DNA from: an uncultured Chloroflexia bacterium
GTDB taxonomy: Bacteria; Chloroflexota; Limnocylindria; Limnocylindrales; CSP1-4
Length of the DNA: 64,000 nt
Assembly: GCA_963766685.1 (NCBI GenBank)
Contig: CAVYBJ010000017.1
Location: forward strand, 248,107-312,106
Reading direction: 5' to 3'
The position numbers were made by a program, and so were the translations under genes. Of this stretch, positions 1 to 64,000 are shown piece after piece. Each line of letters begins with the position of its first letter. Positions within the stretch are counted from its first letter, which is position 1. A model generated the notes under the pieces. The model saw only the letters and a list, made by a program, of their open reading frames with translations, did no database searches and was not told where the DNA came from.

Positions 1-886
1 GGGCCAGGGTGGCACCGATCGAGAGCTGGGCCAGCACGCTGACCAGCGTGTTCTGGAACAGGGCTCGCTCCCGGCGGAGGAACTGCCAGCCCTCGCGCAG
101 CTCGACGGTGAAGGCAGCCACGGCCCCGGCGACCCGCGGTCCGAGCTCCCGCGCAGCGGGGGGCACGATGATGCCGGCCAGCAGCACGGCACTGACCAGG
201 TAGGTCACCGAATCGACCCAGAAGGCCAGTGCCAGGTTGGTGCCGAGGAAGGCCACGAAGACGCCTGCCAGCGGGTAGCCGGCGATGTCGGCCACGGTCT
301 CGCCCGTCCAGATGGCGCCATTCGCCGGGGTGAGGTCCTCGCGACGCACGATGCGCGGCAAGATGGCCGCCTTGGCCGGCCGGAAGAACAGGCTGACGGT
401 GGTGACCCCGAAGACGAGCGGGTAGACCAGCACCACGTCGGCCTCCACGAGGAACGGGATGACGAGCACGAGGCCCGCACGGAGCAGGTCGCTCACGATC
501 ATCACCATCTTCTGGTCCCAGCGGTCGACGAACGTGCCCGCCAGCGGGCCGAGCAGGAGATTGGGCAGGGTGGCGGCCAGGAAGACCAGGCCGGTCTGAA
601 GGGCTGAGCCGGTGATCGAGAGCACCATGACGCCCAGCGCGATCTGGTGCAGGCGATCGCCGAACAGGCTGATGGTGCCCGCCAGCCAGAAGGCACTGAA
701 GCGCGCGTCCCTGGCGAGGCCGACGTACGGGTGCCTCCGGATCCGCTCGCCCAGGCTCGGCGCGACCGTCGGCCGGGCGACCCCGACGGCGGGCGCGGCA
801 TGCCCAGGATGCTCGAGGACAGCGGCGGTGCCGCGCCCGGGCCCCATCCCGCTTCCGAGCACGACCGGGCGATCCATGGCCATCGT
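1..886 (-). CDS. MFS transporter; its 3' end lies beyond the window start
   Basis: Minus-strand translation gives a typical MFS N-terminus (RHPYVGLARDARFSAFWLAGTISLFGDRLHQIALGVMVLS) followed by multiple TM helices. The ORF is open to position 1, so it is absent from the ORF track. A candidate ATG start lies at about 886. Confidence 0.6.
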
Positions 887-1632
887 CTCGCCTTGGCGCC
901 GGTCGGCTGGGTCGGTCCTCGGCTGACCGCGCCACAGGGACACCACTCCGGTGTTGGGGTCCGAGGAGCCCTTGGCCACGGCCGAGAAGAGGAACCAGGC
1001 GATGCCGGCGGCCAGCAGCACGTCACCCAGGCTGATCACGTTGGACAGGGAGAGGATGACGATGGGCAGGATGTCCCCGAGCGGACCGCCCGCGAGCAGG
1101 AACTCCAGGTTGAGCTGGTCCGGCAGGGCGACGTGGAACGTGGGTGACAGGTCGGCGGCCGTGAGCCCGGCCACCTGGACAGCCGGCACGAAGACCGGCA
1201 TGTACCCGCCGTTGAGCAGGATGGCCAGGCCGTTGGCCGCGACGCCCACCATCGCCAGCAGGAGGCCCGACTGCGAGCGGTTGAGCCACAGGGCTGCCAC
1301 GAGCATCCCGAACGCCGCGGCGAAGAGCGGGGCGCGGAGTTGATCCGCGATGCCCACGTCCTGCTCGATCAGCCATTGCGTTCCGAAGCGCAGGGCCAGC
1401 GCCAGCAGGATCAGGACTCCGTAGCGCAGCTGGATCGACAGGAGGTTGCGAAGCCGGCCGCCCGCCAGCAGGCCGAGAACCATGCCGAGGATGCCGGCGA
1501 TCAGGAGCAACGGATCACCCTCGCGCCCGATGGCGTCGTCGTGGCTTCGGCCAGAGCGATCGCCGTGAGACCCCGGAGGCGCTGCCGTCCCGGCCGACGC
1601 TCCGGCCAGTCGGTCGCGGGCAGGCCCGCCAT
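887..1632 (-). CDS. Polytopic membrane protein of unknown function, in frame with the downstream MFS ORF with no stop between them
   Basis: Minus-strand translation from an ATG at 1632 is hydrophobic and helix-rich (PLLLIAGILGMVLGLLAGG...LAAGIAWFLFSAVAKG). I found no stop codon before the MFS N-terminus. Confidence 0.4.
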
Positions 1633-1651
1633 CTGCTCGGAGGCCCCGAGT

Positions 1652-3025
1652 CTAGGGTTCAGCTACGGCTGAGCTGGACGGCAACGCACCCCGCGCGCGG
1701 ACTGCGGCGACCTGGCCCAGCGTCGGGACTGCCGCGTGCGGACGCTCAGGCTCGCCTCGCTGCTGATCCTCGTCCGCCCGATCCAGCCCCACGATCCGGG
1801 TGCGACTGAAGGCCTCCACCACCTGCGGGTCGAACTGGATGCCTGCGTAGCGCTGAAGCTCTGCCAGTGCCTCGGCCGGCTTCAGCGGCACAGGGCGGTA
1901 GGGTCGCGACGCCGTCATGGCCTCGAACGCGTCGGCTACGTGGAGGACCCTGGCCAGGAGCGGGATCTCCTCGCCGATGAGCCGATCAGGATAGCCCGAC
2001 CCGTTGTACCACTCGTGGTGATGTCGGATCAGCGGCCGAACCTTGGAGAGTTGGTCGACGTCCCTGAGGATCTCCTCGCCCTTCGCGGGATGCTCGTTCA
2101 TGAGCATTCGCTCCTCGCGCGTCAGTCGCTCCGGCTTGAGCAGGACCGCATCCCGGATGCCGATCTTACCGATGTCATGGAGGAGACCAGCCCACTCGAG
2201 TTGCTCGAGTTCGGGCTCGCTGAGGTTCATCACCTGGCCGATCTCCACGGCGATACCCGAGACATGGTCCGAGTGTCGTCGGGTACTTGGATCGCGAGCG
2301 TCGATGGCCGAGGCCAGCGCGCGAACGGTCTGCGTGAACATGTTGCGGATGTCCACGACCGCCTTGTAGGCGGCACGCGTCGTGTACAACGGCAGCGCAA
2401 AGACGAACGCGACCAGCGGCCCGATGAACACGTACGCCAGTGCCATCAGCCAGGCAATCGGCGTCAGGCCGACCATGGTCAGGCCATATGACTTGATGTT
2501 GCCCTCCAGAACCGCGGTGAACGAACGGTCGTCCCGCAGGGCCACGGCGACTGCGGTGAGGGACTCGGTGACAAGGAAGAAGAGGCTGCCTCCTACGAGG
2601 ACGGCGGCCAGCATTTGTGGCGACGTGATGCCTGCGTCGAACCATTGGACGACCACGCCAGCGAGAACGGCCGGAAGGACCACAAACGTGTGGTTGTAGA
2701 GCACGCCCCACCACGGGACCTCGCGACTGAGTTCGCGGCGCTCAATCGTGCCGAAGACAGCGACGATAGCCGCTGCCGTTGGTCCACCGAGCACTGCCAC
2801 AGCCAAAATGGGCGCGAAGTACACGCTCACGAACGGGCCGCGGGGAACATGGACCGGTGCAGCTGTGGTCAGGATGGTCAAGCCAATCCAGAACACCAGC
2901 CCAGGGAACCCGCTCACGGGTCCCTCGATAGCCTCGTCTACGGGCCAGAGATATAGGCTCGCAAATAGGACAATTGCGGCCGTCAGCGCGACGGCCGCAA
3001 CTAGCACCCAGAGCGACCTGTTCAC
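1652..3025 (-). CDS. HD-GYP domain cyclic-di-GMP phosphodiesterase with an N-terminal multi-TM sensor domain
   Basis: HDIGK...HHEWYNGSGYP motifs of the HD-GYP family sit in the C-terminal half. The N-terminal roughly 230 aa are hydrophobic with about 7 helices. Confidence 0.85.
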   Translation of the reverse strand: MNRSLWVLVAAVALTAAIVLFASLYLWPVDEAIEGPVSGFPGLVFWIGLTILTTAAPVHVPRGPFVSVYFAPILAVAVLGGPTAAAIVAVFGTIERRELSREVPWWGVLYNHTFVVLPAVLAGVVVQWFDAGITSPQMLAAVLVGGSLFFLVTESLTAVAVALRDDRSFTAVLEGNIKSYGLTMVGLTPIAWLMALAYVFIGPLVAFVFALPLYTTRAAYKAVVDIRNMFTQTVRALASAIDARDPSTRRHSDHVSGIAVEIGQVMNLSEPELEQLEWAGLLHDIGKIGIRDAVLLKPERLTREERMLMNEHPAKGEEILRDVDQLSKVRPLIRHHHEWYNGSGYPDRLIGEEIPLLARVLHVADAFEAMTASRPYRPVPLKPAEALAELQRYAGIQFDPQVVEAFSRTRIVGLDRADEDQQRGEPERPHAAVPTLGQVAAVRARGALPSSSAVAEP

Positions 3026-3419
3026 TCGAGCCTGTTAGTCACTGCATCCATGGGGCCCCGAGTATGGGCGGGCTGTTCACCATGGCCCAGCGGACCTTGG
3101 TACTACTTGGTGACCGGGAGTTCAGAAGGGCCGAATCCCGGCGCTGCCTGTTGCCAGTACCCCCATGACGAGAGCACTGAGCAGGCCCAACCTGTAGACC
3201 CAGTCGCGCAACTTGTTCATGACAATTACCAGGGCTTGCTTCCGGCGTTCGGGTCCACCTGCTTCTCCTCTCTCGGCGGGACACCCAGTAGGCGTCCACT
3301 AGCGGCTGGCGGTCGGCTCAATTGCCGAACCCGAGGCGACCCTATGTGTGGGACCTGTACGTCCCCAATAAGTACTGGTGAGTACTAGCCCTGTGAAGCC
3401 GAAGGTACTCGCGACTGGG

Positions 3420-6400
3420 TCACGGGTCCTCGGCGACGAGGGTCTCGAACGGGGGCGCTCTGAGGCCCAACTCCCGTTTCATGAGATTGGCGTACTGACG
3501 GTAGTGATCCCCCGCTGCATCGACGGCACCCACGCGCGAAAGGGCCCTTATCAAGAAGGCGCGGAGGCTGAAGGCCAGCGGATCCAACTCAATCGCTCGC
3601 GCGAGCACGTCTATCGCAGTCTGAGTCCGCTCGGAGGCGAGCAGGGCTACTGCCGTGGCTTGAGAGAGGAGTAGGAATTGGGCATGGACCAGTGTTCGCC
3701 AATCCTCCGCCCAGTCCTCGTACTCGAACTCCGGCGCGAACCGTCCTCCGTATAGTCGCGCGATGCTGGGTCCAGCGCGCGCGACATCAACCGAGTTGAG
3801 CGCCTCGGTTGCCTGTCGTACGAAGGCGACGCTGTCGATCTGGACCAACTCCGGGTCTAGGTAGATCAGTTCGGAGTCGAGCGGGACGTAATCGGGGGTT
3901 GCATCTGGTCCAAGCCAAGGTGCGATGTTTCTGCGGACATAGTGCAGCGTCTGGTGCAGACTGTTGACCGCCGCGGCTGGCGATTGGTTGGGCCACAGTG
4001 CTTCCATGATTTGCTCTCTCGGGGCAGCCTGTTTCGGGCGCGTTACCAGGAAGAGCGGAAGAGCGAAGGCCTTACGCCGAGCGGCTGAAGCCGGCATCTC
4101 GATGCCTGACACTTCGTACGAGGTGCGACCGAGATCATGAATCCGGAGGGTCGGGCTGACCCTGCGAACCAGCGCTCTGCTGAGTGACGTCCGTCGCGCT
4201 GGCAGCGCTGTCTGTCGTTCCCAAGCGACCAGTGGTGACGCGTCCTCACGGGACCCAAAGTCGGAGAGGAGCCTGGCCGCCGCGGAAGCCACCACGCCGT
4301 TGCCTTCCTGCAGCTGACGGACGAGCACAGGCCTCCATCTCCCTGGGAAGAGGGCGACGGAGCGTCTCAAGGCAGGTGTAGTTGGGTCCAAGCAGGTGGA
4401 GTGACTTGCCAACGACGTCGGCCGACTCCAGCAGCGCGAGTGCCGAGATCTCCGAGCAGTCGTGAACCCACACGCGCCAAGCTCCGACTGTCCTGGCGTC
4501 GCTGAGGCTTCGATAATCCGAACGCGAGCCTCCCACCTCCACGCTTGCTGGGCATCAGATGCCCTGAGGGCATCCAGGATGTCCTGCGCCAAAGTCGGTC
4601 GACCGGTTAGGTACGACACGAGTGCCACCAAGAAGGCGCTGCGAGAGGCGCCGTCGAGCTCATCGAACCGCCCGACGTCCAGCTCGGACGTTCGTGCAAG
4701 GGCGTCATCAAAGCAACCTGCGGCGACCAGTCTGGACACCCGTGCGACGGCGGCTTGGTGCCGTGCCCCGACTTGGGCTGGCCCACTCGAAATGAGTCTG
4801 TGGAGCTTGTGCTCGAGGGACTCCGCACGCTGGAGATCGCCACAGATGGCCGACAGGTACGCACCGTCCGCAAGAACATCAGGATGTGCATTCGGTGCTG
4901 CCACCGCTTCCTGGGCAAGGGCGATCCCCTGCCCGTAGTCACCCGACTCCGCCAACGCGAGCGCTTGTGTGACCATCGCCGAAGGTCGGATGCTCGCGTC
5001 GACCGGCGAATTGCTCAGAGTCTGCTGCGCGCGCATGGAGAGCCCGACCGCCTCCCGATAGTCGCCCTGAGCCAGTGCAGCGGTCGCCGCGTTGTGGAGG
5101 GCGATTCCTGCGAAGTGAGTCAGCCCACCTCGAACCGAGTCCTCCGCAAGCAGGTCAAGGGACCTCCTCGCATCGCTTATCGATCCTCCTTGGCACGCAG
5201 TGCGCATCAGAGCCCACGCGTGGGCCAGTCGTTTGACGATGCTATCCGAGAGGGCGAGAGCCCCAAGTGCCTCAACCTCCTGCCATAGCAGCTCGCTGTG
5301 TCCTGCCATCTGATGGGCACTCGCTCGCGCGAGACTGAGCAGCCCGCGCTCGTCAGCGCTGAGGGCAGACTGGTCGATAGTGCTCAGAATGGCCAGTGCA
5401 TCGTTCGGGTCGACCCGCTGAAGTCAGGGCCCTCGCCTTGATCACTTCCACCGCGGGAGGGGGGAGGGTATCCGGCATGAGTTCGACGACTTCGACGGCC
5501 GCGCCCCACGCACCGGTCCCGAGTGCCTCGCTCGCGGCGGATCCCAGGACTCGCATGGCGTCTTGGGGCTGCTCTGCCAGTGCGTAGTGCTTGGCGGATG
5601 TCAGCCACGCCGAGGTTTCGGCCGCGCGTGCGATCGCACCGTGCATCGCCTTGATGCGCTCGGGCGGCGTCACGAGCACGAACTGATGCTCCAGGAACTC
5701 GCGGAACAGGGGATGCATGCGCACGCCGCCGCTCTCGACCTCCGGCTCACCCAGCAGGCCAAGTGAGCGTGCATCCTCCAGGTGAGTGGCCACCAGGTCC
5801 CGCCCGATGGGCTCGTCGGTCACCGACAGGCCGGCGGCGACGAGCTCCGGTGTGACCCGGTCGAGCAGGCATGCGTGAAGGAGGACGCGCTCCGTCAGGG
5901 GCGCCATCCTGGTCAGGACCTCCTCGGCAAGGAAGTCGTAGATGGGTCCCGTCGTCCCGCTCAATGCCTCGATGAAGGAGGCCACCTCGCCTGGCCGGCT
6001 GACGGCGATCGAGGCTGCCACGAGCTGAAGGCTGGCCGCCCAGCCTTGCGTCCGCTCGGCGACGACGTCGCAGGCCCGCTGGTCGAGCGGCCGCGAGTAC
6101 GCCGTCGCGAAGAGATCCTCGATCTCCGGCCGCGAGAACCGAAGGTCGTTGGTCGTCAGCTCCGACACGCGCCCCTGGGCGATCATCCGTCCGAGCGTGA
6201 GGTTCGGGCGGCCCCGTCCGGCGATCACGAACCGCATGCCAGCCGGTGCGCGCTCCAGCAGGCGACTCATGATCATGCGGACATCCGCGGAGTCGCTGAC
6301 CAGGTGGTAATCATCGAGGATGACCAGGATCTGACTGGTACCGACCGCGCCAAGGTCGGACAGGAACTGGGATAGGGCCACCTCCCTGGATGAACCCATG

Positions 6401-6852
6401 GATGCGACGTTGCGCAGGAGGGCCTCGGTAGGCCGGCCGAAGTCAGCGACCGCGCCGCGGATGCTGGCCACCAGGTAGCTGAGGAACGTGATCCAGTCGC
6501 CATCTGACCGCTCCAGGCGATACCAGACGCACGTCAGGTCCGAACGGCGGGCGAAGTCATTGAGCAGCGTCGACTTGCCGTAGCCAGCCTCCGCGTTGAT
6601 GAGGACCGCCCGCGCCTGCGTCTGGTGCTCAAGCCAGCCGATCAGCCGCGCGCGCGTCAGGACCAGGCGGCCTTCGACCGCAGGCGAGATCTTGCTGGCG
6701 ATGATGGCCAGGCCTGACGGATGGCCGACAGCGTCACCCGCGCGCTCCGTGGAGGCGGGCAGTTGCGGGGCCGTCTCCGGGCTGTTCTCAAGGGTGCTGT
6801 CTGGCGTCAGCGGCTGGCTCGGCATGGCCGCATCTTCAGGTGGCGTTCTCAT
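3420..6852 (-). CDS. Large STAND-type regulator: N-terminal P-loop NTPase (NB-ARC/MalT-like), a TPR-like region, then a C-terminal winged helix plus BTAD (SARP-type) domain. It is split by one frame break near 5355-5400
   Basis: The upstream ORF (5353..6852) has Walker A (AEAGYGKSTLL) and Walker B (ILVILDDYH) motifs. The downstream ORF (3420..5309) ends with ...LPLFLVTRPKQAAPREQIMEALWPNQSPAAAVNSLHQTLHYVRRNI, which is BTAD-like. The downstream frame stays open upstream of its ATG (..QRVDPNDALAILSTIDQSALSADERGLLSLARASAHQ-MAGH..) and overlaps the end of the upstream ORF. This is consistent with a single gene carrying a 1-nt indel. Confidence 0.7.
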
Positions 6853-6869
6853 CCGCGACTTAGGCGGGC

Positions 6870-6878
6870 TGTGGATAA
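6870..6878 (+). promoter_or_regulatory. Perfect DnaA box (TGTGGATAA, i.e. TTATCCACA)
   Basis: Exact 9-mer consensus in the intergenic region between the STAND regulator start and dodecin. Confidence 0.4.
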
Positions 6879-6894
6879 GTTGGCTGGTGTGGTG

Positions 6895-7101
6895 CTAGGT
6901 GCCCTCGTATTCGAAGTGGATCTTCAATTCCACCTCGAACTCCACGATCCTGCCTTGGTCCACCCGCGCGGTATGCCGCACCACCTCGACCTGGCGGATA
7001 TTGCGCACCGTGTGTGAGGCACGCGCCACGGCGTCCGCAGCGGCAGCGCTCCAGGAATCCGGACTGCTGCCGACCATCTCGCGGATGATGATGACTCCCA
7101 T
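6895..7101 (-). CDS. Dodecin (flavin-binding, about 68 aa)
   Basis: MGVIIIREMVGSSPDSWSAAAADAVARASHTVRNIRQVEVV...VEFEVELKIHFEYE matches the dodecin fold signature. The track ORF (204 aa) is over-extended at its 5' end. Confidence 0.7.
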   Translation of the reverse strand: MGVIIIREMVGSSPDSWSAAAADAVARASHTVRNIRQVEVVRHTARVDQGRIVEFEVELKIHFEYEGT

Positions 7102-7192
7102 GCTCTGCTCCTTCGCTTCGACCTCAGGTCCGGGACACCGAGTGTAGGCAGACGAGGTCGATGTTGGCGCCCGAGCGACGCCGACCGAAGGA

Positions 7193-8554
7193 TCACGCGT
7201 AGGCGCTGTCTGCGTAGTGCTCCTCTTCCGCATAGGAGACGAAGCGCGTCTGGCGCTTGCGGAACCACAACTTCGTCTCACCGGTCGGGCCGTTGCGATG
7301 CTTGGCAAGGCGCAGGTTGATGACTTCGCCGTCACGCTCTTGGTCATCCGCGCCGCGCTCCTTCTCTCGCCACAGGAACATGACCAGATCAGAGTCCTGC
7401 TCCAGGGCACCCGACTCCCGAAGGTCCGACAGGCGAGGCTCGCCCTTCTCGCGGGTCTCCGTCTGCCGCGAGAGCTGCGACAACGCCACGACGGGCACCT
7501 TGAGCTCACGGGCCAGCGCCTTCAGGCCCCGCGAGATGTCGCTGACCTCCTGGACGCGGTTCGCCTCGCGCGACTGGACGCTCGATTGCATGAGCTGCAG
7601 GTAGTCAACGATGATCATGTCCAAGCCGGATTCAGCCTGCAGGCGCCTCGCCTTGGTGCGGAGCTCCATGGTGCTGATGTTGGGCGTGTCGTCGATGAAG
7701 ATCGGCGCCTCCGCCAGCTTGTTCATCGCGGGCGCCAGCCGCGCGAAGTCCATCTCTTCGAGGAAGCCCGTCCTCAGGCGCTGCGAATCGATGTTGGCGA
7801 CCGAGGAGAGCAGCCGAAGCACCAGCTGCTCCTTGCTCATCTCAAGGCTGAAGACGCCGACGACCTTGCCTTCGTTGACGGCGGCGTGTTCGGCGAAATT
7901 GAGGGCCAGGCTGGTCTTGCCGATGGATGGTCGAGCGGCCACCAGCACCAGGTCGGACTTCTGGAGCCCGGTGGTCATCGTGTCCAGGTCCGCGAAACCG
8001 GTGCGGATGCCGCTGATCTCACCCTTGTGCTGGTGGAGGTAGTCGAGCCGATCGTAGGCGTCGTGGAGCAGCGTCTTGAGAGGTGCGAATCCAGACTGCA
8101 CACGTTTCTCGGAGACGGCGAAGAGCTCTGACTCAGCGCGGTCGATGACCTCGCCGACGTCCCCTTCTTCCTGGTAGCCCAACCCGGCGATGCGCCCAGC
8201 CGCGCTGATGAGGTTCCGAAGGACGCTCTTGCGCTCGACGATCCGCGCGTAGTGGACCGCGTTGACCGCTGTCGGAGTGAGGTTGATCAGGCTCGTCAGA
8301 TAGGCAGTCCCGCCGACCTCGTCGAGGTGTCCCTGTCTCTCCAGCGTCTCGCTGACGGTGACGATGTCCACGGGCTCCCGACGCTCGTAGAGATCCAGCA
8401 CGGCGGCGTAGACGGTGCCGTGGTGCTGACGGTAGAAGTCGCCCGGCTGAAGCAGCTCGGCGACCTCGATGACCGCGTCCCGGTCGATGAGAAGCGCGCC
8501 CAGGACCGATTGCTCGGCCTCGATGGACTGGGGTGGCAGACGATCGATGGACAC
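7193..8554 (-). CDS. dnaB: Replicative DNA helicase DnaB
   Basis: N-terminal PPQSIEAEQSVLGALL, Walker A GARPSIGKTSLALN, and a RecA-like C-terminal domain; 453 aa. Confidence 0.9.
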   Translation of the reverse strand: MSIDRLPPQSIEAEQSVLGALLIDRDAVIEVAELLQPGDFYRQHHGTVYAAVLDLYERREPVDIVTVSETLERQGHLDEVGGTAYLTSLINLTPTAVNAVHYARIVERKSVLRNLISAAGRIAGLGYQEEGDVGEVIDRAESELFAVSEKRVQSGFAPLKTLLHDAYDRLDYLHQHKGEISGIRTGFADLDTMTTGLQKSDLVLVAARPSIGKTSLALNFAEHAAVNEGKVVGVFSLEMSKEQLVLRLLSSVANIDSQRLRTGFLEEMDFARLAPAMNKLAEAPIFIDDTPNISTMELRTKARRLQAESGLDMIIVDYLQLMQSSVQSREANRVQEVSDISRGLKALARELKVPVVALSQLSRQTETREKGEPRLSDLRESGALEQDSDLVMFLWREKERGADDQERDGEVINLRLAKHRNGPTGETKLWFRKRQTRFVSYAEEEHYADSAYA

Positions 8555-8704
8555 GCTCTTCTCCGGGTGACAGCAGTCGTTCAGATGGGCATCACGTCAT
8601 GCCCTCGCCATGTTCGAGGCAGTAGGCGGGCACGCGCAAGCGTCATCTCCACGTTCGCTCGTGGTCATGTCCTCAGGTCATGCGCAGCGACTCTCCACGA
8701 GCCA

Positions 8705-8713
8705 TGTGGATAA
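8705..8713 (+). promoter_or_regulatory. Perfect DnaA box (TGTGGATAA)
   Basis: Exact consensus 9-mer in the dnaB upstream / lexA downstream intergenic region. It has the same orientation as the box at 6870. Confidence 0.4.
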
Positions 8714-8749
8714 GTCGTGGAAAGACCCTTGGGCTAGCCTCCCGAGTGA

Positions 8750-9394
8750 CTAGTCCACCCTCCGGATGACCCCTACCAGCTTGCCCTGGATGCGGACCGC
8801 ATCGTAGTACTGGGGCTCATAACGATCGTTGGCGGGCTGGAGGCGGACCCGGTTCCGTTCCTTGAAGAACCGCTTCAGGGTGACGGCATTCTCATCGACC
8901 TGCGCGACCACGATGTCCCCATCCTGCGCCGTTTGCTGCTCGCGGATGACGACCAGGTCTCCGTCCATGATGTGGGCATCGACCATCGAGTCACCACGCA
9001 CGCGCAGGACATACGTCGCCGCGCTCGTGTTGATCATGTCCGGGATCGAGATCGTCTCGCTGGCATCCTGGTAGGCCTCGATCGGACCACCCGCTGCGAT
9101 CTCGCCGACGACCGGGAAGCGATGGTCATCAGACGCGGCCCTCGCCAGCAGGTCGCTCCCGCCATGGCTGAGCAGTGCGGCGGGCGTCAACCGGAGTGCG
9201 CGCGACTGGGTGGCGTCCCGCTCCAGGAGACCCTCCCGCTCCAGGGCCGAGAGATGGTGGTGGACGGCCGACGTGGAGGCCAAGCCGACCGCAGCAGCGA
9301 TCTCGCGGACGGACGGGGGATAGCCGCTGCGGCGCACGCTGGCGGCGATGTACTCGATGATCCGCTGTCTTCGCAACGCGTCGTGCTTGGTCAC
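8750..9394 (-). CDS. lexA: LexA repressor
   Basis: N-terminal winged HTH and a C-terminal S24 peptidase domain (VLRVRGDSMVDAHIMDGDLVVI, Ser/Lys dyad context); 214 aa. Confidence 0.9.
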   Translation of the reverse strand: MTKHDALRRQRIIEYIAASVRRSGYPPSVREIAAAVGLASTSAVHHHLSALEREGLLERDATQSRALRLTPAALLSHGGSDLLARAASDDHRFPVVGEIAAGGPIEAYQDASETISIPDMINTSAATYVLRVRGDSMVDAHIMDGDLVVIREQQTAQDGDIVVAQVDENAVTLKRFFKERNRVRLQPANDRYEPQYYDAVRIQGKLVGVIRRVD

Positions 9395-9418
9395 GAGGCC
9401 TCCTTTGGGCCATCGTAC

Positions 9419-9432
9419 CGAACACTTGTTCG
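9419..9432 (+). promoter_or_regulatory. LexA (SOS) box CGAACACTTGTTCG, Cheo/Gram-positive type
   Basis: Perfect CGAAC-N4-GTTCG palindrome 25 bp upstream of the lexA start, in the divergent lexA/DUF1232 intergenic region. Confidence 0.75.
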
Positions 9433-9539
9433 ATTGTCAAGGGAGGTGGCGGCTCGGCGGGGATGGGAACGGGTCGGCCGCATCGACGTGACGCGCGCTG
9501 GATGCCGTGTGTGGCGCGGGTGCTAGACTCGCGCTCCCG

Positions 9540-10007
9540 ATGGCCCTGCGAACCACCTTCCGGCTGGGGCTGACCGCGCTCAGCTTCTGGCCATTCCTAC
9601 CCCTTCTGCAGCGGACGCCGATCTACGGACGGCTTCTCGTCGAGTTGGCGCTCGACGGCCGGGTACCCTGGTCGCGGAAGGCCATGCTCGGTTTCGCAGG
9701 CGCCTACATCGTGGCCCCCATCGACGTCATCCCGGACTGGATCCCGGTCATCAGCAGGTTCGATGACGTGATGGTCACTATCATCGCCTTGGACCTCTTC
9801 CTGGAGGGGGTCCCGCGTGAGGTGATGATCGAGAAGTTGTACGCGCTCGGCATCGATGGTCGCGAGCTCGAACGGGACATGGAGGCGGCGCGGCGTCTGC
9901 TCCCCATGCCGGTCCGGTCGCTCGCCCGCCGCCTGCCGACCCTTATGGAGACCGGCGCCAGGATCCTGCGCGTGGAGCTGGCAGCGCGCGGCATCGTCGA
10001 GCAGTAG
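9540..10007 (+). CDS. DUF1232 (YkvA-like) membrane protein, divergent from lexA
   Basis: The motif ...YIVAPIDVIPDWIPVISRFDDVMVTIIALDLFL is characteristic of DUF1232. Start taken at MALRTTF. Confidence 0.6.
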   Translation: MALRTTFRLGLTALSFWPFLPLLQRTPIYGRLLVELALDGRVPWSRKAMLGFAGAYIVAPIDVIPDWIPVISRFDDVMVTIIALDLFLEGVPREVMIEKLYALGIDGRELERDMEAARRLLPMPVRSLARRLPTLMETGARILRVELAARGIVEQ

Positions 10008-10032
10008 TGAGACCTAGGAGGCTTCTGAGACC

Positions 10033-10479
10033 GTGAAGGTGATCCTGACAGCGGACGTCGAGTCGGTGGGCAAGAGCGGTGAGCTCAAGGACGTGACCAA
10101 CGGCTACGCCCGCAATTACCTCATCCCGCGCAACCTGGCCGTGCCGGCGTCGGGTGGGACCTTCCGCGCCTGGCAGCACGACATCGCCAGCCGCGAAGAA
10201 CAGCGCAAGCGCGAGCGCGAGGAGGCCGAGATCGCCGCCCAGCGCATCAGCAGCACGACGCTCACGATGGGCGTGAAGGTCGGAGAGGGCGGCAAGCTTT
10301 ACGGGTCCATCACGGCCAAGGACATCGCGGATGCGCTGGCTCGCCGGGGCATCGAGATCGATCGCCATCGCATCGACCTCGAGGAGCCCCTCCGACACCT
10401 CGGGACCTACAAGGTCGCCATCCGTGTCGCACCCGAGATGGTCTCGGAGGTCACCATCGCGGTCGAACCCAAGGGCTAG
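10033..10479 (+). CDS. rplI: 50S ribosomal protein L9
   Basis: MKVILTADVESVGKSGELKDVTNGYARNYLIPRNLAV is the canonical L9 N-terminus; 148 aa. Confidence 0.9.
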   Translation: MKVILTADVESVGKSGELKDVTNGYARNYLIPRNLAVPASGGTFRAWQHDIASREEQRKREREEAEIAAQRISSTTLTMGVKVGEGGKLYGSITAKDIADALARRGIEIDRHRIDLEEPLRHLGTYKVAIRVAPEMVSEVTIAVEPKG

Positions 10480-10522
10480 CCAGACGCGCGGTGGGGCTTG
10501 CCCGCCGCGTCATCATTGCGGC

Positions 10523-11773
10523 GTGAGGCTTGCCACCACGCTGCACGTCGACCTGGACGCCTTCTTCGCGTCCGTCGAGCAGCGGGACCGCCCTGAGCTC
10601 CGCGGTCGACCCGTGGTCGTGGGTGGTGGTGGCCCCACCGACCGTGGCGTCGTCAGCGCCGCATCCTACGAGGCGCGGCGCTTCGGGATCCACTCGGCGA
10701 TGCCGTTGCGCACCGCCGCAGCCCTGTGTCCCACGGTGGTCTTCCTGCCTGTCGATGGCCGCCGGTACGCGGCGGTCAGCCGAGAGGTCATGCGCATCCT
10801 GCAGCGCTTCACGCCGCTGGTGGAGCCCATCTCCATCGACGAGGCCTTTCTGGACGTCGCCGGCTCAGAGCGGCTTCACGGCAGCCCGGTCGATATCGCT
10901 CGCTCGATCAAGGCTGCCATCCGCGACGAGCTGCAACTGACCGCCTCGGTCGGGGTCGCGACCAACAAGCTGGTGGCCAAGGTCGCCTCGGACCTGCAGA
11001 AGCCGGACGGCCTGGTGGTCGTCGAGCCGGGCCACGAGGCCGCATTCCTGGCGCCGCTTCCCGTCGGCCGGCTGTGGGGTGTCGGTGCGCGTACGGCCGA
11101 CGTGCTGGCGGAGTACGGCGTCCGGACCATCGGCGACCTGGCCGCCCTCCCGGACGACCTCCTGGCGCGCCGACTCGGCAAGCAGGGTCCCGTCCTGGCC
11201 GCCCGGGCCAGGGGTATCGACCCGTCCGAGGTCTCCGATGCGGAGGCTGCGCGGTCCATCAGCCACGAACACACCTTCGACATCGACACGTCCGATCGCG
11301 AGGCCCTGGAGCGCACGTTGCTGGCGCTCTGCGACGGCGTCGCAGCACGGCTGCGGGCCGGCCACGTCATGGCGCACACCGTGACCGTCAAGGTGCGCGA
11401 TGCATCCTTCACCACGGCGACCCGCCAGAGGACACTGGCCGCGCCGACCGACGAGACCGAGGTCATCTTCCGTGCTGCCCTCGAATTGGCCCGTCCTCGA
11501 TTCAGGGGTGTCAAGGTGAGGTTGCTGGGCGTGTCGGCTTCCCACCTCGACGCAGGCGAGCAGCTCTCGCTCTTCCGTGCCTCGGACGACCGCCACCGGC
11601 GCGCGACCCAGGCCGCGGACGAGATCCGCCGCCGGTTCGGCTCCAGGGCCATCCAGCGCGCCCGGCTCATCGGATCGGGCGTCCCGGAACCATTCGAGCG
11701 CGACCCGCTGCATCATCCCGACGCCGGCGCTGGCAAGTCTGCACGCTCGCGCGGTCCGAGCTCCGAGCCCTGA
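10523..11773 (+). CDS. dinB: DNA polymerase IV (Y-family translesion polymerase)
   Basis: LHVDLDAFFASVEQRDRPELRGRPVVVGG...SIDEAFLDV and palm/finger/little-finger motifs. A GTG start near 10523 is likely; the track ORF is over-extended at its 5' end. Confidence 0.85.
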   Translation: MRLATTLHVDLDAFFASVEQRDRPELRGRPVVVGGGGPTDRGVVSAASYEARRFGIHSAMPLRTAAALCPTVVFLPVDGRRYAAVSREVMRILQRFTPLVEPISIDEAFLDVAGSERLHGSPVDIARSIKAAIRDELQLTASVGVATNKLVAKVASDLQKPDGLVVVEPGHEAAFLAPLPVGRLWGVGARTADVLAEYGVRTIGDLAALPDDLLARRLGKQGPVLAARARGIDPSEVSDAEAARSISHEHTFDIDTSDREALERTLLALCDGVAARLRAGHVMAHTVTVKVRDASFTTATRQRTLAAPTDETEVIFRAALELARPRFRGVKVRLLGVSASHLDAGEQLSLFRASDDRHRRATQAADEIRRRFGSRAIQRARLIGSGVPEPFERDPLHHPDAGAGKSARSRGPSSEP

Positions 11774-11855
11774 GCCGAGCTCAGGGCGACGCGTGACAGG
11801 CTAGCTGGCACGGCTCATCGGCAGGCTTCGACGATGAGCGGTACGAGTTGACATT

Positions 11856-11869
11856 CGAACACTCGTTCT
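11856..11869 (+). promoter_or_regulatory. LexA-like box CGAACACTCGTTCT
   Basis: GAAC-N4-GTTC core with one mismatch to the lexA box. It lies between dinB and the 93-aa ORF. Confidence 0.55.
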
Positions 11870-11881
11870 GTATCGTGAGAT

Positions 11882-11895
11882 AGAACAGATGTTCG
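11882..11895 (+). promoter_or_regulatory. Second LexA-like box AGAACAGATGTTCG
   Basis: GAAC-N4-GTTC core 26 bp after the first box and about 60 bp upstream of the 11957 ORF. Confidence 0.55.
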
Positions 11896-11956
11896 TTGCA
11901 GCCGATGCGTGCCCCCTCGGCCTCCGCCGCTCGACCCGCATTGAGGAGGCGATGTC

Positions 11957-12238
11957 ATGATCAACTTCGAGGGTCTGTCGCTCGGCACGGCGGTCGCGGT
12001 CGATGGTCGTACCGGACGCCCGCGGGAGATCCGGGCCGGTGGCCAACGGCTGGCCATCACGGCCCTGGAGGCCGTTCGGGACGAGACCTCGGCCTATCCC
12101 GCGGACACCGGGCCGCGAACGGTCTTCGTGGTCCGCTCGGATGCGCGGCGCTATCGACTCGTGCACCTGCTCGGTGAGCGGCGCTGGACGATCGAGGAGT
12201 TGTCGTCTCAGGGCACCGCCGCCACGCGTGCCGCCTGA
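11957..12238 (+). CDS. Uncharacterised 93-aa protein downstream of the twin SOS boxes
   Basis: ATG ORF, MINFEGLSLGTAVAVDGRTGRPREIRAGGQRLAITALEAV.... I recognise no family. Confidence 0.45.
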   Translation: MINFEGLSLGTAVAVDGRTGRPREIRAGGQRLAITALEAVRDETSAYPADTGPRTVFVVRSDARRYRLVHLLGERRWTIEELSSQGTAATRAA

Positions 12239-12377
12239 AGCAGGACCGCGGTCATCGCCAAGCCCATCCTGACGACCGGGACGTCGGTGGCCCCCGGCCA
12301 CCATGCGAGAATGCGCCGCATGACTGAAGAGCGCAGGGGCTTCCGCGGATCAGACCCTCGAGGAGTTCAGCACCGCC

Positions 12378-12983
12378 TTGGCATCCGGGGAGCCGGTTCC
12401 GGGAGGCGGGAGCGCCGCCGCCGTCGCGGGCGCGCTCGCAGCCAGCCTGTGCAGCATGGTCGTCCGCCTCTCGCTCGATCGACCAGCCCTGCAGGCGCAC
12501 GCCAGCCTCCACGTAGAGGGGCTCGCCATCTCGGATGCGGCCCGCTCGCGCTTCCTCGATCTCGCGGATGAGGACGCCGCAGCCTACGCGGCCTATCGTG
12601 CGGCACGCCGCATGCCACACGACACGGACGAGCAGTCGGCGGCTCGCGATGCCGCCACTCGCCAGGCTGCCCTGGTGTCCGCTGAGGTACCCCTCAGAGT
12701 CGTTGATGCCTGCCGCCAGCAGGTGGCGATCGCGGAGCGTCTCGTGGGCCGGACGAACCGAAACGCTGCCAGCGATCTGGATGTGGCGGCTCTGCTGCTG
12801 GATGCGTCCGCGAGAGCTGCCGCCGCCAACGTGCTCGTCAATCTTCCTGCCATCGGTGATGAGGGCCTCGCATCCGGGATGCGCCTCCGCGTGGAGGAAG
12901 ACCTCCAGCAGGTCAGGGAGACAGCCTCCCGCGTCAGGGGTCTGGTCGCGACGGGCGGGCAGCGACCAGTGGAACCCGCATGA
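12378..12983 (+). CDS. Formiminotransferase-cyclodeaminase C-terminal-like (cyclodeaminase / methenyl-THF cyclohydrolase family) protein
   Basis: PVPGGGSAAAVAGALAASLCSMV motif of the FTCD_C family. TTG start; the frame is open from 12313. The stop overlaps the folD ATG (ATGA). Confidence 0.7.
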   Translation: MASGEPVPGGGSAAAVAGALAASLCSMVVRLSLDRPALQAHASLHVEGLAISDAARSRFLDLADEDAAAYAAYRAARRMPHDTDEQSAARDAATRQAALVSAEVPLRVVDACRQQVAIAERLVGRTNRNAASDLDVAALLLDASARAAAANVLVNLPAIGDEGLASGMRLRVEEDLQQVRETASRVRGLVATGGQRPVEPA

Positions 12984-13879
12984 GCCAGGTCGGGGGGCCC
13001 GGCAGCGCAGCCACGCTGCTTGACGGGCGTTCCATGGCGCAGGCGATGCTCGCGGAGACCCGGGAGGAGATCGCCGCGCTGACCTTGCGGCGCGGCTCGG
13101 TCCCGGAGATCCGCGTGCTGCTGGTGGGAGACGATGCAGCCTCGGCGGTGTACGCCAGGCGCATCCTTCGCTCGGCGGAGGCCGTGGGCTCGACCGGCCG
13201 CCTGGTCACGCTCCCCGGCGACTCGGAGGTGGCGTCCGTGCGCGCAGCTCTGGCTGAGCTGAGCAGTGACCCTGCCGTCGCCGGGATCATCATGCAGTTG
13301 CCGCTCCCTCCGGGACTGGAACTGGCGAGCATCATCGACGCGCTCGACCCTCGCAAGGATCTTGACGGCATCCACCCCTTCAATGCCGGGCTGGTGTCGC
13401 GAGGGGCGGGTGGCTTCGCGCCGTCCTGCGCAGAAGCCGCCATCGAGATCCTGAAACGATCAGGGATCGCCATGGCGGGTCGTCCCGCCGTGGTCGTCGG
13501 TCGCAGCAACGTCGTGGGCCGTCCGGCACAGCTGCTCCTCATCGCGGAGGACGCCACGGTCACGGTCTGCCACCGCAAGACCACGGACCTCGACGCGCAG
13601 ATGCGGCGAGCGGAGATCGTCGTCGTGGCTGCCGGCGCGGCCGGGCTCGTCAGGGGTGGGGCCATCCAGCCCGGTGCCACGGTGATCGACTGCGGGATCA
13701 ACGTCCTCGAGGACGGCTCGATCGTGGGTGACGTCGACCTCGCTTCGGTGCTGCCCGTGGCCGGCGCCATCACCCCGGTGCCGGGCGGTGTCGGTCCGGT
13801 CACCAACGCGGTGCTCATGCGCCATCTTGCGCGCGCGGCGCGCATGCGACTGGCTGACGGGCCGAACGCGGCTGACTGA
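12980..13879 (+). CDS. folD: Bifunctional methylene-THF dehydrogenase / methenyl-THF cyclohydrolase
   Basis: LLDGRSMAQAMLAET..., IIMQLPLP, VVVGRSNVVGRPAQLLL and PVPGGVGPVT motifs. Confidence 0.9.
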   Translation: MSQVGGPGSAATLLDGRSMAQAMLAETREEIAALTLRRGSVPEIRVLLVGDDAASAVYARRILRSAEAVGSTGRLVTLPGDSEVASVRAALAELSSDPAVAGIIMQLPLPPGLELASIIDALDPRKDLDGIHPFNAGLVSRGAGGFAPSCAEAAIEILKRSGIAMAGRPAVVVGRSNVVGRPAQLLLIAEDATVTVCHRKTTDLDAQMRRAEIVVVAAGAAGLVRGGAIQPGATVIDCGINVLEDGSIVGDVDLASVLPVAGAITPVPGGVGPVTNAVLMRHLARAARMRLADGPNAAD

Positions 13880-13920
13880 GCGACACGGACATGGGTGCTG
13901 CGGGCATGGCATCCTGACGC

Positions 13921-15617
13921 GCATGCCCACCAGCCTTCAGATCGCCCAGGACGCGGCGCTGCGTCCGATCACCGACATCGCGTCCGAACTCGGACTCCTG
14001 CCCGACGAGATCGAGCCCTACGGTCGCTACAAGGCCAAGATCCGCCTCGAGGTGCTCGATCGCCTGGCCGATCAGCCCGATGGCCGGGAGATCATCGTCA
14101 CGGCCATCACGCCCACGCCGCTCGGGGAAGGCAAGACCACCACCACCATCGGCCTTGCCCAGGGGCTCAACCGCCTCGGCGTTCGCGCGGCGGTGGCGAT
14201 CCGGCAGCCCTCCCTTGGGCCGGTCTTCGGCATCAAGGGTGGCGGCGCCGGTGGCGGCTACAGCCAGGTGCTGCCGATGGAGGACATCAACCTCCATTTC
14301 ACGGGCGACATCCACGCCGTCACGGCAGCTCACGACCTTGGAGCAGCCTTCCTCGACAACCACCTGCTGCGCGGCAACCAGTTCGGCATCGATGTCTCCA
14401 CCGTCCGCTGGCCGCGGGTGCTGGACGTGAACGACCGCATCCTGCGACGCGTGCGCCTGGGCCTGGGTGAGGCAGAAGAGCTCCAGCACGAGGGCGAGTT
14501 CCACATCACGGCCGCATCCGAGGTGATGGCCGTGCTGGCCCTCTCCACGGACCTCCAGGACCTGCGCCGTCGCATCGGCCGCATCATCGTGGCCGAGACC
14601 AGCGATGGCCGCGCGGTCACGATGGAGGACCTCAAGGCGGCCGGTGCCATGACCGTCCTGCTGCGCGACGCCATCAAGCCCAACCTGGTGCAGACAGTCG
14701 AGGGTGGGCCGGCCTTCGTGCACGCCGGGCCGTTCGCCAACATCGCCCATGGCAACTCGTCCGTCGTGGCCGACCGCGTGGCTCTCAAGCTGAACGAGGC
14801 GGTCTGCACGGAGGGCGGCTTCGCGTCCGACATGGGCCTCCAGAAGTTCATGGACATCAAGTGCCGCCTGTCCGGGCTGCGCCCATCCGCAGCCGTCATC
14901 GTGGCCACCATCCGCGCTCTCAAGATGCACGGCGGCGTCGGCAAGGTCGTGGCCGGTCAGCCACTCGACCCTGAGTTGCTGAAGGAGGACCCGGACGCGG
15001 TACGCCGTGGGGCTGAGAACCTTGCCCAGCACATCGCCATCGTGGCCAACTACGCCGTGCCGGCCGTCGTCGCCATCAACACGTTCCCGACCGACCACGC
15101 CTCGGAGTTCCAGGCGGCTCGCGAGGCGGCGCTGGCCGCGGGCGCGGAGGACGTCGTGGTCTCGCGGCACTTCGCCGATGGGGGAGAGGGCGCGCTGGAC
15201 CTTGCCCGCGCGGTCTGGGCCGCCGCCCAGAAGGGCGCCCCGGACTTCCGGCTCCTTTCCCGGGAGGGCGCCTCGCTGCGCGAGCAGATCGAAGACATCG
15301 CGACGCGCGTGTACGGCGCAGACGGTGTGGACCTCGCGCCGCAGGCGGAGGCCTCTCTCGATGCCATCGAGCGCCTGGGCTACGGCGGCGTGCCGATCTG
15401 CATGGCCAAGACGCAGTCCTCGCTGAGCCATGACCCGGCGCTCAAGGGACGCCCGCGCGGCTGGCGGCTGCCGATCCGGGACGCTCGCCTCTTCGCCGGG
15501 GCGGGCTTCGTGACGGCCTACTGCGGGAACATGATGACGATGCCTGGGCTTCCCACCCACCCGGCTGGGGAGGACGTGGACATCGACGCCGATGGACGGA
15601 TCGTCGGTCTCTTCTAG
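13921..15617 (+). CDS. fhs: Formate--tetrahydrofolate ligase
   Basis: TPTPLGEGKTTTTIGLAQGL P-loop and full-length FTHFS homology from MPTSLQIAQDAALRPI. The track ORF starts too early. Confidence 0.9.
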
Positions 15618-15683
15618 GCTCGGTCCCGGGCCCGCCCGGACGAGGCCGTCACCCGCGCGGCCGTTGACCTCCCGCGGTCGCGC

Positions 15684-15909
15684 TCACGTGTGCGAGGCGA
15701 CGTAGAGAGCGAGGGCAGTGACCAGGCCCACGGCACCTCCGGCGACCGCATATGCCCAGGCGACGAGGTCCGGCGGCCCCAGCGGCTCAGCCGCATCCCG
15801 GTGGCCGTGCGCCACCGGCCATGCCCGGGTCGTGGTCAACGGCAGCCTGATGGTCGTCGTGGGCAAGGGCGGCGTCGACGGAGCCGGCGTGGGGATCGGT
15901 GACGGACAT
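15684..15909 (-). CDS. Small His-rich protein with a C-terminal TM helix (about 75 aa; one frame break near 15795)
   Basis: MSVTDPHAGSVDAALAHDDHQAAVDHDPGMAGGA then, after a frame break, HGHRDAAEPLGPPDLVAWAYAVAGGAVGLVTALALYVASHT. It sits immediately downstream of the ABC substrate-binding gene on the same strand. Confidence 0.3.
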
Positions 15910-15929
15910 GGGTGCAGTATCTGACATCG

Positions 15930-17000
15930 TCAGGGCAGCAGCTGGTCCGTGACGAGCTCGTCGACGGGCGGCGGGGTCGAGACGACGGTGTCCGGCAGGG
16001 CTGCCACGGTGCTCACGGCGGAGGCCCAGGTCTCCAGGTCGATGCTGCCCAGGCCGTGGAGCTTCGTGTCGTCGCTCTGCCAAGCGTCGATGGTGGCCTC
16101 CAGGATCGCCAGCTGGGTGGCCGGATCGGCCGCCAGCTCCGGCACGCGAGCGAAGGTGGCGTCGAGCCCTCGTTGCGGGTCGGCGGCGATGTCCTCCATC
16201 GCTCGCAAGGTGGCCTTGGTGAACGCCCGCAATGCGTCGCCCTTGGTTTCCAGCGTGCTCGTCCCCACGACGAGACCAGGCCCCGGAAGTGGGGCCACGT
16301 CATCGACACGCATGACGCGGACGTCCAGCCCCTCGCGAGCCAGTTGGACCGGCTCGTTGTTGAGGTAGCCGATGGCCGCGTCGACCTGGCCCTCCGCGAC
16401 GGCCACGCCGTGCCCGAAGTCCGGATAGGACACGATCTCCACGTCGTCCGGGGTCAGGCCTCCGGATGCCAGCAGCGCCTGGAGCGCGATCCAGGACGAT
16501 CCGAAGCGGCCGGGGATGCCGATCGACTTCCCCGCCAGGTCCGAGACCTCGTTGATGCCGCTCTCCGCGAGAGAGAAGAGGACGTTCGGGAAGCGCGCGA
16601 AGATGGTGGCACCGTAGCGGACCGGGATGCCCTGGCTCACCGCCGGGATGAGGCTTGTCCCGTCGGCCAGGCCGACGTCCACGGCGCCCTGCCCGATGAG
16701 CGTGATGAGCTCCGGGTCCACCTTGTTCTGGAACGTCACGTCCAGCCCCGCGTCGGCGTAGTAGCCGGCCTCATCGGCCAGGTAGAACTGCGCGAACTGA
16801 ACGCTGGGGATGTAGCCCAGGCCCACCGTCAGGCTCGTCGGCGCCGGAGAGGGGCTGGCCTCCTGAGCCAGCACCGGGACGCTGGCTGGGCTGCCCGCCA
16901 GAAGGCCCGCCAGCAGCAGGCCAGCCAGCAGGGTGGAGCGTGAGCGATGGGCGTGCCACGGCCGTGCCCCTGGGGTCGGTCGGTCCTGGGATCTCGACAT
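15930..17000 (-). CDS. ABC transporter substrate-binding protein, NitT/TauT (NMT1/SsuA-like) family
   Basis: A signal peptide followed by an SsuA/THI5-like periplasmic domain. Confidence 0.8.
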   Translation of the reverse strand: MSRSQDRPTPGARPWHAHRSRSTLLAGLLLAGLLAGSPASVPVLAQEASPSPAPTSLTVGLGYIPSVQFAQFYLADEAGYYADAGLDVTFQNKVDPELITLIGQGAVDVGLADGTSLIPAVSQGIPVRYGATIFARFPNVLFSLAESGINEVSDLAGKSIGIPGRFGSSWIALQALLASGGLTPDDVEIVSYPDFGHGVAVAEGQVDAAIGYLNNEPVQLAREGLDVRVMRVDDVAPLPGPGLVVGTSTLETKGDALRAFTKATLRAMEDIAADPQRGLDATFARVPELAADPATQLAILEATIDAWQSDDTKLHGLGSIDLETWASAVSTVAALPDTVVSTPPPVDELVTDQLLP

Positions 17001-17020
17001 GCGTGCCTGCCTTTCGGGTC

Positions 17021-17827
17021 TCAGTGTGCGGCCGGCACGAGCCGGCGCTCGATGGAGATGACGATGAGGTAGAGCCCAACGCCAAGGAGTGCGATGGTGA
17101 GGAGCGTCGCGAACATGAGGGGCACGTCGAACATGCTGCCGCGCGCCAGGTTGACGAGCACACCCAGCCCCTGGTCACCGCCGGCCCACTCGGCCACGAT
17201 GGCGCCCACCACGGCCAACGTGACGCCGACGCGCAGGCCACCCAGGATCTGGGGCAGGGCCGAGGGCACCTCGATGCGGCTCAGCAGCTGCCAGCGCGTC
17301 GCCCGCAGGCTTCGCCCCATCTCGACCAGACGAGAGTCGACCGAGCGGATGCCGACCATGGTCCCGACCGCGATGGGGAAGTAGCAGATGAGCGCGCAGA
17401 TGAGCAGCCGGCTGGTCAGCCCCGTGCCGAACCAGAGGGCGATGAGCGGTGCCAGGGCCAGGATCGGGGTGGCCTGCGCCGCCACGAGGTAGGGCGAAAG
17501 CATGCGCGCCGCCAGCCGCGAGCGGGCCAGGAGGATGCCCGTCAGGATGCCCGCCAGGCCGCCCACGGCGAGTCCCAGCAGGACCTCCGCCAGGGTGGTC
17601 ACGAAGTGCGGCCAGATGGTGCCTTCAAGCCAGCCGCTTGCGAAGCGCTGTCCCACCACCAGTGGCCCGGGCAGGATGAAGCGCGGGTAGTCGCCCACGA
17701 TGACGACGAGCTGCCAGGCGAGGACGAAGACGCCCGCCGCGACGGCCACCGGCGCCACGTCGTGGCGCAGGCGACGCCAGGCGGATGACGTTCCCGCGAC
17801 GGGCGGCTGTTCCGCGGTCGCTGTCAT
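17021..17827 (-). CDS. ABC transporter permease (NitT/TauT family)
   Basis: Six predicted TM helices and a BPD_transp_1 signature region. Confidence 0.8.
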   Translation of the reverse strand: MTATAEQPPVAGTSSAWRRLRHDVAPVAVAAGVFVLAWQLVVIVGDYPRFILPGPLVVGQRFASGWLEGTIWPHFVTTLAEVLLGLAVGGLAGILTGILLARSRLAARMLSPYLVAAQATPILALAPLIALWFGTGLTSRLLICALICYFPIAVGTMVGIRSVDSRLVEMGRSLRATRWQLLSRIEVPSALPQILGGLRVGVTLAVVGAIVAEWAGGDQGLGVLVNLARGSMFDVPLMFATLLTIALLGVGLYLIVISIERRLVPAAH

Positions 17828-18762
17828 CAGGCCGCCGTCCCGCGAACGTCGATCGTGCCCTGCCCGAGATCGGCATCACCTTGGGCCAGGAGTGCGCGGA
17901 CCTGGTCGGCGGCGATCCCGAAGGTGGCGGCGTCACTGCCGGAGAGTCGGCGCGGACGCGCGGCCGTGACCGCCACCTCGGCGAGGATGCGACCCGGCCG
18001 GGGCGTCATCACGAGCACGCGATCGGATACGAACACGGCCTCGGAGATGCTGTGCGTGACCAGCACGATGGTGGTGCCCGTGCGACCCCAGAGATCCAAC
18101 AGCTCGGCATCCAGGCGCTCGCGCGTCATGGCGTCGAGGGCGCTGAACGGCTCGTCCAGCAGCAGCACGTCCGGTCTGGGGGCCAGCGCGCGGGCCAGCG
18201 CGGCACGCTGGGCCATGCCGCCGGAAAGCTGATGGGGCGACGCCCCCGCGAACGACTCGAGGTCGGTCAGGGCCAGCACCTCGCGGGCCCGCGCCTCGCG
18301 CTCACCTCGCTCCATACCCGCCAGCTCCAAGGGCAGCGCCACGTTGTCCAGGACCGTTCGCCAGGGCAGCAGGCGGGGTTCCTGGAAGACCAGCCCGACA
18401 CGTGGGTCGACCCCGGTGACGCTGGAGCCGAACGACAGGACCGTGCCGCGATCGGGTGGGAGCAGGCCGCTGATGACGCGAAGGAGCGTGGACTTGCCAC
18501 ACCCGTTGGGGCCCACGATGGCCACCACCTCGCGCTCGCGGACACGCAGGTCCAGCCCGTCAAGGGCAGCCAGGCGAGTGCCCGTGATCTCGAAGCTGCG
18601 GCTGACCCCGCGGAGCTCGATGGCGTCCGTTGATGCGACCTCCCGCCCCGGGCCGTCTGGGGTCGAACGGAGGAGACGGACGCGACCGGACGTGCCGGTT
18701 TGCGCGCCACGAGCGACGGACGCCGACTCGTTCGTCGGCGGTCGCCTCTCTCCTTCTTCCAT
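17827..18762 (-). CDS. ABC transporter ATP-binding protein (NitT/TauT family)
   Basis: GPNGCGKSTLLRVISGL Walker A, LSGGMAQRAALARAL signature, LLLDEPFSALD Walker B. The start is uncertain; the track ORF begins about 77 codons upstream in an Arg-rich stretch. Confidence 0.8.
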   Translation of the reverse strand: MEEGERRPPTNESASVARGAQTGTSGRVRLLRSTPDGPGREVASTDAIELRGVSRSFEITGTRLAALDGLDLRVREREVVAIVGPNGCGKSTLLRVISGLLPPDRGTVLSFGSSVTGVDPRVGLVFQEPRLLPWRTVLDNVALPLELAGMERGEREARAREVLALTDLESFAGASPHQLSGGMAQRAALARALAPRPDVLLLDEPFSALDAMTRERLDAELLDLWGRTGTTIVLVTHSISEAVFVSDRVLVMTPRPGRILAEVAVTAARPRRLSGSDAATFGIAADQVRALLAQGDADLGQGTIDVRGTAA

Positions 18763-19025
18763 CCGGACTGTGACCGTCGGCTCCCTGCGAAGGATCGACC
18801 GCCGTGCTGAGCGGCGGCTCGTGGGCTGGCAGCGAACCATCCTGGCCCGTCTGCCGACCACCGGTAGGGGATTGCACCCGACCCCGAAGGTGAGGCGTGC
18901 TATGGCGAGTTGTGACTCGACTATAGCAGTGGGTCCCGGCAGTCCCGGTGAGGCGATGGTCACCATGCGGAGGGCCACATGGTTCGCGTGCACGTCTTGG
19001 GCTTCTGGGGCATCCTTGCCGCGGA

Positions 19026-19739
19026 ATGACGCGCCGACTCACCCCAGCCGGCATCCTCGTCGTCGCGCTGGCCGGCCTCGTCGCCGGAGGCTGCAGCGCA
19101 CCAGTGGGTGCCGTGTTCCAAACCCTGCTCGACCCATTGGAGGCGCCAGCCTCCCCGATGGAGGCTGTCCTGGAGGTCCCCGAGGCGGTCTCCAGCGCTG
19201 GTGGTGAGACGTGGTGGCCGCACCCGGACGGCTACGCCATGACGCTGCCGTCCGGCTGGAGCGGTGCCGCGCTGGATGACGCGCAGCTCAGCCAGCTCGT
19301 TGACGCGGTCTCGCTGGCGTCGCCCGACCTGGCACTGCGCATCGAGGACGTCCTCGATGTCACCAACTCTCGGGTGAGCGCCGTGGCGGGCGACCTGGGC
19401 GCGATCGATGACCTGCCGCCACTGCTCATCGTCCTGGCGGAGCCGACCGAGGACCAGCAAGCGCACGCCGTCAAGTCGCTCGTGAAGGACCAGATCTCCA
19501 GCCTTCCCGGCCTGAGCGGCGGCCCCTTCCGCGACGACGTCACCTTGCCGACCGCACGGGGAGTTCGCTTCGACTTCAGCCTCGAGGACCCGGACCTCGG
19601 CGCCATCCAGGTCCGTTCGTACCTGTTCCGCTTCGGCGGTGATGCCTACCTCGTCTGCTTCGTGGCATCGGAGGACGGCTTCGAGGACGCGGAGGCCGTC
19701 TTCGAGGCCATCGCTGCCAGCCTCCGCTTCGGGGTCTGA
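19026..19739 (+). CDS. Putative lipoprotein of unknown function
   Basis: Signal peptide with a lipobox LVAGGC, then a soluble domain with no recognised family. Confidence 0.5.
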   Translation: MTRRLTPAGILVVALAGLVAGGCSAPVGAVFQTLLDPLEAPASPMEAVLEVPEAVSSAGGETWWPHPDGYAMTLPSGWSGAALDDAQLSQLVDAVSLASPDLALRIEDVLDVTNSRVSAVAGDLGAIDDLPPLLIVLAEPTEDQQAHAVKSLVKDQISSLPGLSGGPFRDDVTLPTARGVRFDFSLEDPDLGAIQVRSYLFRFGGDAYLVCFVASEDGFEDAEAVFEAIAASLRFGV

Positions 19740-19757
19740 CGGCCGTAGACTCAGCCG

Positions 19758-20561
19758 GTGAACAGGCAGCAAGACGTCCGGATCGTGGATGTCACCGATG
19801 ATGCCTCCTGGTCGCTGCTGCCCGCCTGCGCCGACCCCCGCTTCGACCATCGCAGCTGCGACTACTGGGAGGACGCCGTCCGGGGCTTGAAGACGGCGCG
19901 CGCCTCCTGGTGGCAGGCCAGTCCCGCGCCAGCGCCCCGCGCCAACCCGCGAGCGATGGCTGACAATCCGTTCGCTCCGCCTCCGGGCAGCGGGCCAACC
20001 TTCAACCCCTTCGCGCCGACGCCCGACAGGCCGACACCTGACCCATGGTCCCTCCTGGCAGATGAGGACGATGCCTCGACGGGGTCTGCCTTCAACCCGT
20101 TCCTGGCACCGCCACCGACCGACCCCCGGCCCGGTGCCGACGTACCCCGCAAGCTGCGCCTGCTGACCAGGGGCCTCGTGGTCTTCGGGTCGTACGCCAA
20201 GGTCTTGCTGGTGGACGGCGCCCCGATGGCCTATGCGCAGTTCGGACCGCTGTCCGCGTATCCGCGGGCCCAGCAGATCCGCGATCTCTATCCGGCGCTT
20301 CCCAGCTCGCCACTGCCGGCGGTCATCACCTGCGTGTCCACGAGCCGTGCGGCCCGGGGGGCCGGCCTGGGCACGCAGCTCGTCAGTGCGGTGATCGCGG
20401 ACCTGGCCTCCCGCGGCTTTGCGGCGGTGGAGGCCTATCCGGACCTGACCCTGACCGAGGACGAGGCGTCCGCCGCGCACCCCCGCTTCTGGGAACGCTG
20501 CGGGTTCGCCATGGCCATCGCCGACGAGCGCTATCCGGTGATGCGCACCGAGCTGCACTAG
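19758..20561 (+). CDS. GNAT-fold acetyltransferase-like protein with a Pro-rich insert containing three NPF(A/L)PPP repeats
   Basis: The C-terminal region carries the GNAT core, including the ...RGAGLGTQLV... segment. The insert carries DNPFAPPP, FNPFAPTP and FNPFLAPPP. Confidence 0.5.
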   Translation: MNRQQDVRIVDVTDDASWSLLPACADPRFDHRSCDYWEDAVRGLKTARASWWQASPAPAPRANPRAMADNPFAPPPGSGPTFNPFAPTPDRPTPDPWSLLADEDDASTGSAFNPFLAPPPTDPRPGADVPRKLRLLTRGLVVFGSYAKVLLVDGAPMAYAQFGPLSAYPRAQQIRDLYPALPSSPLPAVITCVSTSRAARGAGLGTQLVSAVIADLASRGFAAVEAYPDLTLTEDEASAAHPRFWERCGFAMAIADERYPVMRTELH

Positions 20562-20571
20562 GAGGGACGAC

Positions 20572-21537
20572 TTGGAAAGCCTGCTCGAGTGCGTCCCCAA
20601 CTTCAGCGAGGGCACCCGACCCGAGACGTTGGAGGCTATCGCGGAAGTCATCCGTGGTCACGCGGGGGTGTGGCTCCTGGACCAGACGGCCGACGCGGAC
20701 CATCAGCGCAGCGTCTACACCATGGCGGGCTACCCGGGCCGTGTGATGACGGCCATGGAGACAGCCGCTGAGGTGGCCATCGAGCGCATCGATATGCGCG
20801 TGCAGCAGGGCAGGCACCCTCGGGTGGGGGCCGTGGATGTCGTCCCTTTCGTACCCCTTGGCGACACGACCATGGAGCAGTGCGTCGAGGGCGCCCGCCG
20901 CTTTGCCGCGACCCTGGCCGAGCGTTTCGACCTGCCCGTCTACCTGTACGCCGAGGCTGCCCTGCGGCCTGACCGGCGTGTCCTCGCGGATATCCGGCGG
21001 CCCGGGTTCGAGGGTCTCGCGGAGGCCATGCGCGAGAAGGCGCATGAGCCGGACTTCGGGCCGGCCAGGCCACACATCACGGCCGGTGCCACGGTCGTGG
21101 GTGCGCGCCCCTTCCTCATCGCCTGGAACATCCAGCTCTCCAGCACGGACGTGACGGTCGCGCGCCGTCTGGCGGGCCAGGTCCGCGAACGCGATGGCGG
21201 CCTGCCCGCCGTGCAGGCGCTCGGCATCGACCTCCCCTCGCAAGGCTGCGTCCAGCTATCCATGAACGTGCTCGACCACCACCGCACATCGCTCTGGCGC
21301 ATCTGGGAGACGGTCGACGGCCTGGCCCGCCAGGCAGGCGTCAGCATGCTCGACTCCGAGCTCATCGGGCTGGCGCCAGCGGCGGCTCTACTCGACGTGG
21401 CCGATCACATCGGCGTTGCCTCCGGCAGGCCGATCGAGGAGCGCGTGCGCGAGGCAGCCGAATGGCTGCGCATCCGGCGCTATGAGCCCGGCATGGTGCT
21501 GGAGCTTCGCCTGGCCGCGGCACGCACGGGCCGCTGA
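20572..21537 (+). CDS. ftcD: Glutamate formimidoyltransferase (FTCD N-terminal domain family)
   Basis: ECVPNFSEGTRPE N-terminus and full-length similarity to formiminotransferase. Confidence 0.85.
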   Translation: MESLLECVPNFSEGTRPETLEAIAEVIRGHAGVWLLDQTADADHQRSVYTMAGYPGRVMTAMETAAEVAIERIDMRVQQGRHPRVGAVDVVPFVPLGDTTMEQCVEGARRFAATLAERFDLPVYLYAEAALRPDRRVLADIRRPGFEGLAEAMREKAHEPDFGPARPHITAGATVVGARPFLIAWNIQLSSTDVTVARRLAGQVRERDGGLPAVQALGIDLPSQGCVQLSMNVLDHHRTSLWRIWETVDGLARQAGVSMLDSELIGLAPAAALLDVADHIGVASGRPIEERVREAAEWLRIRRYEPGMVLELRLAAARTGR

Positions 21538-21610
21538 GCACCAGGCTCTGGCGCTGAAACGCCCGAGCCAGTCCGTCGGGGTGCCAGGCCAGTCGCCGGC
21601 CGACACGGCC

Positions 21611-22300
21611 TCAGGTCTTGCCGCGCTGCTCCAGCAGGACGATCGTGGTCTCCGCGGGCAGCGACGAGATCGTCACGTTCAGGCGGGGGACCGGCTGCGG
21701 GTGATCGGCGCTCATCTCCTTGAGGAAGCGTGAGAGGTCGCCATCCGGGGCGGCCGCGGCGTCCGTCAGGGGCATCGGGACGACCATGGCAGCGTCCAGC
21801 TGCGTGACGATCTCGGCCGCCTGTGCGGCGCTCAGCTGAGGGCCGATCCCGAGGCAGACCACGTCCACGTGACCCATCTCCCGGATGGTGTCCGCGTCGA
21901 GCACGTGCCCAACATCGCCAAGGTGCGCCGTGAGGATGCCGTCCAACTCGCACACGAAGGCCGTGCTGGCGCCGCGCTTGCCGCCTCGCTCCGCGTCTCG
22001 ATAGGTGCGCACGCCGGTGATCATCACGTCGTGCACCTCGAACTCACCGGGTGAATCGAGGACGTATGCCGCCTCCAGGCTGGTCGGCAGCGGCACGCCA
22101 AGCTGACGCGACACCACGCCAGCCTTGGACCTGGCGCCGCGCCCGACGAGCTCTGCCTCATCGGGATACCCGAACGAGACGATGTCCGCCGTGATGCCGC
22201 GGCCGGTCGGCCCGACGACCGACCTGAACGGGTCTGCTGCGACGACGCCCTCCCGCCCTTTCAGCCGAACACACGACGCGCCGAACCAGGTGATCTCCAT
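21611..22300 (-). CDS. MBL-fold metallo-hydrolase
   Basis: The ...ILTAHLGDVGHVLD... segment carries the beta-lactamase-fold metal-binding motifs. Start taken at MEITWFGAS. Confidence 0.7.
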   Translation of the reverse strand: MEITWFGASCVRLKGREGVVAADPFRSVVGPTGRGITADIVSFGYPDEAELVGRGARSKAGVVSRQLGVPLPTSLEAAYVLDSPGEFEVHDVMITGVRTYRDAERGGKRGASTAFVCELDGILTAHLGDVGHVLDADTIREMGHVDVVCLGIGPQLSAAQAAEIVTQLDAAMVVPMPLTDAAAAPDGDLSRFLKEMSADHPQPVPRLNVTISSLPAETTIVLLEQRGKT

Positions 22301-22336
22301 GGCGGGCATGGTGCCACACGTGGGGCACACAAAGAG

Positions 22337-22373
22337 GAACGAGGGGCGCCTGCCCAATCAGCGCCCCTCGTTC
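22337..22373. other. Perfect 13-bp inverted repeat (GAACGAGGGGCGC - 11 nt - GCGCCCCTCGTTC) in a divergent promoter region
   Basis: Seen directly in the sequence. No T-tract follows, so it is not an obvious intrinsic terminator. Confidence 0.4.
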
Positions 22374-22464
22374 CGGAGGGAGGGAGAGGGAACGATGAAG
22401 GTCTACTTCACGGTTCCGTGGCTGAAGAGTAGTGCTCGTCGATGAAGGCGCCAGACCGTGAACG

Positions 22465-23904
22465 ATGAAGAAACGCACACTCGGTCGATCGCCCAGCGTC
22501 CGATCCCCGGTCCTGGGCCTGTCCGACGGGAGGCTGTCAGAATGCGAGGCGATGGCAGCCAGCGATGATCGCCGCCCGTGCGCGCCAGGTCGATGGAGGC
22601 TCACCGGCCCCGCGGCCGTGGCCCTCGCCCTCGTCCTCACGTCCGCGGCGCCGGCCGGGCGTCGCCATCGGGAAATCAGCGGCCGCTCCCTCTGCAACGC
22701 CGCAGGTCGGAGTCGTCACCGTGCCCGAGGGGCTCGATGCCAGGACGGCCAGGCAGGTGGACCGGGTGGTCGACTCGGTGCAGCCGATCCGAGGCCTGCC
22801 GCCCGCTGACGGCGTGCGGTACCGCATCGTCGACGCCGCGACCCTCGCGGCGGAGATCGAGGCCGACTACCCGCGAGCGAGTCACCGACGCCGACGTGGC
22901 CGCCGAAGACGCGGCCTTCACCCGTCTCGGGCTCATCGGTCCCGAAGACGAACTGGCGGCCTGGCTTCCCTCACTCGGCGCCGGCCAGGCGCTGGCCGCG
23001 TACGATCCCCGATCGGAGACCTTCTCGCTCGTCGGTCCCATCCGCAAGATCAGGGCTCCCGAGTCGGTCGTCGTGGCACACGAGTATGCGCACGCGCTCC
23101 AGGATGCCGCCTTCGACCTTGAGGCCGGGCGCGTGACTGATCTCGACCGGGCGGACGCCGCTCTCGCGCGGCAGGCCTTGGTCGGAGGGTGACGCCACCG
23201 CCGTCATGTATGACTGGGCAGCACGTGAGCTCGACCTGGCGGACCTCCTGGCGGTCTCCGCCCGCGCGTTCACGCGCCAGGACGACAAGGCGCTCCGGAA
23301 GATGCCCGTCCTGCTCCGACGCCAGCTCGAGTTCCCGTACATCGAGGGCTTCGCCTTCGTGAACGCCATTCGAGGTCGAGGGGACTGGGCAGCCGTGGAT
23401 GAGGCATGGCGAACTCGACCGACCTCGACCGAGCAGATCCTCCACCCCGAGCTCTACCCCGATGAAGCGCCGGTCGACATCGAGCTGCCCGACGTGGCAG
23501 CTCGACTCGGCGACGGTTGGTCGGCGACCTACCAACAGACGCTGGGCGAGATGCAGATGGGGGTCTGGTTGGCGGATGGCCAGAAGGCCCGGTCGGTCTA
23601 CCCGGTCCTGCCCGCGCGGCTGCCTCGGGCCGATGCTGCTGCCGGATGGGGAGGCGATCGACTCGTCAGCCTGGATGGGCCGGAGGGTGCCTGGGCCGTC
23701 GCTTGGCAGACCGACTGGGACAGCCGAGCCGATGCCAGGGAGTTCAGGGACGCCGCTCGCGAGGTCGTCAAGGACCTGCCCGGCGCACAGGCCATCTTGA
23801 ATGTCGACCTGGATGGAGGGCTATCCTCTCCAGTACTTGTTCTGCTGGCCGATAGCGAGACGACACTGGAGACCGTTCGGGCGGCGCTGGGGCTTGCGCC
23901 CTGA
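22465..23904 (+). CDS. Secreted or membrane-anchored MA-clan zinc metallopeptidase-like protein (HExxH...EG; Peptidase_MA_2-like). It carries three frame breaks near 22665, 22880 and 23192
   Basis: Signal/TM segment (AAVALALVLTSAAPAG), then VVAHEYAHALQD and a downstream FPYIEGFAFV motif. It aligns with the C-terminal domain of the giant protein at 30800-31997. Confidence 0.6.
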
Positions 23905-23944
23905 CCCTCGGTAGGTGGGCACGTGAAGCGAGGAGCGGCGGACG

Positions 23945-24040
23945 ATGAAGAAACGGACACCTGCGCCGGTACCGGCCCAGGTCGCGTATCCAGGGTGCTC
24001 GCACCCGCAGCCGAAGTCACCTAAGGTCCGCCTGCCATGA
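23945..24040 (+). CDS. 31-codon upstream ORF (MKKRTPAPVPAQVAYPGCSHPQPKSPKVRLP) whose TGA overlaps the ATG of the giant gene
   Basis: An ATGA start/stop overlap, and 5' sequence ACGATGAAGAAACG(G/C)ACAC shared with the start of the 22465 gene. Confidence 0.3.
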   Translation: MKKRTPAPVPAQVAYPGCSHPQPKSPKVRLP

Positions 24041-27000
24041 CTGATCAGCGGCCGGATCCCGGCGACCCTACTGCGTTCTCCGACCCCGTCGATCCCACTG
24101 GAGCATCGCCCGGCCAGGCGGAGGCCGAGGTCAACGCGACCGACCTGTCCGCAGCTAGCGCGACCGCCGACTCCGGCGATCTGGTCACCGGCCCCGACGC
24201 CGAGCCTTCCGAAGCGGACAGCGCGGACCAGGCTGCCGACGCGGGTCTTGGCGCGGCTGCCGTCTCAGCTGCCGCCTGGACGACGACGCCGGTGGCTCCC
24301 GATCCAGAGGCCACAGAGGCCGCCTTGGCCGCGCTGGCAGCGCGGCCCGAGGTGACCCTGGAGCCGCCTGAGGGTCCACCTCCGCAGCCACTCGGCATGG
24401 ACGAAGAGCCACCTGACGAGGGCACGCCCGTGCTGCTCGTGGGCGGCATCCTGGTGGGCGCCTTCATCGTGGCGCTGGCCATCGTCATCCTGCTCTTCCG
24501 GCCCTTCGACTCCGGCTCACCGGACGCGACCCTCTCGCCGTCGCCGGTCATGACGGAGGCCCCAAGCGCGAGCCCCTCGGCTCAAGCCGTCATCGACACC
24601 CCCAACTTCCAGGGCCTCAGCCTTGAGGAGGCCGAGCTCACGGCCGAGGACTATGGGCTCGTCGTCCGCGTCATCTCGGTCGTGAACGACGAAGCCGCGC
24701 CGGGCACCGTTCTGGGTCAGCAACCGCCCCCCGGCGAAGCCGTGCCCGTGGGATCCACCATCGAACTGTCCGTGGCTGTGGCCTCACCCACCGTCGCGGT
24801 GCCCGACATCCTCGACCTGCCCGAGGCGGAGGCCATGAAGGCCCTCGCCGATGCCGGTCTCTCGGCCGGTCTGCGCAGCACGGCCGCCGACCCGACCATC
24901 GTGGCCGGCAACATCGTCAGCTCGAACCCGGTGGCTGCCACGGAGGTGGCTCCCGGCTCGGCCATCAGCTACGTCGTCTCCAGCGGTCCCGCCCTGGTCG
25001 CGGTGCCCGACATCCTCGACCTGCCCGAGGCGGAGGCCATGAAGGCCCTCGCCGATGCCGGTCTCTCGGCCGGTCTGCGCAGCACGGCCGCCGACCCGAC
25101 CATCGTGGCCGGCAACGTCGTCAGCTCGAACCCGGTGGCTGCCACGGAGGTGGCTCCCGGCTCGGCCATCAGCTACGTCGTCTCCAGCGGTCCCGCCCTG
25201 GTCGCGGTGCCCGACATCCTCGACCTGCCCGAGGCGGAGGCCATGAAGGCCCTCGCCGATGCCGGTCTCTCGGCCGGTCTGCGCAGCACGGCCGCCGACC
25301 CGACCATCGTGGCCGGCAACATCGTCAGCTCGAACCCGGTGGCTGCCACGGAGGTGGCTCCCGGCTCGGCCATCAGCTACGTCGTCTCCAGCGGTCCCGC
25401 CCTGGTCGCGGTGCCGTCCTTCGAAGGCCAGTCGCTGACCGACGCCACGACGGCCGCCACCTCGGTCGGCCTGTTCCTCCGCGCGACCTCGATCGAAACC
25501 ACCGAGGCCGAGCCTGAGACCATCCTCGACCAGGATCCATCAACCGGCACCATGGTGGTGCGAGGCTCCACGGTAGATGTGGATGTCGCCGTCGCACCGG
25601 AGACCACCGCCGTGCCCGACCTGGCCGGCTCCGCCGACGAGGCCGCACAGGCCCTCGCCGACGCCCGCCTGGTGGGCGCCCCCTCCGAGGCCTTCAGCGC
25701 CGACGTGGCCGCCGGTGACGTCATGAGCCAGGATCCCGCCGCCGGCACCAGCGTGCCCGTGGGCTCCCGGTCGCCTACGTCGTCTCGCTGGGCGTCGAGA
25801 CCACCGCCGTGCCCGACCTGGCCGGCTCCGCCGACGAGGCCGCGCAGGCCCTCGCCGACGCCCGCCTGGTGGGTGCCCCCTCCGAGGCCTTCAGCGCCGA
25901 CGTGGCCGCCGGTGACGTCATGAGCCAGGATCCCGCCGCCGGCACCAGCGTGCCCGTGGGCTCCTCCGTCAGCCTACGTCGTCTCGCTGGGCGTCGAGAC
26001 CACCGCCGTGCCCGACCTGGCCGGCTCCGCCGACGAGGCCGCGCAGGCCCTCGCCGACGCCCGCCTGGTGGGCGCCCCCTCCGAGGCCTTCAGCGCCGAC
26101 GTGGCCGCCGGTGACGTCATGAGCCAGGATCCCGCCGCCGGCACCAGCGTGCCCGTGGGCTCCTCGGTCGCCTACGTCGTCTCGCTGGGCGTCGAGACCA
26201 CCGCCGTGCCCGACCTGGCCGGCTCCGCCGACGAGGCCGCGCAGGCCCTCGCCGACGCCCGCCTGGTGGGTGCCCCCTCCGAGGCCTTCAGCGCCGACGT
26301 GGCCGCCGGTGACGTCATGAGCCAGGATCCCGCCGCCGGCACCAGCGTGCCCGTGGGCTCCACGGTCAGCCTACGTCGTCTCGCTGGGCGTCGAGACCAC
26401 CGCCGTGCCCGACCTGGCCGGCTCCGCCGACGAGGCCGCGCAGGCCCTCGCCGACGCCCGCCTCGTGGGTGCCCCCTCCGAGGCCTTCAGCGCCGACGTG
26501 GCCGCCGGTGACGTCATGAGCCAGGACCCCGCCGCCGGCACCAGCGTGCCCGTGGGCTCCTCCGTCGCCTACGTCGTCTCGCTGGGCGTCGAGACCACCG
26601 CCGTGCCCGACCTGGCCGGCTCCGCCGACGAGGCCGCGCAGGCCCTCGCCGACGCCCGCCTGGTGGGCGCCCCCTCCGAGGCCTTCAGCGCCGACGTGGC
26701 CGCCGGTGACGTCATGAGCCAGGACCCCGCCGCCGGCACCAGCGTGCCCGTGGGCTCCTCGGTCGCCTACGTCGTCTCGCTGGGCGTCGAGACCACCGCC
26801 GTGCCCGACCTGGCCGGCTCCGCCGACGAGGCCGCGCAGGCCCTCGCCGCCGCCCGCCTGGTGGGTGCCCCCTCCGAGGCCTTCAGCGCCGACGTGGCCG
26901 CCGGTGACGTCATGAGCCAGGACCCCGCCGCCGGCACCAGCGTGCCCGTGGGCTCCCGGTCGCCTACGTCGTCTCGCTGGGCGTCGAGACCACCGCCGTG

Positions 27001-30000
27001 CCCGACCTGGCCGGCTCCGCCGACGAGGCCGCGCAGGCCCTCGCCGACGCCCGCCTGGTGGGTGCCCCCTCCGAGGCCTTCAGCGCCGACGTGGCCGCCG
27101 GTGACGTCATGAGCCAGGACCCCGCCGCCGGCACCAGCGTGCCCGTGGGCTCCACCGTCAGCCTACGTCGTCTCGCTGGGCGTCGAGACCACCGCCGTGC
27201 CCGACCTGGCCGGCTCCGCCGACGAGGCCGCGCAGGCCCTCGACGACGCCCGCCTGGTGGGTGCCCCCTCCGAGGCCTTCAGCGCCGACGTGGCCGCCGG
27301 TGACGTCATGAGCCAGGATCCCGCCGCCGGCACCAGCGTGCCCGTGGGCGCCACCGTCGCCTACGTCGTCTCGCTGGGCGTCGAGACCATCGCCGTGCCC
27401 GACCTGGCCGGCTCCGCCGACGAGGCCGCGCAGGCCCTCGAGGCCGCCCGCCTCGTGGGTGCCCCCTCCGAGGCCTTCAGCGCCGACGTGGCCGCCGGTG
27501 ACGTCGTCAGCCAGGATCCCGCCGCGGGCACCAGCGTGCCCGTGGGCGCCACCGTCAGCCTACGTCGTCTCGCTGGGCGTCGAGACCGTGGCCGTGCCCG
27601 ACCTGGCCGGCTCCGCCGACGAGGCCGCGCAGGCCCTCGAGGCCGCCCGCCTCGTGGGTGCCCCCTCCGAGGCCTTCAGCGCCGACGTGGCCGCCGGTGA
27701 CGTCGTCAGCCAGGATCCCGCCGCGGGCACCAGCGTGCCCGTGGGCGCCACCGTCAGCTACGTCGTCTCGCTGGGCGTCGAGACCGTGGCCGTGCCCGAC
27801 CTGGCCGGCTCCGCCGAGGAGGCCGCGCAGGCCCTCGAGGCCGCCCGCCTCGTGGGTGCCCCCTCCGAGGCCTTCAGCGCCGACGTGGCCGCCGGTGACG
27901 TCGTCAGCCAGGATCCGCCGCGGGCACCAGCGTGCCCGTGGGCGCCACCGTCGGCTACGTCGTCTCCCTGGGCGTCGAGACCGTGGCCGTGCCCGACCTG
28001 GCCGGCTCCGCCGAGGAGGCCGCGCAGGCCCTCGAGGCCGCCCGCCTCGTGGGTGCCCCCTCCGAGGCCTTCAGCGCCGACGTGGCCGCCGGTGACGTCG
28101 TGAGCCAGGATCCCGCCGCGGGCACCAGCGTGCCCGTGGGCGCCACCGTCAGCTACGTCGTCTCGCTGGGCGTCGAGACCGTGGCCGTGCCCGACCTGGC
28201 CGGCTCCGCCGAGGAGGCCGCGCAGGCCCTCGAGGCCGCCCGCCTCGTGGGTGCCCCCTCCGAGGCCTTCAGCGCCGACGTGGCCGCCGGTGACGTCGTG
28301 AGCCAGGATCCCGCCGCGGGCACCAGCGTGCCCGTGGGCGCCACCGTCAGCTACGTCGTCTCGCTGGGCGTCGAGACCGTGGCCGTGCCCGACCTGGCCG
28401 GCTCCGCCGACGAGGCCGCGCAGGCCCTCGAGGCCGCCCGCCTCGTGGGTGCCCCCTCCGAGGCCTTCAGCGCCGACGTGGCCGCCGGTGACGTCGTCAG
28501 CCAGGATCCCGCCGCGGGCACCAGCGTGCCCGTGGGCGCCACCGTCAGCTACGTCGTCTCCCTGGGCGTCGAGACCGTGGCCGTGCCCGACCTGGCCGGC
28601 TCCGCCGAGGAGGCCGCGCAGGCCCTCGAGGCCGCCCGCCTCGTGGGTGCCCCCTCCGAGGCCTTCAGCGCCGACGTGGCCGCCGGTGACGTCGTGAGCC
28701 AGGATACCCGCCGCGGGCACCAGCGTGCCCGTGGGCGCCACCGTCAGCTACGTCGTCTCCCTGGGCGTCGAGACCGTGGCCGTGCCCGACCTGGCCGGCT
28801 CCGCCGAGGAGGCCGCGCAGGCCCTCGAGGCCGCCCGCCTCGTCGGCTGCCCCCTCCGAGGCCTTCAGTGCCGACGTGGCCGCCGGTGACGTCGTCAGCC
28901 AGGATCCCGCCGCGGGCACCAGCGTGCCCGTGGGCGCCACCGTCAGCTACGTCGTCTCCCTGGGCGTCGCACCGACCGTCCTCGTTCCGGACGTCAGTGA
29001 CCTACCGAAAGCGGACGCCATCTCCACCATCGAGGCCACAGGTCTGGTCGTCGGCGAGACTGTGGAGAAGGGCAGTGAGTCTGTCGCCGCGGGCGACGTC
29101 ATCAAGACGGATCCTCCCGCCGACACTGAGCTCCAGCTCGGCGCGTCGGTGGACCTGTATCGTCTCGACTGGCTCGAGCCTCACCCTCGTGCCCGAGGTC
29201 AAGGGCCTCGCCGAGGCCGACGCCAACGCCACCATCGCGGCCGCCGGCCTCGTGGTGGGTGCCACCGAGCAGAAGACCAACGCCACCATCCCCGCCGGCC
29301 AGGCCGTCAAGACCGAGCCCGCCGCGGGCACCGAGGTGCAGCTCGGCTCGGCCGTCACCCTCACCGTCAGCAAGGGTCCCAAGCAGGTCAGCGTGCCCGC
29401 CATCGTGGGGCTCCTGCAGCCCGACGCCAAGGCCGCCATCACAGGCCGCCGAGCTCACGGTCGGCACCAACGGCGTGGTCGAGGACCCCAGCCCCAAGAA
29501 CACCGTCCTCTCCCAGGATCCGCCGGCCGACAGCATCGTGGCCGCCGGCAGCGCGGTGAACTACACCGTGAGCTCCGGTCCGCCGCTCACCCTCGTGCCC
29601 GAGGTCAAGGGCCTCGCCGAGGCCGACGCCAACGCCACCATCGCGGCCGCCGGCCTCGTGGTGGGGGCCACCGAGCAGAAGACCAACGCCACCATCCCCG
29701 CCGGCCAGGCCGTCAAGACCGAGCCCGCCGCGGGCACCGAGGTGCAGCTCGGCTCGGCCGTCACCCTCACCGTCAGCAAGGGTCCCAAGCAGGTCAGCGT
29801 GCCCGCCATCGTGGGGCTCCTGCAGCCCGACGCCAAGGCCGCCATCCAGGCCGCCGAGCTCACGGTCGGCACCAACGGCGTGGTCGAGGACCCCAGCCCC
29901 AAGAACACCGTCCTCTCCCAGGATCCGCCGGCCGACAGCATCGTGGCCGCCGGCAGCGCGGTGGACTACACCGTGAGCTCCGGTCCGCCGCTCACCCTCG

Positions 30001-31997
30001 TGCCCGAGGTCAAGGGCCTCGCCGAGGCCGACGCCAACGCCACCATCGCGGCCGCCGGCCTCGTGGTGGGTGCCACCGAGCAGAAGACCAACGCCACCAT
30101 CCCCGCCGGCCAGGCCGTCAAGACCGAGCCCGCCGCGGGCACCGAGGTGCAGCTCGGCTCGGCCGTCACCCTCACCGTCAGCAAGGGTCCCAAGCAGGTC
30201 AGCGTGCCCGCCATCGTGGGGCTCCTGCAGCCCGACGCCAAGGCCGCCATCCGGCCGCCGAGCTCACGGTCGGCACCAACGGCGTGGTCGAGGACCCCAG
30301 CCCCAAGAACACCGTCCTCTCCCAGGATCCGCCGGCCGACAGCATCGTGGCCGCCGGCAGCGCGGTGGACTACACCGTGAGCTCCGGTCCGCCGCTCACC
30401 CTCGTGCCCGAGGTCAAGGGCCTCGCCGAGGCCGACGCCAACGCCACCATCGCGGCCGCCGGCCTCGTGGTGGGGGCCACCGAGCAGAAGACCAACGCCA
30501 CCATCCCCGCCGGCCAGGCCGTCAAGACCGAGCCCGCCGCGGGCACCGAGGTGCAGCTCGGCTCGGCCGTCACCCTCACCGTCAGCAAGGGTCCCAAGCA
30601 GGTCAGCGTGCCCGCCATCGTGGGGCTCGCGGAACCGGATGCCCTGGCCACACTTGCGGCGGCCGAAGTCACGCCTGGCGCCCGCTCCGAGGCCAACAAC
30701 GACACCATCCCCTTCGGGGTCGTCGCGTCCCAGGACCCGCCCCAAGGCACGGTCGTGAACGCCGGAACCCCCGTCGCCTACACCGTCTCGATCGGCCCGG
30801 CGATCCAGCCGCGCGGTGTCGGGGGGACGCTCCAGGCGCCCGCCGTCATCGGCCAGCTCGACGCGATCGCCGCGACCATCCCGGCCCTGCGCGAGCTCCC
30901 GCCCGCGAACGCGCCATACGACGCGGTCAGCGCCAAGGACCAGCGCTCACTCCTCGCCGACCGGGCCGCGGCGATCCACCCGCCGGCCACCATCGCCGGT
31001 CGAGGAGGCCGCCCTCAAGCGCCTCGGCCTTCTCGCCGGAGGCGACGACCTCCAGAAGCTCCTGCGGCAGCTGTACGGGCAGCCGCTACCGGTGGCCTAC
31101 ACGGGCGGTGTCATCACCGTCGTCGACTCGCTCGAGAGCCTCTCGACGGGCGACCAGGCCCATGCAGCGCGCGAACTGGGCCGCTCGGCCACGGACGTCG
31201 CCTTCGGCCTCGGCCGGCTGCGCGTCGACGACGCCTCCCAGGGCGACCGAGCCCTCGCCGGCGTGGCGCTGGAGCAGGGCGACGGCACCGCCGTCATGCT
31301 CGACTGGCCCGCCGTGAGCGGGGCCACCGACCAGGCTGCCGTGGACGACGTCATCGTCCCTGGCGACGATGGGCTCCTGGCATCCATGCCCCAGCTCCTC
31401 CAGCGCGAGTACTCGCTGCCGTTCCTGGAGGGCCGGCTCTTCGTGGACAGGCTCCGCGAGAGCGGTGGCTGGGGCGCCGTGAACGCTGCCTGGTCCGACC
31501 CGCCGCGATCCACGGAGCAGATCCTCCATCCGAAGCTCTATCCCGGGGAGCAGCCTCGCCCGGTCGACCTGCCAGACCTCCGCGGCGCTCTCGGCGAGGG
31601 CTGGGGTGAGGCCTGGCGCCAGACCATGGGCGAGATGCGCATCGGCGTGTGGCTGGCCGACGGCCAGCCAGGGACCCAGGAGGGCCCGAAGGCACCCGTC
31701 AAGCTGCCGCGTGCCAACGCGGCGGCAGGCTGGGCGGGCGACCGCCTGGTCAGCCTCGACGGTCCCGGCGGCGCCTGGGCGATCGTCTGGCAGACGTCGT
31801 GGGACGGCGCGGAGGACGCGGGCCAGTTCACGGAGGCGGCGGCGGCCGCCATCGCGGACCTGCCCGGCGCCCATGCGGTGACCCCGGTGGATGTCTCCGG
31901 CACGGCTCCCGACCCCGTCCTCGTGCTCCTCACGAGCGATCCGGCCACGCTGGCGACCCTGCAGGCTGGCCTCGGGTTGGCGCCGCCCGCCGGCTGA
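24037..31997 (+). CDS. Giant (about 2,650 aa) single-pass membrane protein: an acidic low-complexity N-terminus, one TM helix, about 30 tandem PASTA domains, and a C-terminal degenerate MA-peptidase-like domain. It contains many single-nt frame breaks
   Basis: TM segment VLLVGGILVGAFIVALAIVILLF. The repeats VPDLAGSADEAAQALADARLVGAPSEAFSADVAAGDVMSQDPAAGTSVPVGSSVAYVVSLG match the PASTA fold pattern. The C-terminal domain aligns with the 22465 peptidase but reads QAHAAREL in place of HEYAH. Confidence 0.7.
24590..30800. repeat. Tandem coding repeat array: one divergent unit, 3 x 204 bp, one divergent unit, about 17 x 198 bp, one divergent unit, about 3.6 x 396 bp, one divergent unit
   Basis: Near-identical periodic units are visible directly. 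There is a graded variation along the array (ALADARL/GDVMSQ early, ALEAARL/GDVVSQ later). Confidence 0.85.
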
Positions 31998-32022
31998 GCG
32001 GCGCTCCCAGAACGAGTGAACG

Positions 32023-32050
32023 ACTGCGGCGGCTCCGCCCGCCGCAGTCT
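32023..32050. terminator. Hairpin GACTGCGGCGG-ctccgc-CCGCCGCAGTC between the convergent giant gene and argS
   Basis: An 11-bp perfect stem with a 6-nt loop at the convergent gene ends, followed by a TCTACATC stretch. Confidence 0.5.
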
Positions 32051-33749
32051 CTACATCGACTCGGGTGCGGAGATGCCCAGCAGCGCCAGGGTGTTGCGGA
32101 TGACGACGCGCGTCAGGTCGATGAGCGCCAGCCGTCCGGCCGAGGTGACGGGGTCCGCCGGATCGATGACGCGCCGGTCCCGGTAGAAGGCGTGGAAGGT
32201 GGTGGCCAACTCCGTGGCATAGGCGGTCACGCCCTGCGCCTCCTCTGAGCGCGCCGCGTCCTCCACGACCTCCGGCAGTCGCAGCAGGTCGCGCGCCAGC
32301 CCGCTGGCCACCGCGTCTCCAGCCAGCACGCCCTGGAAGGAGGTCGCCGGCGCCAGGCCTGCGTCCGCAGCCTTGGCCAGGATGGAACAGATGCGTGCGT
32401 GCGCGTACTGCACGTAGTACACGGGGTTCTCGGCCGACTGGCGGCGGGCCAGCTCGATGTCCACGTCGATGGGCGAGCTCGCCGAGCGCGTGGCGAAGGA
32501 CCATCGAGCGGCGTCCACGCCGATCTCCTCGAGCAGCTCGTCCAGCGTCAGGAACTCCCCGGAGCGCTTGCTCATGGGGATCTCCACGCCGTCCCGCACG
32601 AAGCGCACCCAGGCCACCATGAGCATCTCCACGGCGTCCTTGTCGAAGCCCATGGCCTCAGCCGCGTTGCGGACGCGGGCCACGGTGCCGTGGTGGTCGG
32701 CACCCCAGACGTAGATGAGCTTGTCAAAGCCCCGGCTGAACTTCTCGCTGACGTAGCCGATGTCCGACGCGAAGTACGTCGGCTCGCCGCCCGTGCGGTA
32801 GATGACGCGGTCCTTGTCGTCGCCGAAGGCCGTCGAGCGGAACCACGTGGCGCCCTCCGACTCGAACACGTGACCGCCGTCACGCAGCGCGGCCACGCCG
32901 CGGGCGACCCAGCCTTCCTCGTGCAGGCTGGCCTCGCTCTTCCAGACGTCGAAGTGGACGCCGAGCCGCTCCAGGCTGGCCTCGATGCCATCGCGGATGC
33001 GAGCCCCCGCCCAGTCGCCGACGCGAGCCTCCCGGTCCACGCCGGGAGCGGTGGCGGCCTCCCAGGCATCATCGGGCATGTCTGCTGCCAGCTCATCCAC
33101 GTAGCTGCCGCGATAGGCCTCTTCCGGCAGCGGCTCACCGAGGCGGCGGGCGATCACGGACGCGCCGAGCACGCGCACCTGGCGCCCCGAATCGTTGAAG
33201 TAGTACTCGCGCGTGACGCGGTGGCCGCCGCCTTCCAGGACTCGGCAGAGCAGGTCGCCGACGAAGGCGCCGCGCGCATTGCCTACGGTCAGGGGGCCGG
33301 TGGGGTTTGCCGAGACGAACTCCACGTTCACGTGTCGGGGGGTCTCCGGCGTGACCTTCCCGAAGTCCCGCCCGGCCGCGGTGGCCTCATCCAGCACGGC
33401 CTCCAGCCAGGCCGCGGAGAGGCGCAGGTTGAGGAAGCCGGGCGCGGCGACCTGGACGTCAGCGACCGCGGAGCCCTCCGGATGGGAGCGCAGGCTGGTC
33501 GCCAACGCCTCTGCGATCTGGAGCGGCGGGCGCCGCATCGGCCGCGCGAGCTTGAGGGCCAGGTTGGTGGCCAGGTCGCCATGGTCCGCGTTGGCAGGCC
33601 GCTCGACCTCCACCTCGGGGGTCTGACCGGGCTCGAGCCCCGGCAGCGCGCCCGCGCTGATGGCACTGCGCCAGCGCGGCCTCGACGAGCGCTCGCACGC
33701 GGGTCCGAACCGAGAGGACCGGGCTGCCGCTGCTGGGCGTCGACGTCAC
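32051..33749 (-). CDS. argS: Arginine--tRNA ligase, with one frame break near 33665 in the N-terminal domain
   Basis: ERPANADHGDLATNLAL, class I HIGH region (SANPTGPLTVGNARG), and a C-terminal DALR/anticodon-binding region. The N-terminal about 30 aa (..RVRALVEAALAQ) are in another frame. Confidence 0.85.
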
Positions 33750-34507
33750 GGCTGGCTTCCGATGTGCAGGCTGCCACCGGGTTCCGCCAGGCTCACCGGG
33801 CCCGGGAAGACCCGGTCGGCGACCTCCAGGGCAGCCCCGGGGTCGTGGGACTCGAGGATGTGGGTCAGGACGAGGCGGCCCGCGCGCCCGCGCAGGGCCA
33901 CATCGGCCGCCTGGGCGGCGGTCAGGTGATGGGCGCCGGCCTGGGGTGGCCGCGTCGACCAGAAGGCCTCGCAGAGCACGGTGTCACCCTCGTGGATGAG
34001 TGGCAGCAGGTCCTCGGCGCGGCCGCAGTCGCCGCTGTAGACGAGTCCGGGCCCGGCAGGGTCGTCCTGGGCCGTGACACGGAAGGCGTAGCTGTGCTCG
34101 GAGTGCAGCACGGGGTGAGTCTGCAGGTTGAACGGCCCGATCTCGCGGACGCCCGCCACGAGCTCCGGCCCGACGAGGTCACCCAGGAAGTCGGCTTCGC
34201 CGCAGAAGACGTCGTAGCGACGCCGGAGCTCATCGGGGACATGCAGTCCGATGCTGCGCGGCCGCTCGAACTGGTAGCGCAGGTGGTGACGCAGCGGGAT
34301 GAGGTCGACATGGTGGTCGGCGTGCATGTGGCTGATGACGACAGCTCGAAGACTCGACGGCTCCCGGTGTCCGAACAGCGCACCCAGCGAGCCCTGCCCA
34401 AGGTCCAGCACCAGCGCTTCTTCGCCGAGCTCCACGAGATACGACGACGACGGGCGACCGGGGCGCTGGGACCATGCGGCCGACGAGCCGAGGACGGTGA
34501 GCTTCAC
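33746..34507 (-). CDS. MBL-fold metallo-hydrolase
   Basis: Histidine motif (VISHMHADHHVDLIPL) and metallo-beta-lactamase fold. GTG start at VKLTVLGSSAA. Confidence 0.65.
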   Translation of the reverse strand: MKLTVLGSSAAWSQRPGRPSSSYLVELGEEALVLDLGQGSLGALFGHREPSSLRAVVISHMHADHHVDLIPLRHHLRYQFERPRSIGLHVPDELRRRYDVFCGEADFLGDLVGPELVAGVREIGPFNLQTHPVLHSEHSYAFRVTAQDDPAGPGLVYSGDCGRAEDLLPLIHEGDTVLCEAFWSTRPPQAGAHHLTAAQAADVALRGRAGRLVLTHILESHDPGAALEVADRVFPGPVSLAEPGGSLHIGSQP

Positions 34508-34592
34508 GCCCACGCACGCAGCGGGTGATTGCTCATGCTCGTGATCCGTGCTCCCCGTCCTGTCTGGCCTGTGATGGTCCCGGACAGGCAGC

Positions 34593-35510
34593 CTAGCGTG
34601 CCGGGGCGGTCCCTGCTGCGAGCCTGGCGGCCACCGAGGCCGCCTCGTTGATGCGGTCGGGCAACACCACGATCCCGGCTTCCCGTGCCCCGTCCCAGCT
34701 GGCGCTGCGGCCGCCGACCGCGAAGATGGGGCTGTGGCCGGCGTTGCGGAGCGCGGCGGCCACCTCGAGGGCCTGGAGCTGCTCGGAATCCTGGACGACG
34801 GCCAGCACCACGACCCGTGCTCTCTGCTGCCTGATGACGTGCACCCAGCTGGCCACGGGGACATCCGCGCCCAGGTACAGCACGCCGACGCCCAGGCGCC
34901 GCAACGCCACCGCGAACGCCAGCGCACCGAGCTCGTGGCGACCCTCCGGTGGCAGGCCGACCACCACGCTGGCCTCCCCGACGACCGCGGCCGCCTCGTA
35001 GAGGGCTGACAGCCGGCGGTGGATGGCGGCGCTCGCAGCGTGCTCTGCTGCCACGTCCAGCTGGCCGTCGACCCAGGCCGAGCCGAGCGAGCCAAGGGCC
35101 GGCATGAGCAGGTCGTCGACGATGGATTCGAACGATCCCTGCGCGAACATCTCGTCGAGGATGGCACCGGTCGCCGCGATGTCCATGGCCGTGGCGGCGG
35201 CCAGGAACCGCCCGGTGAGGTCTGCCTGGCGGACGCGCGTGGACTCGTCGCCGAGGGGCGCGGTCGCCGGCTGGACGAGCGGCAGCACGCCGATCTCGCC
35301 GGCCAGGATGGCGCGACTGGCCTCGCTGGCACTCCAGCCGCTATCGGTCAGCTCACGAACGCGCATCAACGTGGCGATGGCCTGATCGTCGTAGAGCCGG
35401 TAGCCGGACGCGGTGCGCTTGGGACTGACCACGCCGTAGCGGCGTTCCCACGCTCGGATGAGCGGGACGCTGACGCCGGAGCGGATCGAGGCTTGCTTGA
35501 TGTTGTACAT
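34593..35510 (-). CDS. carH: CarH/LitR-type light-responsive regulator: MerR-family HTH plus B12-binding domain
   Basis: N-terminal MYNIKQASIRSGVSVPLIRAWERRYGV matches a MerR HTH. The C-terminal PPEGRHELGALAFAVALRRLGVGVLYLGADVP closely resembles the B12-binding His loop of Thermus CarH. Confidence 0.8.
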   Translation of the reverse strand: MYNIKQASIRSGVSVPLIRAWERRYGVVSPKRTASGYRLYDDQAIATLMRVRELTDSGWSASEASRAILAGEIGVLPLVQPATAPLGDESTRVRQADLTGRFLAAATAMDIAATGAILDEMFAQGSFESIVDDLLMPALGSLGSAWVDGQLDVAAEHAASAAIHRRLSALYEAAAVVGEASVVVGLPPEGRHELGALAFAVALRRLGVGVLYLGADVPVASWVHVIRQQRARVVVLAVVQDSEQLQALEVAAALRNAGHSPIFAVGGRSASWDGAREAGIVVLPDRINEAASVAARLAAGTAPAR

Positions 35511-35798
35511 GCTTTGTGGAGCATATCACGGCTCTGTGACAGCCACAACGGAGAATCTCGCAACAAACCCTTGACAAGCAGTGAACAGCTGGGCTATCGT
35601 TCCGCCATCAGGTCAACAGACCTTGGACACCAAGCGCAGAGCGAGGAGACAACCACATGACCGACCGGTGGTCCCGCTAGGGGCCCACGCCCGGGGGCGC
35701 AGAGCGCCTCGTCCGTCCCGCCGGTGGGCCTCGAGGCTCGCCTGACAGAGCAAGAGGCTCATCCCACTCATCAGGACTCGTGGAAAGGAACCAACCAG

Positions 35799-36566
35799 AT
35801 GCGAACCCAGAAGCTTTCCATCCTCGGCGCCGCCGTCGCGCTCGCAGCCGTCTCGGTCATCCCGGTCGGCGTTGCCGCCCAGGACGACGCAGCGGAGATG
35901 GCCAAGGTCCGCGTCGGGCACTTCAGCCCGGATGCGCCCGCGGTCGACGTCTACGCCAACGGTGGGGCCATCCTCACCGACGTTCCCTTCGGCGTGCTCT
36001 CGGAGTACCTCGAGGTCCCCGGCGGCACCTACACCATCGAAGTCGTGGCTGCAGGCGCTGATCCTGCTGACGGCGCCGTCATCGGCCCGGTCGATCTCGA
36101 CTTCGCGGCTGGCACCATGACCACCGTGGCCGCGACCAACGCCCTGGCCTCCATCGAGGCGCAGGTCCTGGTCGACGAGCCCAACCCGCAGGACGGCATC
36201 GCCCAGGTGCGCGTCGTCCACTACAGCGCTGACGCGCCGGCCGTGGACGTCGCCCTCGATGGCGGCGACGTGGTCGTCGAGAACCTTGCCTACCCTGCCG
36301 CCGCTGGCTACCTCGACCTGCCCGAGGGCGAGTACGACCTCGAGATCCGCCCGACCGGCACGACCGACGTCGCCTTCGACATCGATCCGCTGGCGCTGGC
36401 AGGTGGCAACAGCTTCACGGTCTTCGCCATCGGCTCCCTGGCTGACGGCTCCTTCACGGTCCTGCCCGCGGTCGATGCCAGCCTCATGGCTGACGACGAC
36501 ATGACGGCCGAGGAGTCCATGGCCGCCGAGGACGAGGCCATGGCCGAGGAGTCCCCCGAGGCCTAA
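35799..36566 (+). CDS. Secreted DUF4397 domain protein
   Basis: Signal peptide, then repeated VRVGHFSPDAPAVDVYANG / VRVVHYSADAPAVDVALDG motifs. A GGAAAGGAA ribosome-binding site precedes the ATG. Confidence 0.75.
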   Translation: MRTQKLSILGAAVALAAVSVIPVGVAAQDDAAEMAKVRVGHFSPDAPAVDVYANGGAILTDVPFGVLSEYLEVPGGTYTIEVVAAGADPADGAVIGPVDLDFAAGTMTTVAATNALASIEAQVLVDEPNPQDGIAQVRVVHYSADAPAVDVALDGGDVVVENLAYPAAAGYLDLPEGEYDLEIRPTGTTDVAFDIDPLALAGGNSFTVFAIGSLADGSFTVLPAVDASLMADDDMTAEESMAAEDEAMAEESPEA

Positions 36567-36664
36567 GCCCGACACCTTCCCCTGGGCCGGCAGTGTGCTT
36601 CCCCTTCGCACTGCCGGCCTACCCCACCCCGCTGACCCGAACGACCCGAAAGGAAGTCACCCAG

Positions 36665-37976
36665 ATGTCTCAACCAACCACCCGAGGGCGCAAGATGGCG
36701 CTCCTTGGCATGGCCGCCGCCCTCTCGGCCGCAGCGGTCGTCCCGACCGCCGCCGCTGCCCAGGACGAGATGGCCGCTGAGATGGCCAAGGTCCGCGTCC
36801 TCCACGGCGCCGGCGACGCCCCGGCCGTCGATGTCTACGCCGGCGGCAACCTGGTCGTCGAGGGCCTCGAGTACGCCAAGCATCACGGACTACCTCGAGG
36901 TCCCCGGTGGCGAGTACCAGATCCAGGTCGTGCCCAGCGGCGCCACCCTGGAGGAAGGCCCCGTCGTCATCGACGCACCCCTGACCTTCGACGCCGGCAC
37001 CATGACCACGGTCGCGGCGACCGGCAGCCTGGCCGCCGGCATCATCCCCCAGGTCCTGGCCGACGCCCCGGCGCCCACCGCTGATGGCTCGCAGGTCCGC
37101 GTCGTCCACTTCAGCTTCGACGCCCCGGCCGTGGACGTCGCTCCCGACGGCGGCGACGCGCTCATCACCGACCTGGCCTTCCCGAACAACACCGGCTACG
37201 TCGACCTGCCGGCCGGCGCCTACGACCTCGAGATCCGCGCCGCGGGCACGGACACCGTGGCCTTCGACATCCCCGAGGTCACGCTTCGACGCCGGGCACC
37301 AGCTACTCCGTGTTCGCCGTCGGCGGGCTGGAGGACGGCAGCTTCACGGTCGTGCCGGCCGTCGATGCGGCCCTGGCCGGCGTGCGTGTCGGTCACTTCT
37401 CGGCCGATGCCCCCAACGTCGACGTCTACGCCAATGGCAGCGCCATCCTGACCGACGTGCCCTTCGGCGCCATCTCCGACTATCTCTTCGTGCCGGCTGG
37501 CACGTACCAGATCCAGGTCGTGCCCGCGGGCGCATCCCTCGAGGAGGGCCCCGTGGTCATCGATGCCCCGCTCACCTTCGAGGGCGGCACGCTGACGACC
37601 GTGGCAGCCACCAATGAGCTCGCCAACATCACCCCGGTCGTCCTCAAGGACAAGCCGGCTCCGGTCGCCGATGAGGCCCAGATCCGCGTCGTGCACCTGA
37701 GCGCCGATGCGCCCAAGGTCGACGTGGCCGCTGACGGCAGCAGCGTCAAGGACGCCATCTTCAAGGGACCTCAAGTACGGCAAGGCCAAGGGCTACGCCA
37801 CCGTTCCCGCCGGCGAGTACGACCTTGAGGTCCGTCCCGCGGGCGAGAAGAAGGCCGCCTTCGACATCGACCCCCTGATGCTCGAGGCGGGCAAGTCCTA
37901 CAGCGCCATGGCCATCGGCCAGCTCGGCGGTGGCTCGTTCAACGTCATCCTCGTCGAGGATGCCGCGGTCAACTAG
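36665..37976 (+). CDS. Secreted DUF4397 domain protein with three or four DUF4397 repeats; 3-4 frame breaks
   Basis: Signal peptide and the same repeat motifs (VRVLHGAGDAPAVDVYAGG, VRVVHFSFDAPAVDVAPDG, VRVGHFSADAPNVDVYANG, IRVVHLSADAPKVDVAADG), spread across three reading frames. Confidence 0.6.
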
Positions 37977-38073
37977 ACCATCCGCGGAGACTCACGGGGA
38001 CCGGTGTCCATCGGTCCCCCCTCCGCTCCCTCACCCCTCTGACATCCGACACGAAGGAAGGAAGGAACCCCTG

Positions 38074-38640
38074 ATGTTCAAGAAGCTCATGGCCGGCGTC
38101 ATCCTGGCCGCCGTCTCCGTCACGGCCCTCGTCCCCGCCGCCGTCTCTGCCGCGCCTGGCACGACGATCGTGGACAAGGCGATCGCGGTGAACAGCCGAA
38201 CCGGTGACTACGACACGCTCCTGACCGCCGCGACCTGTGACTACCTGGGCGGTGCCGTCGTGGACGTGCTCTCCTCCCCCGACAAGACGCTCTTCGCCCC
38301 GACCGACGCAGCCTTCCGCCGCCTGGGCGATGCCCTCGGCCTCGGCAAGGCCGGCCTGAACCCCAGCAACGTCTGCAGCGTTGACAGCCTCCTTGGCGAC
38401 GGCGTCCTGCTCGACATCCTGGCCTACCACGTCATCGACGGCAAGGTGAATGCCAAGACGGCCGTCTCTGCCATCGGCTCGAAGGTCGAGATGCTCAACG
38501 GCGACAAGGCCGAGATCTCCGTGCGCGGCGGCAAGCTGCGCATCGACGACGCGGTCATCCTGGCGACGGACATCCGCGCCAGCAACCTGGGCATCATCCA
38601 CGTCATCCAGAAGGTCATGCTGCCGCCCTCCCTGGGCTGA
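38074..38640 (+). CDS. Secreted fasciclin (FAS1) domain protein
   Basis: Signal peptide, TLFAPTDAAFRRL and ILAYHVIDGKV FAS1 motifs. An AAGGAAGGAAGGAA ribosome-binding site precedes the ATG. Confidence 0.8.
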   Translation: MFKKLMAGVILAAVSVTALVPAAVSAAPGTTIVDKAIAVNSRTGDYDTLLTAATCDYLGGAVVDVLSSPDKTLFAPTDAAFRRLGDALGLGKAGLNPSNVCSVDSLLGDGVLLDILAYHVIDGKVNAKTAVSAIGSKVEMLNGDKAEISVRGGKLRIDDAVILATDIRASNLGIIHVIQKVMLPPSLG

Positions 38641-38776
38641 CAGCGACAGACAGCTTCTCCCTCTGCTGATCAGGCCGGTCCCCTCGGGGACCGGCCTGAT
38701 CGATTCGTGGGGCTCGGAGGTGGGCGGTCAGCCGCCGCGATCGACCCGGCACCCGACGGGGCCGTGACGGGGTCCG

Positions 38777-40141
38777 TCAGGCAGGGGCTGCCACGACGCT
38801 GCTCGGCGCCGTGGCCGTGGCCGTCGTCGGGCGAGGTGGGCGACGGCCGCCTCCCGACAGCGCCTCGTACGCGATCTCGGGGCCCGGCATCGCCCGGAGG
38901 CGGTCGGAGATGCGGCCGGGCGTCCTCGGTGTCGATCGCAGCAGGCCGCGGATGCTGCCGGCGATGAGCGGCCGGCTGGACCGATTGGGATCGAGGGCCA
39001 CACCGGCCAGGTGTCGTTCGATGGCGGCGGCGCCGTCGAACTGGTCGCTCGAGAAGGGCATGACCAGCAGGGGTACGCCATGGGTGAGGGCTTCGGTCAC
39101 GCTGTTGTTGCCGCCGTGCGTCACGAGCAGGGACGCGTGCTCCAGGAGTGCCACCTGGGGCAGGCTGGCACGCACGAGCCAGTCCGAGGGGAGCGGACCG
39201 ATGCCCTCGGGACGATTGGCGCCGATGGCCATGGCCACGCGGGCCTCGACCCGGCGCAGTGCTGCGGCGATCCGCGCCAGGACGTCGCTGCGAGCAGACA
39301 GGAAGGTGCCGAGCGACACGACCACCAGCGGTCGTCCATCGGCACCCGCCAGCCAGGCTGCCGTCTCGTCGTCGGGCGACTCGTGGCGCACGGCACTGCC
39401 CAGGAAGGCGTGGCGAGGCAGGAGTGCCGTTCGCGCCGCTTCGTGGAGCTCCTCGGGGTAGGCGTAGAGGACCATGTCGCCGTGGGCGGCGAAGGCATCG
39501 CCGACGGGTTCGCTCCCCGGCGCCAGCGATCGCAGGACGCCGTCGTAGGCATCGCCGAAGGCTTCGCTGACGCCGCGCGCGATGGCCCGCAGCGTCGCCA
39601 GCTGGACCGGATCGGCGGTGATGGCGGACGGCCAGTCGGATGGCACGCCGTAGACCTCCGCGCCGACCGGCAAGGCCGTGGGGTGTCCGACGACGACGTC
39701 CGCGAACGGCGCGCCCATGGCGCGCAGGCCGATGGTGGCCGCGAAGGCGAGGTGATCCACGAGGATGGCGTCGGGACGCACGCGCTCGACGACACGGATC
39801 GTCCGCCGGGCCACGAGCTGCGGCCGCCACAGGAGATCGACGGCGCGGGCCTCCGCCTGGAAGCGCAGGGTGTCGAGCATGCCTCGGCGCGTGGCCGTGA
39901 AGAAGGCCTCCAGCGAACGAGCCTCGGCGCGGGAGCCCTGTCCGGCCCCGGCGGTGCCCGCGTTGGACCCGCGGGACATGACGAGCTCGACGTGCTCGAA
40001 CCCGGCAGCTGCCACCAGCGGGGCGACGGCCGGCCCGGTGGCCACCACGACCCGCTCGCCTCTCCTGGCCCAGGCTCGCGCGATGGTGAGCAGCGGGGTG
40101 GCGTGCGAGACGTAGTCGGGGCTGATGACCAGCAGCGTCAC
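38777..40141 (-). CDS. GT1-family (UDP-glycosyltransferase, MGT-like) glycosyltransferase
   Basis: HGGNNSVTEALTHGVPLLVMPFSSDQF signature. GTG start at VTLLVISPDY. The track ORF is over-extended at its 5' end. Confidence 0.7.
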   Translation of the reverse strand: MTLLVISPDYVSHATPLLTIARAWARRGERVVVATGPAVAPLVAAAGFEHVELVMSRGSNAGTAGAGQGSRAEARSLEAFFTATRRGMLDTLRFQAEARAVDLLWRPQLVARRTIRVVERVRPDAILVDHLAFAATIGLRAMGAPFADVVVGHPTALPVGAEVYGVPSDWPSAITADPVQLATLRAIARGVSEAFGDAYDGVLRSLAPGSEPVGDAFAAHGDMVLYAYPEELHEAARTALLPRHAFLGSAVRHESPDDETAAWLAGADGRPLVVVSLGTFLSARSDVLARIAAALRRVEARVAMAIGANRPEGIGPLPSDWLVRASLPQVALLEHASLLVTHGGNNSVTEALTHGVPLLVMPFSSDQFDGAAAIERHLAGVALDPNRSSRPLIAGSIRGLLRSTPRTPGRISDRLRAMPGPEIAYEALSGGGRRPPRPTTATATAPSSVVAAPA

Positions 40142-42388
40142 GCCGCTCGGCCTTCCTCCACGGTCAGGGCCACCGTGCTGGCGCCGGCCGCGATGCGGTA
40201 GACGGCGGCCAGGGTGCGAGCCATCCGGCTGAGGGTGAAGCGGGCGTCCACCACCGACCTGGTGCGCTGACCTGTCGCCGCGTCCTTGGCGAGGCGCAGC
40301 ACCTCGTGGATGCCGGCCGCGATGGCACCGGGGTCGGACGTGTCCACGAGCGCGCCGGTGACGCCAGGCTCGACGTAGGTGGCAGGACCGCCGGTCAGCG
40401 GCGCCACGACGGGCAGCCCAGCCGCCATGGCCTCGAGGATCGCGAGACCGAACTCCTCCTTGAGGCTGCCACAGGCGTAGGCGCCGCCGGGCGCGACGAG
40501 GTCGCCCCAGCCATGCCTCGCGACGGCGAGGACCAGGCCAGCCTCGGCGTGGCGGCGGTGTCCGAGCAGGATCGACTCGGTCGCTGAGGCCCGCGTGCCG
40601 GCGCAAGAGCGCGCCGATGCGGGCCAGCTCGGCGGCCTCGCCGGCAGACGGGTCGTCGAGATCGCCTCCCACGAGGACGAGGTTCGCGGTCGCGCCCAGG
40701 GACGTGTCGAGGGCGAAGGCCTCGACGATGCGCGCCATGCCCTTGACCTCGTGCAGTCGGCCCGACGCTCACGACGATGGGCAGCCCGCGCCGCTGCCCG
40801 GGCAGTCGCTCGATGGCTCGCGCCAGGTCGTCCAGCACCTCCGCGCTCGCGCCGGCCGCCAGCGCGGACGCAGATCGCATCGGCCTGATGGGTATCCACG
40901 CCCTCGGCCACGACGGTGTGGCGCGGCGGACCGGCGGACAGGTCGATGCCCACGAGTTCGGCAAGCTGTCTCGCCAGGTCCGGTCGGGGCATGAGGGCCA
41001 GCTCACTGGGCCTCGCCGGCCAGCCGTTCCACGAGCCGGACGCGGTACCAGAGCGCCGCCTGGGCGTCCTGCGTCCCGAAGGTCCGCCGGTCGAGCGTGC
41101 CACGGCGCTCGGCGGCCGCGATCGGGCCGTGCGGGTCCGGGGCGAGCGTGAAGACGGTGGGGACACCAAGCTCGCGGGCCACGCGTGCTGCGGCCAGGCT
41201 GCCGGGGTCGGCCATGCGCAGGTGGAGGACGTCTGGCGTGCCTGATGCCAGCAGGGCGGCGCGGATGCCGCGCTCGGCTGCCACGAGCGAGGGCCAGGCA
41301 CTCGCGAAGCTGGCACCCTCGCCGTCTTCCAGGGGCACGTTCTCGAAGCGGTGGCCGCCCATCGCGGGCTGCTCGAGCAGGCGTTTGGCTGCCGGCACGC
41401 CGGGCAGTGCCCGGCCGATGCTGATGGTCTCGAGGATGCGCGGCTGCGAGGCCAGCGCTGCCCCCAGCCGCGGCAGCAGCGTGGCCACGCCTCCGGCATC
41501 GCCCATGCCGGCCCGGGTCGCCTCCGCGTCCAGGAAGGCGCCGAGATGGACCTGGGCGACCTTGAGGCCCTCGTCCCGTGTATGGCTGCGGCGCGGGCCG
41601 CGGTGTCGGAGCACCTGCAGGGCACGCGCCAGCCGCACGGCCTCGCCGATGCGGCCCCCCTGCGCGGCCAGGGACGCCACCGCGGGTGGCAGTCGTTCGC
41701 CGAGCCGATCGCCCAATGAAGCCACGGCCTCGACCCGCACCGCCGGCACCTCCGAGGCATCGGTGGCCAGGCGCTCAAGGAGCTGCCGAGCGGCAGGCCC
41801 GGGCACCAGGCCCGCGACCTCGGCCAGGTAGCGGCGCGAAGTCGCGACACCCGTGCGACGGAGCGCCGCGTCAAGGGCGACCACGACGGCTGACGCGATG
41901 TCCGCGTCAGCGCGTGCCCACCGCGCCAGGGCCTGCTGGGCGTGCATGCCGGCCAGGCCACCGCGCCCCACGGCGTCGGTGAGCGGCTCGATGAGTGCCA
42001 GCGACGCCGGCCGACCGCCCAGGGCCCAAGCGGCGTGGGCGTCCAAGCCGTTCACGGCCGTGCACAGCGACCCGGACAGCTCGCTCTCGACTCGGCGACC
42101 CGGGACCTGGCCAAGAGCATGGATGGCGGCCACCGCCGTGACCGTGTCTCGCTCGTCACGGATGGCCTCCAGGAGAGGCCCCAGCAGGAACGCCGGGTGG
42201 CTGCCTTCGCCGATGGCGGCGATGGCCGCCTCCTTGACCCGTGGGGCCAATCGGATGGCGGACAGGATGGTGGGTGCGCGCCGCACCGCATCGAGCGACG
42301 AGACCAGTGCCACTGGAGGTCTCGCCCACAGGGCTGGCCACGGGGGCGTGGCGGCGATGCGCGACGGGTCGTCGTGGACCGCGGACAC
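40138..42388 (-). CDS. Glycosyltransferase family 4 protein with an N-terminal HEAT/PBS-lyase repeat extension; 2-3 frame breaks
   Basis: The C-terminal EEFGLAILEAMAAGLPVV (E-x7-E) is the GT4 motif. The middle region (..ANLVLVGGDLDD..) and the N-terminal HEAT-like repeats lie in three different frames. Confidence 0.55.
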
Positions 42389-42448
42389 GTCAGCGTGCGG
42401 ACCTGCGCCAGTCGACCACCGCCTGGCGTCTGGCTGCCGAGGCGCACG

Positions 42449-43889
42449 TCAGGCGGCATGCCGCAGACTCCCCGCGCGTCCGTCGATGGTGGTGGTCGAG
42501 GCGTGCCGCGGGCCAAGGTAGGTGGCCAGGCCGGCCTCCAGCGGCGTGAGCGTGCGAGGCATGGCTCGAAGCAGGGGTTCGACATCCACGGTCGCCGGCT
42601 GGTTGACGAAGTCCACCCCGTCCGGGCTGAGGGGCGGGTCGGGCAGGAAGCGCATCGGCCAGGCGGCCAGCTTGATGAGGGGCGCCGGCCCAGGGATGAC
42701 GGGCTTGTGGATGCCTGCCACGCTCATGGCTCGGCCGATGACCTCTCGCATGGACATGGTCTCTGGACCGCCGACCTCGAAGACCTGCTCGAGGGCAGCC
42801 TCCTGCTCCAGCGAATCGGCCGCCAGGCGAGCCACGTCCCCGACGTAGACCGGGGCCAGCTGCTGGCGACCCAGGTTCGTGAGCGGGACGAAGGGCAGGG
42901 TCCGCGCGAACCCCAGGAAGCGATTGAGCGAGACGTCGCCAGGGCCGTAGACCCAGGTCGGTCGCAGGATGGTCCAGGCCATCCCGGAGCCGCGCACGGC
43001 GTCCTCCGCGACCGCCTTGGCGCGGAACCAGTGGCGCTGGGCGTCATGACCAGCACCCGCACCCGAGAGGTAGACGACACGGCGCACGCCGGCCTGCCGG
43101 CCGGCCGCGACGAGCTGCTGCCGTGCCGCCGGCATCGACTTCCATGAAGGTGTAGCCCTTCCTGGGCTGCTCGATGGGCAGGCCCGGGAACGCCAGCGAG
43201 ATGACCATCTCATCCACGCCCTCGAGTGCGGCGCGCAGGGCGGCCGGGTTCCGGATGTCGGCAGGTCGCAGCTCGATGTCGTCCGGCAGCTGTCCGCGGG
43301 CGGCCTCGCCCCTCGAGGAGAGGACGACGACGTGGCGTCCGCGACGGCGGAGCTCACGGGCGATCTCGCTGCCCACGAAGCCTGTCCCACCCGCGACGGC
43401 GATGGTGCCTGGGCGCCCACTCGCCGGGTCGCCGGCCGGCTCGAAGATCTGGTCGATGGCGGTGGCGCGAAAGGCGAAGATGTGCTCGAGCTGCGAACGC
43501 ACGACGAGGCGATGGCCGAGCTCGCCGACCGGACCGAACGGCAGTTCGTACTCGACGTGATCGTCCATGCGGACTCCGTCCGTCACGGGCGTGAAGCGAT
43601 GATCGTGGACCCAGGACTTGTATGGGCCCTTGGCCTGCACGTCACGGAAGCGCAGGGGAGCCTCGACCGCGTCGATGTGCGTCTGCCAGTGGGCGGGGAT
43701 GCCGAAGAGCGGTCGCACCGTGTAGTCGATGACGGCCCCGGTCTCCGTCACCGGGTCGGGCGTGTGGATGTCGAAGCCCATCGAGCGGGGGGTGATGCGT
43801 CCGAGGTTACGGGCCCGGGAGAAGAAATCCCAGACTCGGTCCAGGTCTGCCTTCACGATATGACTGCTGTCGAGCGTGTGCTTGGTCAT
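42449..43889 (-). CDS. SRPBCC (cyclase/dehydrase) domain fused to an NAD(P)-binding NmrA/epimerase-like domain; one frame break near 43110
   Basis: N-terminal SRPBCC fold, then a Rossmann segment IAVAGGTGFVGSEIARELRRRGRHVVVLSSR, then a C-terminal NmrA-like part in the second frame. Confidence 0.6.
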
Positions 43890-43906
43890 CGAACCGTTCC
43901 ATATGT

Positions 43907-43939
43907 GTATAGGGTTTGTATAGACTGAGGATAGGGCAG
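43907..43939 (+). promoter_or_regulatory. Three 11-bp direct repeats (TGTATAGGGTT / TGTATAGACTG / AGGATAGGGCA), a candidate CarH operator upstream of the photolyase gene
   Basis: GTATAG, GTATAG and GGATAG are spaced exactly 11 bp apart, about 90-120 bp upstream of the phr start. The 10-mer GTACAATGTT follows at 43963-43972. Confidence 0.5.
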
Positions 43940-44028
43940 CCGCGAGCGAGTGTCAACCATCTGTACAATGTTCTGGCGGTCGCAGGGGTCGCCGATCGCC
44001 AGGACAGGGCAACGGCCGGAGGTACAGG

Positions 44029-45462
44029 TTGGAGGAGTCGATCGACACCGCCATCGTCTGGTTTCGGCGCGACCTGCGGGTCACCGACCATCCGGCTCTC
44101 AGCACGGCGGCGGCCAGTGCACGATGGGTCATCCCGCTCTTCGTGCTCGACGAGCGGCTCATGACCGGATCGATGGCCGCGCCGGCACGTACGTGGTTCC
44201 TGCTGCGATCGCTGGCGGAGCTCGATGCCTCGCTGCGTGCGCGCGGCAGCGGCCTGCTCGTGCGGAGCGGACGCCCGGAGGATGTCGTGCCGAGGCTGGC
44301 TCACGAGACCGGTGCCTCCACCGTCCTGGCGACCCGAGACGTCACCCCCTTCAGCCACCGACGCGACCAGGCCGTTTCAGCGGCGCTCGAGCGCGACGGC
44401 CGTCGCCTCCGGCTGCAGCCCGGCCTGCTGCTGGCCGAGCCAGAGGCCATGCACACCGCCGCGGGCCGCCCATACAGCGTCTTCACGCCCTTCTGGAAGG
44501 CGCTCCAGCAGGCCTCCCGCCGACGACTGCTCCCAGCCGTCGGGGCCATCCGTACCCCAGCCGATCTCCTGGCTGGATCGCTGGGGGTCACTGCCGCGCT
44601 GGCTGATCGCGAGGCACCGCATCTCGGGTTGCCGGAGCCGGGTGAACCGGCCGCGCAGCAACGCCTCATGGCCTGGGTGCTCGAAGGGCTCCCCGGCTAC
44701 GGTCGCGGCCGGGACGGACTCGATGGCCAGGCCACCTCGCGCCTGGGGCCCGACCTCCACCTCGGCACGCTGTCGCCGCTGCAGGTGGAGCGTGCCGCCC
44801 TGGAGGTGGGGGAGGCGGGCCAGCCGTTCGTGCGGCAGGTCGCCTGGCGCGAGTTCTACCACCACCTGCTCTTCCATCGACGCGCGGCCGTCGACCCCGT
44901 GGCCGACAGCCCCTTCATGGCCATCTTCCGTTCCGAGCGGGAAGACCCCGATGCGGTCGCCGCGTGGCGCGAAGGACGCACGGGCATCCCGGCCGTGGAC
45001 GCCGGGATGCGCCAGCTGGCCACGACCTCGTGGCTGGGCAACCGGGCACGCCTGGTGGTGGCCTCCTTCCTGACCCGTCACCTGCTCATGGACTACCGCA
45101 TCGGCGAGCGTCACTTCATGCGGCACCTCATCGATGGCGATGTCGCGAACAACGCGGGTGGCTGGCAGTGGACCGCGGGCGTGGGCGCGGACCCGCAGCC
45201 CTGGTTCCGTGTCTTCAACCCGGTCCTGCAAGGGCAGCGCTTCGATCCCGACGGTGACTGGGTGCGCCGCTGGGTGCCCGAGCTTGGCCAGGTCCCGGCA
45301 CGTCACGTCCACGCGCCGTGGGAGATGCCCGACCATGCCGCGGCTGCCGTGGGCGTCCGCCTCGGTGAGACCTATCCGAGGCCCATCGTGGACCTGCACG
45401 CGGGTCGCGAGCGCGCCCTGGCAGCCTTCCGCTCGATCTCAGGCGCCCCGGATCGCCCCTGA
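44029..45462 (+). CDS. phr: Deoxyribodipyrimidine photolyase / cryptochrome family protein
   Basis: IVWFRRDLRVTDHPAL N-terminus and a C-terminal FAD-binding domain (..WREFYHH.., ..GWQWTAGVGAD..). Confidence 0.9.
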   Translation: MEESIDTAIVWFRRDLRVTDHPALSTAAASARWVIPLFVLDERLMTGSMAAPARTWFLLRSLAELDASLRARGSGLLVRSGRPEDVVPRLAHETGASTVLATRDVTPFSHRRDQAVSAALERDGRRLRLQPGLLLAEPEAMHTAAGRPYSVFTPFWKALQQASRRRLLPAVGAIRTPADLLAGSLGVTAALADREAPHLGLPEPGEPAAQQRLMAWVLEGLPGYGRGRDGLDGQATSRLGPDLHLGTLSPLQVERAALEVGEAGQPFVRQVAWREFYHHLLFHRRAAVDPVADSPFMAIFRSEREDPDAVAAWREGRTGIPAVDAGMRQLATTSWLGNRARLVVASFLTRHLLMDYRIGERHFMRHLIDGDVANNAGGWQWTAGVGADPQPWFRVFNPVLQGQRFDPDGDWVRRWVPELGQVPARHVHAPWEMPDHAAAAVGVRLGETYPRPIVDLHAGRERALAAFRSISGAPDRP

Positions 45463-45479
45463 CCACATGGCCGGGCCGT

Positions 45480-46982
45480 TCATCCGGAGGTCTCTTGCTC
45501 AGCCTTTGCCCGCTCCGCCCGTCTCACGAGCTCGCGGATGGAACCTCGGAAGATGAGCAGGTGGGCCGGTAGCAGCGCGTACCAGTAGAGCAGCCCGCTG
45601 AGGCCGCGGGGTTCGAAGAAGGCCGTCTGCACGAGCAGGCTGCTGTGTTCGTCACCACTGACCTCGTACTGCAGCCATGCCCGGCCGGGCAACGTCATCT
45701 CCGCCCTGAGGCGCAGCAATTCCGGTCGGCGCACGGACTCGACGCGCCAGAAGTCCACGGCGTCACCGACGCGCACGCGGTCCGGGTCGCGCCGACCAAG
45801 GCGCATCCCTGGTCCACCGACCGCTCGATCCATGAGGCCGCGGATCCTCCACAAGGGGTTGGCATACGGCCAGCCGGCCGCACCTCCCAGCCGCTCGACC
45901 TCGGCGAAGGTGACGGCAGCTCCGGCGCGAACGGAGCGACGATGGCGGTCCACGATCATGCCCTCTCGAGAGCGCTCGGCGGCCAGGTCCGTACGACCGT
46001 GAACACCCAGCGAGTCGAACCAGGTGGTCTCGACGTCGTGGCCCTCGACGCGCTCGATGGCCCTGCGCACGGCCAGCTCGAATGGGGTCGCGGCGACGCC
46101 GAAGGCCGCTGACGGGACTGGGTCACGAACCACCACCTCGTGACGCAGGCCTTCGATGAGTGGTCGGGCGATCGAACTCGGGACGGGGGTCACGAGGCTG
46201 CACCAGTAGGAGCTCAGGCGGGGTGTCAGGACGGGCACCGGGATCATGAGTCGCCTCATGCCCCGCAGGCGCGCGTAGGTCTGCATCATCTCGGCGTAGG
46301 AGAGGACGTCCGGCCCGCCGATCTCCACGACACCCGCGCGCTCGGGATGGCCGGCCGCGGCGGTCAGGTAGTCGAGCACGTCGCGGATGGCGATGGGCTG
46401 GCAGAGCGTGCGCACCCAGCGTGGCGTGATCATGACCGGCAGGTGCTCGACAAGGCTGCGCAGCAGCTCGAAGGAGGCGCTCCCGGAGCCGATGACGATG
46501 GCGGCCCGGAACTCCGTCACGGGGACGCCGTGCGCGGCCAGCTCCGCCCCCACCTGCTGGCGGCTGGCGAGATGCGCGGAGAGCTTGCTGTCAGGGTCTC
46601 CGAGTCCGCCGAGATAGACGATGTGGCCGAGGCCGGCGTCCCTGGCTGCCCGCGCGAACGAGCGCGCCGCGAGCAGGTCGCGCCGCTCGAAGCCGGCTTC
46701 GCCGCCGGCCATCGAGTGTGCCAGGTAGTAGGCCAGCTCGACCCCCTCCAGGGCAGCCGGCAGGGTCGTCGGGTCCAGCAGATCCAGGCGCACGACTTCC
46801 GCCGTGGGGAAGCGATCCGCCAACCCACGCGTGTCCCGGCTGGCCAGCCGCACCTGGTGGCCCCGCTCCACCAGTCGTGCGGCCAGGCGGCCGCCGACGT
46901 ACCCGCTGGCACCGACCACCAGGATGCGCATCGGCGCTGCCGCAGGGATGGCTCCCCGATCGAGCGTCGATGCCTCGCTCAT
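45480..46982 (-). CDS. NAD(P)-dependent SDR-type oxidoreductase with a C-terminal DUF2867 domain
   Basis: MRILVVGASGYVGGRLAARLVERGH Rossmann motif. The C-terminal 160 aa match the DUF2867 pattern. Confidence 0.75.
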   Translation of the reverse strand: MSEASTLDRGAIPAAAPMRILVVGASGYVGGRLAARLVERGHQVRLASRDTRGLADRFPTAEVVRLDLLDPTTLPAALEGVELAYYLAHSMAGGEAGFERRDLLAARSFARAARDAGLGHIVYLGGLGDPDSKLSAHLASRQQVGAELAAHGVPVTEFRAAIVIGSGSASFELLRSLVEHLPVMITPRWVRTLCQPIAIRDVLDYLTAAAGHPERAGVVEIGGPDVLSYAEMMQTYARLRGMRRLMIPVPVLTPRLSSYWCSLVTPVPSSIARPLIEGLRHEVVVRDPVPSAAFGVAATPFELAVRRAIERVEGHDVETTWFDSLGVHGRTDLAAERSREGMIVDRHRRSVRAGAAVTFAEVERLGGAAGWPYANPLWRIRGLMDRAVGGPGMRLGRRDPDRVRVGDAVDFWRVESVRRPELLRLRAEMTLPGRAWLQYEVSGDEHSSLLVQTAFFEPRGLSGLLYWYALLPAHLLIFRGSIRELVRRAERAKAEQETSG

Positions 46983-46998
46983 GGCCGGCTCCTTCGGC

Positions 46999-48180
46999 TC
47001 ACGCCAGGCCGCGGCGCTTCTGGAAGGAGATCTGGAGGTCCTGGGTCATGCCGGTGCGGAAGCCCGCCTCGCTGATGGACAGGTAGTAGTCCCACATGCG
47101 GATGAAGCGGTCGTCGAAGCCCATGGCGCGCACCTCGCCGAGGTGTGCGAAGAAGCTCGTCCGCCACGTCTGCAGGGTGCGCGCGTAGCTGTCGCGGATG
47201 TCCTGCACGTCCGGTCACCAGCAGCTGCGTCCCCTCCAGCGAGGCCTCGATGGCCGCCAGGGAGGGCAGCACGCCGCCCGGGAAGATGTAGCGCTGGATC
47301 CAGTTGGCGCCCCGCAACTGGGCCTCGTACGCGTCATGCGGGAAGGTGATGACCTGCACGCTCATGCTGCCGCCGGTCTTCAGCGCCTTCCCGCAGGCGC
47401 TGAAGAAGTCGCGGTAGTACTCGGCCCCGACCGCCTCCAGCATCTCGATGGAGACGATGGCGTCGTAGGTGCCCTGCACGTCGCGGTAGTCGCGAAGCTG
47501 GATATCCACCTGGTCGCTGAGCCCGGCTGCCGCGATGCGCGCGCTGGCCAGCTCGTGCTGTGCCTGGCTGATGGTCAGGCTGGTCACTCGGCAGCCCAGC
47601 TCGCCGGCGGCATACAGCGCGAAGCCGCCCCAGCCGGTGCCGATCTCGAGCACGTGCTGCCCGCGCTCGAGGCCGGCCAGCTCGGCCATGCGGCGGTACT
47701 TGTTGCGCTGGGCGTCAGCCAGCGATTGCTCGCTCGATTCGAAGACGGCGCTCGAATAGGTCATCGTCTCGTCGAGCCAGAGCCGGTAGAAGTCGTTGCC
47801 CAGGTCATAGTGGGCCGTGATGTTGCGCCGTGCCCCAGCGCTTCGTGTTGCGGTTGCGCCGGTGGGCGATCGTCCGGCCGACCTGGGCCGGAAGGCGCCA
47901 CCAGCCCTTGGACAGGGCCAGGTCGGTCCGATTGGCCACCGCCAGGGAGATGAGCCCCACGAGGTCCGGACTCGACCAGAGGCCATCCATGTAGGCTTCA
48001 CCACCGCCGACCTCGCCGCCCAGGAGGAGCCGTCGGAGCGCATCCAGGTCGTGGATGTGCATCTCGCCGCGCAGCTCGGAGTCGCGGTCACCGAAGACTC
48101 GTCTCGAGCCATCAGGCAACCGTACCGTCAGGCAGCCGCGGCGGATGCGCGAGGCGGCGGCCAGGCCGATGCGCCCGGCA
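46999..48180 (-). CDS. cfa: Cyclopropane-fatty-acyl-phospholipid synthase family methyltransferase; 2 frame breaks near 47215 and 47815. The boundary with the upstream DUF1365 gene is approximate
   Basis: GEAYMDGLW, HYDLGNDFYRLWLD, VLEIGTGWGGFALYAA (SAM motif), and C-terminal ..ARTLQTWRTSF..RMWDYYLSISEAGF. Confidence 0.7.
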
Positions 48181-48980
48181 ACGGTCGTGAGCAGGGGGTC
48201 GAGTGGCCCGGCCAGGCGGTCCAGGCGCATCAGGTCGGTCAACGCGTCAACTCCGAGTGGCGGTGGAAACGGATGCCTCGGCGCCACAGTCGCCAGGCGT
48301 GCAGGTGGATGGCCGTGATCGTCTTGTGGGTCGCGAAGGGGATGCGAAGCAGGCACCGGGCCAGCGTGCGGTCGGTCAGACGCGCTCGCTGCAGCAACGA
48401 GGCTGGCGGTGAGCACGGGCTGTCCGTGCTCGGTCTCGGACATGGCGATGCGCAGGAGCCCGGGGTCGTCCTGGACGCGCACCGTGTAGCGAGCGTCCAT
48501 GTCGATGAACGGCGAGACGTAGAAGTCCTTGTCCATCTCGTCCACCCAGCCCGAGCCGCGCCGTTCCGGGCGCAGCGTGTAGAGACGTCGCTCGCCGTGC
48601 GTGTTGTGCACTTCGATGATGAAGGCGCGCAGGACACCCTCTCCGTCGCGACAGAGGTAGAAGCTCGCCGGGTTGAACTGGTACCCGAAGATGCGCGGCG
48701 TGGCGATGAAGGTGATGCGCCAGCCCTGGGGGTCGAAGCCTTCATCCCCGAGGTGCTGTCGGACCGAGACAGCCAGGTCAGCGGCAGCTGGGAGCCAGTG
48801 ATCCCGATCGCGGAAGGTGAGCACGTTGAGGCGGTTGCGGCTCAGGAGGCGCAACCTGCCGACCACGGCATCGATCTCGGACAGATCGAGCGCCAGGTAG
48901 AAGACGTCGTGCTCCAGCTCATACTCGATGGGTCGCAGACGCCGGTGCCGGACCTTGCCGTGCAGCAGGTGCGAGCGCAT
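48180..48980 (-). CDS. DUF1365 family protein
   Basis: MRSHLLHGKVRHRRLRPIEYELEHDVFYLALDLSEID N-terminus typical of DUF1365. I found no stop before the cfa N-terminal region in this frame. Confidence 0.6.
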
Positions 48981-49033
48981 GGCAGGCGACCGAGCCTGCC
49001 CACGACCCCTCGGCGCTCCGGGCTGGCTGGTCG

Positions 49034-50368
49034 TCATGGCGTTCGTGCTCCGACGACAGGGATCGCGCCGACCGGCGTGGCCTCGACCTCAGCGGCGCTC
49101 ACGGTCCTCTCCAGGATGCCCGCCGCGATCCGCTCGGCAGCCTCGAAGCCGGAGCGGCAGCCGTCCTCGTGGAAGCCATAACCGAGGTGCGCCCCGGCAT
49201 AGAGGGTGCGCCGGTGTCCCTGCAGTCGGCCCAGCGCGGTCTGGCCATCCAGCGTCCGGAAGGTGTACTTGGGGTGGCTCATGGCCCGCGTCACGATGAC
49301 CGTGGCGGGGTCCACGAGGTCGCCCGGGTTGACCGAGGTGCAATACGCGGTCTCGCCGGGCAGGTGCTGGAGGCGGTTCATGAAGTAGGTCATGGTGAGC
49401 TGTCGTCCAGGCCTGCGGCAGTCCACGGTGTCCACGTTCCAGGACTCCCGCGCCCCCTCGCGACGCGGCAGCATCGACTCGTCGGTGTGGAGGACCACGT
49501 CGTTCGTGGTGTACTCGAAAAGGCCGAGGGCGTCGCGCTCCTCGTCATCGGCATCGACCAGGAGGGCCAGGGTGACGTCAGCGTGGGTGGCCATGATGAC
49601 GCCGTCGAAGCGCCCGCTGGCACCGCTGGCGGTGACCACGGTCACGCCGTCGGGGGCGCGCAGGACCCTGACCACCGGGTCGCCAGCGCGGATGGAACCC
49701 TCGGGCAGTCGATCCTGGATGCGCTCCACGTAGGTCTTCGAGCCGCCCTTGATGGTGCGCCAGGGATGCCCCTTGCCGAACCCGATGAGACCGTGGTTGT
49801 CCAGGAAGCGCAGCAGGTAGTCGACGGGGAAGTCCATGATCTCCGCCGCGGAGGTCGACCAGACCGCCGAGACGACCGGAACCAGGAAGTGACTGCGGAA
49901 GGCGATGCCGTAGCCCCCCTCGTCAAGGAAGGCGCCCAGGGTCTCTCGCGTCCAGAGGTCCGCGTCGAGGCGCGCCCGCGCCACCCTGTAGAAGCGGCGG
50001 ATGTCGGCGATCATGCGCCAGTGGGAGGCGTGCAGCAGGCTGGACGGCTGCGCGAACATGCCACGCACTCCGAGCGAGCTGAACTCCAGGCCGCAGGCGC
50101 GACAGGTATGCCCCAGCGACATCTCCGTGGGCTGGGTCTCAACGCCCAGCTCGGCGAGCAGCCTGGTGAAGCGCGGATAGGTGGGCTCGTTGTAGACGAT
50201 GAAGCCGGTGTCCACGGCGAGGGGGCCGTCCGGCGTGGCCACGGCCACGGTCTTGACGTGTCCGCCTGGCTCCGGCTCGGCCTCGTAGAGCGCCACGCGG
50301 TGTTCCTCACGGAGGGCGTAGGCTGCCGACAGACCGCTGATGCCCGACCCGATGACCGCGATATCCAT
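49034..50368 (-). CDS. FAD-dependent oxidoreductase (amine-oxidase-like)
   Basis: [19 protein letters not shown] dinucleotide-binding motif. Conserved partner of DUF1365 and cfa. Confidence 0.8.
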
Positions 50369-50423
50369 GATGCTCGACTCTCCCCCGAGTGTGATGCACG
50401 CATTGACGCGTCGCCGTGTCCAA

Positions 50424-50454
50424 GGATAGTACAATGTTTGTAGAACGTCTATCC
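50424..50454 (+). promoter_or_regulatory. Inverted repeat GGATAG-N19-CTATCC enclosing GTACAATGTT in the divergent FAD-oxidoreductase/SRPBCC promoter
   Basis: Seen directly. It shares the 10-mer GTACAATGTT and GGATAG/GTATAG elements with the phr upstream region. Confidence 0.4.
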
Positions 50455-50475
50455 CGTACCGATCGGAGGATCTCG

Positions 50476-51006
50476 ATGACCACGCTGGTCGAGCATGTCA
50501 CGACCCCCCTGCCACGTGAAGCGGCCTTCGCCTACGTGGCCGATTTCTCCCGCCAGGCCGAGTGGGATCCCAACACCGTCTCGTCGAAGCGCATCGACGA
50601 TGGCGACCTCGGTGTCGGCGCCCGCTTCGCCCTGAACGTGAAGATGGGTACCCGGACCACACCGATGGAGTACCGCATCACCGAGTATCAGGCACCTTCC
50701 AGGGTCGTGCTGATCGGCGAGGGCTCGGGTGTCTGGAGCCAGGACATCATCACCTTCAGCGATGACCCGGAGGGCACCCGGGTCGACTACGTGGCCGAGA
50801 TCAAGCTCTCCGGGCTGCTGGGTGTCATCCAGCCGCTCCTTGGCCGTGCCTTCGCCGGCATCGCCAAGGGCGCCGTGACCGGCATGAAGCGAGAGCTGGA
50901 CGCCCTGGCGGCGCGCGGGGATGGCGTCAGAGCCAAGGATGCCGCCGGCACGGGCGCCGCCGGCACGGGCGCCGCCGGCACGGGCGCCGCCGCTGGCCAG
51001 GACTGA
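50476..51006 (+). CDS. SRPBCC family protein
   Basis: Polyketide cyclase/START-like fold. GGAGGA ribosome-binding site. The C-terminal tail has a 3 x 15-bp repeat encoding AGTGA. Confidence 0.7.
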
Positions 51007-51012
51007 CCGCTC

Positions 51013-52012
51013 ATGGACCTGCGCCAGCTCGCGGACGACGCGCTCGAGATCACGGTCGTGGGCAGCTTCAGCCGCCTCGGCTACCAGGCGCGGCGGCGCC
51101 TCTACGAGTGGCACGACCCGCTGCCCGGTACGCTGGCCGGCCGGACGGCACTGGTGACCGGGCCGACCTCCGGCCTGGGCCGCGCCACGGTCGACGCCCT
51201 GGCGTCGCTCGGCGCCCGCGTCGATCCTGGTCGGTCGCAGTCGCGAACGACTGTCGGCCACGGCCGCCGAACTGGCGCAACGGCATGGTGACGCGGAGCG
51301 CTTCCCGGTCGTGGTGGCTGACATGTCCTCCCTCGCCGGCGTGCGCGAGGCCGTGGCTGCGATCGAGGCCTCAGAGTCGCGCCTGGACATCCTCGTCGAC
51401 AGCGCCGGAGCCATCCACGCCACACGCACGGTCACCGAGGAAGGCCTGGAGGCCACCTTCGCCACGATGGTCGTGGGACCGTTCGTGCTCATCTCCGGGT
51501 TGCTGCCGATGCTGGAGCGGAGCGGCGACGGGCGTGTCATCACGGTCGTCTCTGGTGGCATGTACGGCCAGGCGCTGCCGCTGGACGACCTCGGGTTCGA
51601 GCGGGGCGATTTCAACGGTACGCTCGCCTATGCCCGGGCGAAGCGGGCGGCCACCGCCCTGACCCGCGAGTGGGGGCGACGCCTGCGCGGTCGCCCAGTG
51701 CGGGTCAACGCCATGCACCCGGGCTGGGCGGACACGCCCGGCCTGGCCGCATCGCTGCCTGGATTCCACGGCCTCATGGGTCCGCTCCTGAGGACGCCTG
51801 CCCAGGGCATCGACACGGTCACCTGGCTGGCCGCGGATCCGCGGGCCGGCCTCGCTGGCGGCCGGCTCTACCTTGACCGACGGTCGCGTCCCTTCGACCG
51901 GCTGCCCTCCACTCGCCTCTCGTCAGCACAGCGACGCTGGCTCTGGGATGAGGTCGTCCGGCTGGCCGGCATCCCCGACCCGATGCCCGACCTCAGCGGT
52001 CGGCGCGACTGA
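51013..52012 (+). CDS. Short-chain dehydrogenase/reductase; one frame break near 51230
   Basis: TALVTGPTSGLGRA Rossmann motif, YARAKRA catalytic motif, and PGWADTPGL in the second frame. Confidence 0.7.
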
Positions 52013-52018
52013 GGACCG

Positions 52019-52663
52019 CTACCCCCAGGCCTCCTCGATGCGCTCGGCCAGCTCTGCCAGGGAGCGCACCACGAGGCTCGCCTGCCGTGGCGCCTCGCGC
52101 GGGATGACACCCCAGGGACCGCGGCGCAGCCAGACCGCTCGCATGCCCGCCCCTGCCGCGGGGAGGACGTCGTTGTCGATGCGGTCGCCGACGTAGGCCA
52201 CGCTGCCGGGCTCGGGTCCGCCGAGCAGGGCAAGGGCCGCCTGGAAGAACCCCGGGTCGGGCTTGGAGACGCCCATCTCGTCGCTCATGGCCATGACCTC
52301 GGCCTCCACCCCCAGGGCGCGCAGCTCGCGGTTCCGCCGCACGGGCTGGTTGGCGATGATGGCAGTTCGATAGCCCTGCTCACGAAACGACTCGAGAGCC
52401 GGCAGGGCATCCGGGTACAGATCCTCCGGGCGGAAGCCTCCGGTGGCCCGCTCGACCGCGTCGCGGTGGGCTCCCCAGTCGACGGGGAAGTAGTCGGCCA
52501 GCTGAGGGTAGTTCAGGCCGCGTTCCACCAGCGAGCCGAAGACGGACATGAACGTCGTGCGCGGGATGCCCAGCGCGTCCGCCCAGGCGGCCCAGATGCG
52601 CGATTCGTCGATGAGCGTCTCACCGACGTCGAGGACCACCCACCGCACCTTCGGATCGGTCAT
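52019..52663 (-). CDS. HAD-IA family hydrolase
   Basis: VVLDVGETL (DxG/DxT motif I) and VGDRIDNDV motif IV. Confidence 0.8.
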   Translation of the reverse strand: MTDPKVRWVVLDVGETLIDESRIWAAWADALGIPRTTFMSVFGSLVERGLNYPQLADYFPVDWGAHRDAVERATGGFRPEDLYPDALPALESFREQGYRTAIIANQPVRRNRELRALGVEAEVMAMSDEMGVSKPDPGFFQAALALLGGPEPGSVAYVGDRIDNDVLPAAGAGMRAVWLRRGPWGVIPREAPRQASLVVRSLAELAERIEEAWG

Positions 52664-52673
52664 GCGGCGGCAG

Positions 52674-53048
52674 TCACAGCTCGCAGAACCACTCGCGGCT
52701 GCGCGGCCGGCGCAGGGCCCAGACCAGCGCCCCGAAGGCGACCAGCAGCACGACGGAGAGGATCCAGCCGCCCGCGCCGAAGAAGACGATGGCCGCCAGC
52801 GGCAGGAGCAGGGTCGTGAGGCCCAGCGATAGCCCGAAGGCAGCCTGCTTGCGCTGCAGGACCAGGGTCATGGTGAAGATGAGGTAGGCCAGCAGGCCCA
52901 TCCAGACGAGGCCGATGAACGTGATGGGGGTCTGCACGGCCTGGTCGATGACGACGGGCATGGTCAGGCCGAGGATGGAGAGCACCACGAAGGCGTAGGC
53001 CAGGAAGAGGAGGACCCCTGGTGGCATCTGGCGGACGAGCTGGAGCAT
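52674..53048 (-). CDS. Small membrane protein (four TM helices), unknown function
   Basis: Hydrophobic 124-aa ORF. Confidence 0.5.
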   Translation of the reverse strand: MLQLVRQMPPGVLLFLAYAFVVLSILGLTMPVVIDQAVQTPITFIGLVWMGLLAYLIFTMTLVLQRKQAAFGLSLGLTTLLLPLAAIVFFGAGGWILSVVLLVAFGALVWALRRPRSREWFCEL

Positions 53049-53137
53049 CGGTCCGATTGTCCCACGGGCGCGACCTCACGAGCCGGCCGGGCGAGCCTGC
53101 ACGGTCCCCATCGCTTGCCCCGGATACCCTGTCCGAC

Positions 53138-54734
53138 ATGAGCATCGACATCCCCGCCTGGGTCAGGGACGCCGTCTTCTACCAGGTCTTCCCGGACCGC
53201 CTGGCCCGCAGCGGCCGTGTCCCGGCTCCCGGCGAGCTGGAGCCCTGGGAGGTGCCGCCGACCCGACACGGCTTCAAGGGCGGCGACCTCTACGGCGTCG
53301 TCGCCCACCTCGACCGCCTGCACAGCCTCGGCATCACGGCGCTGTACCTGAACCCCGTGTTCACCTCCGCCTCCAACCACCGCTATCACACCGACGACTA
53401 CTTCCACGTGGACCCCCTGCTGGGCGGCGACGAGGCCCTGCGCGAGTTGCTCGACGAGGCCCACGCCCGCGGCATGCGCGTCATCCTCGACGGCGTCTTC
53501 AACCACAGCGGTCGCGGCTTCTGGCCGTTCCATCACGTGCTGGAGAACGGCGCCCGTTCGCCCTATCGCGGCTGGTTCCATCTCGACCCCGGCGTCCTCG
53601 CCGGGGTGCGTCCGCTCGTCGCGTTCCCGTCGGCGGACGAGCAGGCGGCCATCGACGGACTGCGGGCGCAGGGCGTGCCGAGTGGCGCCGCCTCGCGGAC
53701 CGTCCTTGGCTACGAGGCCTGGTGGGACCTGGCGGCCCTTCCCAAGCTCGACCTCGACGAGCCGCACCTGCGGGCCCTCATCCTCGATGTCGCCGAGCAC
53801 TGGCTTCGCTTCGGGATCGACGGCTGGCGCCTGGACGTGGCCGAGGAGATCGGCATCGACTTCTGGCGCGAGTTCCGGGCGCGGGTGCGCACCGTCAAGC
53901 CGGACGCCTACCTGGTGGCAGAGATCTGGAGCGTGAAGCCGGACTGGCTGGCGGGTGACACCTTCGACGCCCTCATGGACTACCCGCTGACGGAGGCCAT
54001 CCTGGGGTTCGCGGCCCAGCACCGCCTGGCGACCGGCATCGACCTGCCCTGGGAGTACCAGGGCAAGCTCGCCCCCCTGGACGGCGCGACGCTCTGGTCT
54101 CGCATCGACCGGCTCGTCCAGGTCTACGGGCCGGAGCGCCTGTCGGCACAGCTCAACCTCCTGGGCAGCCACGACACGCCGCGCCTCCGGACACTGTGTG
54201 GTGGCGACCTCGACGCCGTGCGCCTGGCCATGCTGCTGCAGATGACGCTGCCCGGGGCGCCCTGCGTCTACTACGGCGACGAGATCGGCATGGAAGGCCT
54301 GCATGGATCCCGATTGCCGGCGTGCCTTGCCGGCCGACCCGGCCGCCTGGGAGCGGGAGCCTGCCGACTGGCTGGCCGACCTGGCAGCACGACGGCATGC
54401 CAGCCGGGCGCTGCGTGACGGCGAGCTGACGCTGCTGTGGGCCGAGGGGGCGGCACTGGCCTACCTGCGCCACGACGAGGAGGACGCGTACGTCTGCATC
54501 CTCGATGCCGCGGACGAGCCGCTCGCCTGTGACCTCCGGCTCCCGCTCAGCGTCGACTCCGCGGACCTCGTGCCGCTCCGCAGCGAGCGCCCGGACGGCC
54601 GCGCACAGCTCGTGGGCGACCGCGTGCTGCACGTGGAGCTCCCGGCTCGCCACGGCGCCATCGTGCGGCTCCAGCCGGCCGGACGCCCGCCCTTCGGCTC
54701 CCTCCCGCAGGCCGAACCTATACTCGCCCCGTGA
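53138..54734 (+). CDS. GH13 alpha-amylase-family glycoside hydrolase; one frame break near 54300
   Basis: GFKGGDLYGVVAHLDRLHSLGITALYLNPVF, GMRVILDGVFNHS, GWRLDVAEEI, YYGDEIGMEG, then the C-terminal domain in a second frame. Confidence 0.75.
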
Positions 54735-55030
54735 CGTTCGCCCGCCTCGCCGTCGTCGTCCTGCTGATCCTCTCCGGGGTCCTGGCCTTCTACGGCATGG
54801 TCCTGGACCGCTCCGGCCAGAACATCACCTTCACCGTGATCGGGCTGCTCGTCTTCGGCCTCTGCCTGGTCTTCGTGGCAGCCTGGCTGCTGAGCCGCGC
54901 GCTGGCCGACGCGCGGCACGGACGGACAGCTGGCGCTCTCGTCGGCGGTGTGGCCGGCGGGCTCTGCGCGATCGGCGCCGCCATGGCCCTGGCAGCGGCC
55001 TCCGTCTTCGCCATCGTCACCGGACTCTGA
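54731..55030 (+). CDS. Small membrane protein, unknown function
   Basis: 99-aa ORF with three predicted TM helices. Confidence 0.45.
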   Translation: MTFARLAVVVLLILSGVLAFYGMVLDRSGQNITFTVIGLLVFGLCLVFVAAWLLSRALADARHGRTAGALVGGVAGGLCAIGAAMALAAASVFAIVTGL

Positions 55031-55101
55031 CCGCACATCCGGGTCGGGCCCCGCGGCAGACCGACCCGGACGCGGCCTCGGGTACACTCCCGGAGTCTCC
55101 G

Positions 55102-55179
55102 GCCCCCATCGTCTAGAGGCCCAGGACGCCACCCTTTCAAGGTGGAGATCGACCGGTTCGAATCCGGTTGGGGGTACCA
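55102..55179 (+). tRNA. tRNA-Glu (anticodon TTC)
   Basis: Cloverleaf: acceptor stem GCCCCCA/TGGGGGT with G1-U72, D arm TCTAGAGGCCCAGGAC, anticodon stem-loop CCACC-CTTTCAA-GGTGG, T arm GGTTCGAATCC, and an encoded CCA. Confidence 0.8.
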
Positions 55180-55337
55180 GTTCCGGCACGATGTCGTCGA
55201 GGCGTCCCGGGCGCTCCGACATGGGACGCTTCTCACACTCGGCTCACCGAGGCCACATGACCCGCGGGCGTGTCGTGACACATGCTCGGTCCCTGAGCCG
55301 ATGGGCTGATGCCCGCGGCGCCTAGGAGGACCCGATC

Positions 55338-55637
55338 ATGGCCTACGCCATCGCCGCACCCTGCGTCGACCACATGGACCGTGCCTGCATGGACGTCTGT
55401 CCCGTCGCCGCCATCGATTTCCAGGACGGGGTCGACCGCAAGCTCTACATCGACCCGGACGGGTGCATCGACTGTGGGGCATGCGAGACCGCCTGTCCGA
55501 ACTCGGCCATCTTCCGCGCGGACAGGCTGCCGACCGCCTGGGCGGACTTCGCCTGGACGGACATGGCCTGGTACCGCGACATGAGCGCCGCCCGGGCCGT
55601 CGTCGACGACCTGGTGCCGCGGGGCCTGGCGTCGTGA
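55338..55637 (+). CDS. fdxA: Ferredoxin (7Fe FdxA-type)
   Basis: MAYAIAAPCVDHMDRACMDVCPVAAI and CIDCGACETACP cysteine motifs. Confidence 0.85.
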   Translation: MAYAIAAPCVDHMDRACMDVCPVAAIDFQDGVDRKLYIDPDGCIDCGACETACPNSAIFRADRLPTAWADFAWTDMAWYRDMSAARAVVDDLVPRGLAS

Positions 55638-55699
55638 CCGCGGCCGCGCTGGCCACCGGAGCGGCGTGGCGCCGACCGGCGTGGCGCAGTCCACGTCGG

Positions 55700-56463
55700 T
55701 CAGGCCCGATCTCTCGGCCGTCGCGCCACGCCCCAAGGCGGACGTCGTCGCCAACGCCAGCCTGGTGAGCCCGCGACCTGCTGACGCCTGCCCTGGCCAG
55801 GCTCACGTTGCGCCCCGACCATGGCGGCCTGTCCTTCGTGGCAGGCCAGTACGTGCAGGTCCGGACGATGGACGCGCGGATCCCGCCGCGCCCGTACTCG
55901 ATCGCCTCAGCACCCGGTGCCCGGGATCTCGAGCTCCTGGTCGCTCGTGTCGACGGAGGGTCGCTCTCGCCACGGCTCTTCGAGCTGCCGACCGGCTCAC
56001 GTCTCTTCGTGGGCACGCCTGCCGGTCGGTTCCGACTGGAGCGCGACGACGGTCGGGATCACCTGCTGGTCGCGACCGGCAGCGGCATCGCGCCACTGCT
56101 CTCCATGGCAGCCGAGCTCGGCGCTCGCCCGCGGCCCCCACGGACGATCGCGCTCCACGGCGTGCGGATCGAAGAGGAGCTTGCCGGTCGCGCCGTTCTC
56201 GAACGGCTCGACGGCACGTGGCTGCGGTATCGGCCCAGCCTGTCGCGACCGCGGGACCCCTCGCGCTGGCGCGGGCTGGCAGGCCGGGTCGACCGGCACC
56301 TCGCGGATCTGCTCGTCAGCCACGGCTTTGCCGCCGACCGCACCGTCGCCTACCTGTGCGGCAACCCCTCGATGGTCGCTGCCTGCGAGGCACGCCTGTT
56401 GGCACGGGCTTCCCCGCTGCCAGCATCCACACGGAGGCGTTCACGATCGACGCCACGGACTGA
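55700..56463 (+). CDS. Ferredoxin-NADP+ reductase-like FAD/NAD(P)-binding oxidoreductase; frame breaks near 55760 and 56400, start approximate
   Basis: RPYSIAS (RxYS FAD motif), LLVATGSGIAPLLSM, AYLCGNPSMV; the C-terminal ..GFPAASIHTEAFT is in another frame. Confidence 0.6.
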
Positions 56464-57421
56464 CGCGCTGGCGATCAGGCGGCCGAGCGTGAACTCCGTC
56501 GTCGACTCGAGCTCCGGCTCGGGCCGTCCGGTCGTGGTGGGGCTCCGGCGGCCCGACGGGCTCGCTGGCGGGCGGCGGTGCGTCACGCACGGAGCGGCGC
56601 CCCCGGATGACCCAGGCGCAGATGGCCAGCGAGAGACCCACGATGGCGACCTGTGCCACGAGCACGGCGGGTCCCACGATGCCGAGCAGGCTGAGCACGT
56701 TCTCGGCGTTGTAGACGAGGATCATGCCGCCCACCAGGCCCCCCAGCACCTTGTGGTCCAGCCGGCTCACGAGCCAGGCGGCGATGGGTGCCGCGAAGAG
56801 GCCGCCGATCAGCAGCAGCGCGGTGGCGCCCCATTCGATGGCCTCGCCTCCCAGGGCGGCCAGGAAGCCGAGCGTGGCCCCGATGGCCACGATGAACTCG
56901 GACATGCTGACCGTGCCGATGACCTGGTTGGGGCTCATGCGGTTGGAGGCCATGAGCGTGGAGGTGGTGACCGGCCCCCATCCGCCACCGCCGACCGAAT
57001 CGATGAAGCCGCCGATCAGGCCGAGCGGGCCGAGCACCCTCGTGGTCGGGTCGTGGAACCGGATGGCCGCCTGGCGACCGAACACGGTCCGCAGCAGCAC
57101 GACCAGTCCGAGGACGGCCAGGATGACGCTGACCCACGGAGCGGCCACATCGGCTGCGATGTAGCTGATGGCCAGGGCTCCCGCGAAGGCGCCGATCGTG
57201 CCGGGGATGGCGAGCATGAAGACGGCCCGCCAGTGGACGTTCCCGAAGCGCCAGTGCGCGGTCCCGGACATGATCCCGGTGCCGATCTTGGCGACGTGGA
57301 TGGTGGCCGAGGCGACGGCCGGGGCGAAGCCGATGGCCGCCAGCATCGTCGCCGATGTGACGCCGTAGCCCATGCCCAGCGACCCGTCGACCAGCTGGGC
57401 GACGAACCCGATGAGCAGCAC
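56441..57421 (-). CDS. TauE/SafE (DUF81) family membrane exporter
   Basis: Two tandem 4-TM halves with GxGGG motifs (FIDSVGGGGWGPV). Confidence 0.75.
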   Translation of the reverse strand: MLLIGFVAQLVDGSLGMGYGVTSATMLAAIGFAPAVASATIHVAKIGTGIMSGTAHWRFGNVHWRAVFMLAIPGTIGAFAGALAISYIAADVAAPWVSVILAVLGLVVLLRTVFGRQAAIRFHDPTTRVLGPLGLIGGFIDSVGGGGWGPVTTSTLMASNRMSPNQVIGTVSMSEFIVAIGATLGFLAALGGEAIEWGATALLLIGGLFAAPIAAWLVSRLDHKVLGGLVGGMILVYNAENVLSLLGIVGPAVLVAQVAIVGLSLAICAWVIRGRRSVRDAPPPASEPVGPPEPHHDRTARAGARVDDGVHARPPDRQRVSPWRRS

Positions 57422-57544
57422 GAGCAGGATGTAGCCGAGAATCCACGCCTCGCCTCGGTATTCCCGGTATTTCCTACCTGAGAGACAGAGAATATAGGTG
57501 ATGACGCGCGGCCCTGCTCAGCCGAGCCGCAGGCCGCGCCCGGT

Positions 57545-58462
57545 TCAGATCCAGTCGATCCGCCAGAAGTAGATGTAGACGGCCAGGCCGATGCCCAGCA
57601 CGACGCCCGTCACGACCCAGAAGCCCAGGTTGCCGGGCAGATCCAGCGCCTTGGCCGCCTCGCTCATGCCGAAGAGGCCGGCGGCGGCACCCACTCCGGC
57701 CAGCACGGCCGTGATGGCGGTGAGCCGCTTCATGACGTCGGAGAGGCTGTTGTTGACGCTCGAGAGGTAGGCGTCCAGGACGCCGTTGGCGAGCTCGCGG
57801 TGCGTGTCCAGCTCGTCCGTGACACGCACGGTCAGGTCGTAGACGTCGCGGAAGTAGAGGCGCCGCTGCTCGTCGATGAGGCTGATGTCACGGTTGGAGA
57901 GCTGGTTCAGGATCTCGCGCTCGGGGCTCACCAGGTGCCTGATCTCGAGCAGCGAGCGGCGGACGCGGAAGAGCCGCTCGACGACGTCACCGCGCTGTCC
58001 GGACACGACCGCCACCTCCAGGTCGTCGATGTCATCGCTGATGCGGTCGATGACGGGGAAGTAGCCATCCACGATCTCGTCGACGAGGGCGTACAGGAGC
58101 AGGTCCGTCCCTTGGGCGATCAGCGGCCCGACGCTTCGCGCGTCGCCGTCCAGGGCGGCCGACGGCTGCCACTCGGGGGGATGCGACGTGATCAGGAAGC
58201 GCGGGCCGAGGACGACGTCCACTTCGCTGCTCGTCAGCACGCCGTGGTGATGGAGGGCGAACAGGACGAGGTGCAGGCTTCCATCCCAGTAGACGATCTT
58301 GGCGCGTTGGTTGCGCTCGATGATGTCCTCGGCCACCAGGTGATGCAGGCCGAACATGGCAGCCAGCTCGGTCAGGGTCTCGGCCGCGGCGTCCTGGACG
58401 TCGACCCAGAGCCGACTCTCCTCGTCATCGAGGGCGGCCTGGACCTCTGACAGCTCATGCAC
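57545..58462 (-). CDS. CorA-family divalent cation transporter
   Basis: Cytoplasmic alpha/beta domain plus a C-terminal two-TM region with FGMSE in place of YGMNF. Confidence 0.7.
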   Translation of the reverse strand: MHELSEVQAALDDEESRLWVDVQDAAAETLTELAAMFGLHHLVAEDIIERNQRAKIVYWDGSLHLVLFALHHHGVLTSSEVDVVLGPRFLITSHPPEWQPSAALDGDARSVGPLIAQGTDLLLYALVDEIVDGYFPVIDRISDDIDDLEVAVVSGQRGDVVERLFRVRRSLLEIRHLVSPEREILNQLSNRDISLIDEQRRLYFRDVYDLTVRVTDELDTHRELANGVLDAYLSSVNNSLSDVMKRLTAITAVLAGVGAAAGLFGMSEAAKALDLPGNLGFWVVTGVVLGIGLAVYIYFWRIDWI

Positions 58463-58774
58463 GACGCGCAGTGACCCGTGGCTCCAGACATGGGCGACGA
58501 GCCGGTCTCGCTGCCGCGGCAGGGGATGCCGTCAGGCCGGCCGGCCGTGCAGGGTCTGAGCCGTCGGGGTCGGACCGCGGCACCCGAGCCGGTCGATGCC
58601 GTGACGGCCACCCAGGGGCTCCACCATCTCGTGCGCATGGTGGCACGCCGGCGAGGTCCCGGGGCGCTCGTCCTGCCACCCGTCCCTCGGGGCGCGCGTC
58701 ACAGCCTTCCAGGGCGCCGATCGGCCGACCCCTCTGCTACGATCGACCCGTGACCGCCACCCGTTTCCGCGGCG

Positions 58775-59127
58775 GCCGGATCATGGGCATCCGGATCCCG
58801 ACCGTCTTCTCCGAGAATGACGCCAAGCGCTGCGCCGGCTGTGGAGAGCCCATCGAGGGGACACCCTTCCGGGTCTCCATCCTGGACAACGTGGCGAGGG
58901 AGACGGCACCCAGCTGGGCTGAGCGGGCACCCCTGAACCCCGGACCGCACCAGTTCCACGCCGACCCGGCGCACTTCCAGGACTGGGCCCGGCGGCGCGG
59001 ACACCTCCTCTGCTCGCTCTCCGGCGTCAGGGAGCTGATGCGGCCCGTGCCGCTGCCCGTCGATCCTCCGGCCTGGGGCCTCTGCGACGGCAACCACCGC
59101 GAGGATCACGTCTTCGAGCCGGCCTGA
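58775..59127 (+). CDS. Hypothetical protein
   Basis: ORF from MGIRIPTVFSENDAKRCAGCGEP; no recognised family. Confidence 0.4.
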
Positions 59128-59149
59128 CCGGCTGATCCTGGACCCGGAC

Positions 59150-60211
59150 ATGGACGCCAGCATCGCCATCCCGGCGCTCACCGCCGTCCTGGCAGGCGTC
59201 TTCGCCCTCCTCCTGTTCGACCAGTGGCGCGGCCGGCGGCGCGGCTACCAGCTCATCTGGGCGCTGGGCATGGCCTTCTACGCCATCGCCGTGGGCTGCG
59301 AGGCCGTCGCGGCTGCCGTCGGCTGGAGCCAGCCCGTCTACCAGCTGTGGTACCTCACCGGTGCCGTATGGACGGCCGGCTGGTTGGGGCTCGGCACGGC
59401 GTTCCTGCTGGGCCGCACGCGCTTCGGCTTCGGCTTCGCGCTGTGCCTCTTCCTGGCCGGCCTGTTCACCTTCCTGACGGCCCGCCGGAACCCGGAGATC
59501 TACGCCGACGCCTCCACGACGGCCATGCTCTACTTCCTCGTCGCCGGCGTCCTCGCCCTGGCCGTCTCCGTCGAGACCTACTTCCAGAACTGGCGCTGGC
59601 CATGGATGGCGCTGGCGGCCGTGGGCGGTGCCACGCTGCTCTCGATCGTGCTCATGGCCATGGCCGACCTGCCCGCACCCGGCTACTCGCTCGATCCGAC
59701 GACGGGCGTCCCCACGGCCGCGATCCTGCCGCCCGAGCTGCGCCTGCTGACGCCCTTCCTCAACGTCACGGGAGCCTTCTCGCTCATCCTGGGCGCGCTC
59801 TTCTCGGCCTACGTCTTCATGCCCAAGCGCCGCGTGCTGGCCTATTCGCTCGACCCGGGCCAGCCGGGCGAGCAGTTCCTCTTCAACCTGCTCATCGCGC
59901 CGATCGCCATCACCGTCAACTTCGTGGCTTCGCTACCCGGCGCGCTGCGCGCGCTCGCCAGCGGCAAGATCAACAGCCGGGTGCCGGCCACGCTGCTCAT
60001 CGCGCTGGGCGCGTTCATCCCGGCCCTGACCGACAGCCTCAATCGCTTCGGGTCCACGGAGTGGTTCCAACTGGGCAAGCTCCTGGGTGCGCTCCTGCTG
60101 CTGGCCGGCTTCCTCGTCTCGACCGAGACGTTCGGTGAGATCCGCGTGCCCTTCACGTCGATCGTCCTGCGGCGCGCGCGCAGCGAGCCCGCCGAGGCGA
60201 TCGAACCCTGA
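59150..60211 (+). CDS. Polytopic membrane protein, unknown function
   Basis: 353-aa ORF with about 10 predicted TM helices. Confidence 0.5.
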   Translation: MDASIAIPALTAVLAGVFALLLFDQWRGRRRGYQLIWALGMAFYAIAVGCEAVAAAVGWSQPVYQLWYLTGAVWTAGWLGLGTAFLLGRTRFGFGFALCLFLAGLFTFLTARRNPEIYADASTTAMLYFLVAGVLALAVSVETYFQNWRWPWMALAAVGGATLLSIVLMAMADLPAPGYSLDPTTGVPTAAILPPELRLLTPFLNVTGAFSLILGALFSAYVFMPKRRVLAYSLDPGQPGEQFLFNLLIAPIAITVNFVASLPGALRALASGKINSRVPATLLIALGAFIPALTDSLNRFGSTEWFQLGKLLGALLLLAGFLVSTETFGEIRVPFTSIVLRRARSEPAEAIEP

Positions 60212-60213
60212 AC

Positions 60214-61160
60214 CGCTCGACCACCACCGGCGCTGCGCTGATCGTCATCGCCGCGGTCGGCTACGGCACGCTGGGGGTGCTCTCGCGCTTCGCCACGGAG
60301 GTGGGCATCTCCACCATCACCTTCGTGACCTGGCGCGCCCTGCTCGGGGCGCTCATCCTCATCGTCTCGGTGGCCCTGGCCCTTGGCTTCGGCCTCATCC
60401 GCTCGGTGCGTTTCGCGGACGTGCCACCGAAGCACTGGCTCCAGATCAGCACCGTGGCGATCCTCAACGTCGTCATCAACCTGGCCGTCTTCACGGGCTT
60501 CGAGTACGCCAGCATCGCGCTCGTGCTCATCTGCTTCTACACCTACCCGGTCATCGTGGCCGTGGCTGCCACCCGCGTCTACCACGAACCGCTCACGGGG
60601 CTTCGAGTGGGGGCGCTGGCGCTGGCCTCGGCCGGCCTGGTGCTTGTCGTCGTGGTCCCCATGCTCGGCCAGGGCGATGCCGACGTGTCTGCCATCGGAC
60701 TGCTCCTGGGTCTGCTGGCAGCGGTCGCCCAGGCCGTGCACTCGCTCATCGCCGGGCGCGGCTACTCGTCGCTCCCCGCCCCCCAGGCAGCCGCGGCTCT
60801 CTCGGTCATCCAGGCCATCGGGTTCGTTGGCGTCGCGCTCCTGGCCGGCGCAGCCTCGACGCTGACCGAGCCCTTCGCCGTGGAAGGCGCCTGGGTCTGG
60901 ATCGATCCTGGCGGCCACCATCGGCCTGGCGATCCCGACCGCAGCGGTCCTGGCCGGCTACCGTCGCCTTGGTCCCACGCGGGCCTCCATCCTCATGCTG
61001 CTCGAGCCGGTGGTCGCGGTCCTGCTGGCCGCCGTGCTGCTCGCCGAGCAGCCGGCCCTCGTGCAGCTCCTCGGTGGGGCCCTCGTGCTGGCCGGCAGCC
61101 TGCTGGCCCAGGTGCATCGCCAGCCGGCTGGCAGCCGGCCCCGCAGCCGGCCTGAGGGAG
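60214..61160 (+). CDS. EamA/DMT-family transporter; one frame break near 60905, 3' end approximate
   Basis: Two EamA-like halves. The second half (ILAATIGLAIPTAAVLAGYRRLGPTRASILMLLEPVVAVLLAAVLLAEQP) is in a +1 frame. Confidence 0.6.
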
Positions 61161-61303
61161 CGGCCACCGGCACCGGCAGAGCCGACCGACCGGTTCGGCC
61201 GAGCCACCGCGGCCCGCGCTACACTCGGGGCCATTCGCGTCAGCGAGACCCGTGGCGACCGCCTGATCCGGGTCCGGACCGGGCAGCGCCCCATGGAGGA
61301 TGG

Positions 61304-62182
61304 ATGCGCGTTCGCAAGGCAGTCTTTCCGGCCGCAGGCTGGGGCACTCGCTTCCTGCCCGCCACCAAGGCGCAGCCCAAGGAGATGCTGCCGCTGGTCG
61401 ACAAGCCGGTCATCCAGTACGCGGTCGAGGAGGCGGTGGCGGCCGGCATCGAGCAGGTCATCATCGTCACGAGCAGCCAGAAGCGCGCCATCGAGGACCA
61501 CTTCGACCACAGCTTCGAGCTGGAATCGCTCCTCGAGGCGCGCGGCGACATCGAGATGCTGCGCCGGGTGCGCCGCATCGGCGACATGGCCCAGGTGAGC
61601 TACGTGCGCCAGAAGGAGCAGCTCGGCCTCGGGCATGCCGTGCTCATGGCCAAGGAGCTGGTCGGGCACGAGCCCTTCGCGGTCATCCTGTCGGACGACG
61701 TCGTGACCGGTCCGCGATCCTGCATCGGCCAGCTGGTGGACGCCTACCACCGCACGGGCGGCTCCACGCTCGCGGTCATGCCGGTGCCGCACGAGGAGAC
61801 CAGCCGCTACGGCGTGGTCGACGTGGACCCGGCCTGGGACGGTGACGACGCCCGGCTCACCCGCATCCGAGGTGTCGTCGAGAAGCCGGCTCCGGACGAC
61901 GCCCCGAGCAACCTGGCCATCATCGGCCGTTACGTCCTGACCCCCAAGATCTTCGCCAAGCTCGAGCAGACGCCGGCCGGGTCCGGCGGCGAGATCCAGC
62001 TCACCGACGCCATCGAGGCCCTCATGCAGGAGCAGGAGGTCTTCGCCTATGCGTTCGAGGGGACTCGCCACGATGCGGGCACCACGATGGGCTGGCTGAA
62101 GGCCTCGCTGGAGCTGGCGCTCGACCGCGAGGAGTTCGCTCCGGAGCTCCGCGCGTACCTGGCGGGGCTCGACCTGCGGTGA
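61304..62182 (+). CDS. galU: UTP--glucose-1-phosphate uridylyltransferase
   Basis: AAGWGTRFLPATKAQPKEMLPLVDKPVIQY and full-length GalU similarity. Confidence 0.9.
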   Translation: MRVRKAVFPAAGWGTRFLPATKAQPKEMLPLVDKPVIQYAVEEAVAAGIEQVIIVTSSQKRAIEDHFDHSFELESLLEARGDIEMLRRVRRIGDMAQVSYVRQKEQLGLGHAVLMAKELVGHEPFAVILSDDVVTGPRSCIGQLVDAYHRTGGSTLAVMPVPHEETSRYGVVDVDPAWDGDDARLTRIRGVVEKPAPDDAPSNLAIIGRYVLTPKIFAKLEQTPAGSGGEIQLTDAIEALMQEQEVFAYAFEGTRHDAGTTMGWLKASLELALDREEFAPELRAYLAGLDLR

Positions 62183-62230
62183 CACCGGCCGAGCTCATCG
62201 GTCCCGCAAGGCCTCCGGGGGGCAGGCAGC

Positions 62231-64000
62231 GTGGCTGAGCTCGGCCGGGTCCTGGCCGGCCGCTACCGGCTCGACCAGGTCCTCGGTCAGGGTGGCATGG
62301 CCACCATCTTCCGCGCCACGGACAGCAAGCTCGGCCGCGAGGTGGCCGTCAAGGTCCTGCGCCCGGAGTTCGGCAGTGACGCCCAGTTCGTGGAGCGCTT
62401 CCGCCACGAGGCCCAGGCCGCCGCGTCCCTGAGCCACCCCAACATCGTGCAGGTCTACGACTTCGGGACCGACCCGGCCGGGCCCTACATCGTCATGGAG
62501 CAGGTGGCCGGCGGCGACCTTTCCGTGGCTCTCGGCGAGCACGGAGCGCTGCCCCCTACCGCCGTCGCGCGCATCGGCCAGCAGGTCGCCGACGCTCTCG
62601 GCGGCCGCGCATGTCCGGGGCCTCATCCACCGCGACATCAAGCCCAGCAACATCCTGCTCTCGCCGGACGGCCGGGTGCAGGTGGCCGACTTCGGGATCG
62701 CCCACGTCGCCGCTCGCTCGCCCGTCACGTCGACCGGCATCACGCTCGGCAGCGTCCTCTACTTCAGCCCGGAGCAGGCTCGCGGCGACACGGCCAGCCC
62801 GGCCTCGGACGTCTACTCCCTGGGTCTCGTGATGTACGAGCTGCTCACCGGCCAGCGGCCCTTCTCCGGCGACTCGCCGGCGGCGGTCGCGGTGGCACGC
62901 CTGAGCGGCAGCGTGCCCTCGCCGATGCTCGTGCGGCCGGAGACGCCGCCACCGCTGGACGCCATCGTGCGCTGGTGCCTGGCCGTCGACCCGGCAGCGC
63001 GCCCAACGGCATCCGAGCTCTCACTGGCGCTGGCGCGCTTCGTCGCCGATCCCTCGGGTGCCGCCGCACTGGCAGCGGTGGGCATGACGGCCGGCCCCAG
63101 CGCCCCGGGGCCCGTTCCCGGGAGCGTGGCGCCCGCCCGGCTCAGCCAGCGGCCGGGGCATCGTCAAGGGGCTGCGGATGCCGAGCACGCCGGTTCGGGG
63201 CCCCTGGCCTGGGCAGCCGCCGGTCTGGGGCTGCTCGTCATCGTGGCCTCGGGGATCCTGCTCTTCATCCTCTTCAGCGGCATCGGGGACAGCGCCGCCT
63301 CGCCCAGCCCCAGCCCAACGGCCGAGGTGGCCATGGTCCGGACCCCACAGCTGGTCGGTCGCAGCGAAGAGGACGCCGTCACCGTCGCACGCCGGCGCGG
63401 CCTGGTGCTGGAGATCGACTACGTCGGATTCCGCGAGCGAGGTCGGATCGGTCATCGACCAGCTGCCCGGACCCGGCGTCCAGGTTCCCTCCGGCACATC
63501 GATCCAGGTGACCGTGGGCACGCAGGTGGAGACCGTCGTCGTGCCCGACGTGCACGGCTTCAAGGAGGCCACCGCCGTCGCCGAGCTGGAGGCGGCGGGC
63601 CTGAAGGCGGGCATGCGCTACAGCGCGGACGACCTGCTGCCTGAGGGGTACGTCGTCGCCACCGATCCCCGTCCAGGTGAGTCGCTGACGCGAGGCTCTG
63701 ACGTCGACTACGTGGTATCCACGGGTCGCCGCACGGGCGCCGCGACCAGGCCGGCCGGTCACTCCCCGCCCCGTGGTGACCCTCCGGCCGAGCGCCACCT
63801 TCACGCCCCTACCCGCTCAGGACGTCGTGCTCGTGGGCGACTTCCAGTGCCTGAAACTGGCCGAGGCGCGAAGGCACATCGAGGAGGCCGGCCTGCTCGT
63901 CGGGGCCATCATCCCAAGCGAGCCGACACCACTGGACGACTGGTTCGTCCACGACCAGCTGCCCAAGCCAGGCGAGATGGTGCCCGTGGGCTCCAACGTG
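62231..64000 (+). CDS. PknB-like Ser/Thr protein kinase with a TM segment and extracellular PASTA domains; runs off the window end, with several frame breaks
   Basis: [15 protein letters not shown] (Gly loop and Lys), [20 protein letters not shown]; TM segment [15 protein letters not shown]; PASTA-like segments follow. Confidence 0.8.

Follow-up and report, generated by a model that had tools for sequence, protein, structure and literature searches.

Probable consensus-calling artefacts behind the frame breaks of a 64-kb Chloroflexota metagenome window

Introduction

Many genes in a stretch of DNA from an uncultured Chloroflexota (Limnocylindria-like) population, which we describe as a free-living soil lineage, are cut into pieces by single-base frame breaks, and the question is whether these breaks are errors of the deposited sequence or the marks of a decaying genome. 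The stretch analysed, hereafter the window, is 64 kb long, and the genome has a GC content of 70%. An initial annotation had reported pervasive frame breaks in at least 25 genes, caused by 1-nt insertions, and had preferred error to pseudogenisation. We detected breaks by codon-usage Viterbi segmentation, by Pfam domains that run across frame junctions, and by alignments of nucleotide and protein sequences with those of close relatives, calling an insertion private when the window has an extra base relative to 2-5 close relatives. As far as assembled sequences can tell, the frame breaks are very probably consensus-calling artefacts of long-read metagenome assembly and not biology.

Results and discussion

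Frame breaks in the window

The pervasive breakage was confirmed by the segmentation, the cross-junction domains and the alignments to relatives. In total, 42 frame-shifting single-base events were found in coding sequences, spread over 16 protein genes (Table 1), and other extra bases occur in a tRNA-Glu gene and at about seven intergenic positions. This amounts to about 50 stray bases, almost all insertions, with an overall density of ~0.8 per kb that is uneven along the window (0.33 per kb over the initial 22 kb versus ~1 per kb beyond). The earlier number of at least 25 genes in fact tallies breaks; those affected are 16 protein genes and one tRNA gene, with ~42 coding breaks. Breaks were recovered in the genes listed before as the STAND regulator, the peptidase (three), the PASTA gene, argS, the second DUF4397 gene, GT4, the SRPBCC-NmrA gene, cfa (two), SDR, GH13, EamA and PknB (three). 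For the FNR gene one of two claimed breaks is supported, near 55778, whereas the second is indistinguishable from an ordinary ferredoxin/FNR gene boundary, and a small His-rich gene (58783-59127) also thought to be broken has no private indel relative to its L083 and L084 orthologues. New to the list are the insertions in the FTCD_C gene (12346), the DUF1365 gene (48396), the TauE permease (57440) and tRNA-Glu (55151), together with the intergenic ones.

Apart from those in the PASTA tandem-repeat gene, all events are 1-nt insertions, as had been proposed, but the PASTA gene itself has four deletions. Each of these insertions is private to the window versus 2-5 relatives, except for 37767 and 40574, where the relative L086 has insertions in the same columns, both polymorphic. 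The four insertion contexts quoted earlier (argS, pknB, eamA and the peptidase) are all at the expected places; that of the peptidase is present, but the alignment puts the extra base at 23180, 10 nt from the site originally given.

Table 1. Genes with frame-shifting events and other extra bases in the window (positions in nt; coordinates of the PASTA-gene events are approximate)
Feature	Position	Strand	Event position(s)	Remarks
Intergenic	1644		1644	Absent from L081 and L082
STAND NTPase-TPR-wHTH/BTAD regulator	3420..6852	-	5410	One gene of ~1,130 aa, split by the inserted base
FTCD_C (cyclodeaminase-like) gene	12320..12983	+	12346	Near codon 9
Between folD and fhs	13883		13883	Absent from L081 and L082
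HExxH DUF8575 peptidase	22633..23817	+	22657, 22870, 23180	Insertions vs L086
Giant PASTA-repeat gene	24037..31976	+	25764, 25973, 26370, 26956, 27162, 27559, 27914, 28706, 28844, 29161, 29446, 30251, 30995	~2,640 aa; 13 frame-shifting events (9 insertions, 4 deletions)
argS (arginine-tRNA ligase)	32051..33749	-	33665	T on coding strand, cagTgccatc
Second DUF4397 gene	36725..37976	+	36881, 37285, 37294, 37767	37767 also in L086
Upstream of fasciclin-domain gene (intergenic or leader)	38016		38016	C inserted in C-run; private vs L001, L003, L086
GT4 glycosyltransferase	40147..42431	-	41007, 40875, 40761, 40574	40574 also in L086
SRPBCC-NmrA/epimerase fusion gene	42449..43889	-	43121	Private vs four relatives
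cfa (cyclopropane-fatty-acyl-phospholipid synthase)	46999..48250	-	47838, 47213	Private
DUF1365 gene	48251..49049	-	48396	Private
Short-chain dehydrogenase (SDR)	51010..52012	+	51223	gtcGatcc; private
GH13 alpha-amylase-family gene	53135..54716	+	54301	
tRNA-Glu(UUC)	55102..55179	+	55151	78 nt vs usual 77; extra G between anticodon arm and T arm
Ferredoxin-NADP reductase-type (FNR) gene	55666..56401	+	near 55778	AGCC[C]GCGAC
TauE/SafE permease	56522..57445	-	57440	Codon 2-3; private vs L083, L084
Intergenic	58679		58679	Adjoins 5-nt indel, upstream of intact small His-rich gene
EamA transporter	60277..61157	+	60904	atcGatcc; private vs L083, L084, L085
Between EamA and galU	61184		61184	
PknB-type Ser/Thr kinase with PASTA domains	62231..64000 (runs off window)	+	62600, 63429, 63757	Private

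Restoration of the broken genes

Removal of the extra bases turns two to four frame pieces into a single end-to-end HSP in argS, the peptidase, GT4, SDR, GH13, EamA and PknB. The insertion in argS, which is absent from L086 and L087, falls at codon 28/29 and cuts codons 1-28 off from the remaining 537; the TIGR00456 match is one stretch (residues 41-564), with the N-terminus in another frame, and the two raw matches in different frames (residues 1-29 and 28-565) become one over residues 1-565 at 98.4% after correction. The peptidase, whose Pfam family is taken from the L086/L087 gene calls, aligns in three frames to the 393-aa orthologue of L086, and in one HSP (residues 1-393, 94%) once corrected. 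Likewise, a single HSP covers residues 7-759 of the 759-aa GT4 orthologue, residues 1-332 for SDR and 1-530 for GH13, while EamA goes from two frames to one (residues 1-289) and PknB from four frame pieces to one frame (residues 1-590). The junctions are crossed by the domains Glyco_transf_4 and Glycos_transf_1 in GT4, adh_short in SDR, Alpha-amylase in GH13 and Pkinase in PknB. The GT4 gene has two more private insertions at its start or ahead of it (42398 and 42446).

Domains also cross the junctions in the second DUF4397 gene (DUF4397 domains; the corrected open frame has 473 codons), the SRPBCC-NmrA gene (NAD_binding_10 and Epimerase), cfa (CMAS, with frame changes in tblastn) and the DUF1365 gene, where profile positions 1-234 of 235 run across the break. 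Near gene starts the gain is small: the TauE match extends from residues 3-316 to 1-316, and in the FTCD_C gene (220 aa in L081, PF04961) only three more N-terminal residues are matched, the extra base being found in neither L081 nor L082 and tblastn changing frame at 12346-12348. The STAND regulator, identified by Pfam and NCBIfam matches as well as local alignments and three-frame translations, has an open frame of 1,157 codons without base 5410, and an 821-aa ORF of L082 runs across this break; three further insertions (4498, 4472 and 4390) add up to +3 and scramble ~36 codons, leaving the ORF open. The FNR break is supported by a Viterbi frame switch and by three-frame translation. There, FAD_binding_6 begins upstream of the first start codon in its own frame, PDB alignments require ~20 residues upstream of the break, and the preceding ferredoxin ORF (55338-55637) has its own stop codon.

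The breaks are certainly present in the deposited sequence, and they could in principle be real, through a recent massive pseudogenisation or an insertion-biased mutator; for argS, broken at codon 28, an in-frame GTG at codon 45 makes a truncated enzyme conceivable. We consider such an origin very unlikely. Decay would be expected to leave a mixed spectrum of lesions, whereas only +1 insertions were found outside the repeat gene: the alignments to relatives revealed no window-private 1-nt deletion in coding sequences there, no nonsense mutation was seen and the corrected frames have no in-frame stops, and neither larger deletions nor IS insertions were found. Constraint does not appear relaxed either, since third codon positions take 62-71% of substitutions downstream of breaks (in the restored frame) and 62-72% in other coding sequences, a comparison with low power for very recent events. 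Indispensable genes are not spared, with insertions in argS, PknB and tRNA-Glu, and non-coding DNA is hit as well, ~7 of the 50 events being intergenic.

Comparison with relatives and independent contigs

The sister contigs have private +1 insertions of their own, at contig-specific densities from 0 to ~4 per kb. Over 9.7 kb, L086 has 39 private insertions and 7 deletions; the numbers for L085 over 8 kb are ~30 and 6, and we counted ~11-16 insertions in L002 and ~7 in L081. The cleanest relative, L001/L083, in which the gene order is as in the window, has 0 private isolated 1-nt insertions over 34-43.7 kb and in the three aligned blocks between 52.4 and 64 kb; when 34-55 kb was scanned less strictly, five candidates were listed for it. 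Sister gene calls are fragmented too, as in lexA and fhs of L082 and pknB of L085. L002 is a GTDB species representative.

Assemblies made alike carry different sets of indels, each private to one assembly, which argues against real lesions. Contigs from JGI, which are independent data, also disagree with the window. One of them, L111, is without the extra base at all four sites that it covers (51223, 54301, 55151 and 57440), and the extra base of tRNA-Glu, a gene called by both ARAGORN and Rfam and in which the insertion is private relative to the relatives, is absent from all 80 JGI contigs in which the flanks are identical. The insertions at 37767 and 40574 are the exceptions to privacy, and being common to L086, the closest relative, they could be inherited real mutations; their position in polymorphic columns also fits the artefact model. 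We give only a very slim chance to some or all insertions being real, with these two as the best candidates, as products of an insertion-biased recent burst of frameshifts reaching argS and the tRNA.

The same alignments bear on a functional recoding of the frames, by programmed ribosomal frameshifting, transcriptional slippage or phase-variable contingency loci. The one point in its favour is the common direction (+1) of the frame shifts at all coding events outside the repeat gene. In orthologues the frame is intact at the sites compared, with no conserved slippery or simple-repeat site and no common motif, and as the sites are not conserved in orthologues programmed recoding is contradicted. 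Only one event, the intergenic 38016, lies in a homopolymer of at least 6 nt, and 42 events in 16 unrelated genes go far past any known recoding system. Recoding is therefore an explanation of almost negligible probability.

Alleles of neighbouring polymorphisms

In 17 of 41 window events the inserted base equals the allele of a relative at an adjacent differing column, versus 4.7 expected, a number that none of 3000 simulations reached; the 41-site list includes 34535, which corresponds to a deletion on the L086 side, and the unpolarised sites 35774, 38738 and 38757. The insertions of L086 have the same signature, more strongly (28 of 39, versus 5.7 expected), and those of L085 and L002 show no association with polymorphic columns. 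In approximately 40% of events the two variants of an adjacent SNP, or of a site that differs among repeat units, seem to have been retained side by side, a pattern with no known mutational basis. As the signature covers only this share of the events and is absent in L085 and L002, more than one error process must be at work.

In the PASTA gene, where breaks were detected as Viterbi frame switches, the tandem arrays consist of units 197/198/199 and 404/405/406 nt long, and comparison with the L087 protein gives a single break, at 30995. The identical hybrid GTCAG[C]CTAC occurs in four units, its AGCC corresponding to the unit variants AGC and GCC merged.

These observations point to polymorphism collapsed into insertions when a consensus was called on mixed strains or repeat copies. 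Reads from closely related strains that occur together would differ at SNPs, and reads from separate tandem-repeat copies of the PASTA gene would differ likewise; the consensus step may then sometimes retain both alternative bases in tandem, such that a substitution shows up as a 1-nt insertion. Ordinary indel errors, linked to low coverage or to motifs, would account for a smaller share. Related strains that share ~90% and 95% identity with the window do occur together in one sample, for example contigs 123 and 124 of ERZ25039596, and we infer that a mixture of this kind, including a second strain in the sample of the window, lies behind the signature.

Plain insertion noise at the read level, arising from low coverage and only one round of polishing, with polymorphism playing no part, is a less likely account, though one with some weight. 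The nearest public relatives come from Nanopore-only metagenomes assembled with Flye --meta --nano-hq and one Medaka round (PMC12313526), whose authors looked for Nanopore errors in lower-coverage MAGs and tied the errors to lower coverage; judging from these relatives, the window would have been sequenced on the same platform. In agreement with noise, the window insertions taken alone are near-random for homopolymer adjacency and for CpG creation, and in the comparison of the window with L086 17 of 36 extra bases extend the adjacent base, versus 19.8 by chance, which is no excess. The unlinked insertions of L085 and L002 also fit. Random noise does not, however, predict the repetition of a neighbouring allele, the same hybrid in four repeat units, the recurrence of two sites in L086, or the insertion that L002 has close to 54301. 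Furthermore, TCGA/ATCG/GATC contexts are enriched (16 versus 5.4 expected, for a motif picked post hoc). The initial attribution to insertion-prone reads with incomplete polishing, which taken literally is this account, is supported as regards sequencing or assembly error, although the events do not look like plain random read noise, given the ~40% of them with both alleles. Its preference for error over pseudogenisation is supported by the private insertions, the restored genes, the retained codon bias and the involvement of argS, PknB and a tRNA.

Consequences for annotation

If the sequence were taken at face value, annotation of the window would report 16 genes as pseudogenes or split ORFs, including arginyl-tRNA synthetase, the PknB kinase and the GH13 enzyme. 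Estimates of completeness, pangenome comparisons and claims of gene loss for the lineage would all be distorted. Several deposited relatives are affected likewise, the species representative L002 among them. The both-alleles signature can serve, along with the rule that the orthologue is recovered by deleting a single base, as a simple reference-guided means of finding and correcting these sites. There is no biological novelty in this; the finding is an ordinary one, and its relevance is for annotation.

Comparison with known systems

Decaying genomes, such as those of Mycobacterium leprae and of recently host-restricted symbionts, accumulate nonsense mutations, deletions and IS elements under relaxed constraint, with lesions biased towards deletion, and their essential genes stay intact. 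The window resembles them in its many frameshifted genes, but their other marks of decay are unseen in it. Consensus calling and polishing that merge strain variants or repeat copies are a known source of assembly artefacts, which the window resembles in that its insertions are often the neighbouring alternative allele and hybrids recur across tandem units.

Residual indel errors of Nanopore-only MAGs made with Flye and Medaka (Sereika et al. 2022, PMC9262707; Sereika et al. 2025, PMC12313526) are similar in that single-base indels split ORFs at a density that varies by contig. Published accounts of these errors emphasise indels associated with homopolymers, along with lower coverage and low GC (PMC9262707; PMC12313526). 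In contrast, the window has 70% GC and no excess of adjacent-base extension, its events are almost all insertions, and many of them adjoin SNP columns.

Identification of frame breaks

The frame breaks proposed in the initial annotation are essentially confirmed, by frame switches spanned by single domains and by alignments with relatives. Since long ORFs are abundant in all six frames of this 64 kb sequence, with a GC content of about 70%, an ORF list alone is of little value. The window was segmented with a seven-state Viterbi procedure using a codon-usage model trained on ten confident ORFs, and same-strand segments were stitched and searched against Pfam and NCBIfam. Many same-strand frame switches are normal gene boundaries, such as those of rplI/dinB, folD/fhs and an ABC operon. 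Others fall inside single Pfam domains (DUF4397, Glyco_transf_4/Glycos_transf_1, NAD_binding_10/Epimerase, DUF1365, CMAS, adh_short, Alpha-amylase, EamA and Pkinase), and thus represent real frame breaks.

At first sight argS appeared intact, with TIGR00456 matching residues 41-564 of one open frame and a contiguous alignment to PDB ArgRS. The first start codon of this main frame occurs only at residue 45, and the N-terminus, VLSVRTRVRALVEAALAQ, is found in the neighbouring frame, the switch lying exactly at cagTgccatc (33659-33668, minus strand). This is one of four sequence contexts originally quoted as insertions; all four were located and three coincide with the inserted base, whereas in the peptidase the alignment puts the extra base 10 nt away from the quoted context. 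The stitched peptidase was not recognised in the Pfam scan, and its DUF8575 label is taken from the gene calls of relatives.

At 70% GC no frame is closed, which made a tblastn search of the window with the ORFs of all relatives noisy; nucleotide multiple alignments with per-gene checks were used instead. A scan of one genome per species, with the intact photolyase as query, retrieved Chloroflexota MAGs named MFDxxxxx.bin.x.x, with protein identities of 84-88% and conserved gene order, and protein searches with DinB, GalU and ArgRS, together with contig look-ups, added closer or additional loci. One retrieved locus, L002 (CAVQQK010000007.1), is titled 'uncultured beta proteobacterium', yet it shares 86% nucleotide identity and the same gene order with these Chloroflexota loci, and its organism label is probably wrong.

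Catalogue of single-base insertions

Outside the PASTA gene, 1-nt insertions private to the window were polarised by multiple alignments with two to five relatives (see table). No private 1-nt deletion was found in coding sequence outside the PASTA gene in these alignments. In total, 42 events fall in coding sequence and affect 16 protein genes; one more lies in a tRNA gene and about seven are intergenic, giving roughly 0.8 per kb. The 'at least 25 genes' first reported is properly a count of 'at least 25 breaks'. The initial annotation missed four affected genes and all intergenic events, and the small His-rich gene, which it listed as broken, is intact, with no private indel in the alignment with relatives. 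In the STAND regulator, the insertions at 4498, 4472 and 4390 add up to +3, leaving the ORF open with about 36 garbled codons. The density of private insertions is uneven, with seven events (0.33 per kb) in 516-21726 versus about 1 per kb in 22070-64000, and this approximately three-fold lower density of the first 22 kb persists when the repeat gene is excluded.

Single-base insertions and other features of the window, and related loci with their private 1-nt events
Feature or locus	Window position or span	Description	Basis
STAND regulator	5410, 4498, 4472, 4390	insertions	polarised alignment
FTCD_C	12346	insertion	polarised alignment
DUF8575 peptidase	22657, 22870, 23180	insertions	polarised alignment
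argS	33665	insertion	polarised alignment
DUF4397#2	36881, 37285, 37294, 37767	insertions; 37767 also in L086	alignment
GT4	40574, 40761, 40875, 41007	insertions; 40574 also in L086	alignment
SRPBCC-NmrA	43121	insertion	polarised alignment
cfa	47213, 47838	insertions	polarised alignment
DUF1365	48396	insertion	polarised alignment
SDR	51223	insertion	polarised alignment
GH13	54301	insertion	polarised alignment
tRNA-Glu	55151	insertion	polarised alignment
TauE	57440	insertion	polarised alignment
EamA	60904	insertion	polarised alignment
PknB	62600, 63429, 63757	insertions	polarised alignment
Intergenic	1644, 13883, 38016, 42398, 42446, 58679, 61184	insertions	polarised alignment
ABC transporter operon	15936-18642	ATPase, permease, NMT1-type binding protein	
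FMN riboswitch	18747-18895 (-)	RF00050, 74.9 bits	
DUF8575 paralogue	22633-23817	stand-alone, retains HEYAH	
PASTA gene	24037-31976	three tandem arrays	
MerR regulator	34626-35513	B12-binding domain (CarH-like)	
Photolyase group	44032-50380	photolyase, SDR/DUF2867, cfa, DUF1365, amine-oxidase	
L081	516-21726	94.7% nucleotide identity	
L081, private events	span 21 kb	about 7 insertions, about 3 deletions	
L086	22070-43723	95.1% identity	
L086, private events	span 9.7 kb	39 insertions, 7 deletions	
L087, private events	span 9.7 kb	6 insertions, 5 deletions	
L085, private events	span about 8 kb	about 30 insertions, 6 deletions	
L002, private events	span 34-55 kb	11-16 insertions, 2 deletions	
L083 (same genome as L001)	three blocks between 52410 and 64000	91-92.5% identity	
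L001/L083, private events	34-43.7 kb and blocks in 52.4-64 kb	0 insertions (strict count), 1 deletion	
L084, L085, L082/L087		further loci	DinB/GalU/ArgRS searches

Several candidates were rejected. An apparent deletion in the window at 31122 is a nucleotide-alignment artefact, as only one break, at 30995, is seen when the L087 protein is aligned. Ten columns with an extra base relative to L086 (25431, 25696, 25716, 25734, 34535, 41461, 41680, 41913, 42363 and 43012) are read as probable L086-side deletions or repeat-register effects, judging from the unit alignment, the in-frame translation of the window and outgroup patterns, with only 34535 polarised individually.

One further break probably lies near 55778 in the FNR-type gene, judging from the frames and from PDB alignments, which extend into residues encoded before it. 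The initial annotation counted two breaks here; the second is unproven, since the ferredoxin ORF has its own stop codon, and it may be an ordinary gene boundary. The gene order that the window shares with its closest relatives ends right after tRNA-Glu (window 55102-56604; L083 2696-5208; L084 2680-5198), which is followed in the window by the ferredoxin and the FNR-type reductase, in L083 by two unrelated genes, and in L084 by an rve_3 transposase, in what looks like a small variable island beside the tRNA gene.

Two other neighbourhoods were observed. The FMN riboswitch is located directly upstream of the ABC transporter operon, which points to uptake under the control of riboflavin or FMN. 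The CarH-like regulator is encoded about 8.5 kb upstream of the photolyase group, and together they look like a light- or UV-response neighbourhood.

Repeat structure of the PASTA gene

The PASTA gene contains arrays of 204 nt x3, 198 nt x17 and 405 nt x3.6. The unit lengths vary (197/198/199 nt and 404/405/406 nt), and this wobble gives rise to 13 frame switches, corresponding to nine insertions and four deletions. The sequence GTCAG[C]CTAC is identical in four units; as a hybrid, it combines two unit variants, GTC-AGC-TAC and GTC-GCC-TAC. The encoded giant protein (about 2,640 aa) has a DUF8575-like end domain with a degenerate HExxH motif (AHAARE), and its gene adjoins the stand-alone DUF8575 paralogue. 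The two may be an active peptidase and an inactive counterpart, the latter carried by a scaffold that binds the cell wall.

Sequencing artefact or mutation

In a restoration test the listed bases were deleted and the corrected genes were matched to orthologues. Corrected argS (residues 1-565, 98.4%), peptidase (1-393), GT4 (7-759), SDR (1-332), GH13 (1-530), EamA (1-289) and PknB (1-590) each gave a single end-to-end match with no in-frame stop, and for TauE (1-316) and FTCD_C (7-220) the gain was a few N-terminal residues only. Downstream of the breaks, 62-71% of the substitutions between the window and its relatives occupy third codon positions once the frame is restored, a share indistinguishable from that of other coding sequence (62-72%). 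The tRNA-Glu gene has 78 nt in the window versus 77 nt in four relatives, and none of the 80 JGI metagenome contigs whose flanking sequences are identical carries the extra G. One JGI contig, L111 (87% identity), lacks the extra base of the window at all four sites it covers.

If the insertions were instead real mutations from genome decay, nonsense mutations, larger deletions and mobile elements would be expected in addition, and the tRNA gene would be spared; the lesion spectrum here, of pure +1 insertions, is unlike decay. These findings support an insertion-type sequencing or assembly error rather than pseudogenisation, as originally proposed, with the refinement that many events may reflect collapsed polymorphism.

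Relationship to polymorphism

Errors driven by homopolymers were considered and rejected: 17 of 36 insertions in the window extend the neighbouring base, which is not above chance (19.8 expected), and in L086 this occurs less often than by chance. The insertions are frequently next to variable positions: for 28 of 41, at least one relative differs in an adjoining column (14.2 expected). The inserted base is the relative's allele at the adjacent column in 17 of these 41 (4.7 expected; reached in none of 3000 simulations), the list including 34535, an L086-side deletion, and three unpolarised sites (35774, 38738 and 38757). Examples are AAGC in the window versus AAG or AGC in relatives, CGGC versus CGG or CGC, and CACT versus CAC or CGT. 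The pattern is stronger in L086 (28/39 versus 5.7 expected), and was not seen in L085 or L002 with the same test.

A consensus step that retains the two alleles of a SNP, coming from mixed strains or mixed repeat units, would be expected to leave such a pattern, and many of the events look more like collapsed polymorphism than random read noise. Contigs 123 and 124 of ERZ25039596, the sample of L086, place related strains with identities to the window of about 90% and 95% in a single sample. The frame-breaking insertions at 37767 and 40574 fall in alignment columns where L086 (95% identical) has one too; both columns are polymorphic, other relatives carrying a different base, and the shared insertions may be either a recurrent artefact or inherited mutations.

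Insertions that create or touch the contexts TCGA/ATCG/GATC(/CGAT) make up 16 of 101 pooled private insertions from five assemblies, about a three-fold excess (5.4 expected) that is a lead only, the motif set having been chosen post hoc. Four events in the window (40574, 51223, 55151 and 60904) place a G into TC^A to give TCGA, often beside GATC, and the same insertion is seen at the 54301 site in L002 and near window position 38100 in L086. A motif- or methylation-linked bias in basecalling or polishing may be behind these insertions.

Lesions in sister assemblies

Private 1-nt events are also present in the sister loci, where gene calls are broken up accordingly: L082 has split calls for lexA and fhs (8100-8745, 13308-15003), L085 has a truncated GH13 and lacks a pknB call (4139-12725), and in L086 the calls for the DUF4397 and PASTA genes are in pieces (5775-7953 and 12519-19594). 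Thus, the phenomenon belongs to the data type, with an intensity that depends on the contig. The relatives' loci are Microflora Danica long-read assemblies, from which we infer the sequencing platform of the window itself. The Microflora Danica authors examined their catalogue for Nanopore-associated errors, and coding density was low in the lower-coverage MAGs (PMC12313526).

Follow-up and report, generated by a model that had tools for sequence, protein, structure and literature searches.

A MalT-type STAND regulator with a C-terminal SARP module in uncultured Limnocylindria

Relationship to described regulators

SARP modules have, to our knowledge, been described so far only at the N-terminus and only in actinobacterial regulators, mostly from antibiotic gene clusters, and the MalT/LAL regulators that we know of have been described with LuxR-type outputs. 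In the searchable literature (PMC10936776 among the sources), the SARP module is N-terminal in all classes, namely the small, medium and large SARPs and the SARP-LALs. A stretch of 64,000 nt from an uncultured Chloroflexia bacterium (contig CAVYBJ010000017.1), here called the window, includes a regulator gene (3420–6852, minus strand) identified from the ORF listing, repair by base removal and single-ORF homologues. Like the MalT/LAL proteins (E. coli MalT; 8bob, 1hz4), its product has an NBD-HD-WHD unit, an arm, a SUPR/TPR-like sensor and a C-terminal DNA-binding output, but it ends in an OmpR-type winged helix (wHTH) and a BTAD (bacterial transcriptional activation domain), whereas MalT/LAL proteins end in a LuxR/GerE HTH, and its host belongs to the Chloroflexota.

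With AfsR and the other large SARPs of Streptomyces (8hvr, 8k60, 8jke), the protein shares an OmpR-type domain followed by a BTAD, as well as a STAND NOD and TPR-like repeats, and ATP-dependent release of the SARP module is likely to be common to both (PMC10936776). However, the SARP module is C-terminal here and N-terminal in AfsR, the NOD is of the MalT clade here and NB-ARC in AfsR, and the gene lies outside a biosynthetic gene cluster in a host outside the Actinomycetota. No AfsK-type kinase was seen in the regulator gene context. In the SARP-LALs (PimR, FilR, SanG), a SARP module is likewise joined to a LAL-like ATPase half, but it precedes that half, at the N-terminus; the order is reversed here, with a full TPR-like sensor between the two. 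In the preliminary description the domain order was called unusual, and this stands only in part. No SARP class in the searchable literature has this order, but it is normal for MalT/LAL proteins and the architecture is common. A description of the combination of a MalT-type NOD with a C-terminal SARP module was not found in the literature, though most subscription journals lay outside the search, which makes this weak evidence.

Domain architecture

The order of domains, a MalT-type STAND ATPase, an arm, a TPR/SUPR-like sensor, an OmpR-type winged helix and a C-terminal BTAD, is real: profile searches, comparison with solved structures and a high-confidence AlphaFold model of a homologue (P0001; AF2, pLDDT 89.3, pTM 0.73) all support it, and the previously proposed order of ATPase, repeat sensor, wHTH and BTAD is thus upheld. 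The NOD (P-loop NBD, helical domain and winged helix; approximately aa 47–440, window 5535–6714, minus strand) was recognized by profiles and by fold, and the N-terminal P-loop NTPase that had been reported there was confirmed. It includes the Walker A motif AEAGYGKSTLL (6562–6594), the Walker B motif LVILDDYHLV (6298–6327) and an MHD-like RMHPLF (5692–5721), all on the minus strand; across 93 homologues the G-K, DD and HP residues are invariant or nearly so and GYGKS, LDD and HP are conserved.

The first of the two ORFs into which the gene is divided in the window (ORF1) matches the NCBIfam MalT model PRK04841 over aa 50–433 (E 1.3e-52), and its matches to AAA_22 and AAA_16 are weak. The MalT equivalog model is matched only at positions 2–373 of 903, with 179 bits vs a cut-off of 537 bits. 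A profile built from the family finds the MalT structure 8bob with E 2.6e-68, a Foldseek search with the AF2 model returned the MalT NOD (TMt 0.73), and PF25873 (WHD_MalT) is among the precomputed annotations of homologues. Scanned with the NB-ARC profile, the window ORFs gave no match, even at E 0.1. On this evidence, the ATPase is of the MalT clade and not of the NB-ARC clade. Avs-like defence STAND proteins were also considered and ruled out, as there was no PADLOC match and in almost all of 80 loci the gene sits at the same place, with dodecin on one side and HD-GYP on the other.

The arm and the helical-repeat sensor (approximately aa 440–880, window 4210–5534, minus strand) were delimited using the AF2 model, fold matches and the profile, and lie in the divergent half of the gene that belongs to the cassette described below. 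In the AF2 model, residues 440–880 are all-helical hairpins with pLDDT >90, and the best fold matches include MalT domain III (1hz4, TMt 0.56) and the MalT-like STAND-TPR structure 6mfv. The TPR region named in the preliminary description is only weakly detectable by Pfam in the window copy, but it is supported by the family profile, which finds TPR proteins at profile positions 571–671 (E ~1e-9), and by the 1hz4 fold.

At the C-terminus, a predicted OmpR-type winged-helix DNA-binding domain (3825–4157, minus strand) is followed by the BTAD (3456–3821, minus strand). The BTAD, matched by ORF2 aa 497–618 (47.2 bits, E 3.8e-12, cut-off 22.1) and by the AfsR fold, starts approximately 30 aa after the wHTH, and it follows the wHTH likewise in the four homologues scanned. 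Of the wHTH-BTAD terminus claimed earlier, the BTAD was therefore found as expected, while the Trans_reg_C match (ORF2 aa 412–464) reached 23 bits, under the cut-off of 26.2; every scanned copy falls below it (18–25 bits in homologues), and the wHTH is instead backed by the AfsR profile match and the fold. In the AF2 model it has the topology of a winged helix (beta-sheet, three helices, wing), and its predicted recognition helix is NSLHQTLHYVRRNI (3924–3965, minus strand); the residues N-S-L-Q-R-R show little or no variation within the family. GerE/LuxR HTH profiles found nothing in the window ORFs or in the four homologues. The AfsR structures 8hvr, 8k60 and 8jke match the family profile at positions 916–1125 with their residues 50–258 (E ~6e-9), and 8k60_J matches the AF2 model over 250 columns covering wHTH and BTAD (TMt 0.68). 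Homology to MalT covers the N-terminal two thirds of the protein, and homology to the AfsR SARP domain its C-terminal 210 aa.

The preliminary description had interpreted the protein as an inverted AfsR/SARP regulator. Circular permutation of a large AfsR-type SARP of the NB-ARC clade would account for the AfsR-like C-terminal 210 aa and for the presence of a NOD and TPR-like repeats in both proteins. We regard it as extremely improbable. The NOD has no NB-ARC match, carries WHD_MalT and matches MalT at E 1e-52 to 1e-68, the top fold matches are the MalT NOD, MalT domain III and 6mfv, and in each AfsR chain the stretch scoring best against the family profile is confined to the SARP module. Since a NOD, a sensor and a C-terminal DNA-binding domain are the normal MalT/LAL order, the simplest description is a swap of output domains on a MalT chassis, the LuxR HTH having been replaced by a SARP module. 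This family suggests that a MalT-type switch can also have the SARP activation module as its output at the C-terminus.

If the published mechanisms of MalT and AfsR (PMC10936776) apply, binding of an inducer to the sensor would release autoinhibition by the arm and sensor, permitting ATP binding and NOD-driven oligomerization. In the oligomer, the SARP modules at the C-termini would be lined up next to one another on tandem DNA repeats, and BTAD and wHTH would there contact RNA polymerase and activate transcription (PMC10936776). For AfsR, too, the question is how a NOD and sensor gate the SARP domain, and the family is a second and independent setting for addressing it.

One gene and the origin of the frame breaks

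In the window, the gene appears as two minus-strand ORFs, ORF1 at exactly 5353–6852 (499 aa) and ORF2 at 3420–5309 (629 aa). Deletion of four inserted bases restores an uninterrupted protein of 1133 aa (ATG at 6825) or 1142 aa (ATG at 6852), in agreement with the one gene of about 1,140 aa that had been proposed. The homologues found by the protein search are single ORFs of 1100–1190 aa over their full length, with an alignment that is free of gaps through the ORF1/ORF2 junction, and in a JGI metagenome relative with a short-read-style assembly name the regulator was called as 1142 aa. Given these single-ORF homologues, window 6852–3420 (minus strand) is one gene made up of ORF1 and ORF2 together.

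It could be argued that the ORFs are separate genes, one for a STAND ATPase without other domains and one for a TPR-wHTH-BTAD regulator, whose products form a two-protein system, as each ORF has an ATG start and that of ORF2 (5309) lies shortly past the ORF1 stop. The chance of this is very slight: apart from the gap-free alignment with single-ORF homologues, the split is due to one extra base private to the window, the last 18 residues of ORF1 and the stretch before the ORF2 ATG are out-of-frame readings of conserved sequence, and there are three further frame errors within ORF2.

The earlier assumption of a single frame break was incorrect, as alignment with the closest relatives revealed four single-base insertions. 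The first, an extra base in GGTCGACCCGAACGAT (5405–5410, minus strand), divides the gene into ORF1 and ORF2; homologues read ...ARALTSxGRPxDALA... across this site, and the base is missing in the four closest relatives (L084, L085, L086 and L087; 91–95 % nucleotide identity). The other three, found by three-frame translation and by protein and DNA alignments (approximately 4498/4499, 4472 and 4391; minus strand), sum to +3, so ORF2 stays open, but approximately 36 codons (window 4389–4499) are misframed and the correct peptide, ...RQDSRSLARWVHDCSEISALALLESADVVGKSLHLLDP..., is scattered over other frames. None of the four insertions is present in L084–L087, and each is found in the window alone.

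Whether the insertions are real mutations, making the gene a recent pseudogene and the regulator lost in this strain, or errors in the assembled sequence must be weighed. The regulator has four private frameshifts in 3.4 kb and the dnaB, lexA, dodecin and HD-GYP genes of the window have none (16.8 kb common to L001), the insertions lie outside long homopolymers, and the breaks seen in relatives are mostly in genes that look dispensable (PolIV, HD-GYP and the regulator itself). These points favour a pseudogene. Against this, dN/dS relative to L001 was 0.157 overall and 0.106 in the wHTH and BTAD, downstream of all four breaks, and the gene is under purifying selection, though dN/dS measures long-term constraint and is compatible with a very recent inactivation. 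The gene is also kept at the same position across 80 related loci.

The distribution of frame-broken copies points the same way. They number 10 among 81 loci and all 10 are on MFD Flye contigs, with none among the contigs with short-read-style names, where all copies are intact. The long-read relatives L084–L087 each have their own, different private 1 bp insertions in this gene. The MFD MAGs are based on Nanopore reads only, with Flye assembly and a single round of Medaka polishing (PMC12313526), and in those with a frame-broken regulator dnaB, lexA and rplI are also frame-broken, dnaB and rplI being essential. Private insertions in the window and in L087, which are independent assemblies, are approximately 15 nt apart and lie approximately 15–30 nt inside a junction at which strains diverge, and errors from the polishing of mixed, co-occurring strains would be expected near such a junction. 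In the window, at least one other gene is frame-split, with a NAD_binding_10 domain shared between the ORFs at 43044–43889 and 42449–43420.

Because the insertions are private, the gene is constrained (dN/dS 0.16) and dnaB and rplI are also hit in Nanopore-only MAGs, the four 1 bp insertions most likely arose as consensus errors in a long-read metagenome assembly and the organism itself probably has an intact gene, the sequencing technology of the window being deduced from that of its relatives. A genuine pseudogene is, on balance, unlikely, though clearly less so than the two-protein system. Overall, we think it likely that the locus holds a gene of approximately 1140 aa for a STAND-class, ATP-dependent transcription factor with a SARP output, that the insertions are consensus errors and that the gene is probably intact. 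For annotation, this pair of ORFs is best treated as a single gene, and the same goes for many truncated copies in Nanopore-only MAGs.

Family, chromosomal position and flanking elements

A search for homologues of the same architecture, as had been suggested, yielded >100 full-length proteins by protein search, 526 relatives among the GTDB species representatives, and 186 clusters at 50 % identity (E ≤1e-30). In the window copy and in all of the best 150 of the 186 clusters the SARP module occupies the last ~250 residues. Judged from these sequences, the MalT-SARP architecture is common rather than rare and marks a conserved family of soil Chloroflexota. Databases name its members automatically as "BTAD domain-containing putative transcriptional regulator" (NCBI/JGI) or "MalT / SARP family"; we infer their function from sequence and structural models. 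Nearly all of the 80 Limnocylindria loci, down to 31 % regulator identity, share the gene order dodecin, regulator, spacer, MASE9/HD-GYP, making this a conserved chromosomal gene of fixed position in a soil and freshwater class that is abundant and uncultured. Regulator, mini-ORFs, HD-GYP gene and, in many relatives, a c-di-GMP riboswitch together make the locus a tractable place to look for the inducer and target.

Locus comparison identified two conserved mini-ORFs (3122–3258, minus strand) approximately 160 nt downstream of the regulator. The first, sORF1 (3226–3258, minus strand), encodes the 10 residues MDPNAGSKPW, of the form M-x-P-[NE]-x-x-x-K-[PGAS]-[WF], and is preceded by a Shine-Dalgarno sequence; the second, sORF2 (3122–3220, minus strand), encodes MNKLRDWVYRLGLLSALVMGVLATGSAGIRPF, approximately 30 residues that resemble a signal peptide and end in AG[SG]AG[IV]RP[FIL]. 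Of 78 loci, 70 have the tandem, in which residue changes are conservative and use different codons, and both peptides end in a basic residue, Gly/Pro and an aromatic or hydrophobic residue. A functional link between them and the regulator is hypothetical. Strains that are otherwise approximately 91 % identical and are found in the same samples exchange one divergent cassette as a unit. It comprises the sensor and output half of the regulator, the mini-ORFs and, from the HD-GYP phosphodiesterase, the first ~160 codons of its MASE9 sensor.

The pattern of the peptide ends, the joint exchange of the cassette and its exchange among co-occurring, ~91 % identical strains are the basis for a further reading, namely that the regulator might be the receptor of a strain-specific signalling module akin to a quorum-sensing pherotype, with its TPR sensor binding a mini-ORF product. 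We consider this a long shot; were it true, a STAND ATPase with a SARP output would tie a peptide signal to c-di-GMP turnover. The RRNPP proteins (NprR, PlcR, Rgg/SHP) are comparable by analogy only, in having a TPR sensor and a DNA-binding domain beside a small ORF resembling a propeptide of the signal-peptide type, and in a divergent receptor-plus-peptide cassette exchanged between close strains. NprR gives a weak TPR match to the family profile (E 1e-4), but the STAND ATPase sets the regulator here apart and RRNPP membership is not claimed.

SARPs bind direct repeats at a spacing of 11 or 22 bp, the 3′ one lying 8 bp from the −10 element; no convincing direct repeats of either spacing were found near the regulator gene. 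The element AGTACT-N4-AGTACT (3371–3386) is unique in the window, and GTAC-N4-7-GTAC is present in 60 of 78 spacers. It was considered as a SARP operator and rejected, as GTAC is self-complementary and the flanks covary (CTTCC.../...GGAAG vs CTTAC.../...GTAAG) as an 11 bp stem; a leader-RNA hairpin is predicted to be the more likely identity. In relatives, a c-di-GMP-II riboswitch lies in the spacer between the regulator and HD-GYP genes, with the GTAC element just upstream of the aptamer, whereas the window spacer matched no Rfam family at E ≤1. On the other side of the gene, a DnaA-box-like nonamer, TTATCCACA (6870–6878, minus strand), followed by TAAG, lies 18 nt upstream of the ATG at 6852. 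At that position, 32 of 82 related loci have the exact nonamer, where 0.007 would be expected, and 42 have a relaxed form; the nonamer is a possible candidate for a promoter or operator of the regulator gene.

A MalT-type regulator with a C-terminal SARP module

The regulator gene is represented in the window by two minus-strand ORFs, ORF1 (5353–6852, 499 aa) and ORF2 (3420–5309, 629 aa), at exactly the coordinates reported in the preliminary description. ORF1 includes a Walker A (AEAGYGKSTLL) and a Walker B motif (LVILDDYHLV) and matches the NCBIfam MalT model (E 1.3e-52, model positions 2–373); AAA_22/AAA_16 gave weak generic matches and NB-ARC gave none in the profile scan of this ORF. In ORF2, Trans_reg_C (aa 412–464) scores 23 bits, slightly below the Pfam cut-off of 26.2, and BTAD (aa 497–618, the extreme C-terminus) scores 47.2 bits, exceeding the Pfam cut-off. 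Hence, the domain order described previously, with the NTPase N-terminal and Trans_reg_C and BTAD C-terminal, is real.

A profile built from alignment A2 (93 full-length homologues) matched the nucleotide-binding oligomerisation module (NOD) of MalT (8bob) over positions 37–447 (E 2.6e-68) and the AfsR SARP domain (8hvr, 8k60, 8jke) over positions 916–1125, corresponding to AfsR residues 50–258 (E approximately 6e-9). An AlphaFold2 model of P0001, an intact homologue sharing 74 % identity, was produced using A2 and is confident (pLDDT 89.3, pTM 0.73). From the N- to the C-terminus it consists of an alpha/beta NBD, helical and winged-helix domains, approximately 20 helical hairpins, a beta-sheet/three-helix/wing domain and a helical bundle, and Foldseek targets were the MalT NOD (8bob, TMt 0.73), the MalT-like STAND-TPR protein 6mfv (TMt 0.44), MalT domain III (1hz4, TMt 0.56) and the AfsR SARP domain (8k60_J, TMt 0.68). 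No LuxR/GerE domain was found in the window ORFs or the scanned homologues, and none of the PADLOC defence models matches the regulator. Though the protein was initially viewed as an AfsR-type SARP with inverted domains, this was rejected because the NOD matches that of MalT; the homology with AfsR lies in the C-terminal SARP module (OmpR-type winged helix, wHTH, plus BTAD). The regulator is best described as a MalT/LAL chassis of NOD and helical repeats in which the LuxR output of MalT/LAL proteins is replaced by a SARP module.

In the small, medium, large and SARP-LAL classes described in reviews and recent AfsR papers (PMC10936776) the SARP module is always N-terminal, whereas here it is C-terminal, and full-text searches of the literature brought up no paper describing the NOD-sensor-SARP order. 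Databases name these proteins automatically. STAND proteins are known to swap effectors and the architecture is, thus, not startling; it is of moderate interest to STAND and SARP specialists.

A mechanism can be modelled on that given for MalT and AfsR in PMC10936776. By homology, inducer binding to the sensor would relieve autoinhibition by the arm and sensor, ATP binding would lead to NOD oligomerisation, and the C-terminal SARP modules would then be arrayed on tandem repeats, touching RNA polymerase. In the 93-homologue alignment the recognition helix (NSLHQTL..RR) varies little or not at all over the whole family, so that a conserved DNA site is predicted.

One gene with four single-base insertions

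A protein search with the provisionally repaired regulator returned >100 proteins of approximately 1100–1170 aa (29–74 % identity) that cover 93–100 % of the query and have precomputed AAA_22, WHD_MalT, Trans_reg_C and BTAD domains. The homologue alignment reads straight through the ORF1/ORF2 junction (...ARALTSxGRPxDALA...), showing that the two ORFs are one gene. However, more than the single frame break originally proposed was found. ORF2 residues approximately 270–307 ('TPGQSELGACGFTTARRSRHSRCWSRPTSLASHSTCL') are nonsense by the homologue alignment, with conserved sequence in the other two frames. DNA alignments with the closest relative (L001, collinear with window 1–16833, 91 % identity) and with four further loci in a five-way alignment (L084–L087, 93–95 % identity) agree that four single bases are inserted in the window, at approximately 5405–5410, 4498/4499, 4472 and 4391, and none of L084–L087 (0/4) has any of these. 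Deleting the four bases yields an uninterrupted 1133 aa protein from the ATG at 6825. The upstream ATG at 6852 extends the N-terminus by MRTPPEDAA, an extension whose protein sequence is conserved in other clades, and the gene of a relative in a JGI metagenome assembly was called as 1142 aa.

Frame-broken copies were found in ten of 81 loci, all ten on Flye-named contigs of Microflora Danica (MFD) MAGs, and none in assemblies with short-read-style contig names. The MFD MAGs derive from Nanopore reads alone, with assembly by Flye and a single round of Medaka polishing (PMC12313526), and in some of them the essential dnaB, plus lexA and rplI, are also frame-broken. One additional insertion in the regulator gene is common to three long-read contigs. 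The window includes at least one further split gene (42449–43889, minus strand; SRPBCC (Polyketide_cyc2) plus NAD(P)-binding protein), in which NAD_binding_10 is divided between ORF 43044–43889 (profile positions 1–68) and the overlapping ORF 42449–43420 (positions 78–147), indicating a frameshift near 43120–43190. Every related long-read contig carries private 1 bp insertions in the regulator gene, different from contig to contig. Together with the MFD-only breaks, the broken dnaB and rplI and the second split gene, this makes consensus error the likely source of the four insertions in the window.

A recent real inactivation in the window strain would fit the concentration of the window's frameshifts in the regulator gene alone within the 16.8 kb compared, but is unlikely given the differing insertions in the long-read relatives and the dN/dS of the repaired regulator versus L001, which is 0.157 overall and 0.106 for the wHTH and BTAD part downstream of all four breaks (DnaB, 0.025; HD-GYP, 0.05). 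From these values, purifying selection has acted on the regulator throughout essentially all of its divergence from L001. The first break is approximately 15–20 nt inside position 5425, where the sequence of a co-occurring strain ceases to align, and L087 has an independent private insertion approximately 15 nt beyond this break; positions so near a strain-divergence point would be expected from mixed-strain polishing.

A 607 aa ORF (40138–41961, minus strand), where the Glycos_transf_1 match is limited to profile positions 95–160 near the C-terminus, may be a further glycosyltransferase gene with a disrupted reading frame; the upstream candidate (ORF 40395–41006) had no Pfam match. The Y-family DNA polymerase gene (IMS/IMS_C, 10331–11773, plus strand) is intact, and in L001 (5036–6350) the same gene is broken by three 1 bp insertions, as it is broken in several other MFD relatives.

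Conserved locus and allelic cassette

A scan of GTDB species representatives found 526 relatives, the best 80 of which are all MAGs labelled Chloroflexota, Chloroflexia or Limnocylindrales, bar one labelled Sideroxydans. When the C-terminal 260 aa were searched for among 1.84 billion representatives, 186 clusters matched at E <=1e-30, and the best 150 matches all end at the C-terminus of the protein (150/150). The gene order L9–DUF1232–LexA–DnaB–dodecin–regulator–spacer–MASE9/HD-GYP, with neighbours confirmed by Pfam and a spacer of roughly 360–660 nt, is kept in almost every locus, even where regulator identity falls to 31 %. The regulator belongs to the core genes of the class, at a fixed position, and is not an island gene.

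The homologue pairs P0001/P0011 and P0002/P0006 are approximately 100 % identical over aa 1–450 and merely 24–54 % identical thereafter. Similarly, the DNA of two related loci (L082 and L083) is approximately 91 % identical to the window on both flanks and unalignable between 5425 and 2548, a segment that includes the sensor, wHTH and BTAD of the regulator, the spacer with its mini-ORFs and the first approximately 160 codons of the HD-GYP gene (MASE9). Both allele types are present in the same metagenome samples. These alignments mark 2548–5425 as a divergent allelic cassette.

Mini-ORFs and other elements

Between the regulator and HD-GYP genes are two mini-ORFs in tandem, found at this position in 70/78 related loci. 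In the window, sORF1 (3226–3258, minus strand; MDPNAGSKPW) is preceded by a good Shine-Dalgarno sequence (GGAGAA), and sORF2 (3122–3220, minus strand; MNKLRDWVYRLGLLSALVMGVLATGSAGIRPF) begins five nt after it. Across loci, sORF1 is approximately 10 aa (M-x-P-[NE]-x-x-x-K-[PGAS]-[WF]) and sORF2 approximately 30 aa, with a basic N-terminus, a hydrophobic core and the end AG[SG]AG[IV]RP[FIL] or AGGASL[RK]GF; both peptides end basic, Gly/Pro, aromatic or hydrophobic. Conservative substitutions are made through different codons (TGG/TTC, AAG/CGA), pointing to selection on the peptides themselves. sORF2 resembles a propeptide of the signal-peptide type or a membrane peptide with one helix; the two variants scanned, from the window and one distant relative, had no Pfam match.

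In L063, a related locus, sORF1-sORF2-HD-GYP is preceded by a c-di-GMP-II riboswitch (RF01786, 11345–11428; 65.6 bits versus a gathering score of 53.5), with a terminator-like stem after the riboswitch. The core signature was found in 36/78 loci, in more distant clades, and no aptamer was detectable in window 2800–3600 or at that position in the window's clade. The most conserved DNA element nearby is GTAC-N4-7-GTAC (60/78 spacers, approximately 2 expected). In the window it takes the form AGTACTCACCAGTACT at 3371–3386, a sequence unique in the 64 kb. As its flanks covary as an approximately 11 bp stem, it is probably a conserved leader-RNA hairpin, and a protein-binding site is disfavoured. 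A perfect DnaA-box nonamer (TTATCCACA, 6870–6878, minus strand) lies 18 nt upstream of the regulator's ATG, and this exact nonamer, with TAAG next, is kept in 32/82 loci; a second perfect copy (8705–8713, minus strand) is between lexA and dnaB, upstream of dnaB. The allelic cassette, mini-ORFs, riboswitch and nonamer allow the speculative and quite improbable reading that the regulator, peptides and MASE9/HD-GYP enzyme form a strain-specific signalling cassette.

The gene for dodecin, which is flavin-binding, is immediately upstream of the regulator (6895–7101), and an FMN riboswitch (RF00050, 74.9 bits) is at 18747–18895 (minus strand). A regulator at 34593–35510 (minus strand) combines MerR-HTH and B12-binding domains, the domain pair of CarH-type regulators, and a 1225 aa ORF at 27932–31609 (plus strand) includes six PASTA repeats.

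Follow-up and report, generated by a model that had tools for sequence, protein, structure and literature searches.

The window, i.e., the whole 64-kb stretch of DNA that was analysed here, harbors an island in which lexA, the polymerase gene dinB, and a small gene coding for a protein of 93 amino acids lie close together. The lexA gene (8750–9394, minus strand) encodes a protein of 214 amino acids with LexA_DNA_bind and Peptidase_S24 domains (Pfam E-values of 6e-21 and 8e-32, respectively). Its promoter, TTGACA-17-TACGAT (9412–9440, minus strand), carries within the spacer the perfect LexA box CGAACACTTGTTCG (9419–9432) with a GAAC-N4-GTTC core at 9420–9431, as had been noticed in a first-pass annotation of this DNA. 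A gene for a DUF1232 membrane protein (9507–10007) and rplI (10033–10479), both on the plus strand, are divergent from lexA and co-directional with dinB; they constitute the context of the island and possibly belong to the same transcription unit as dinB. In the window, the single box of lexA sits 76–87 bp upstream of the DUF1232 gene. The dinB gene (10526–11773, plus strand) codes for a Y-family polymerase of 415 amino acids (Pfam IMS, E-value of 1.8e-54). The earlier statement that no box lies directly upstream of dinB is correct, yet dinB sits in the lexA-linked island.

A gap of 183 bp separates the stop codon of dinB (11773) from the 93-aa ORF and contains the core promoter of the small gene (11848–11876, plus strand), which consists of a −35 element TTGACA (11848–11853), a 17-nt spacer, and a −10 element TATCGT (11871–11876) and matches the consensus at 10 of 12 positions. 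The predicted LexA operator 1, CGAACACTCGTTCT (11856–11869, plus strand; core GAACACTCGTTC at 11857–11868), is located inside the promoter spacer. The core of the predicted operator 2, AGAACAGATGTTCG (11882–11895, plus strand; core GAACAGATGTTC at 11883–11894), begins 6 nt past the −10 element and therefore covers the predicted transcription start. The two boxes are 26 bp apart from start to start, and their coordinates, their placement between dinB and the ORF, and the Arg-rich character of the encoded protein (14 Arg among 93 residues) are as had been described. A Shine-Dalgarno sequence, GAGGAGG (11943–11949, plus strand), is found 7 nt before the ATG of the 93-aa gene, which extends from 11957 to 12238 on the plus strand. 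A GC-rich hairpin, GGTGGCC-CCC-GGCCACC (12286–12302, plus strand), is situated 3′ of the gene and is a possible terminator for it; the hairpin has no T-run and was not called by a terminator scan. Another hairpin without T-run, CCCTGAGC-CGA-GCTCAGGG at 11768–11786, overlaps the dinB stop codon and might be a terminator separating dinB from the SOS promoter.

Perfect GAAC-N4-GTTC sites occur four times in the 64-kb window where 0.20 are expected, none of 100 shuffled sequences reached four, and three of the four sites belong to the lexA–dinB–93-aa island. Sites with one mismatch are present at chance level (15 versus 13.1 expected) and only perfect boxes are thus informative. In Bacillus and Mycobacterium, LexA has been documented to recognize a GAAC-N4-GTTC motif (PMC3323433). 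The fourth perfect box of the window, GAACGGCAGTTC (43536–43547), lies inside a coding region (43044–43889, minus strand) and is probably due to chance; a photolyase-like gene (44029–45462) is found about 480 bp away.

For comparison, 72 related loci were considered, 63 from species-representative genomes, nearly all of them Limnocylindria or other Chloroflexota, and nine from metagenome contigs; the organisms are represented by metagenome-assembled genomes. The related loci, 725 kb in all, contain 198 perfect boxes, 136 of which lie upstream of the 93-aa gene, 56 upstream of lexA, and just 6 elsewhere, and this distribution amounts to strong phylogenetic footprinting for LexA control. Every related locus for which upstream DNA is available has two perfect boxes preceding the homologue, at protein identities ranging from 33 to 91%. 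In all 65 non-redundant orthologous promoters the same order of elements is encountered, namely TTGAC, box 1, TAnnnT, and box 2, with both boxes perfect; TTGAC lies 7–11 nt before box 1, TAnnnT begins 1–4 nt past box 1, and box 2 begins 5–17 nt past the −10 element. In these 65 promoters, the first base of each box spacer is a purine and the last one a pyrimidine (GAAC-R-N-N-Y-GTTC), which fits the GAAC-N4-GTTC class recognized by LexA of Bacillus and Mycobacterium (PMC3323433). As the distance from box to box varies between 25 and 38 bp, the boxes appear to be placed relative to the promoter and not to each other, suggesting that they are independent sites positioned by the promoter.

A promoter scan of the region 9300–12500 detects only two σ70-like promoters, one for lexA and one for the 93-aa gene, and in both of them a LexA box fills the spacer between the −35 and −10 elements. 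Judged from their sequence and arrangement, the two boxes upstream of the 93-aa gene look like genuine operators that keep a small, conserved gene under tight SOS control. The tight repression that had been proposed on the basis of the double operator is supported by the 65 promoters and by the like design at lexA. Timing of SOS genes is known to be set by the number, strength, and position of LexA boxes (PMC6590174). According to the sequence layout, the 93-aa gene is a transcription unit of its own with its own promoter. Downstream of it, a gene with an FTCD_C domain is a neighbor whose adjacency is as conserved as that of dinB. A common operon with the folate genes located downstream was considered and rejected, given that a convergent gene intervenes between the 93-aa gene and the folate genes in about half of the loci and that the FTCD_C gene has a promoter-like element of its own. 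This extended −10-like element, TGCGAGAAT, is found in the region 12304–12400, 7 nt upstream of the FTCD_C start codon ATG 12320, recurs in many loci, and suggests a separate promoter and a leaderless mRNA for the FTCD_C gene. In the window, the frame of ATG 12320 does not agree with that of the FTCD_C body (ORF listed from TTG 12378), whereas in the equivalent region of locus L008 (6345–6450) the two frames agree; the window contains an additional base near 12343–12348 (CGCGGATCAG versus CGGGATCAG), reflecting either a frameshift or an assembly error.

The 93-aa ORF is a real gene, as concluded from its homologues, from the codon-position pattern of substitutions, and from its ribosome-binding sites. 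A collection of 5.8 billion sequences contains 186 homologues at E ≤ 1e-3, almost all of them 86–93 amino acids long, and, when clustered, the family comprises at least 186 groups at 90% identity and 69 at the 50% level. In close pairs, changes are found mainly at third codon positions, with synonymous changes exceeding replacements, and all 60 unique upstream regions contain a Shine-Dalgarno-like motif. Conservation of the ORF in related genomes, on which the first-pass annotation had made its proposal depend, is thereby established. A few longer candidate fusions, i.e., P0150 (with a subtilase), P0175, P0168, and P0137, which carry a subtilase or an Arg/Pro-rich run-on in addition to the domain, look like frameshift, chimeric, or gene-calling artefacts, and P0185 was discarded as a relative because its match to a repeat is spurious.

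The encoded protein has a pI of 10.5, equal to the median of the family, and lacks any hydrophobic segment. With a maximum Kyte-Doolittle mean of 0.55 over 19 residues, a transmembrane segment is unlikely, and the protein is predicted to be soluble and basic. The AlphaFold model consists of seven strands and no helix (mean pLDDT 79, core 86–95), the β core spanning residues 11–82. The earlier finding of no recognizable family holds as far as family databases are concerned: searches of Pfam, NCBIfam, and PHROGs with the 93-aa protein and 24–34 members of its family gave no credible match, and matches to TGT_C2 were dismissed, as their E-values of about 0.01 did not reach the threshold. Similarly, a sequence-profile search of the PDB with the 93-aa protein returned only noise (E ≥ 0.4), and a Foldseek search with its model found nothing at E < 0.1, i.e., no fold in PDB or BFVD and no DNA-binding fold.

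These properties bear on the functions that had first been suggested for the gene, a division inhibitor or a toxin. An SOS checkpoint protein or inhibitor of cell division would have to be kept from causing accidental arrest, for which double repression and rapid turnover would be suitable, and the twin operators together with a possible degradation tail do resemble the multi-layer control of such inhibitors. In Gram-positive bacteria, genes for division inhibitors often adjoin lexA, and the known inhibitors YneA, SidA, ChiZ, and DivS are membrane proteins. However, the 93-aa protein has no hydrophobic segment, no match to SulA, LysM, or any other family is found in Pfam, and the gene divergent from lexA is that of the DUF1232 membrane protein and not the 93-aa gene. 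Together with the homology to ImuB-C described below, this makes a role as division inhibitor quite improbable. A membrane protein encoded divergently from lexA, such as the DUF1232 protein, recalls by its position the SOS division inhibitors of Gram-positive bacteria. Still less can be said for an SOS-induced toxin of the SymE type that would be silenced by double repression and proteolysis: a small, basic, all-β protein under tight multi-level control would be compatible with it, but neither a match to a toxin family in Pfam nor an adjacent partner gene is seen, and both the ImuB-C homology and the linkage to dinB point elsewhere, so that we regard a toxin as extremely improbable. On these grounds, neither of the initial suggestions is favored, YneA-like family matches being likewise missing in our searches.

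At the level of profiles, the small protein does have relatives. ImuB-C is a small β-rich domain with a conserved C-terminal Trp and basic residues that is found at the end of ImuB or as a stand-alone protein (PMC3765255); it comprises about 80 residues of mainly β structure (PMC6511836, PMC12926913), and a survey of 2026 describes it as a novel β-barrel without relatives in the PDB (PMC12926913). In a single profile-profile comparison (hhalign), made with one subgroup only, the alignment of the 93-aa family matched that of 21 ImuB-C proteins from Deinococcus with 92.5% probability, an E-value of 4.8e-7, and a score of 40.8 over 71 columns, whereas reversed profiles scored 10.4 and 7.7 and the maximum among 200 column shuffles was 16.3. 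The assertion of a protein without family, which stands for the databases, is therefore not maintained at the profile-profile level, where the link to ImuB-C/DUF6504 appears. Conserved residues of the family and of the Deinococcus proteins are aligned, i.e., P22 with P17, R54 with R49, H70 with H64, and W77 with W73. Among 34 diverse members of the family, W77, R41, and P53 are invariant and R54 nearly so (≥90%), and the Deinococcus partners of R54 and W77, R49 and W73, are likewise invariant in their subgroup. In the AlphaFold models of the 93-aa protein and of the ImuB-C protein from Deinococcus deserti, the positions of the strands match in the hhalign register, and a Foldseek search with the D. 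deserti model also yielded no PDB fold and nothing at E < 0.1. A difference concerns the WRxGGRWW motif, which is central in the Deinococcus subgroup and has VRDExAAYP in its place in the 93-aa family.

The D. deserti protein, Deide_1p01890, is encoded on plasmid 1 between a gene for a Y-family polymerase and dnaE2, downstream of lexA, and is annotated as ‘DUF6504 family protein’ (Pfam PF20114, E-value of 6e-7). A tblastn search of plasmids with DinB revealed no imuB. Neither the window protein nor any of 24 members of the 93-aa family matches DUF6504 (PF20114) at E ≤ 1. Among clear Deinococcus homologues of ImuB-C (P0190–P0267; E below 1e-20 to the D. deserti protein), about one third have no precomputed PF20114 match, and the DUF6504 model is therefore insensitive even for close members. 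A profile search with the Deinococcus ImuB-C alignment recovered only Deinococcus-type proteins among the 120 matches listed. Stand-alone ImuB-C proteins have been reported to occur ‘most frequently’ with DinB and often with LexA (Aravind et al., PMC3765255), and operons of polymerase, ImuB-C, and lexA were confirmed by Timinskas and Venclovas (PMC6511836). The 93-aa family displays the C-terminal Trp, at least two conserved basic residues, an all-β structure without PDB fold, and a Y-family polymerase as neighbor. On balance, we conclude that the 93-aa ORF encodes a divergent stand-alone ImuB-C (DUF6504-like) that is too distant for the Pfam model.

The genomic neighborhood is in line with such an assignment, and the lexA–dinB island is conserved throughout the class Limnocylindria. 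In nearly all of the 72 loci, dinB is located upstream of the 93-aa gene on the same strand, in most of them directly adjacent, and lexA is found within about 1.4–6 kb of the 93-aa gene. Two gene orders exist. In the first one, represented by the window, lexA is divergent from DUF1232–rplI–dinB–93-aa gene; in the second one, rplI–DUF1232 is divergent from lexA–dinB–93-aa gene. In about half of the related loci dinB is situated directly downstream of lexA on the same strand and is probably co-transcribed with it; by its gene arrangement, this second order corresponds to the published lexA–polymerase–ImuB-C cassettes except for its internal SOS promoter. In loci L004–L070, whichever the order, lexA is always divergent from the DUF1232 gene followed by rplI, with a single LexA box between them, and the DUF1232 gene, possibly also rplI and dinB, might share SOS control.

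DinB appears to be catalytically intact as judged by its domain content and is apparently active. Its C-terminus in the window comprises the clamp motif QLSLF, the segment RRATQAADEIRRRFGSRAIQRARLIG, which resembles RecA-NT, and the conserved tail EPFERDP, and across 61 loci the corresponding elements are QLxLF, RRATxAADAIRxRFGxxAIxRARLI, and an EPFE-RDP tail. The RecA N-terminal motif of Y-family polymerases has been described (PMC6511836), and tails like the EPFE-RDP of DinB are proposed docking sites for small subunits. Searches by tblastn with DnaE2 and ImuY queries, covering the window and, in the 72 loci, the DNA up to 6 kb from the gene, came back empty, with no dnaE2-like sequence; imuA is not encoded nearby either. 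Because ImuB-C has been modelled as the main DnaE2-binding element, one might imagine that the 93-aa protein is the partner of a DnaE2-type polymerase whose gene lies elsewhere in the genome, and that a split ImuB-like mutasome results in which DinB acts as Y-family scaffold. However, the tblastn result speaks against a nearby dnaE2, and published modules of an active PolY with ImuB-C usually occur without DnaE2 (PMC6511836); we deem such an arrangement very unlikely.

Of somewhat greater weight, though still unlikely in our view, is a general damage sensor or recruiter that would bind damaged or single-stranded DNA by itself and recruit various repair proteins and not DinB specifically. A sensor role was proposed by Aravind et al., who found ImuB-C also together with Ku/ligase, photolyase-like, and SRAP genes (PMC3765255), and the strongly basic character of the 93-aa protein (pI 10.5) as well as the independent transcription unit of its gene would suit such a role. 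On the other hand, dinB remains the upstream neighbor in nearly all loci despite the rearrangement of the lexA/rplI block, no fold of a DNA-binding type was detected, and the survey of 2026 models ImuB-C as a protein-binding barrel contacting DnaE2 and ImuA (PMC12926913). Since the neighborhood with dinB is encountered in a single class only, it could also be due to inherited gene order and not to functional coupling.

Beyond the last strand, proteins of the family possess a variable tail of about 10 residues (pLDDT below 50), which ends in -RAA in the window protein. The C-terminal -AA is present in 124 of 144 members (86%), and 96% end in AA or VA, compared to a background of 2.8% among long ORFs in the same DNA. 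Deinococcus ImuB-C has no such tail, and the protein stops right after the barrel. The terminal LAA of the ssrA tag is bound directly by ClpX (PMC10659297), and recovery from SOS needs ClpX-dependent degradation, ClpXP clearing LexA fragments and UmuD′ (PMC6590174). By its likeness to an ssrA-type signal, an -AA on a flexible tail points to regulated turnover, and the 93-aa protein may be short-lived through an ssrA-like degradation signal; alternatively, the -AA end could serve for binding a partner. A tmRNA gene is not present in the window.

Taken together, we favor the view, with moderate confidence in the explanation as a whole, that the 93-aa protein is kept under LexA repression and probably serves the adjacent DinB as accessory subunit or recruiter. 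In undamaged cells, LexA dimers would occupy operator 1, blocking the binding of RNA polymerase, and operator 2, covering the start; the operators are laid out in this way in the DNA, and from their layout we infer the binding of LexA. The same two dimers would also halt read-through from dinB, and the 93-aa gene would stay off until LexA is strongly depleted. Stimulation of LexA self-cleavage by RecA is established SOS biology, and upon DNA damage it would open the promoter. The 93-aa protein would then bind to DinB, probably at the tail beyond the RecA-NT-like motif, and/or to RecA or damaged DNA, and, as homology to ImuB-C and synteny suggest, might license or redirect translesion synthesis. 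A ClpXP-type protease would recognize the clade-specific -AA tail as an ssrA-like signal and quickly clear the factor once LexA returns.

This proposal may be compared to systems already known. Stand-alone ImuB-C proteins such as Deide_1p01890 or those of the type of Geobacter GSU0042 share with the 93-aa family a length of ~80–90 amino acids, an all-β structure, an invariant C-terminal Trp, conserved Arg residues, and a link to SOS (PMC3765255, PMC6511836, PMC8072749), and they likewise are encoded beside a Y-family polymerase and lexA and have no PDB relative. In contrast to them, the 93-aa family adds a low-confidence -AA tail and a two-operator promoter of its own in place of a lexA-led operon, and its neighbor is a DinB that is apparently active, dnaE2 being absent from the vicinity. 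[quoted passage not shown] In ImuB the barrel follows a RecA-NT-like motif, whereas here that motif is carried by the neighboring DinB, the 93-aa protein is a separate polypeptide, the polymerase is intact by domain content, and ImuA and DnaE2 are not encoded nearby. UmuD/UmuD′ of Pol V from E. coli and YolD/YqjX from Bacillus offer similar examples of small, LexA-controlled, and proteolytically limited accessory proteins that are encoded beside a Y-family polymerase and delay or license mutagenic synthesis (PMC6590174, PMC6511836). However, no match to Peptidase_S24 or YolD (PF08863) is found at E ≤ 1 in 24 members of the 93-aa family, there is no sign of self-cleavage, and, as reported, the structure of the ImuB-C barrel does not resemble the SH3-like core of UmuD′/YqjX (PMC12926913). 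As to the promoter, lexA, recN, and colicin genes of E. coli likewise have more than one LexA site per promoter, which is tied to tight repression, although the motif there is CTGT-N8-ACAG, while it is GAAC-N4-GTTC here with sites spaced by 25–38 bp.

A more specific version of the preferred reading, which we put forward tentatively and regard as rather doubtful, is that Limnocylindria have come to license an active DinB in two tiers, in parallel to the control of Pol V but with unrelated parts. Expression of the polymerase would go together with lexA or the rplI operon, and its partner would be gated by the two operators and by ClpXP-type removal through the new -AA tail, so that a mutagenic or lesion-specific DinB complex would be formed only in deep, sustained SOS. 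Such a system would be minimal and free of DnaE2.

The profile search of the 93-aa protein that had been recommended at the outset was thus negative with family databases and positive with hhalign against Deinococcus ImuB-C, and the 93-aa gene adds a new, previously unannotated and divergent member to a damage-response module that is already known; it does not represent a system of a new kind. Among the modules of bacterial mutasomes, ImuB-C is the one least understood, and an unannotated family, hosted by an abundant class of soil and freshwater Chloroflexota, the Limnocylindria, is now assigned to its superfamily, of which the Pfam model DUF6504 misses a whole branch. What makes this case unusually clean is that a seemingly active DinB is combined with an ImuB-C transcribed on its own, that neither dnaE2 nor imuA is encoded nearby, that the double LexA operator is invariant, and that the protein has a candidate degradation tail; its main use is as a minimal system for dissecting the function of ImuB-C. 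If the proposed gating is true, these Chloroflexota would provide an independent example of limiting error-prone synthesis through an accessory subunit and not through the polymerase.

Follow-up and report, generated by a model that had tools for sequence, protein, structure and literature searches.

A tandem pair of DUF8575 proteins in a soil Chloroflexota bacterium: a putative exported zinc peptidase and a PASTA-stalked paralogue that has lost its metal ligands

Why should a gene for a putative metallopeptidase be followed by a gene for a giant protein that ends in a second copy of the same domain? The question is raised by 64 kb of DNA (the window, the whole stretch analyzed, of 64,000 nucleotides) from an uncultured soil Chloroflexota bacterium of the Limnocylindria type. 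This lineage is widespread in soil and freshwater and has no cultured members. Three features of the window are concerned:

22552..23904, + strand: gene 1, encoding a putative metallopeptidase of the zincin-like DUF8575 type that stands alone and is secreted or anchored in the membrane (reading frame traced by GC3 and Viterbi decoding)
24037..31997, + strand: the giant gene, encoding about 2,651 aa after 13 single-base corrections (frame reconstruction, indel contexts)
30794..31994, + strand: the DUF8575 pseudo-peptidase domain at the C-terminus of the giant protein, which contains a single frameshift near 30998 (BLASTP against gene 1)

The original prediction described tandem paralogues, and both genes lie where it placed them, on the + strand. 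Alignment of the corrected proteins bears this out. Frameshift-corrected gene 1 and the C-terminus of the giant protein match over 387 aa with 44% identity (BLASTP, E=5e-91), which is far above chance, and the giant protein’s domain has no HExxH. The peptide pairs that had been quoted were also located, GDATAVM (23188-23208) against EQGDGTAVM (31272-31298), and STEQILHP at 23425-23448 and 31509-31532.

Gene 1 had been called intact. As written, it is broken by three single-base insertions, at about 22655, 22870, and 23176, each of which is a surplus C in a C run when the intact orthologue in L005 is taken as the reference (L001-L012 are loci from related genomes used for comparison). Its product is 449 aa once these are removed. 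The 13 corrections in the giant gene (nine insertions and four deletions) lie at about 25768, 25971, 26368, 26957, 27160, 27557, 27915, 28709, 28836, 29158, 29441, 30252, and 30998. There are thus 16 single-base indels, three in the 1.35 kb of gene 1 and 13 in the 8 kb of the giant gene. Frameshifts are also concentrated in a cluster of DUF4397 paralogues. Six of the 13 giant-gene indels fall where neighboring repeat units differ; four show GTCAGCCTAC, which combines GTCGCCTAC with GTCAGCTAC, and the other two show GGCTCC-CGG. If all 16 frameshifts were real mutations, the module would be a decaying pseudogene pair in this genome. This is improbable, even though the indels cluster in gene 1, the giant gene, and the DUF4397 paralogues while each of the six other ORFs tested in the flanking ~11 kb matches L005 without a change of frame. 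With the single bases removed there are no in-frame stops, GC3 periodicity is 0.9-1.0 throughout, and dN/dS is 0.08-0.38. All three events in gene 1 add one C to a C run beside a SNP, and the six array indels repeatedly combine two repeat variants into a hybrid, as is typical when a pile-up consensus is in error. The orthologues in L001, L002, and L003 (contig_N-style assemblies from the same ENA series) are broken elsewhere, and those in L005 and L007 are intact. Because intact versions exist in related MAGs, most of the indels look like long-read consensus errors, and the 16 frameshifts are most likely errors of this kind in a metagenome assembly. Some caution is in order for other long-read MAGs, in which repetitive and variable surface genes of this sort are broken up by consensus indels and then go missing from protein catalogues.

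The features of gene 1 that indicate what its product may do are the following:

22600..22659, + strand: hydrophobic N-terminal segment LTGPAAVALALVLTSAAPAG, a predicted signal peptide or signal anchor (top Kyte-Doolittle window, 2.07, residues 21-39)
23079..23093, + strand: HEYAH, the putative zinc-binding and catalytic motif (sequence motif, family invariance)
23185..23208, + strand: E-GDATAVM, containing the Glu that is the putative third zinc ligand (corrected-frame codon 23185-23187; invariance, model)

Translation most likely starts at the ATG at 22552 (MAASD...). In distant orthologues, the segment equivalent to LTGPAAVALALVLTSAAPAG ends in a lipobox-like Cys. A total of 1,791 homologues of gene 1 were found. 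The precomputed annotation of its orthologues, including one that is 93% identical (P0001), is PF26686 (DUF8575), and the same annotation is carried by PASTA-fused orthologues. The NCBIfam model NF038145 (Hvo_1808 family) matches gene 1 with E=1e-43 and 150 bits (cut-off 200) and the giant C-terminus with E=1e-23 and 84 bits. A Pfam-A set without PF26686 gave no match to the domain. The HEYAH...EG ligands that had been proposed are both present and invariant: HEY[GADE]H is kept in 120 of 120 close homologues, and E211, which lies 30 residues past the second His, is Glu in all 120. HExxH is also found in all of the ~70 other loci. In an AlphaFold model of an orthologue (P0002, pLDDT 87.4), a small sheet precedes the HExxH helix (167-186), and the long helix that follows (199-224) carries the Glu. 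In sequence and model, then, gene 1 shows the HExxH helix and the Glu on a later helix that mark gluzincins (MA(E)).

The MA-clan label that had been given to gene 1 is reasonable on motif invariance, structural similarity, and weak matches to the Pfam family Zn_peptidase_2 at the HExxH region in 29 of 51 members. This evidence is limited, and gene 1 matched no curated peptidase family. With Foldseek, the best and only significant PDB match of the orthologue model was 3cmn (prob 1.0, E 8.6e-4), in a loose superposition (TM 0.34/0.47, rmsd 7.9 Å, 20% identity over 287 columns). 3cmn was the only PDB match by sequence profile as well, across the Glu-helix region. DUF8575 is an uncharacterized, zincin-like family, and gene 1 probably encodes a Sec-exported, zinc-dependent peptidase of the gluzincin type.

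The giant protein consists of an acidic N-terminus, one transmembrane helix, 31 PASTA domains, and the paralogue of gene 1 at its C-terminus:

24430..24498, + strand: single transmembrane helix VLLVGGILVGAFIVALAIVILLF (hydropathy 3.0, residues 133-153)
24598..30793, + strand: array of 31 PASTA domains (Pfam PF03793, 31 stretches, E=1e-297)

The N-terminus of ~130 aa is acidic, rich in Ala and Pro, and has no Pfam domain. The fusion to a PASTA array that had been proposed is found here, and the score of 961 bits for PF03793 against a cut-off of 23.2 identifies the repeats as PASTA domains. When the Pfam set (without PF26686) was searched with the 2,651-aa reconstruction and the intact L005 orthologue, PASTA was the only domain found. 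The DNA of the array includes near-identical tandem repeats with 98-99% matches (TRF): 204 bp x3.1 (24793-25415), 198 bp x17 (25600-28969), and 405 bp x3.6 (29180-30628). Long minus-strand ORFs over the array (for example, 27758-28741) were not taken as genes, since they only shadow the reading frames of the GC-rich repeats. A modeled pair of PASTA domains, with the beta3-alpha fold, superposes on PASTA 1-2 of PknB (5e10) with a TMt of 0.75 and 33% identity, and the linear layout of PASTA domains in PknB suggests a rod of ~100 nm. The intact orthologues are 2,617 aa in L005 and ~3,222 aa in L007 (3,226 codons open), and the PASTA copy number varies among orthologues (30, 31, and more). To our knowledge this is the longest PASTA array, the comparison being with the 2-4 repeats of characterized proteins.

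The domain at the end of the array differs from gene 1 at the metal site:

31170..31184, + strand: RELGR in place of HExxH (alignment with HEYAH of gene 1)
31272..31298, + strand: E-Q-GDGTAVM, with Gln (31275-31277) in place of the third-ligand Glu (alignment with EGD of gene 1)

It had been proposed that one paralogue keeps the ligands and the other is a pseudo-peptidase, and this is what the alignment gives. The accompanying statement that the second His has been lost is right and understates the change, since all three ligands are replaced (RELGR...QGD): both His are Arg, the ligand Glu is Gln, and only the catalytic Glu is retained. Lacking HExxH and the ligand Glu, the domain falls outside the gluzincin pattern. 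With the canonical ligands gone, it would be unable to bind zinc through them and so would not be a peptidase. Among 35 sequences of the PASTA clade, Arg occupies the first His position in 100% and the second in 94%, and Gln is at the third-ligand site in about 40 of the 47 that cover it. R-E-[FL]-[GD]-R and QGDGT are kept in about 40 sequences of 50-70% identity. The tip domain has a dN/dS of 0.08 in comparison with L005 (92% DNA identity). These conserved replacements under purifying selection indicate that the domain is a maintained pseudo-enzyme rather than a product of decay.

The model of a tip orthologue (P0124, pLDDT 94.6) has the secondary-structure order of the active paralogue. About 80 family-invariant positions are retained, including STEQILHPxxYP, GWGGDR, WQxxWD, and motifs around the cleft. 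The pseudo clade lies on a long stem branch in a neighbor-joining tree (midpoint rooting). It has 20 clade-specific fixed replacements, some of them outside the metal site, and its clade-specific conserved positions form no new His or Cys motif. A PASTA-fused clade with an active site also exists (P0170, P0171, P0173, and P0190); synteny beside ArgRS suggests that it and the dead clade are positional orthologues.

The gene neighborhood indicates how the pair arose. DUF8575 genes paired with PASTA-fused copies were found in L001-L005, L007, L009, and L012, and fragments in L006 and L011; in all paired loci the two are flanked by Lactamase_B_3 and ArgRS. In ~45 more distant genomes the order is Lactamase_B_3, a single HExxH-containing DUF8575 gene, and ArgRS, and a PASTA gene is absent. 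One Limnocylindria-like lineage has a second copy, fused to PASTA domains and placed between DUF8575 and ArgRS. The single-copy order is the ancestral locus as read from synteny, and the origin of the pair inside one conserved locus is supported. The duplicated module that had been proposed was recovered, and both domains occur together in related genomes. Wherever the stand-alone copy was at least 61% identical and enough downstream DNA was available, the PASTA-fused copy was present, and in none of the genomes compared does the dead copy occur alone. The two copies have diverged to a comparable extent across genomes, with 57-68% identity for the dead copy and 60-75% for the active copy.

Sequence upstream of the genes was duplicated as well:

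22462..22475, + strand: shared upstream motif, copy 1, ACGATGAAGAAACG (exact 14-mer, 77-90 nt before gene 1 starts)
23942..23955, + strand: shared upstream motif, copy 2 (exact 14-mer)
23945..24040, + strand: 31-codon uORF, MKKRT...KVRLP*, whose TGA shares bases with the ATG of the giant gene at 24037 (ATGA)

The 14-nt motif occurs exactly twice in the window, with 0 occurrences expected by chance. In the form G[AG]TGAAGAAAC[GT], it precedes both genes in eight of eight paired loci and also precedes the lone gene in several loci of the ancestral type, which supports its duplication together with the gene. Copy 2 is part of a longer stretch of ~31 nt, GTGAAGCGAGGAGCGGCGGACGATGAAGAA, in which the seven divergent loci compared do not differ. 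The claim of shared 5' sequence therefore stands at the level of nucleotides, whereas the common MKKRT protein leader that was claimed with it does not. A shared signal or leader peptide was rejected on the gene 1 side, where neither frame nor length is conserved. In L002 and L005 the MKKRT codons and the gene 1 ATG (22552) are in different frames, in distant relatives GATTAAGAAAG stands in place of these codons, and an ATG is missing at this point from most of the distant loci. A uORF that starts with MKKRT is found only before the giant gene, with GAGGAG 9 nt upstream, and its length, ATG start, and ATGA overlap are identical in nine of nine loci. Its variable sites are spread over the codon positions without bias (14/17/15), so the middle of the peptide does not appear to be under coding selection, and such selection was rejected for that part.

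No covariation was found in a predicted long-range stem around the uORF, and the two upstream regions matched no known RNA in Rfam (gathering thresholds and E<=10). A sigma-70 promoter scan returned no promoter-like site. The only two matches in a terminator scan were at 23814-23832 (+), inside the end of gene 1, and at 23973-23956 (minus strand); neither marks a + strand terminator between the two genes. Since both genes keep the same duplicated motif, they are probably expressed together and may be co-regulated.

What the pair does can be proposed from these observations. We consider it somewhat better than an even chance that the genes are a subfunctionalized, envelope-associated DUF8575 pair. 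Gene 1 would be the exported peptidase, and the giant product would be a bitopic membrane protein with an extracellular rod of PASTA domains. The second DUF8575 domain, with its metal site rebuilt as Arg-Glu-x-x-Arg...Gln, would then be displayed at the end of this stalk, far from the membrane. Since the fold and about 80 invariant positions are kept, the most likely role of this tip is as a binding module. It could bind an envelope ligand of the kind that the active paralogue cleaves, or the paralogue itself. PASTA domains bind peptidoglycan in kinases and penicillin-binding proteins (PMC6213207), and this is the only reason that a cell-wall role is proposed. An enzyme/regulator pair acting on the cell wall, as in the original prediction, is plausible.

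The two genes may instead be functionally independent, a possible but clearly less favored explanation. The giant protein would serve as a fibril or adhesin on the surface, or as a spacer in the envelope, and its dead tip would have come to bind something unrelated; gene 1 would be an ordinary housekeeping exopeptidase. They would be neighbors only because one arose from the other by tandem duplication, in a locus whose synteny is frozen. Adjacency and the common motif can both stem from such descent alone, and as Lactamase_B_3, DUF8575, and ArgRS are kept in order even in distant genomes, gene order is stable here whatever the function. The long branch and the replacements beyond the metal site are in line with independence, as are the near-identical, copy-number-variable repeats (in proteins of 2,617 to ~3,222 aa), which are typical of variable surface proteins. 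It is harder to reconcile with the cleft motifs that persist in the dead copy, with the constant company of the live copy, and with an upstream motif that is invariant before the giant gene in nine loci. That the C-terminal domain is still an enzyme, by a metal-independent or alternative-ligand mechanism, is very improbable: the general-base Glu of HExxH and the His and Glu of STEQILHP are retained, but Arg, Arg, and Gln at the ligand sites do not normally coordinate zinc, and no new conserved His/Cys motif replaces them.

A bolder extension of the subfunctionalized pair, and rather a long shot, is that the Arg-Glu-x-x-Arg...Gln site is a metal-free receptor for an anionic ligand. Two guanidinium groups would occupy the place of Zn2+ and could hold, for example, a stem-peptide carboxylate or a phosphate at the end of the rod, recruiting or gating the paralogue. 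Synthesis of the giant protein would be controlled by termination-reinitiation at the 31-codon uORF, which ends in Pro-UGA. If true, this would be a new kind of envelope-remodeling module in monoderm-like Chloroflexota. In either form, DUF8575 gains its first testable functional hypothesis. The pair is a clean case for study, with a conserved Arg/Arg/Gln signature under strong purifying selection, a long PASTA array, and the active paralogue adjoining. It can be regarded as a natural experiment in the conversion of a metallopeptidase site into a binding site.

The nearest known systems resemble the pair in part. Both gene 1 and the C-terminus of the giant protein are homologues of the DUF8575/Hvo_1808 family, and like Hvo_1808 they are predicted to be exported and cell-associated. 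Hvo_1808 is a processed, cell-associated Sec lipobox protein of which secretion and processing alone have been studied (PMC2945643). It differs in being archaeal, and both scores here are below the equivalog cut-off of the NCBIfam model. A literature search found no assayed DUF8575 member and no description of a PASTA-fused subclade without metal ligands. The putative hydrolase 3cmn from Chloroflexus aurantiacus, which we take to be Pfam Zincin_2 in the Peptidase_MA clan, has a zincin-like HExxH fold and is loosely matched by the gene 1 orthologue model. It has no assigned activity itself and lacks the C-terminal alpha/beta subdomain of that model, which weakly resembles the sensor domains of PknH/TiME (prob 0.8-0.9, E 0.02-0.3). 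The giant protein is bitopic with extracellular PASTA repeats, as are the kinases PknB, PrkC, and StkP and class B penicillin-binding proteins (PBP2x), but it has a C-terminal pseudo-peptidase instead of a kinase or transpeptidase domain. Characterized PASTA proteins have 2-4 repeats, compared with 31 here (PMC6213207).

There may also be a functional likeness to EnvC and NlpD. These are catalytically dead LytM (M23) factors that activate cell-wall amidases, and such dead paralogues of envelope hydrolases are key regulators in model bacteria. As in those proteins, a domain with a metallopeptidase fold is kept by selection after the loss of its zinc ligands, and it would reside in the envelope alongside an active hydrolase. 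The folds and families are unrelated, and LytM factors activate non-homologous amidases, whereas the neighbor here is the active paralogue. An unstudied zincin family may have come independently to the logic of EnvC and NlpD.

Two genes lie on the + strand within 22465-31997, each of them broken by shifts of the reading frame. In a window with a G+C content of ~70%, each frame change could be tracked by GC3 periodicity, which is 0.9-1.0 in the coding frame. The proteins were reconstructed with a codon-usage Viterbi path that permits single-base skips, and no in-frame stops were left in either corrected gene. The features identified are as follows.

22552-23904, + strand: gene 1, 449 aa after removal of three 1-nt insertions
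23945-24040, + strand: upstream ORF (uORF), MKKRT...KVRLP-TGA, its stop overlapping the giant gene's ATG as ATGA
24037-31997, + strand: giant gene, ~2,651 aa after correction of nine insertions and four deletions
start of the giant protein, + strand: acidic, Ala/Pro-rich part of about 130 residues, no recognised domain
24430-24498, + strand: single TM helix, after the acidic part
between the TM helix and the DUF8575 paralogue, + strand: 31 PASTA domains (Pfam, 961 bits)
30794-31994, + strand: DUF8575 paralogue, the C-terminal end of the giant protein
18747-18895, - strand: FMN riboswitch (Rfam RF00050; its score of 74.9 bits exceeds the gathering threshold)
55102-55176, + strand: tRNA gene (Rfam)

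The two genes had been predicted to be tandem paralogues, and alignment of the corrected proteins bears this out. Gene 1 and the C-terminal 441 aa of the giant protein share 44% identity over 387 aa (BLASTP, E=5e-91). Their common domain had no match in the Pfam-A copy searched. NCBIfam NF038145, "Hvo_1808 family surface protein", matched below its cut-off, with E=1e-43 for gene 1 and 1e-23 for the giant C-terminus. Existing annotation places the orthologues in Pfam PF26686 (DUF8575), a family of which no mention was found in the literature searched. All that is known of Hvo_1808 from Haloferax volcanii is that it is a Sec lipobox protein, processed and cell-associated (PMC2945643).

Gene 1 looks like a gluzincin. 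The 120 close homologues all (120 of 120) retain HEY[GADE]H together with a Glu (EGDAT) 30 residues further on, and none of ~70 more distant loci lacks HExxH...EGD. The AlphaFold model of P0002, an orthologue that is 69% identical (pLDDT 87.4), carries HExxH in helix 167-186 and the third-ligand Glu in helix 199-224, preceded by a small sheet. The sole significant PDB match was 3cmn, a zincin-like "putative hydrolase" of Chloroflexus (prob 1.0, E 8.6e-4, TM 0.34/0.47), which was also the sole PDB match by sequence profile. Zn_peptidase_2 (Pfam) matched weakly at the HExxH region in 29 of 51 family members, and the C-terminal third of the domain has a weak likeness to PknH/TiME sensor domains. 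A hydrophobic N-terminal segment (22600-22659) predicts export. It is likely that gene 1 encodes an active zinc peptidase.

The giant protein's copy had been described as degenerate through loss of its second His. Degeneracy was confirmed, but the description is too narrow, as all three zinc ligands are replaced (HEYAH to RELGR, EGD to QGD) and the general-base Glu is kept. R-E-[FL]-[GD]-R ... QGDGT was found in about 40 of the 47 PASTA-fused sequences that cover the site; those that share it are 50-70% identical to that of the window. In a comparison of the clades, Arg takes the two sites that are 100% His in the active clade, with frequencies of 100% and 94%. Some 80 positions are >90% conserved in both clades, including STEQILHPxxYP, GWGGDR, and WQxxWD. 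The model of P0124, an orthologue of this tip domain, has a pLDDT of 94.6 and the same order of secondary structure as the active paralogue. Relative to L005, the closest relative found, dN/dS is 0.08 for the tip domain and 0.18-0.38 for segments of gene 1; across seven genomes, the tip domain diverges only slightly faster than gene 1. The domain is a pseudo-enzyme kept up by selection rather than a copy in decay.

As predicted, this copy is fused to a PASTA array. Tandem DNA units of 204, 198, and 405 bp, 98-99% identical, encode most of the 31 domains, and a model of a PASTA pair superposes on PknB PASTA 1-2 (5e10) with a TMt of 0.75. Characterised PASTA proteins have 2-4 linearly arranged repeats and bind fragments of peptidoglycan (PMC6213207). 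By analogy, the 31-domain rod could be on the order of 100 nm long. The L005 orthologue has 30 PASTA domains and the L007 orthologue has an open frame of 3,226 codons, so copy number differs between relatives. Over the repeat DNA (24793-30628), near-identical units and differing copy number between close relatives indicate ongoing expansion, contraction or gene conversion. The cytoplasmic N-terminus (24037-24430) is of low complexity; a block directly before the TM helix, AAWTTTPVAPDPEATEAALAALAA.PEVTLEP, is conserved in the window, L005, and L007. Long frames antisense to the repeats are called as genes in some related contigs. Such minus-strand ORFs here (e.g. 27758-28741, up to 327 aa) were rejected as artefacts of GC-rich repeats.

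When a single genome of each species was scanned, 590 relatives turned up. The great majority are Chloroflexota MAGs (Limnocylindria, Anaerolineae, Dehalococcoidia); Myxococcota, Acidobacteriota, and Sumerlaeota contribute a few. About 45 loci have the order Lactamase_B_3, single HExxH DUF8575, ArgRS, without PASTA. The neighbourhood check showed live and dead copies paired in L001-L005, L007, L009, and L012 (L006 and L011 contribute pieces), the PASTA-fused dead copy having the live one on one side and ArgRS on the other. These are every locus with sufficient downstream DNA and a live copy at least 61% identical to P0002. At a few short-read contig ends (P0173, P0190), PASTA repeats are joined to a HEY[DG]H domain that is still active. 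These forms, in the same position beside ArgRS, suggest that duplication was followed by PASTA fusion and then by ligand loss; the NJ tree leaves this order unsettled. The architecture and evolutionary history of the pair can be regarded as established with high confidence.

The frameshifts are probably not real. Both genes are intact in L005 (MAG MFD09848.bin.1.119, ~92% DNA identity), with 475 and 2,621 open codons. Relative to it, each of the three gene 1 insertions is one surplus C in a C run, adjoining a SNP. Six of the 13 indels of the giant gene recur where adjacent repeat units differ: a hybrid, GTCAGCCTAC, of GTCGCCTAC and GTCAGCTAC accounts for four of them, and a change of GGCTCCTCGG to GGCTCC-CGG for two. 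Such a pattern is expected of a consensus caller piling up reads from different repeat copies or strains. The break points also differ in L001, L002, and L003, of the same ENA series, and L007 is intact like L005. The MFD names point to Nanopore MAGs of the Microflora Danica project. Genuine inactivation of both genes in this strain is improbable, and is still given some weight because the indels are confined mainly to gene 1, the giant gene, and the DUF4397 cluster, while each of the six other ORFs tested in the flanking ~11 kb aligns with L005 without a change of frame. In that tandem DUF4397 paralogue cluster (35799-38026), the middle paralogue (about 36665-37704) is split over three frames relative to its L002 orthologue. 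It is thus mainly genes for paralogous or variable surface proteins that collect this assembly's indels.

Both genes had been said to share 5' sequence and an MKKRT leader. The first part holds: ACGATGAAGAAACG, a 14-mer, is found twice in the window, at 22462 and at 23942. In 8 of 8 paired loci its core precedes both genes, and it also precedes several single-copy genes, so the motif was duplicated together with the gene. MKKRT was rejected as the leader of the gene 1 protein, since its ATG is GTG or missing (GATTAAGAAAG) in many loci; the ORF that begins there ranges in length from 11 to >200 codons, and the protein most likely starts at 22552, as in P0002. Before the giant gene, the motif opens the uORF, which is exactly 31 codons in 9 of 9 loci, ends in KVRLP-TGA, and overlaps the giant ATG. 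GAGGAG is invariant 9 nt upstream of it. Its variable middle has no codon-position bias, so length, ends, and overlap are conserved and not the peptide sequence. No covariation was found in a predicted stem enclosing it. The uORF ends in Pro-stop, and such endings slow termination. The pattern is compatible with translational coupling and also with a spacing-constrained 5' UTR; the uORF may serve in coupling or as a regulatory leader.

A strongly conserved non-coding element of ~140 nt (22335-22475) lies between Lactamase_B_3 and DUF8575 in 38 of 84 fetched loci. Its hairpin (22337-22371) has 13 bp and an invariant loop, GCCTGCCCAATYRGC (+ strand), with compensatory double changes in 7 of 13 pairs (35 sequences). 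Read on the minus strand, the stem has 0 broken cells and 26 that pair as G·U; the + strand reading has 12 A·C mismatch cells. The minus strand carries a CCCUCUCCCUCCCUCC tract before the hairpin and then a U-rich tail. The element keeps its orientation to DUF8575 even in L032 and L041, which have Lactamase_B_3 inverted. The element had no Rfam match. It resembles a minus-strand intrinsic terminator, leader or sRNA, and is possibly a new structured RNA.

Since both the replaced ligands and the cleft are conserved, a putative non-catalytic binding module is the most economical reading of the tip domain, and a reasonably probable one. It is possible, though less likely, that this module cooperates with the adjacent enzyme at the cell wall or acts on it. 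The main rival is that the two genes function independently and are adjacent through descent. Dead peptidase paralogues are already known in the envelope, as in the LytM factors. The present one belongs to an uncharacterised family and has a conserved Arg/Arg/Gln rebuild of its metal site. It forms the tip of an exceptionally long PASTA array, and its live paralogue is adjacent.
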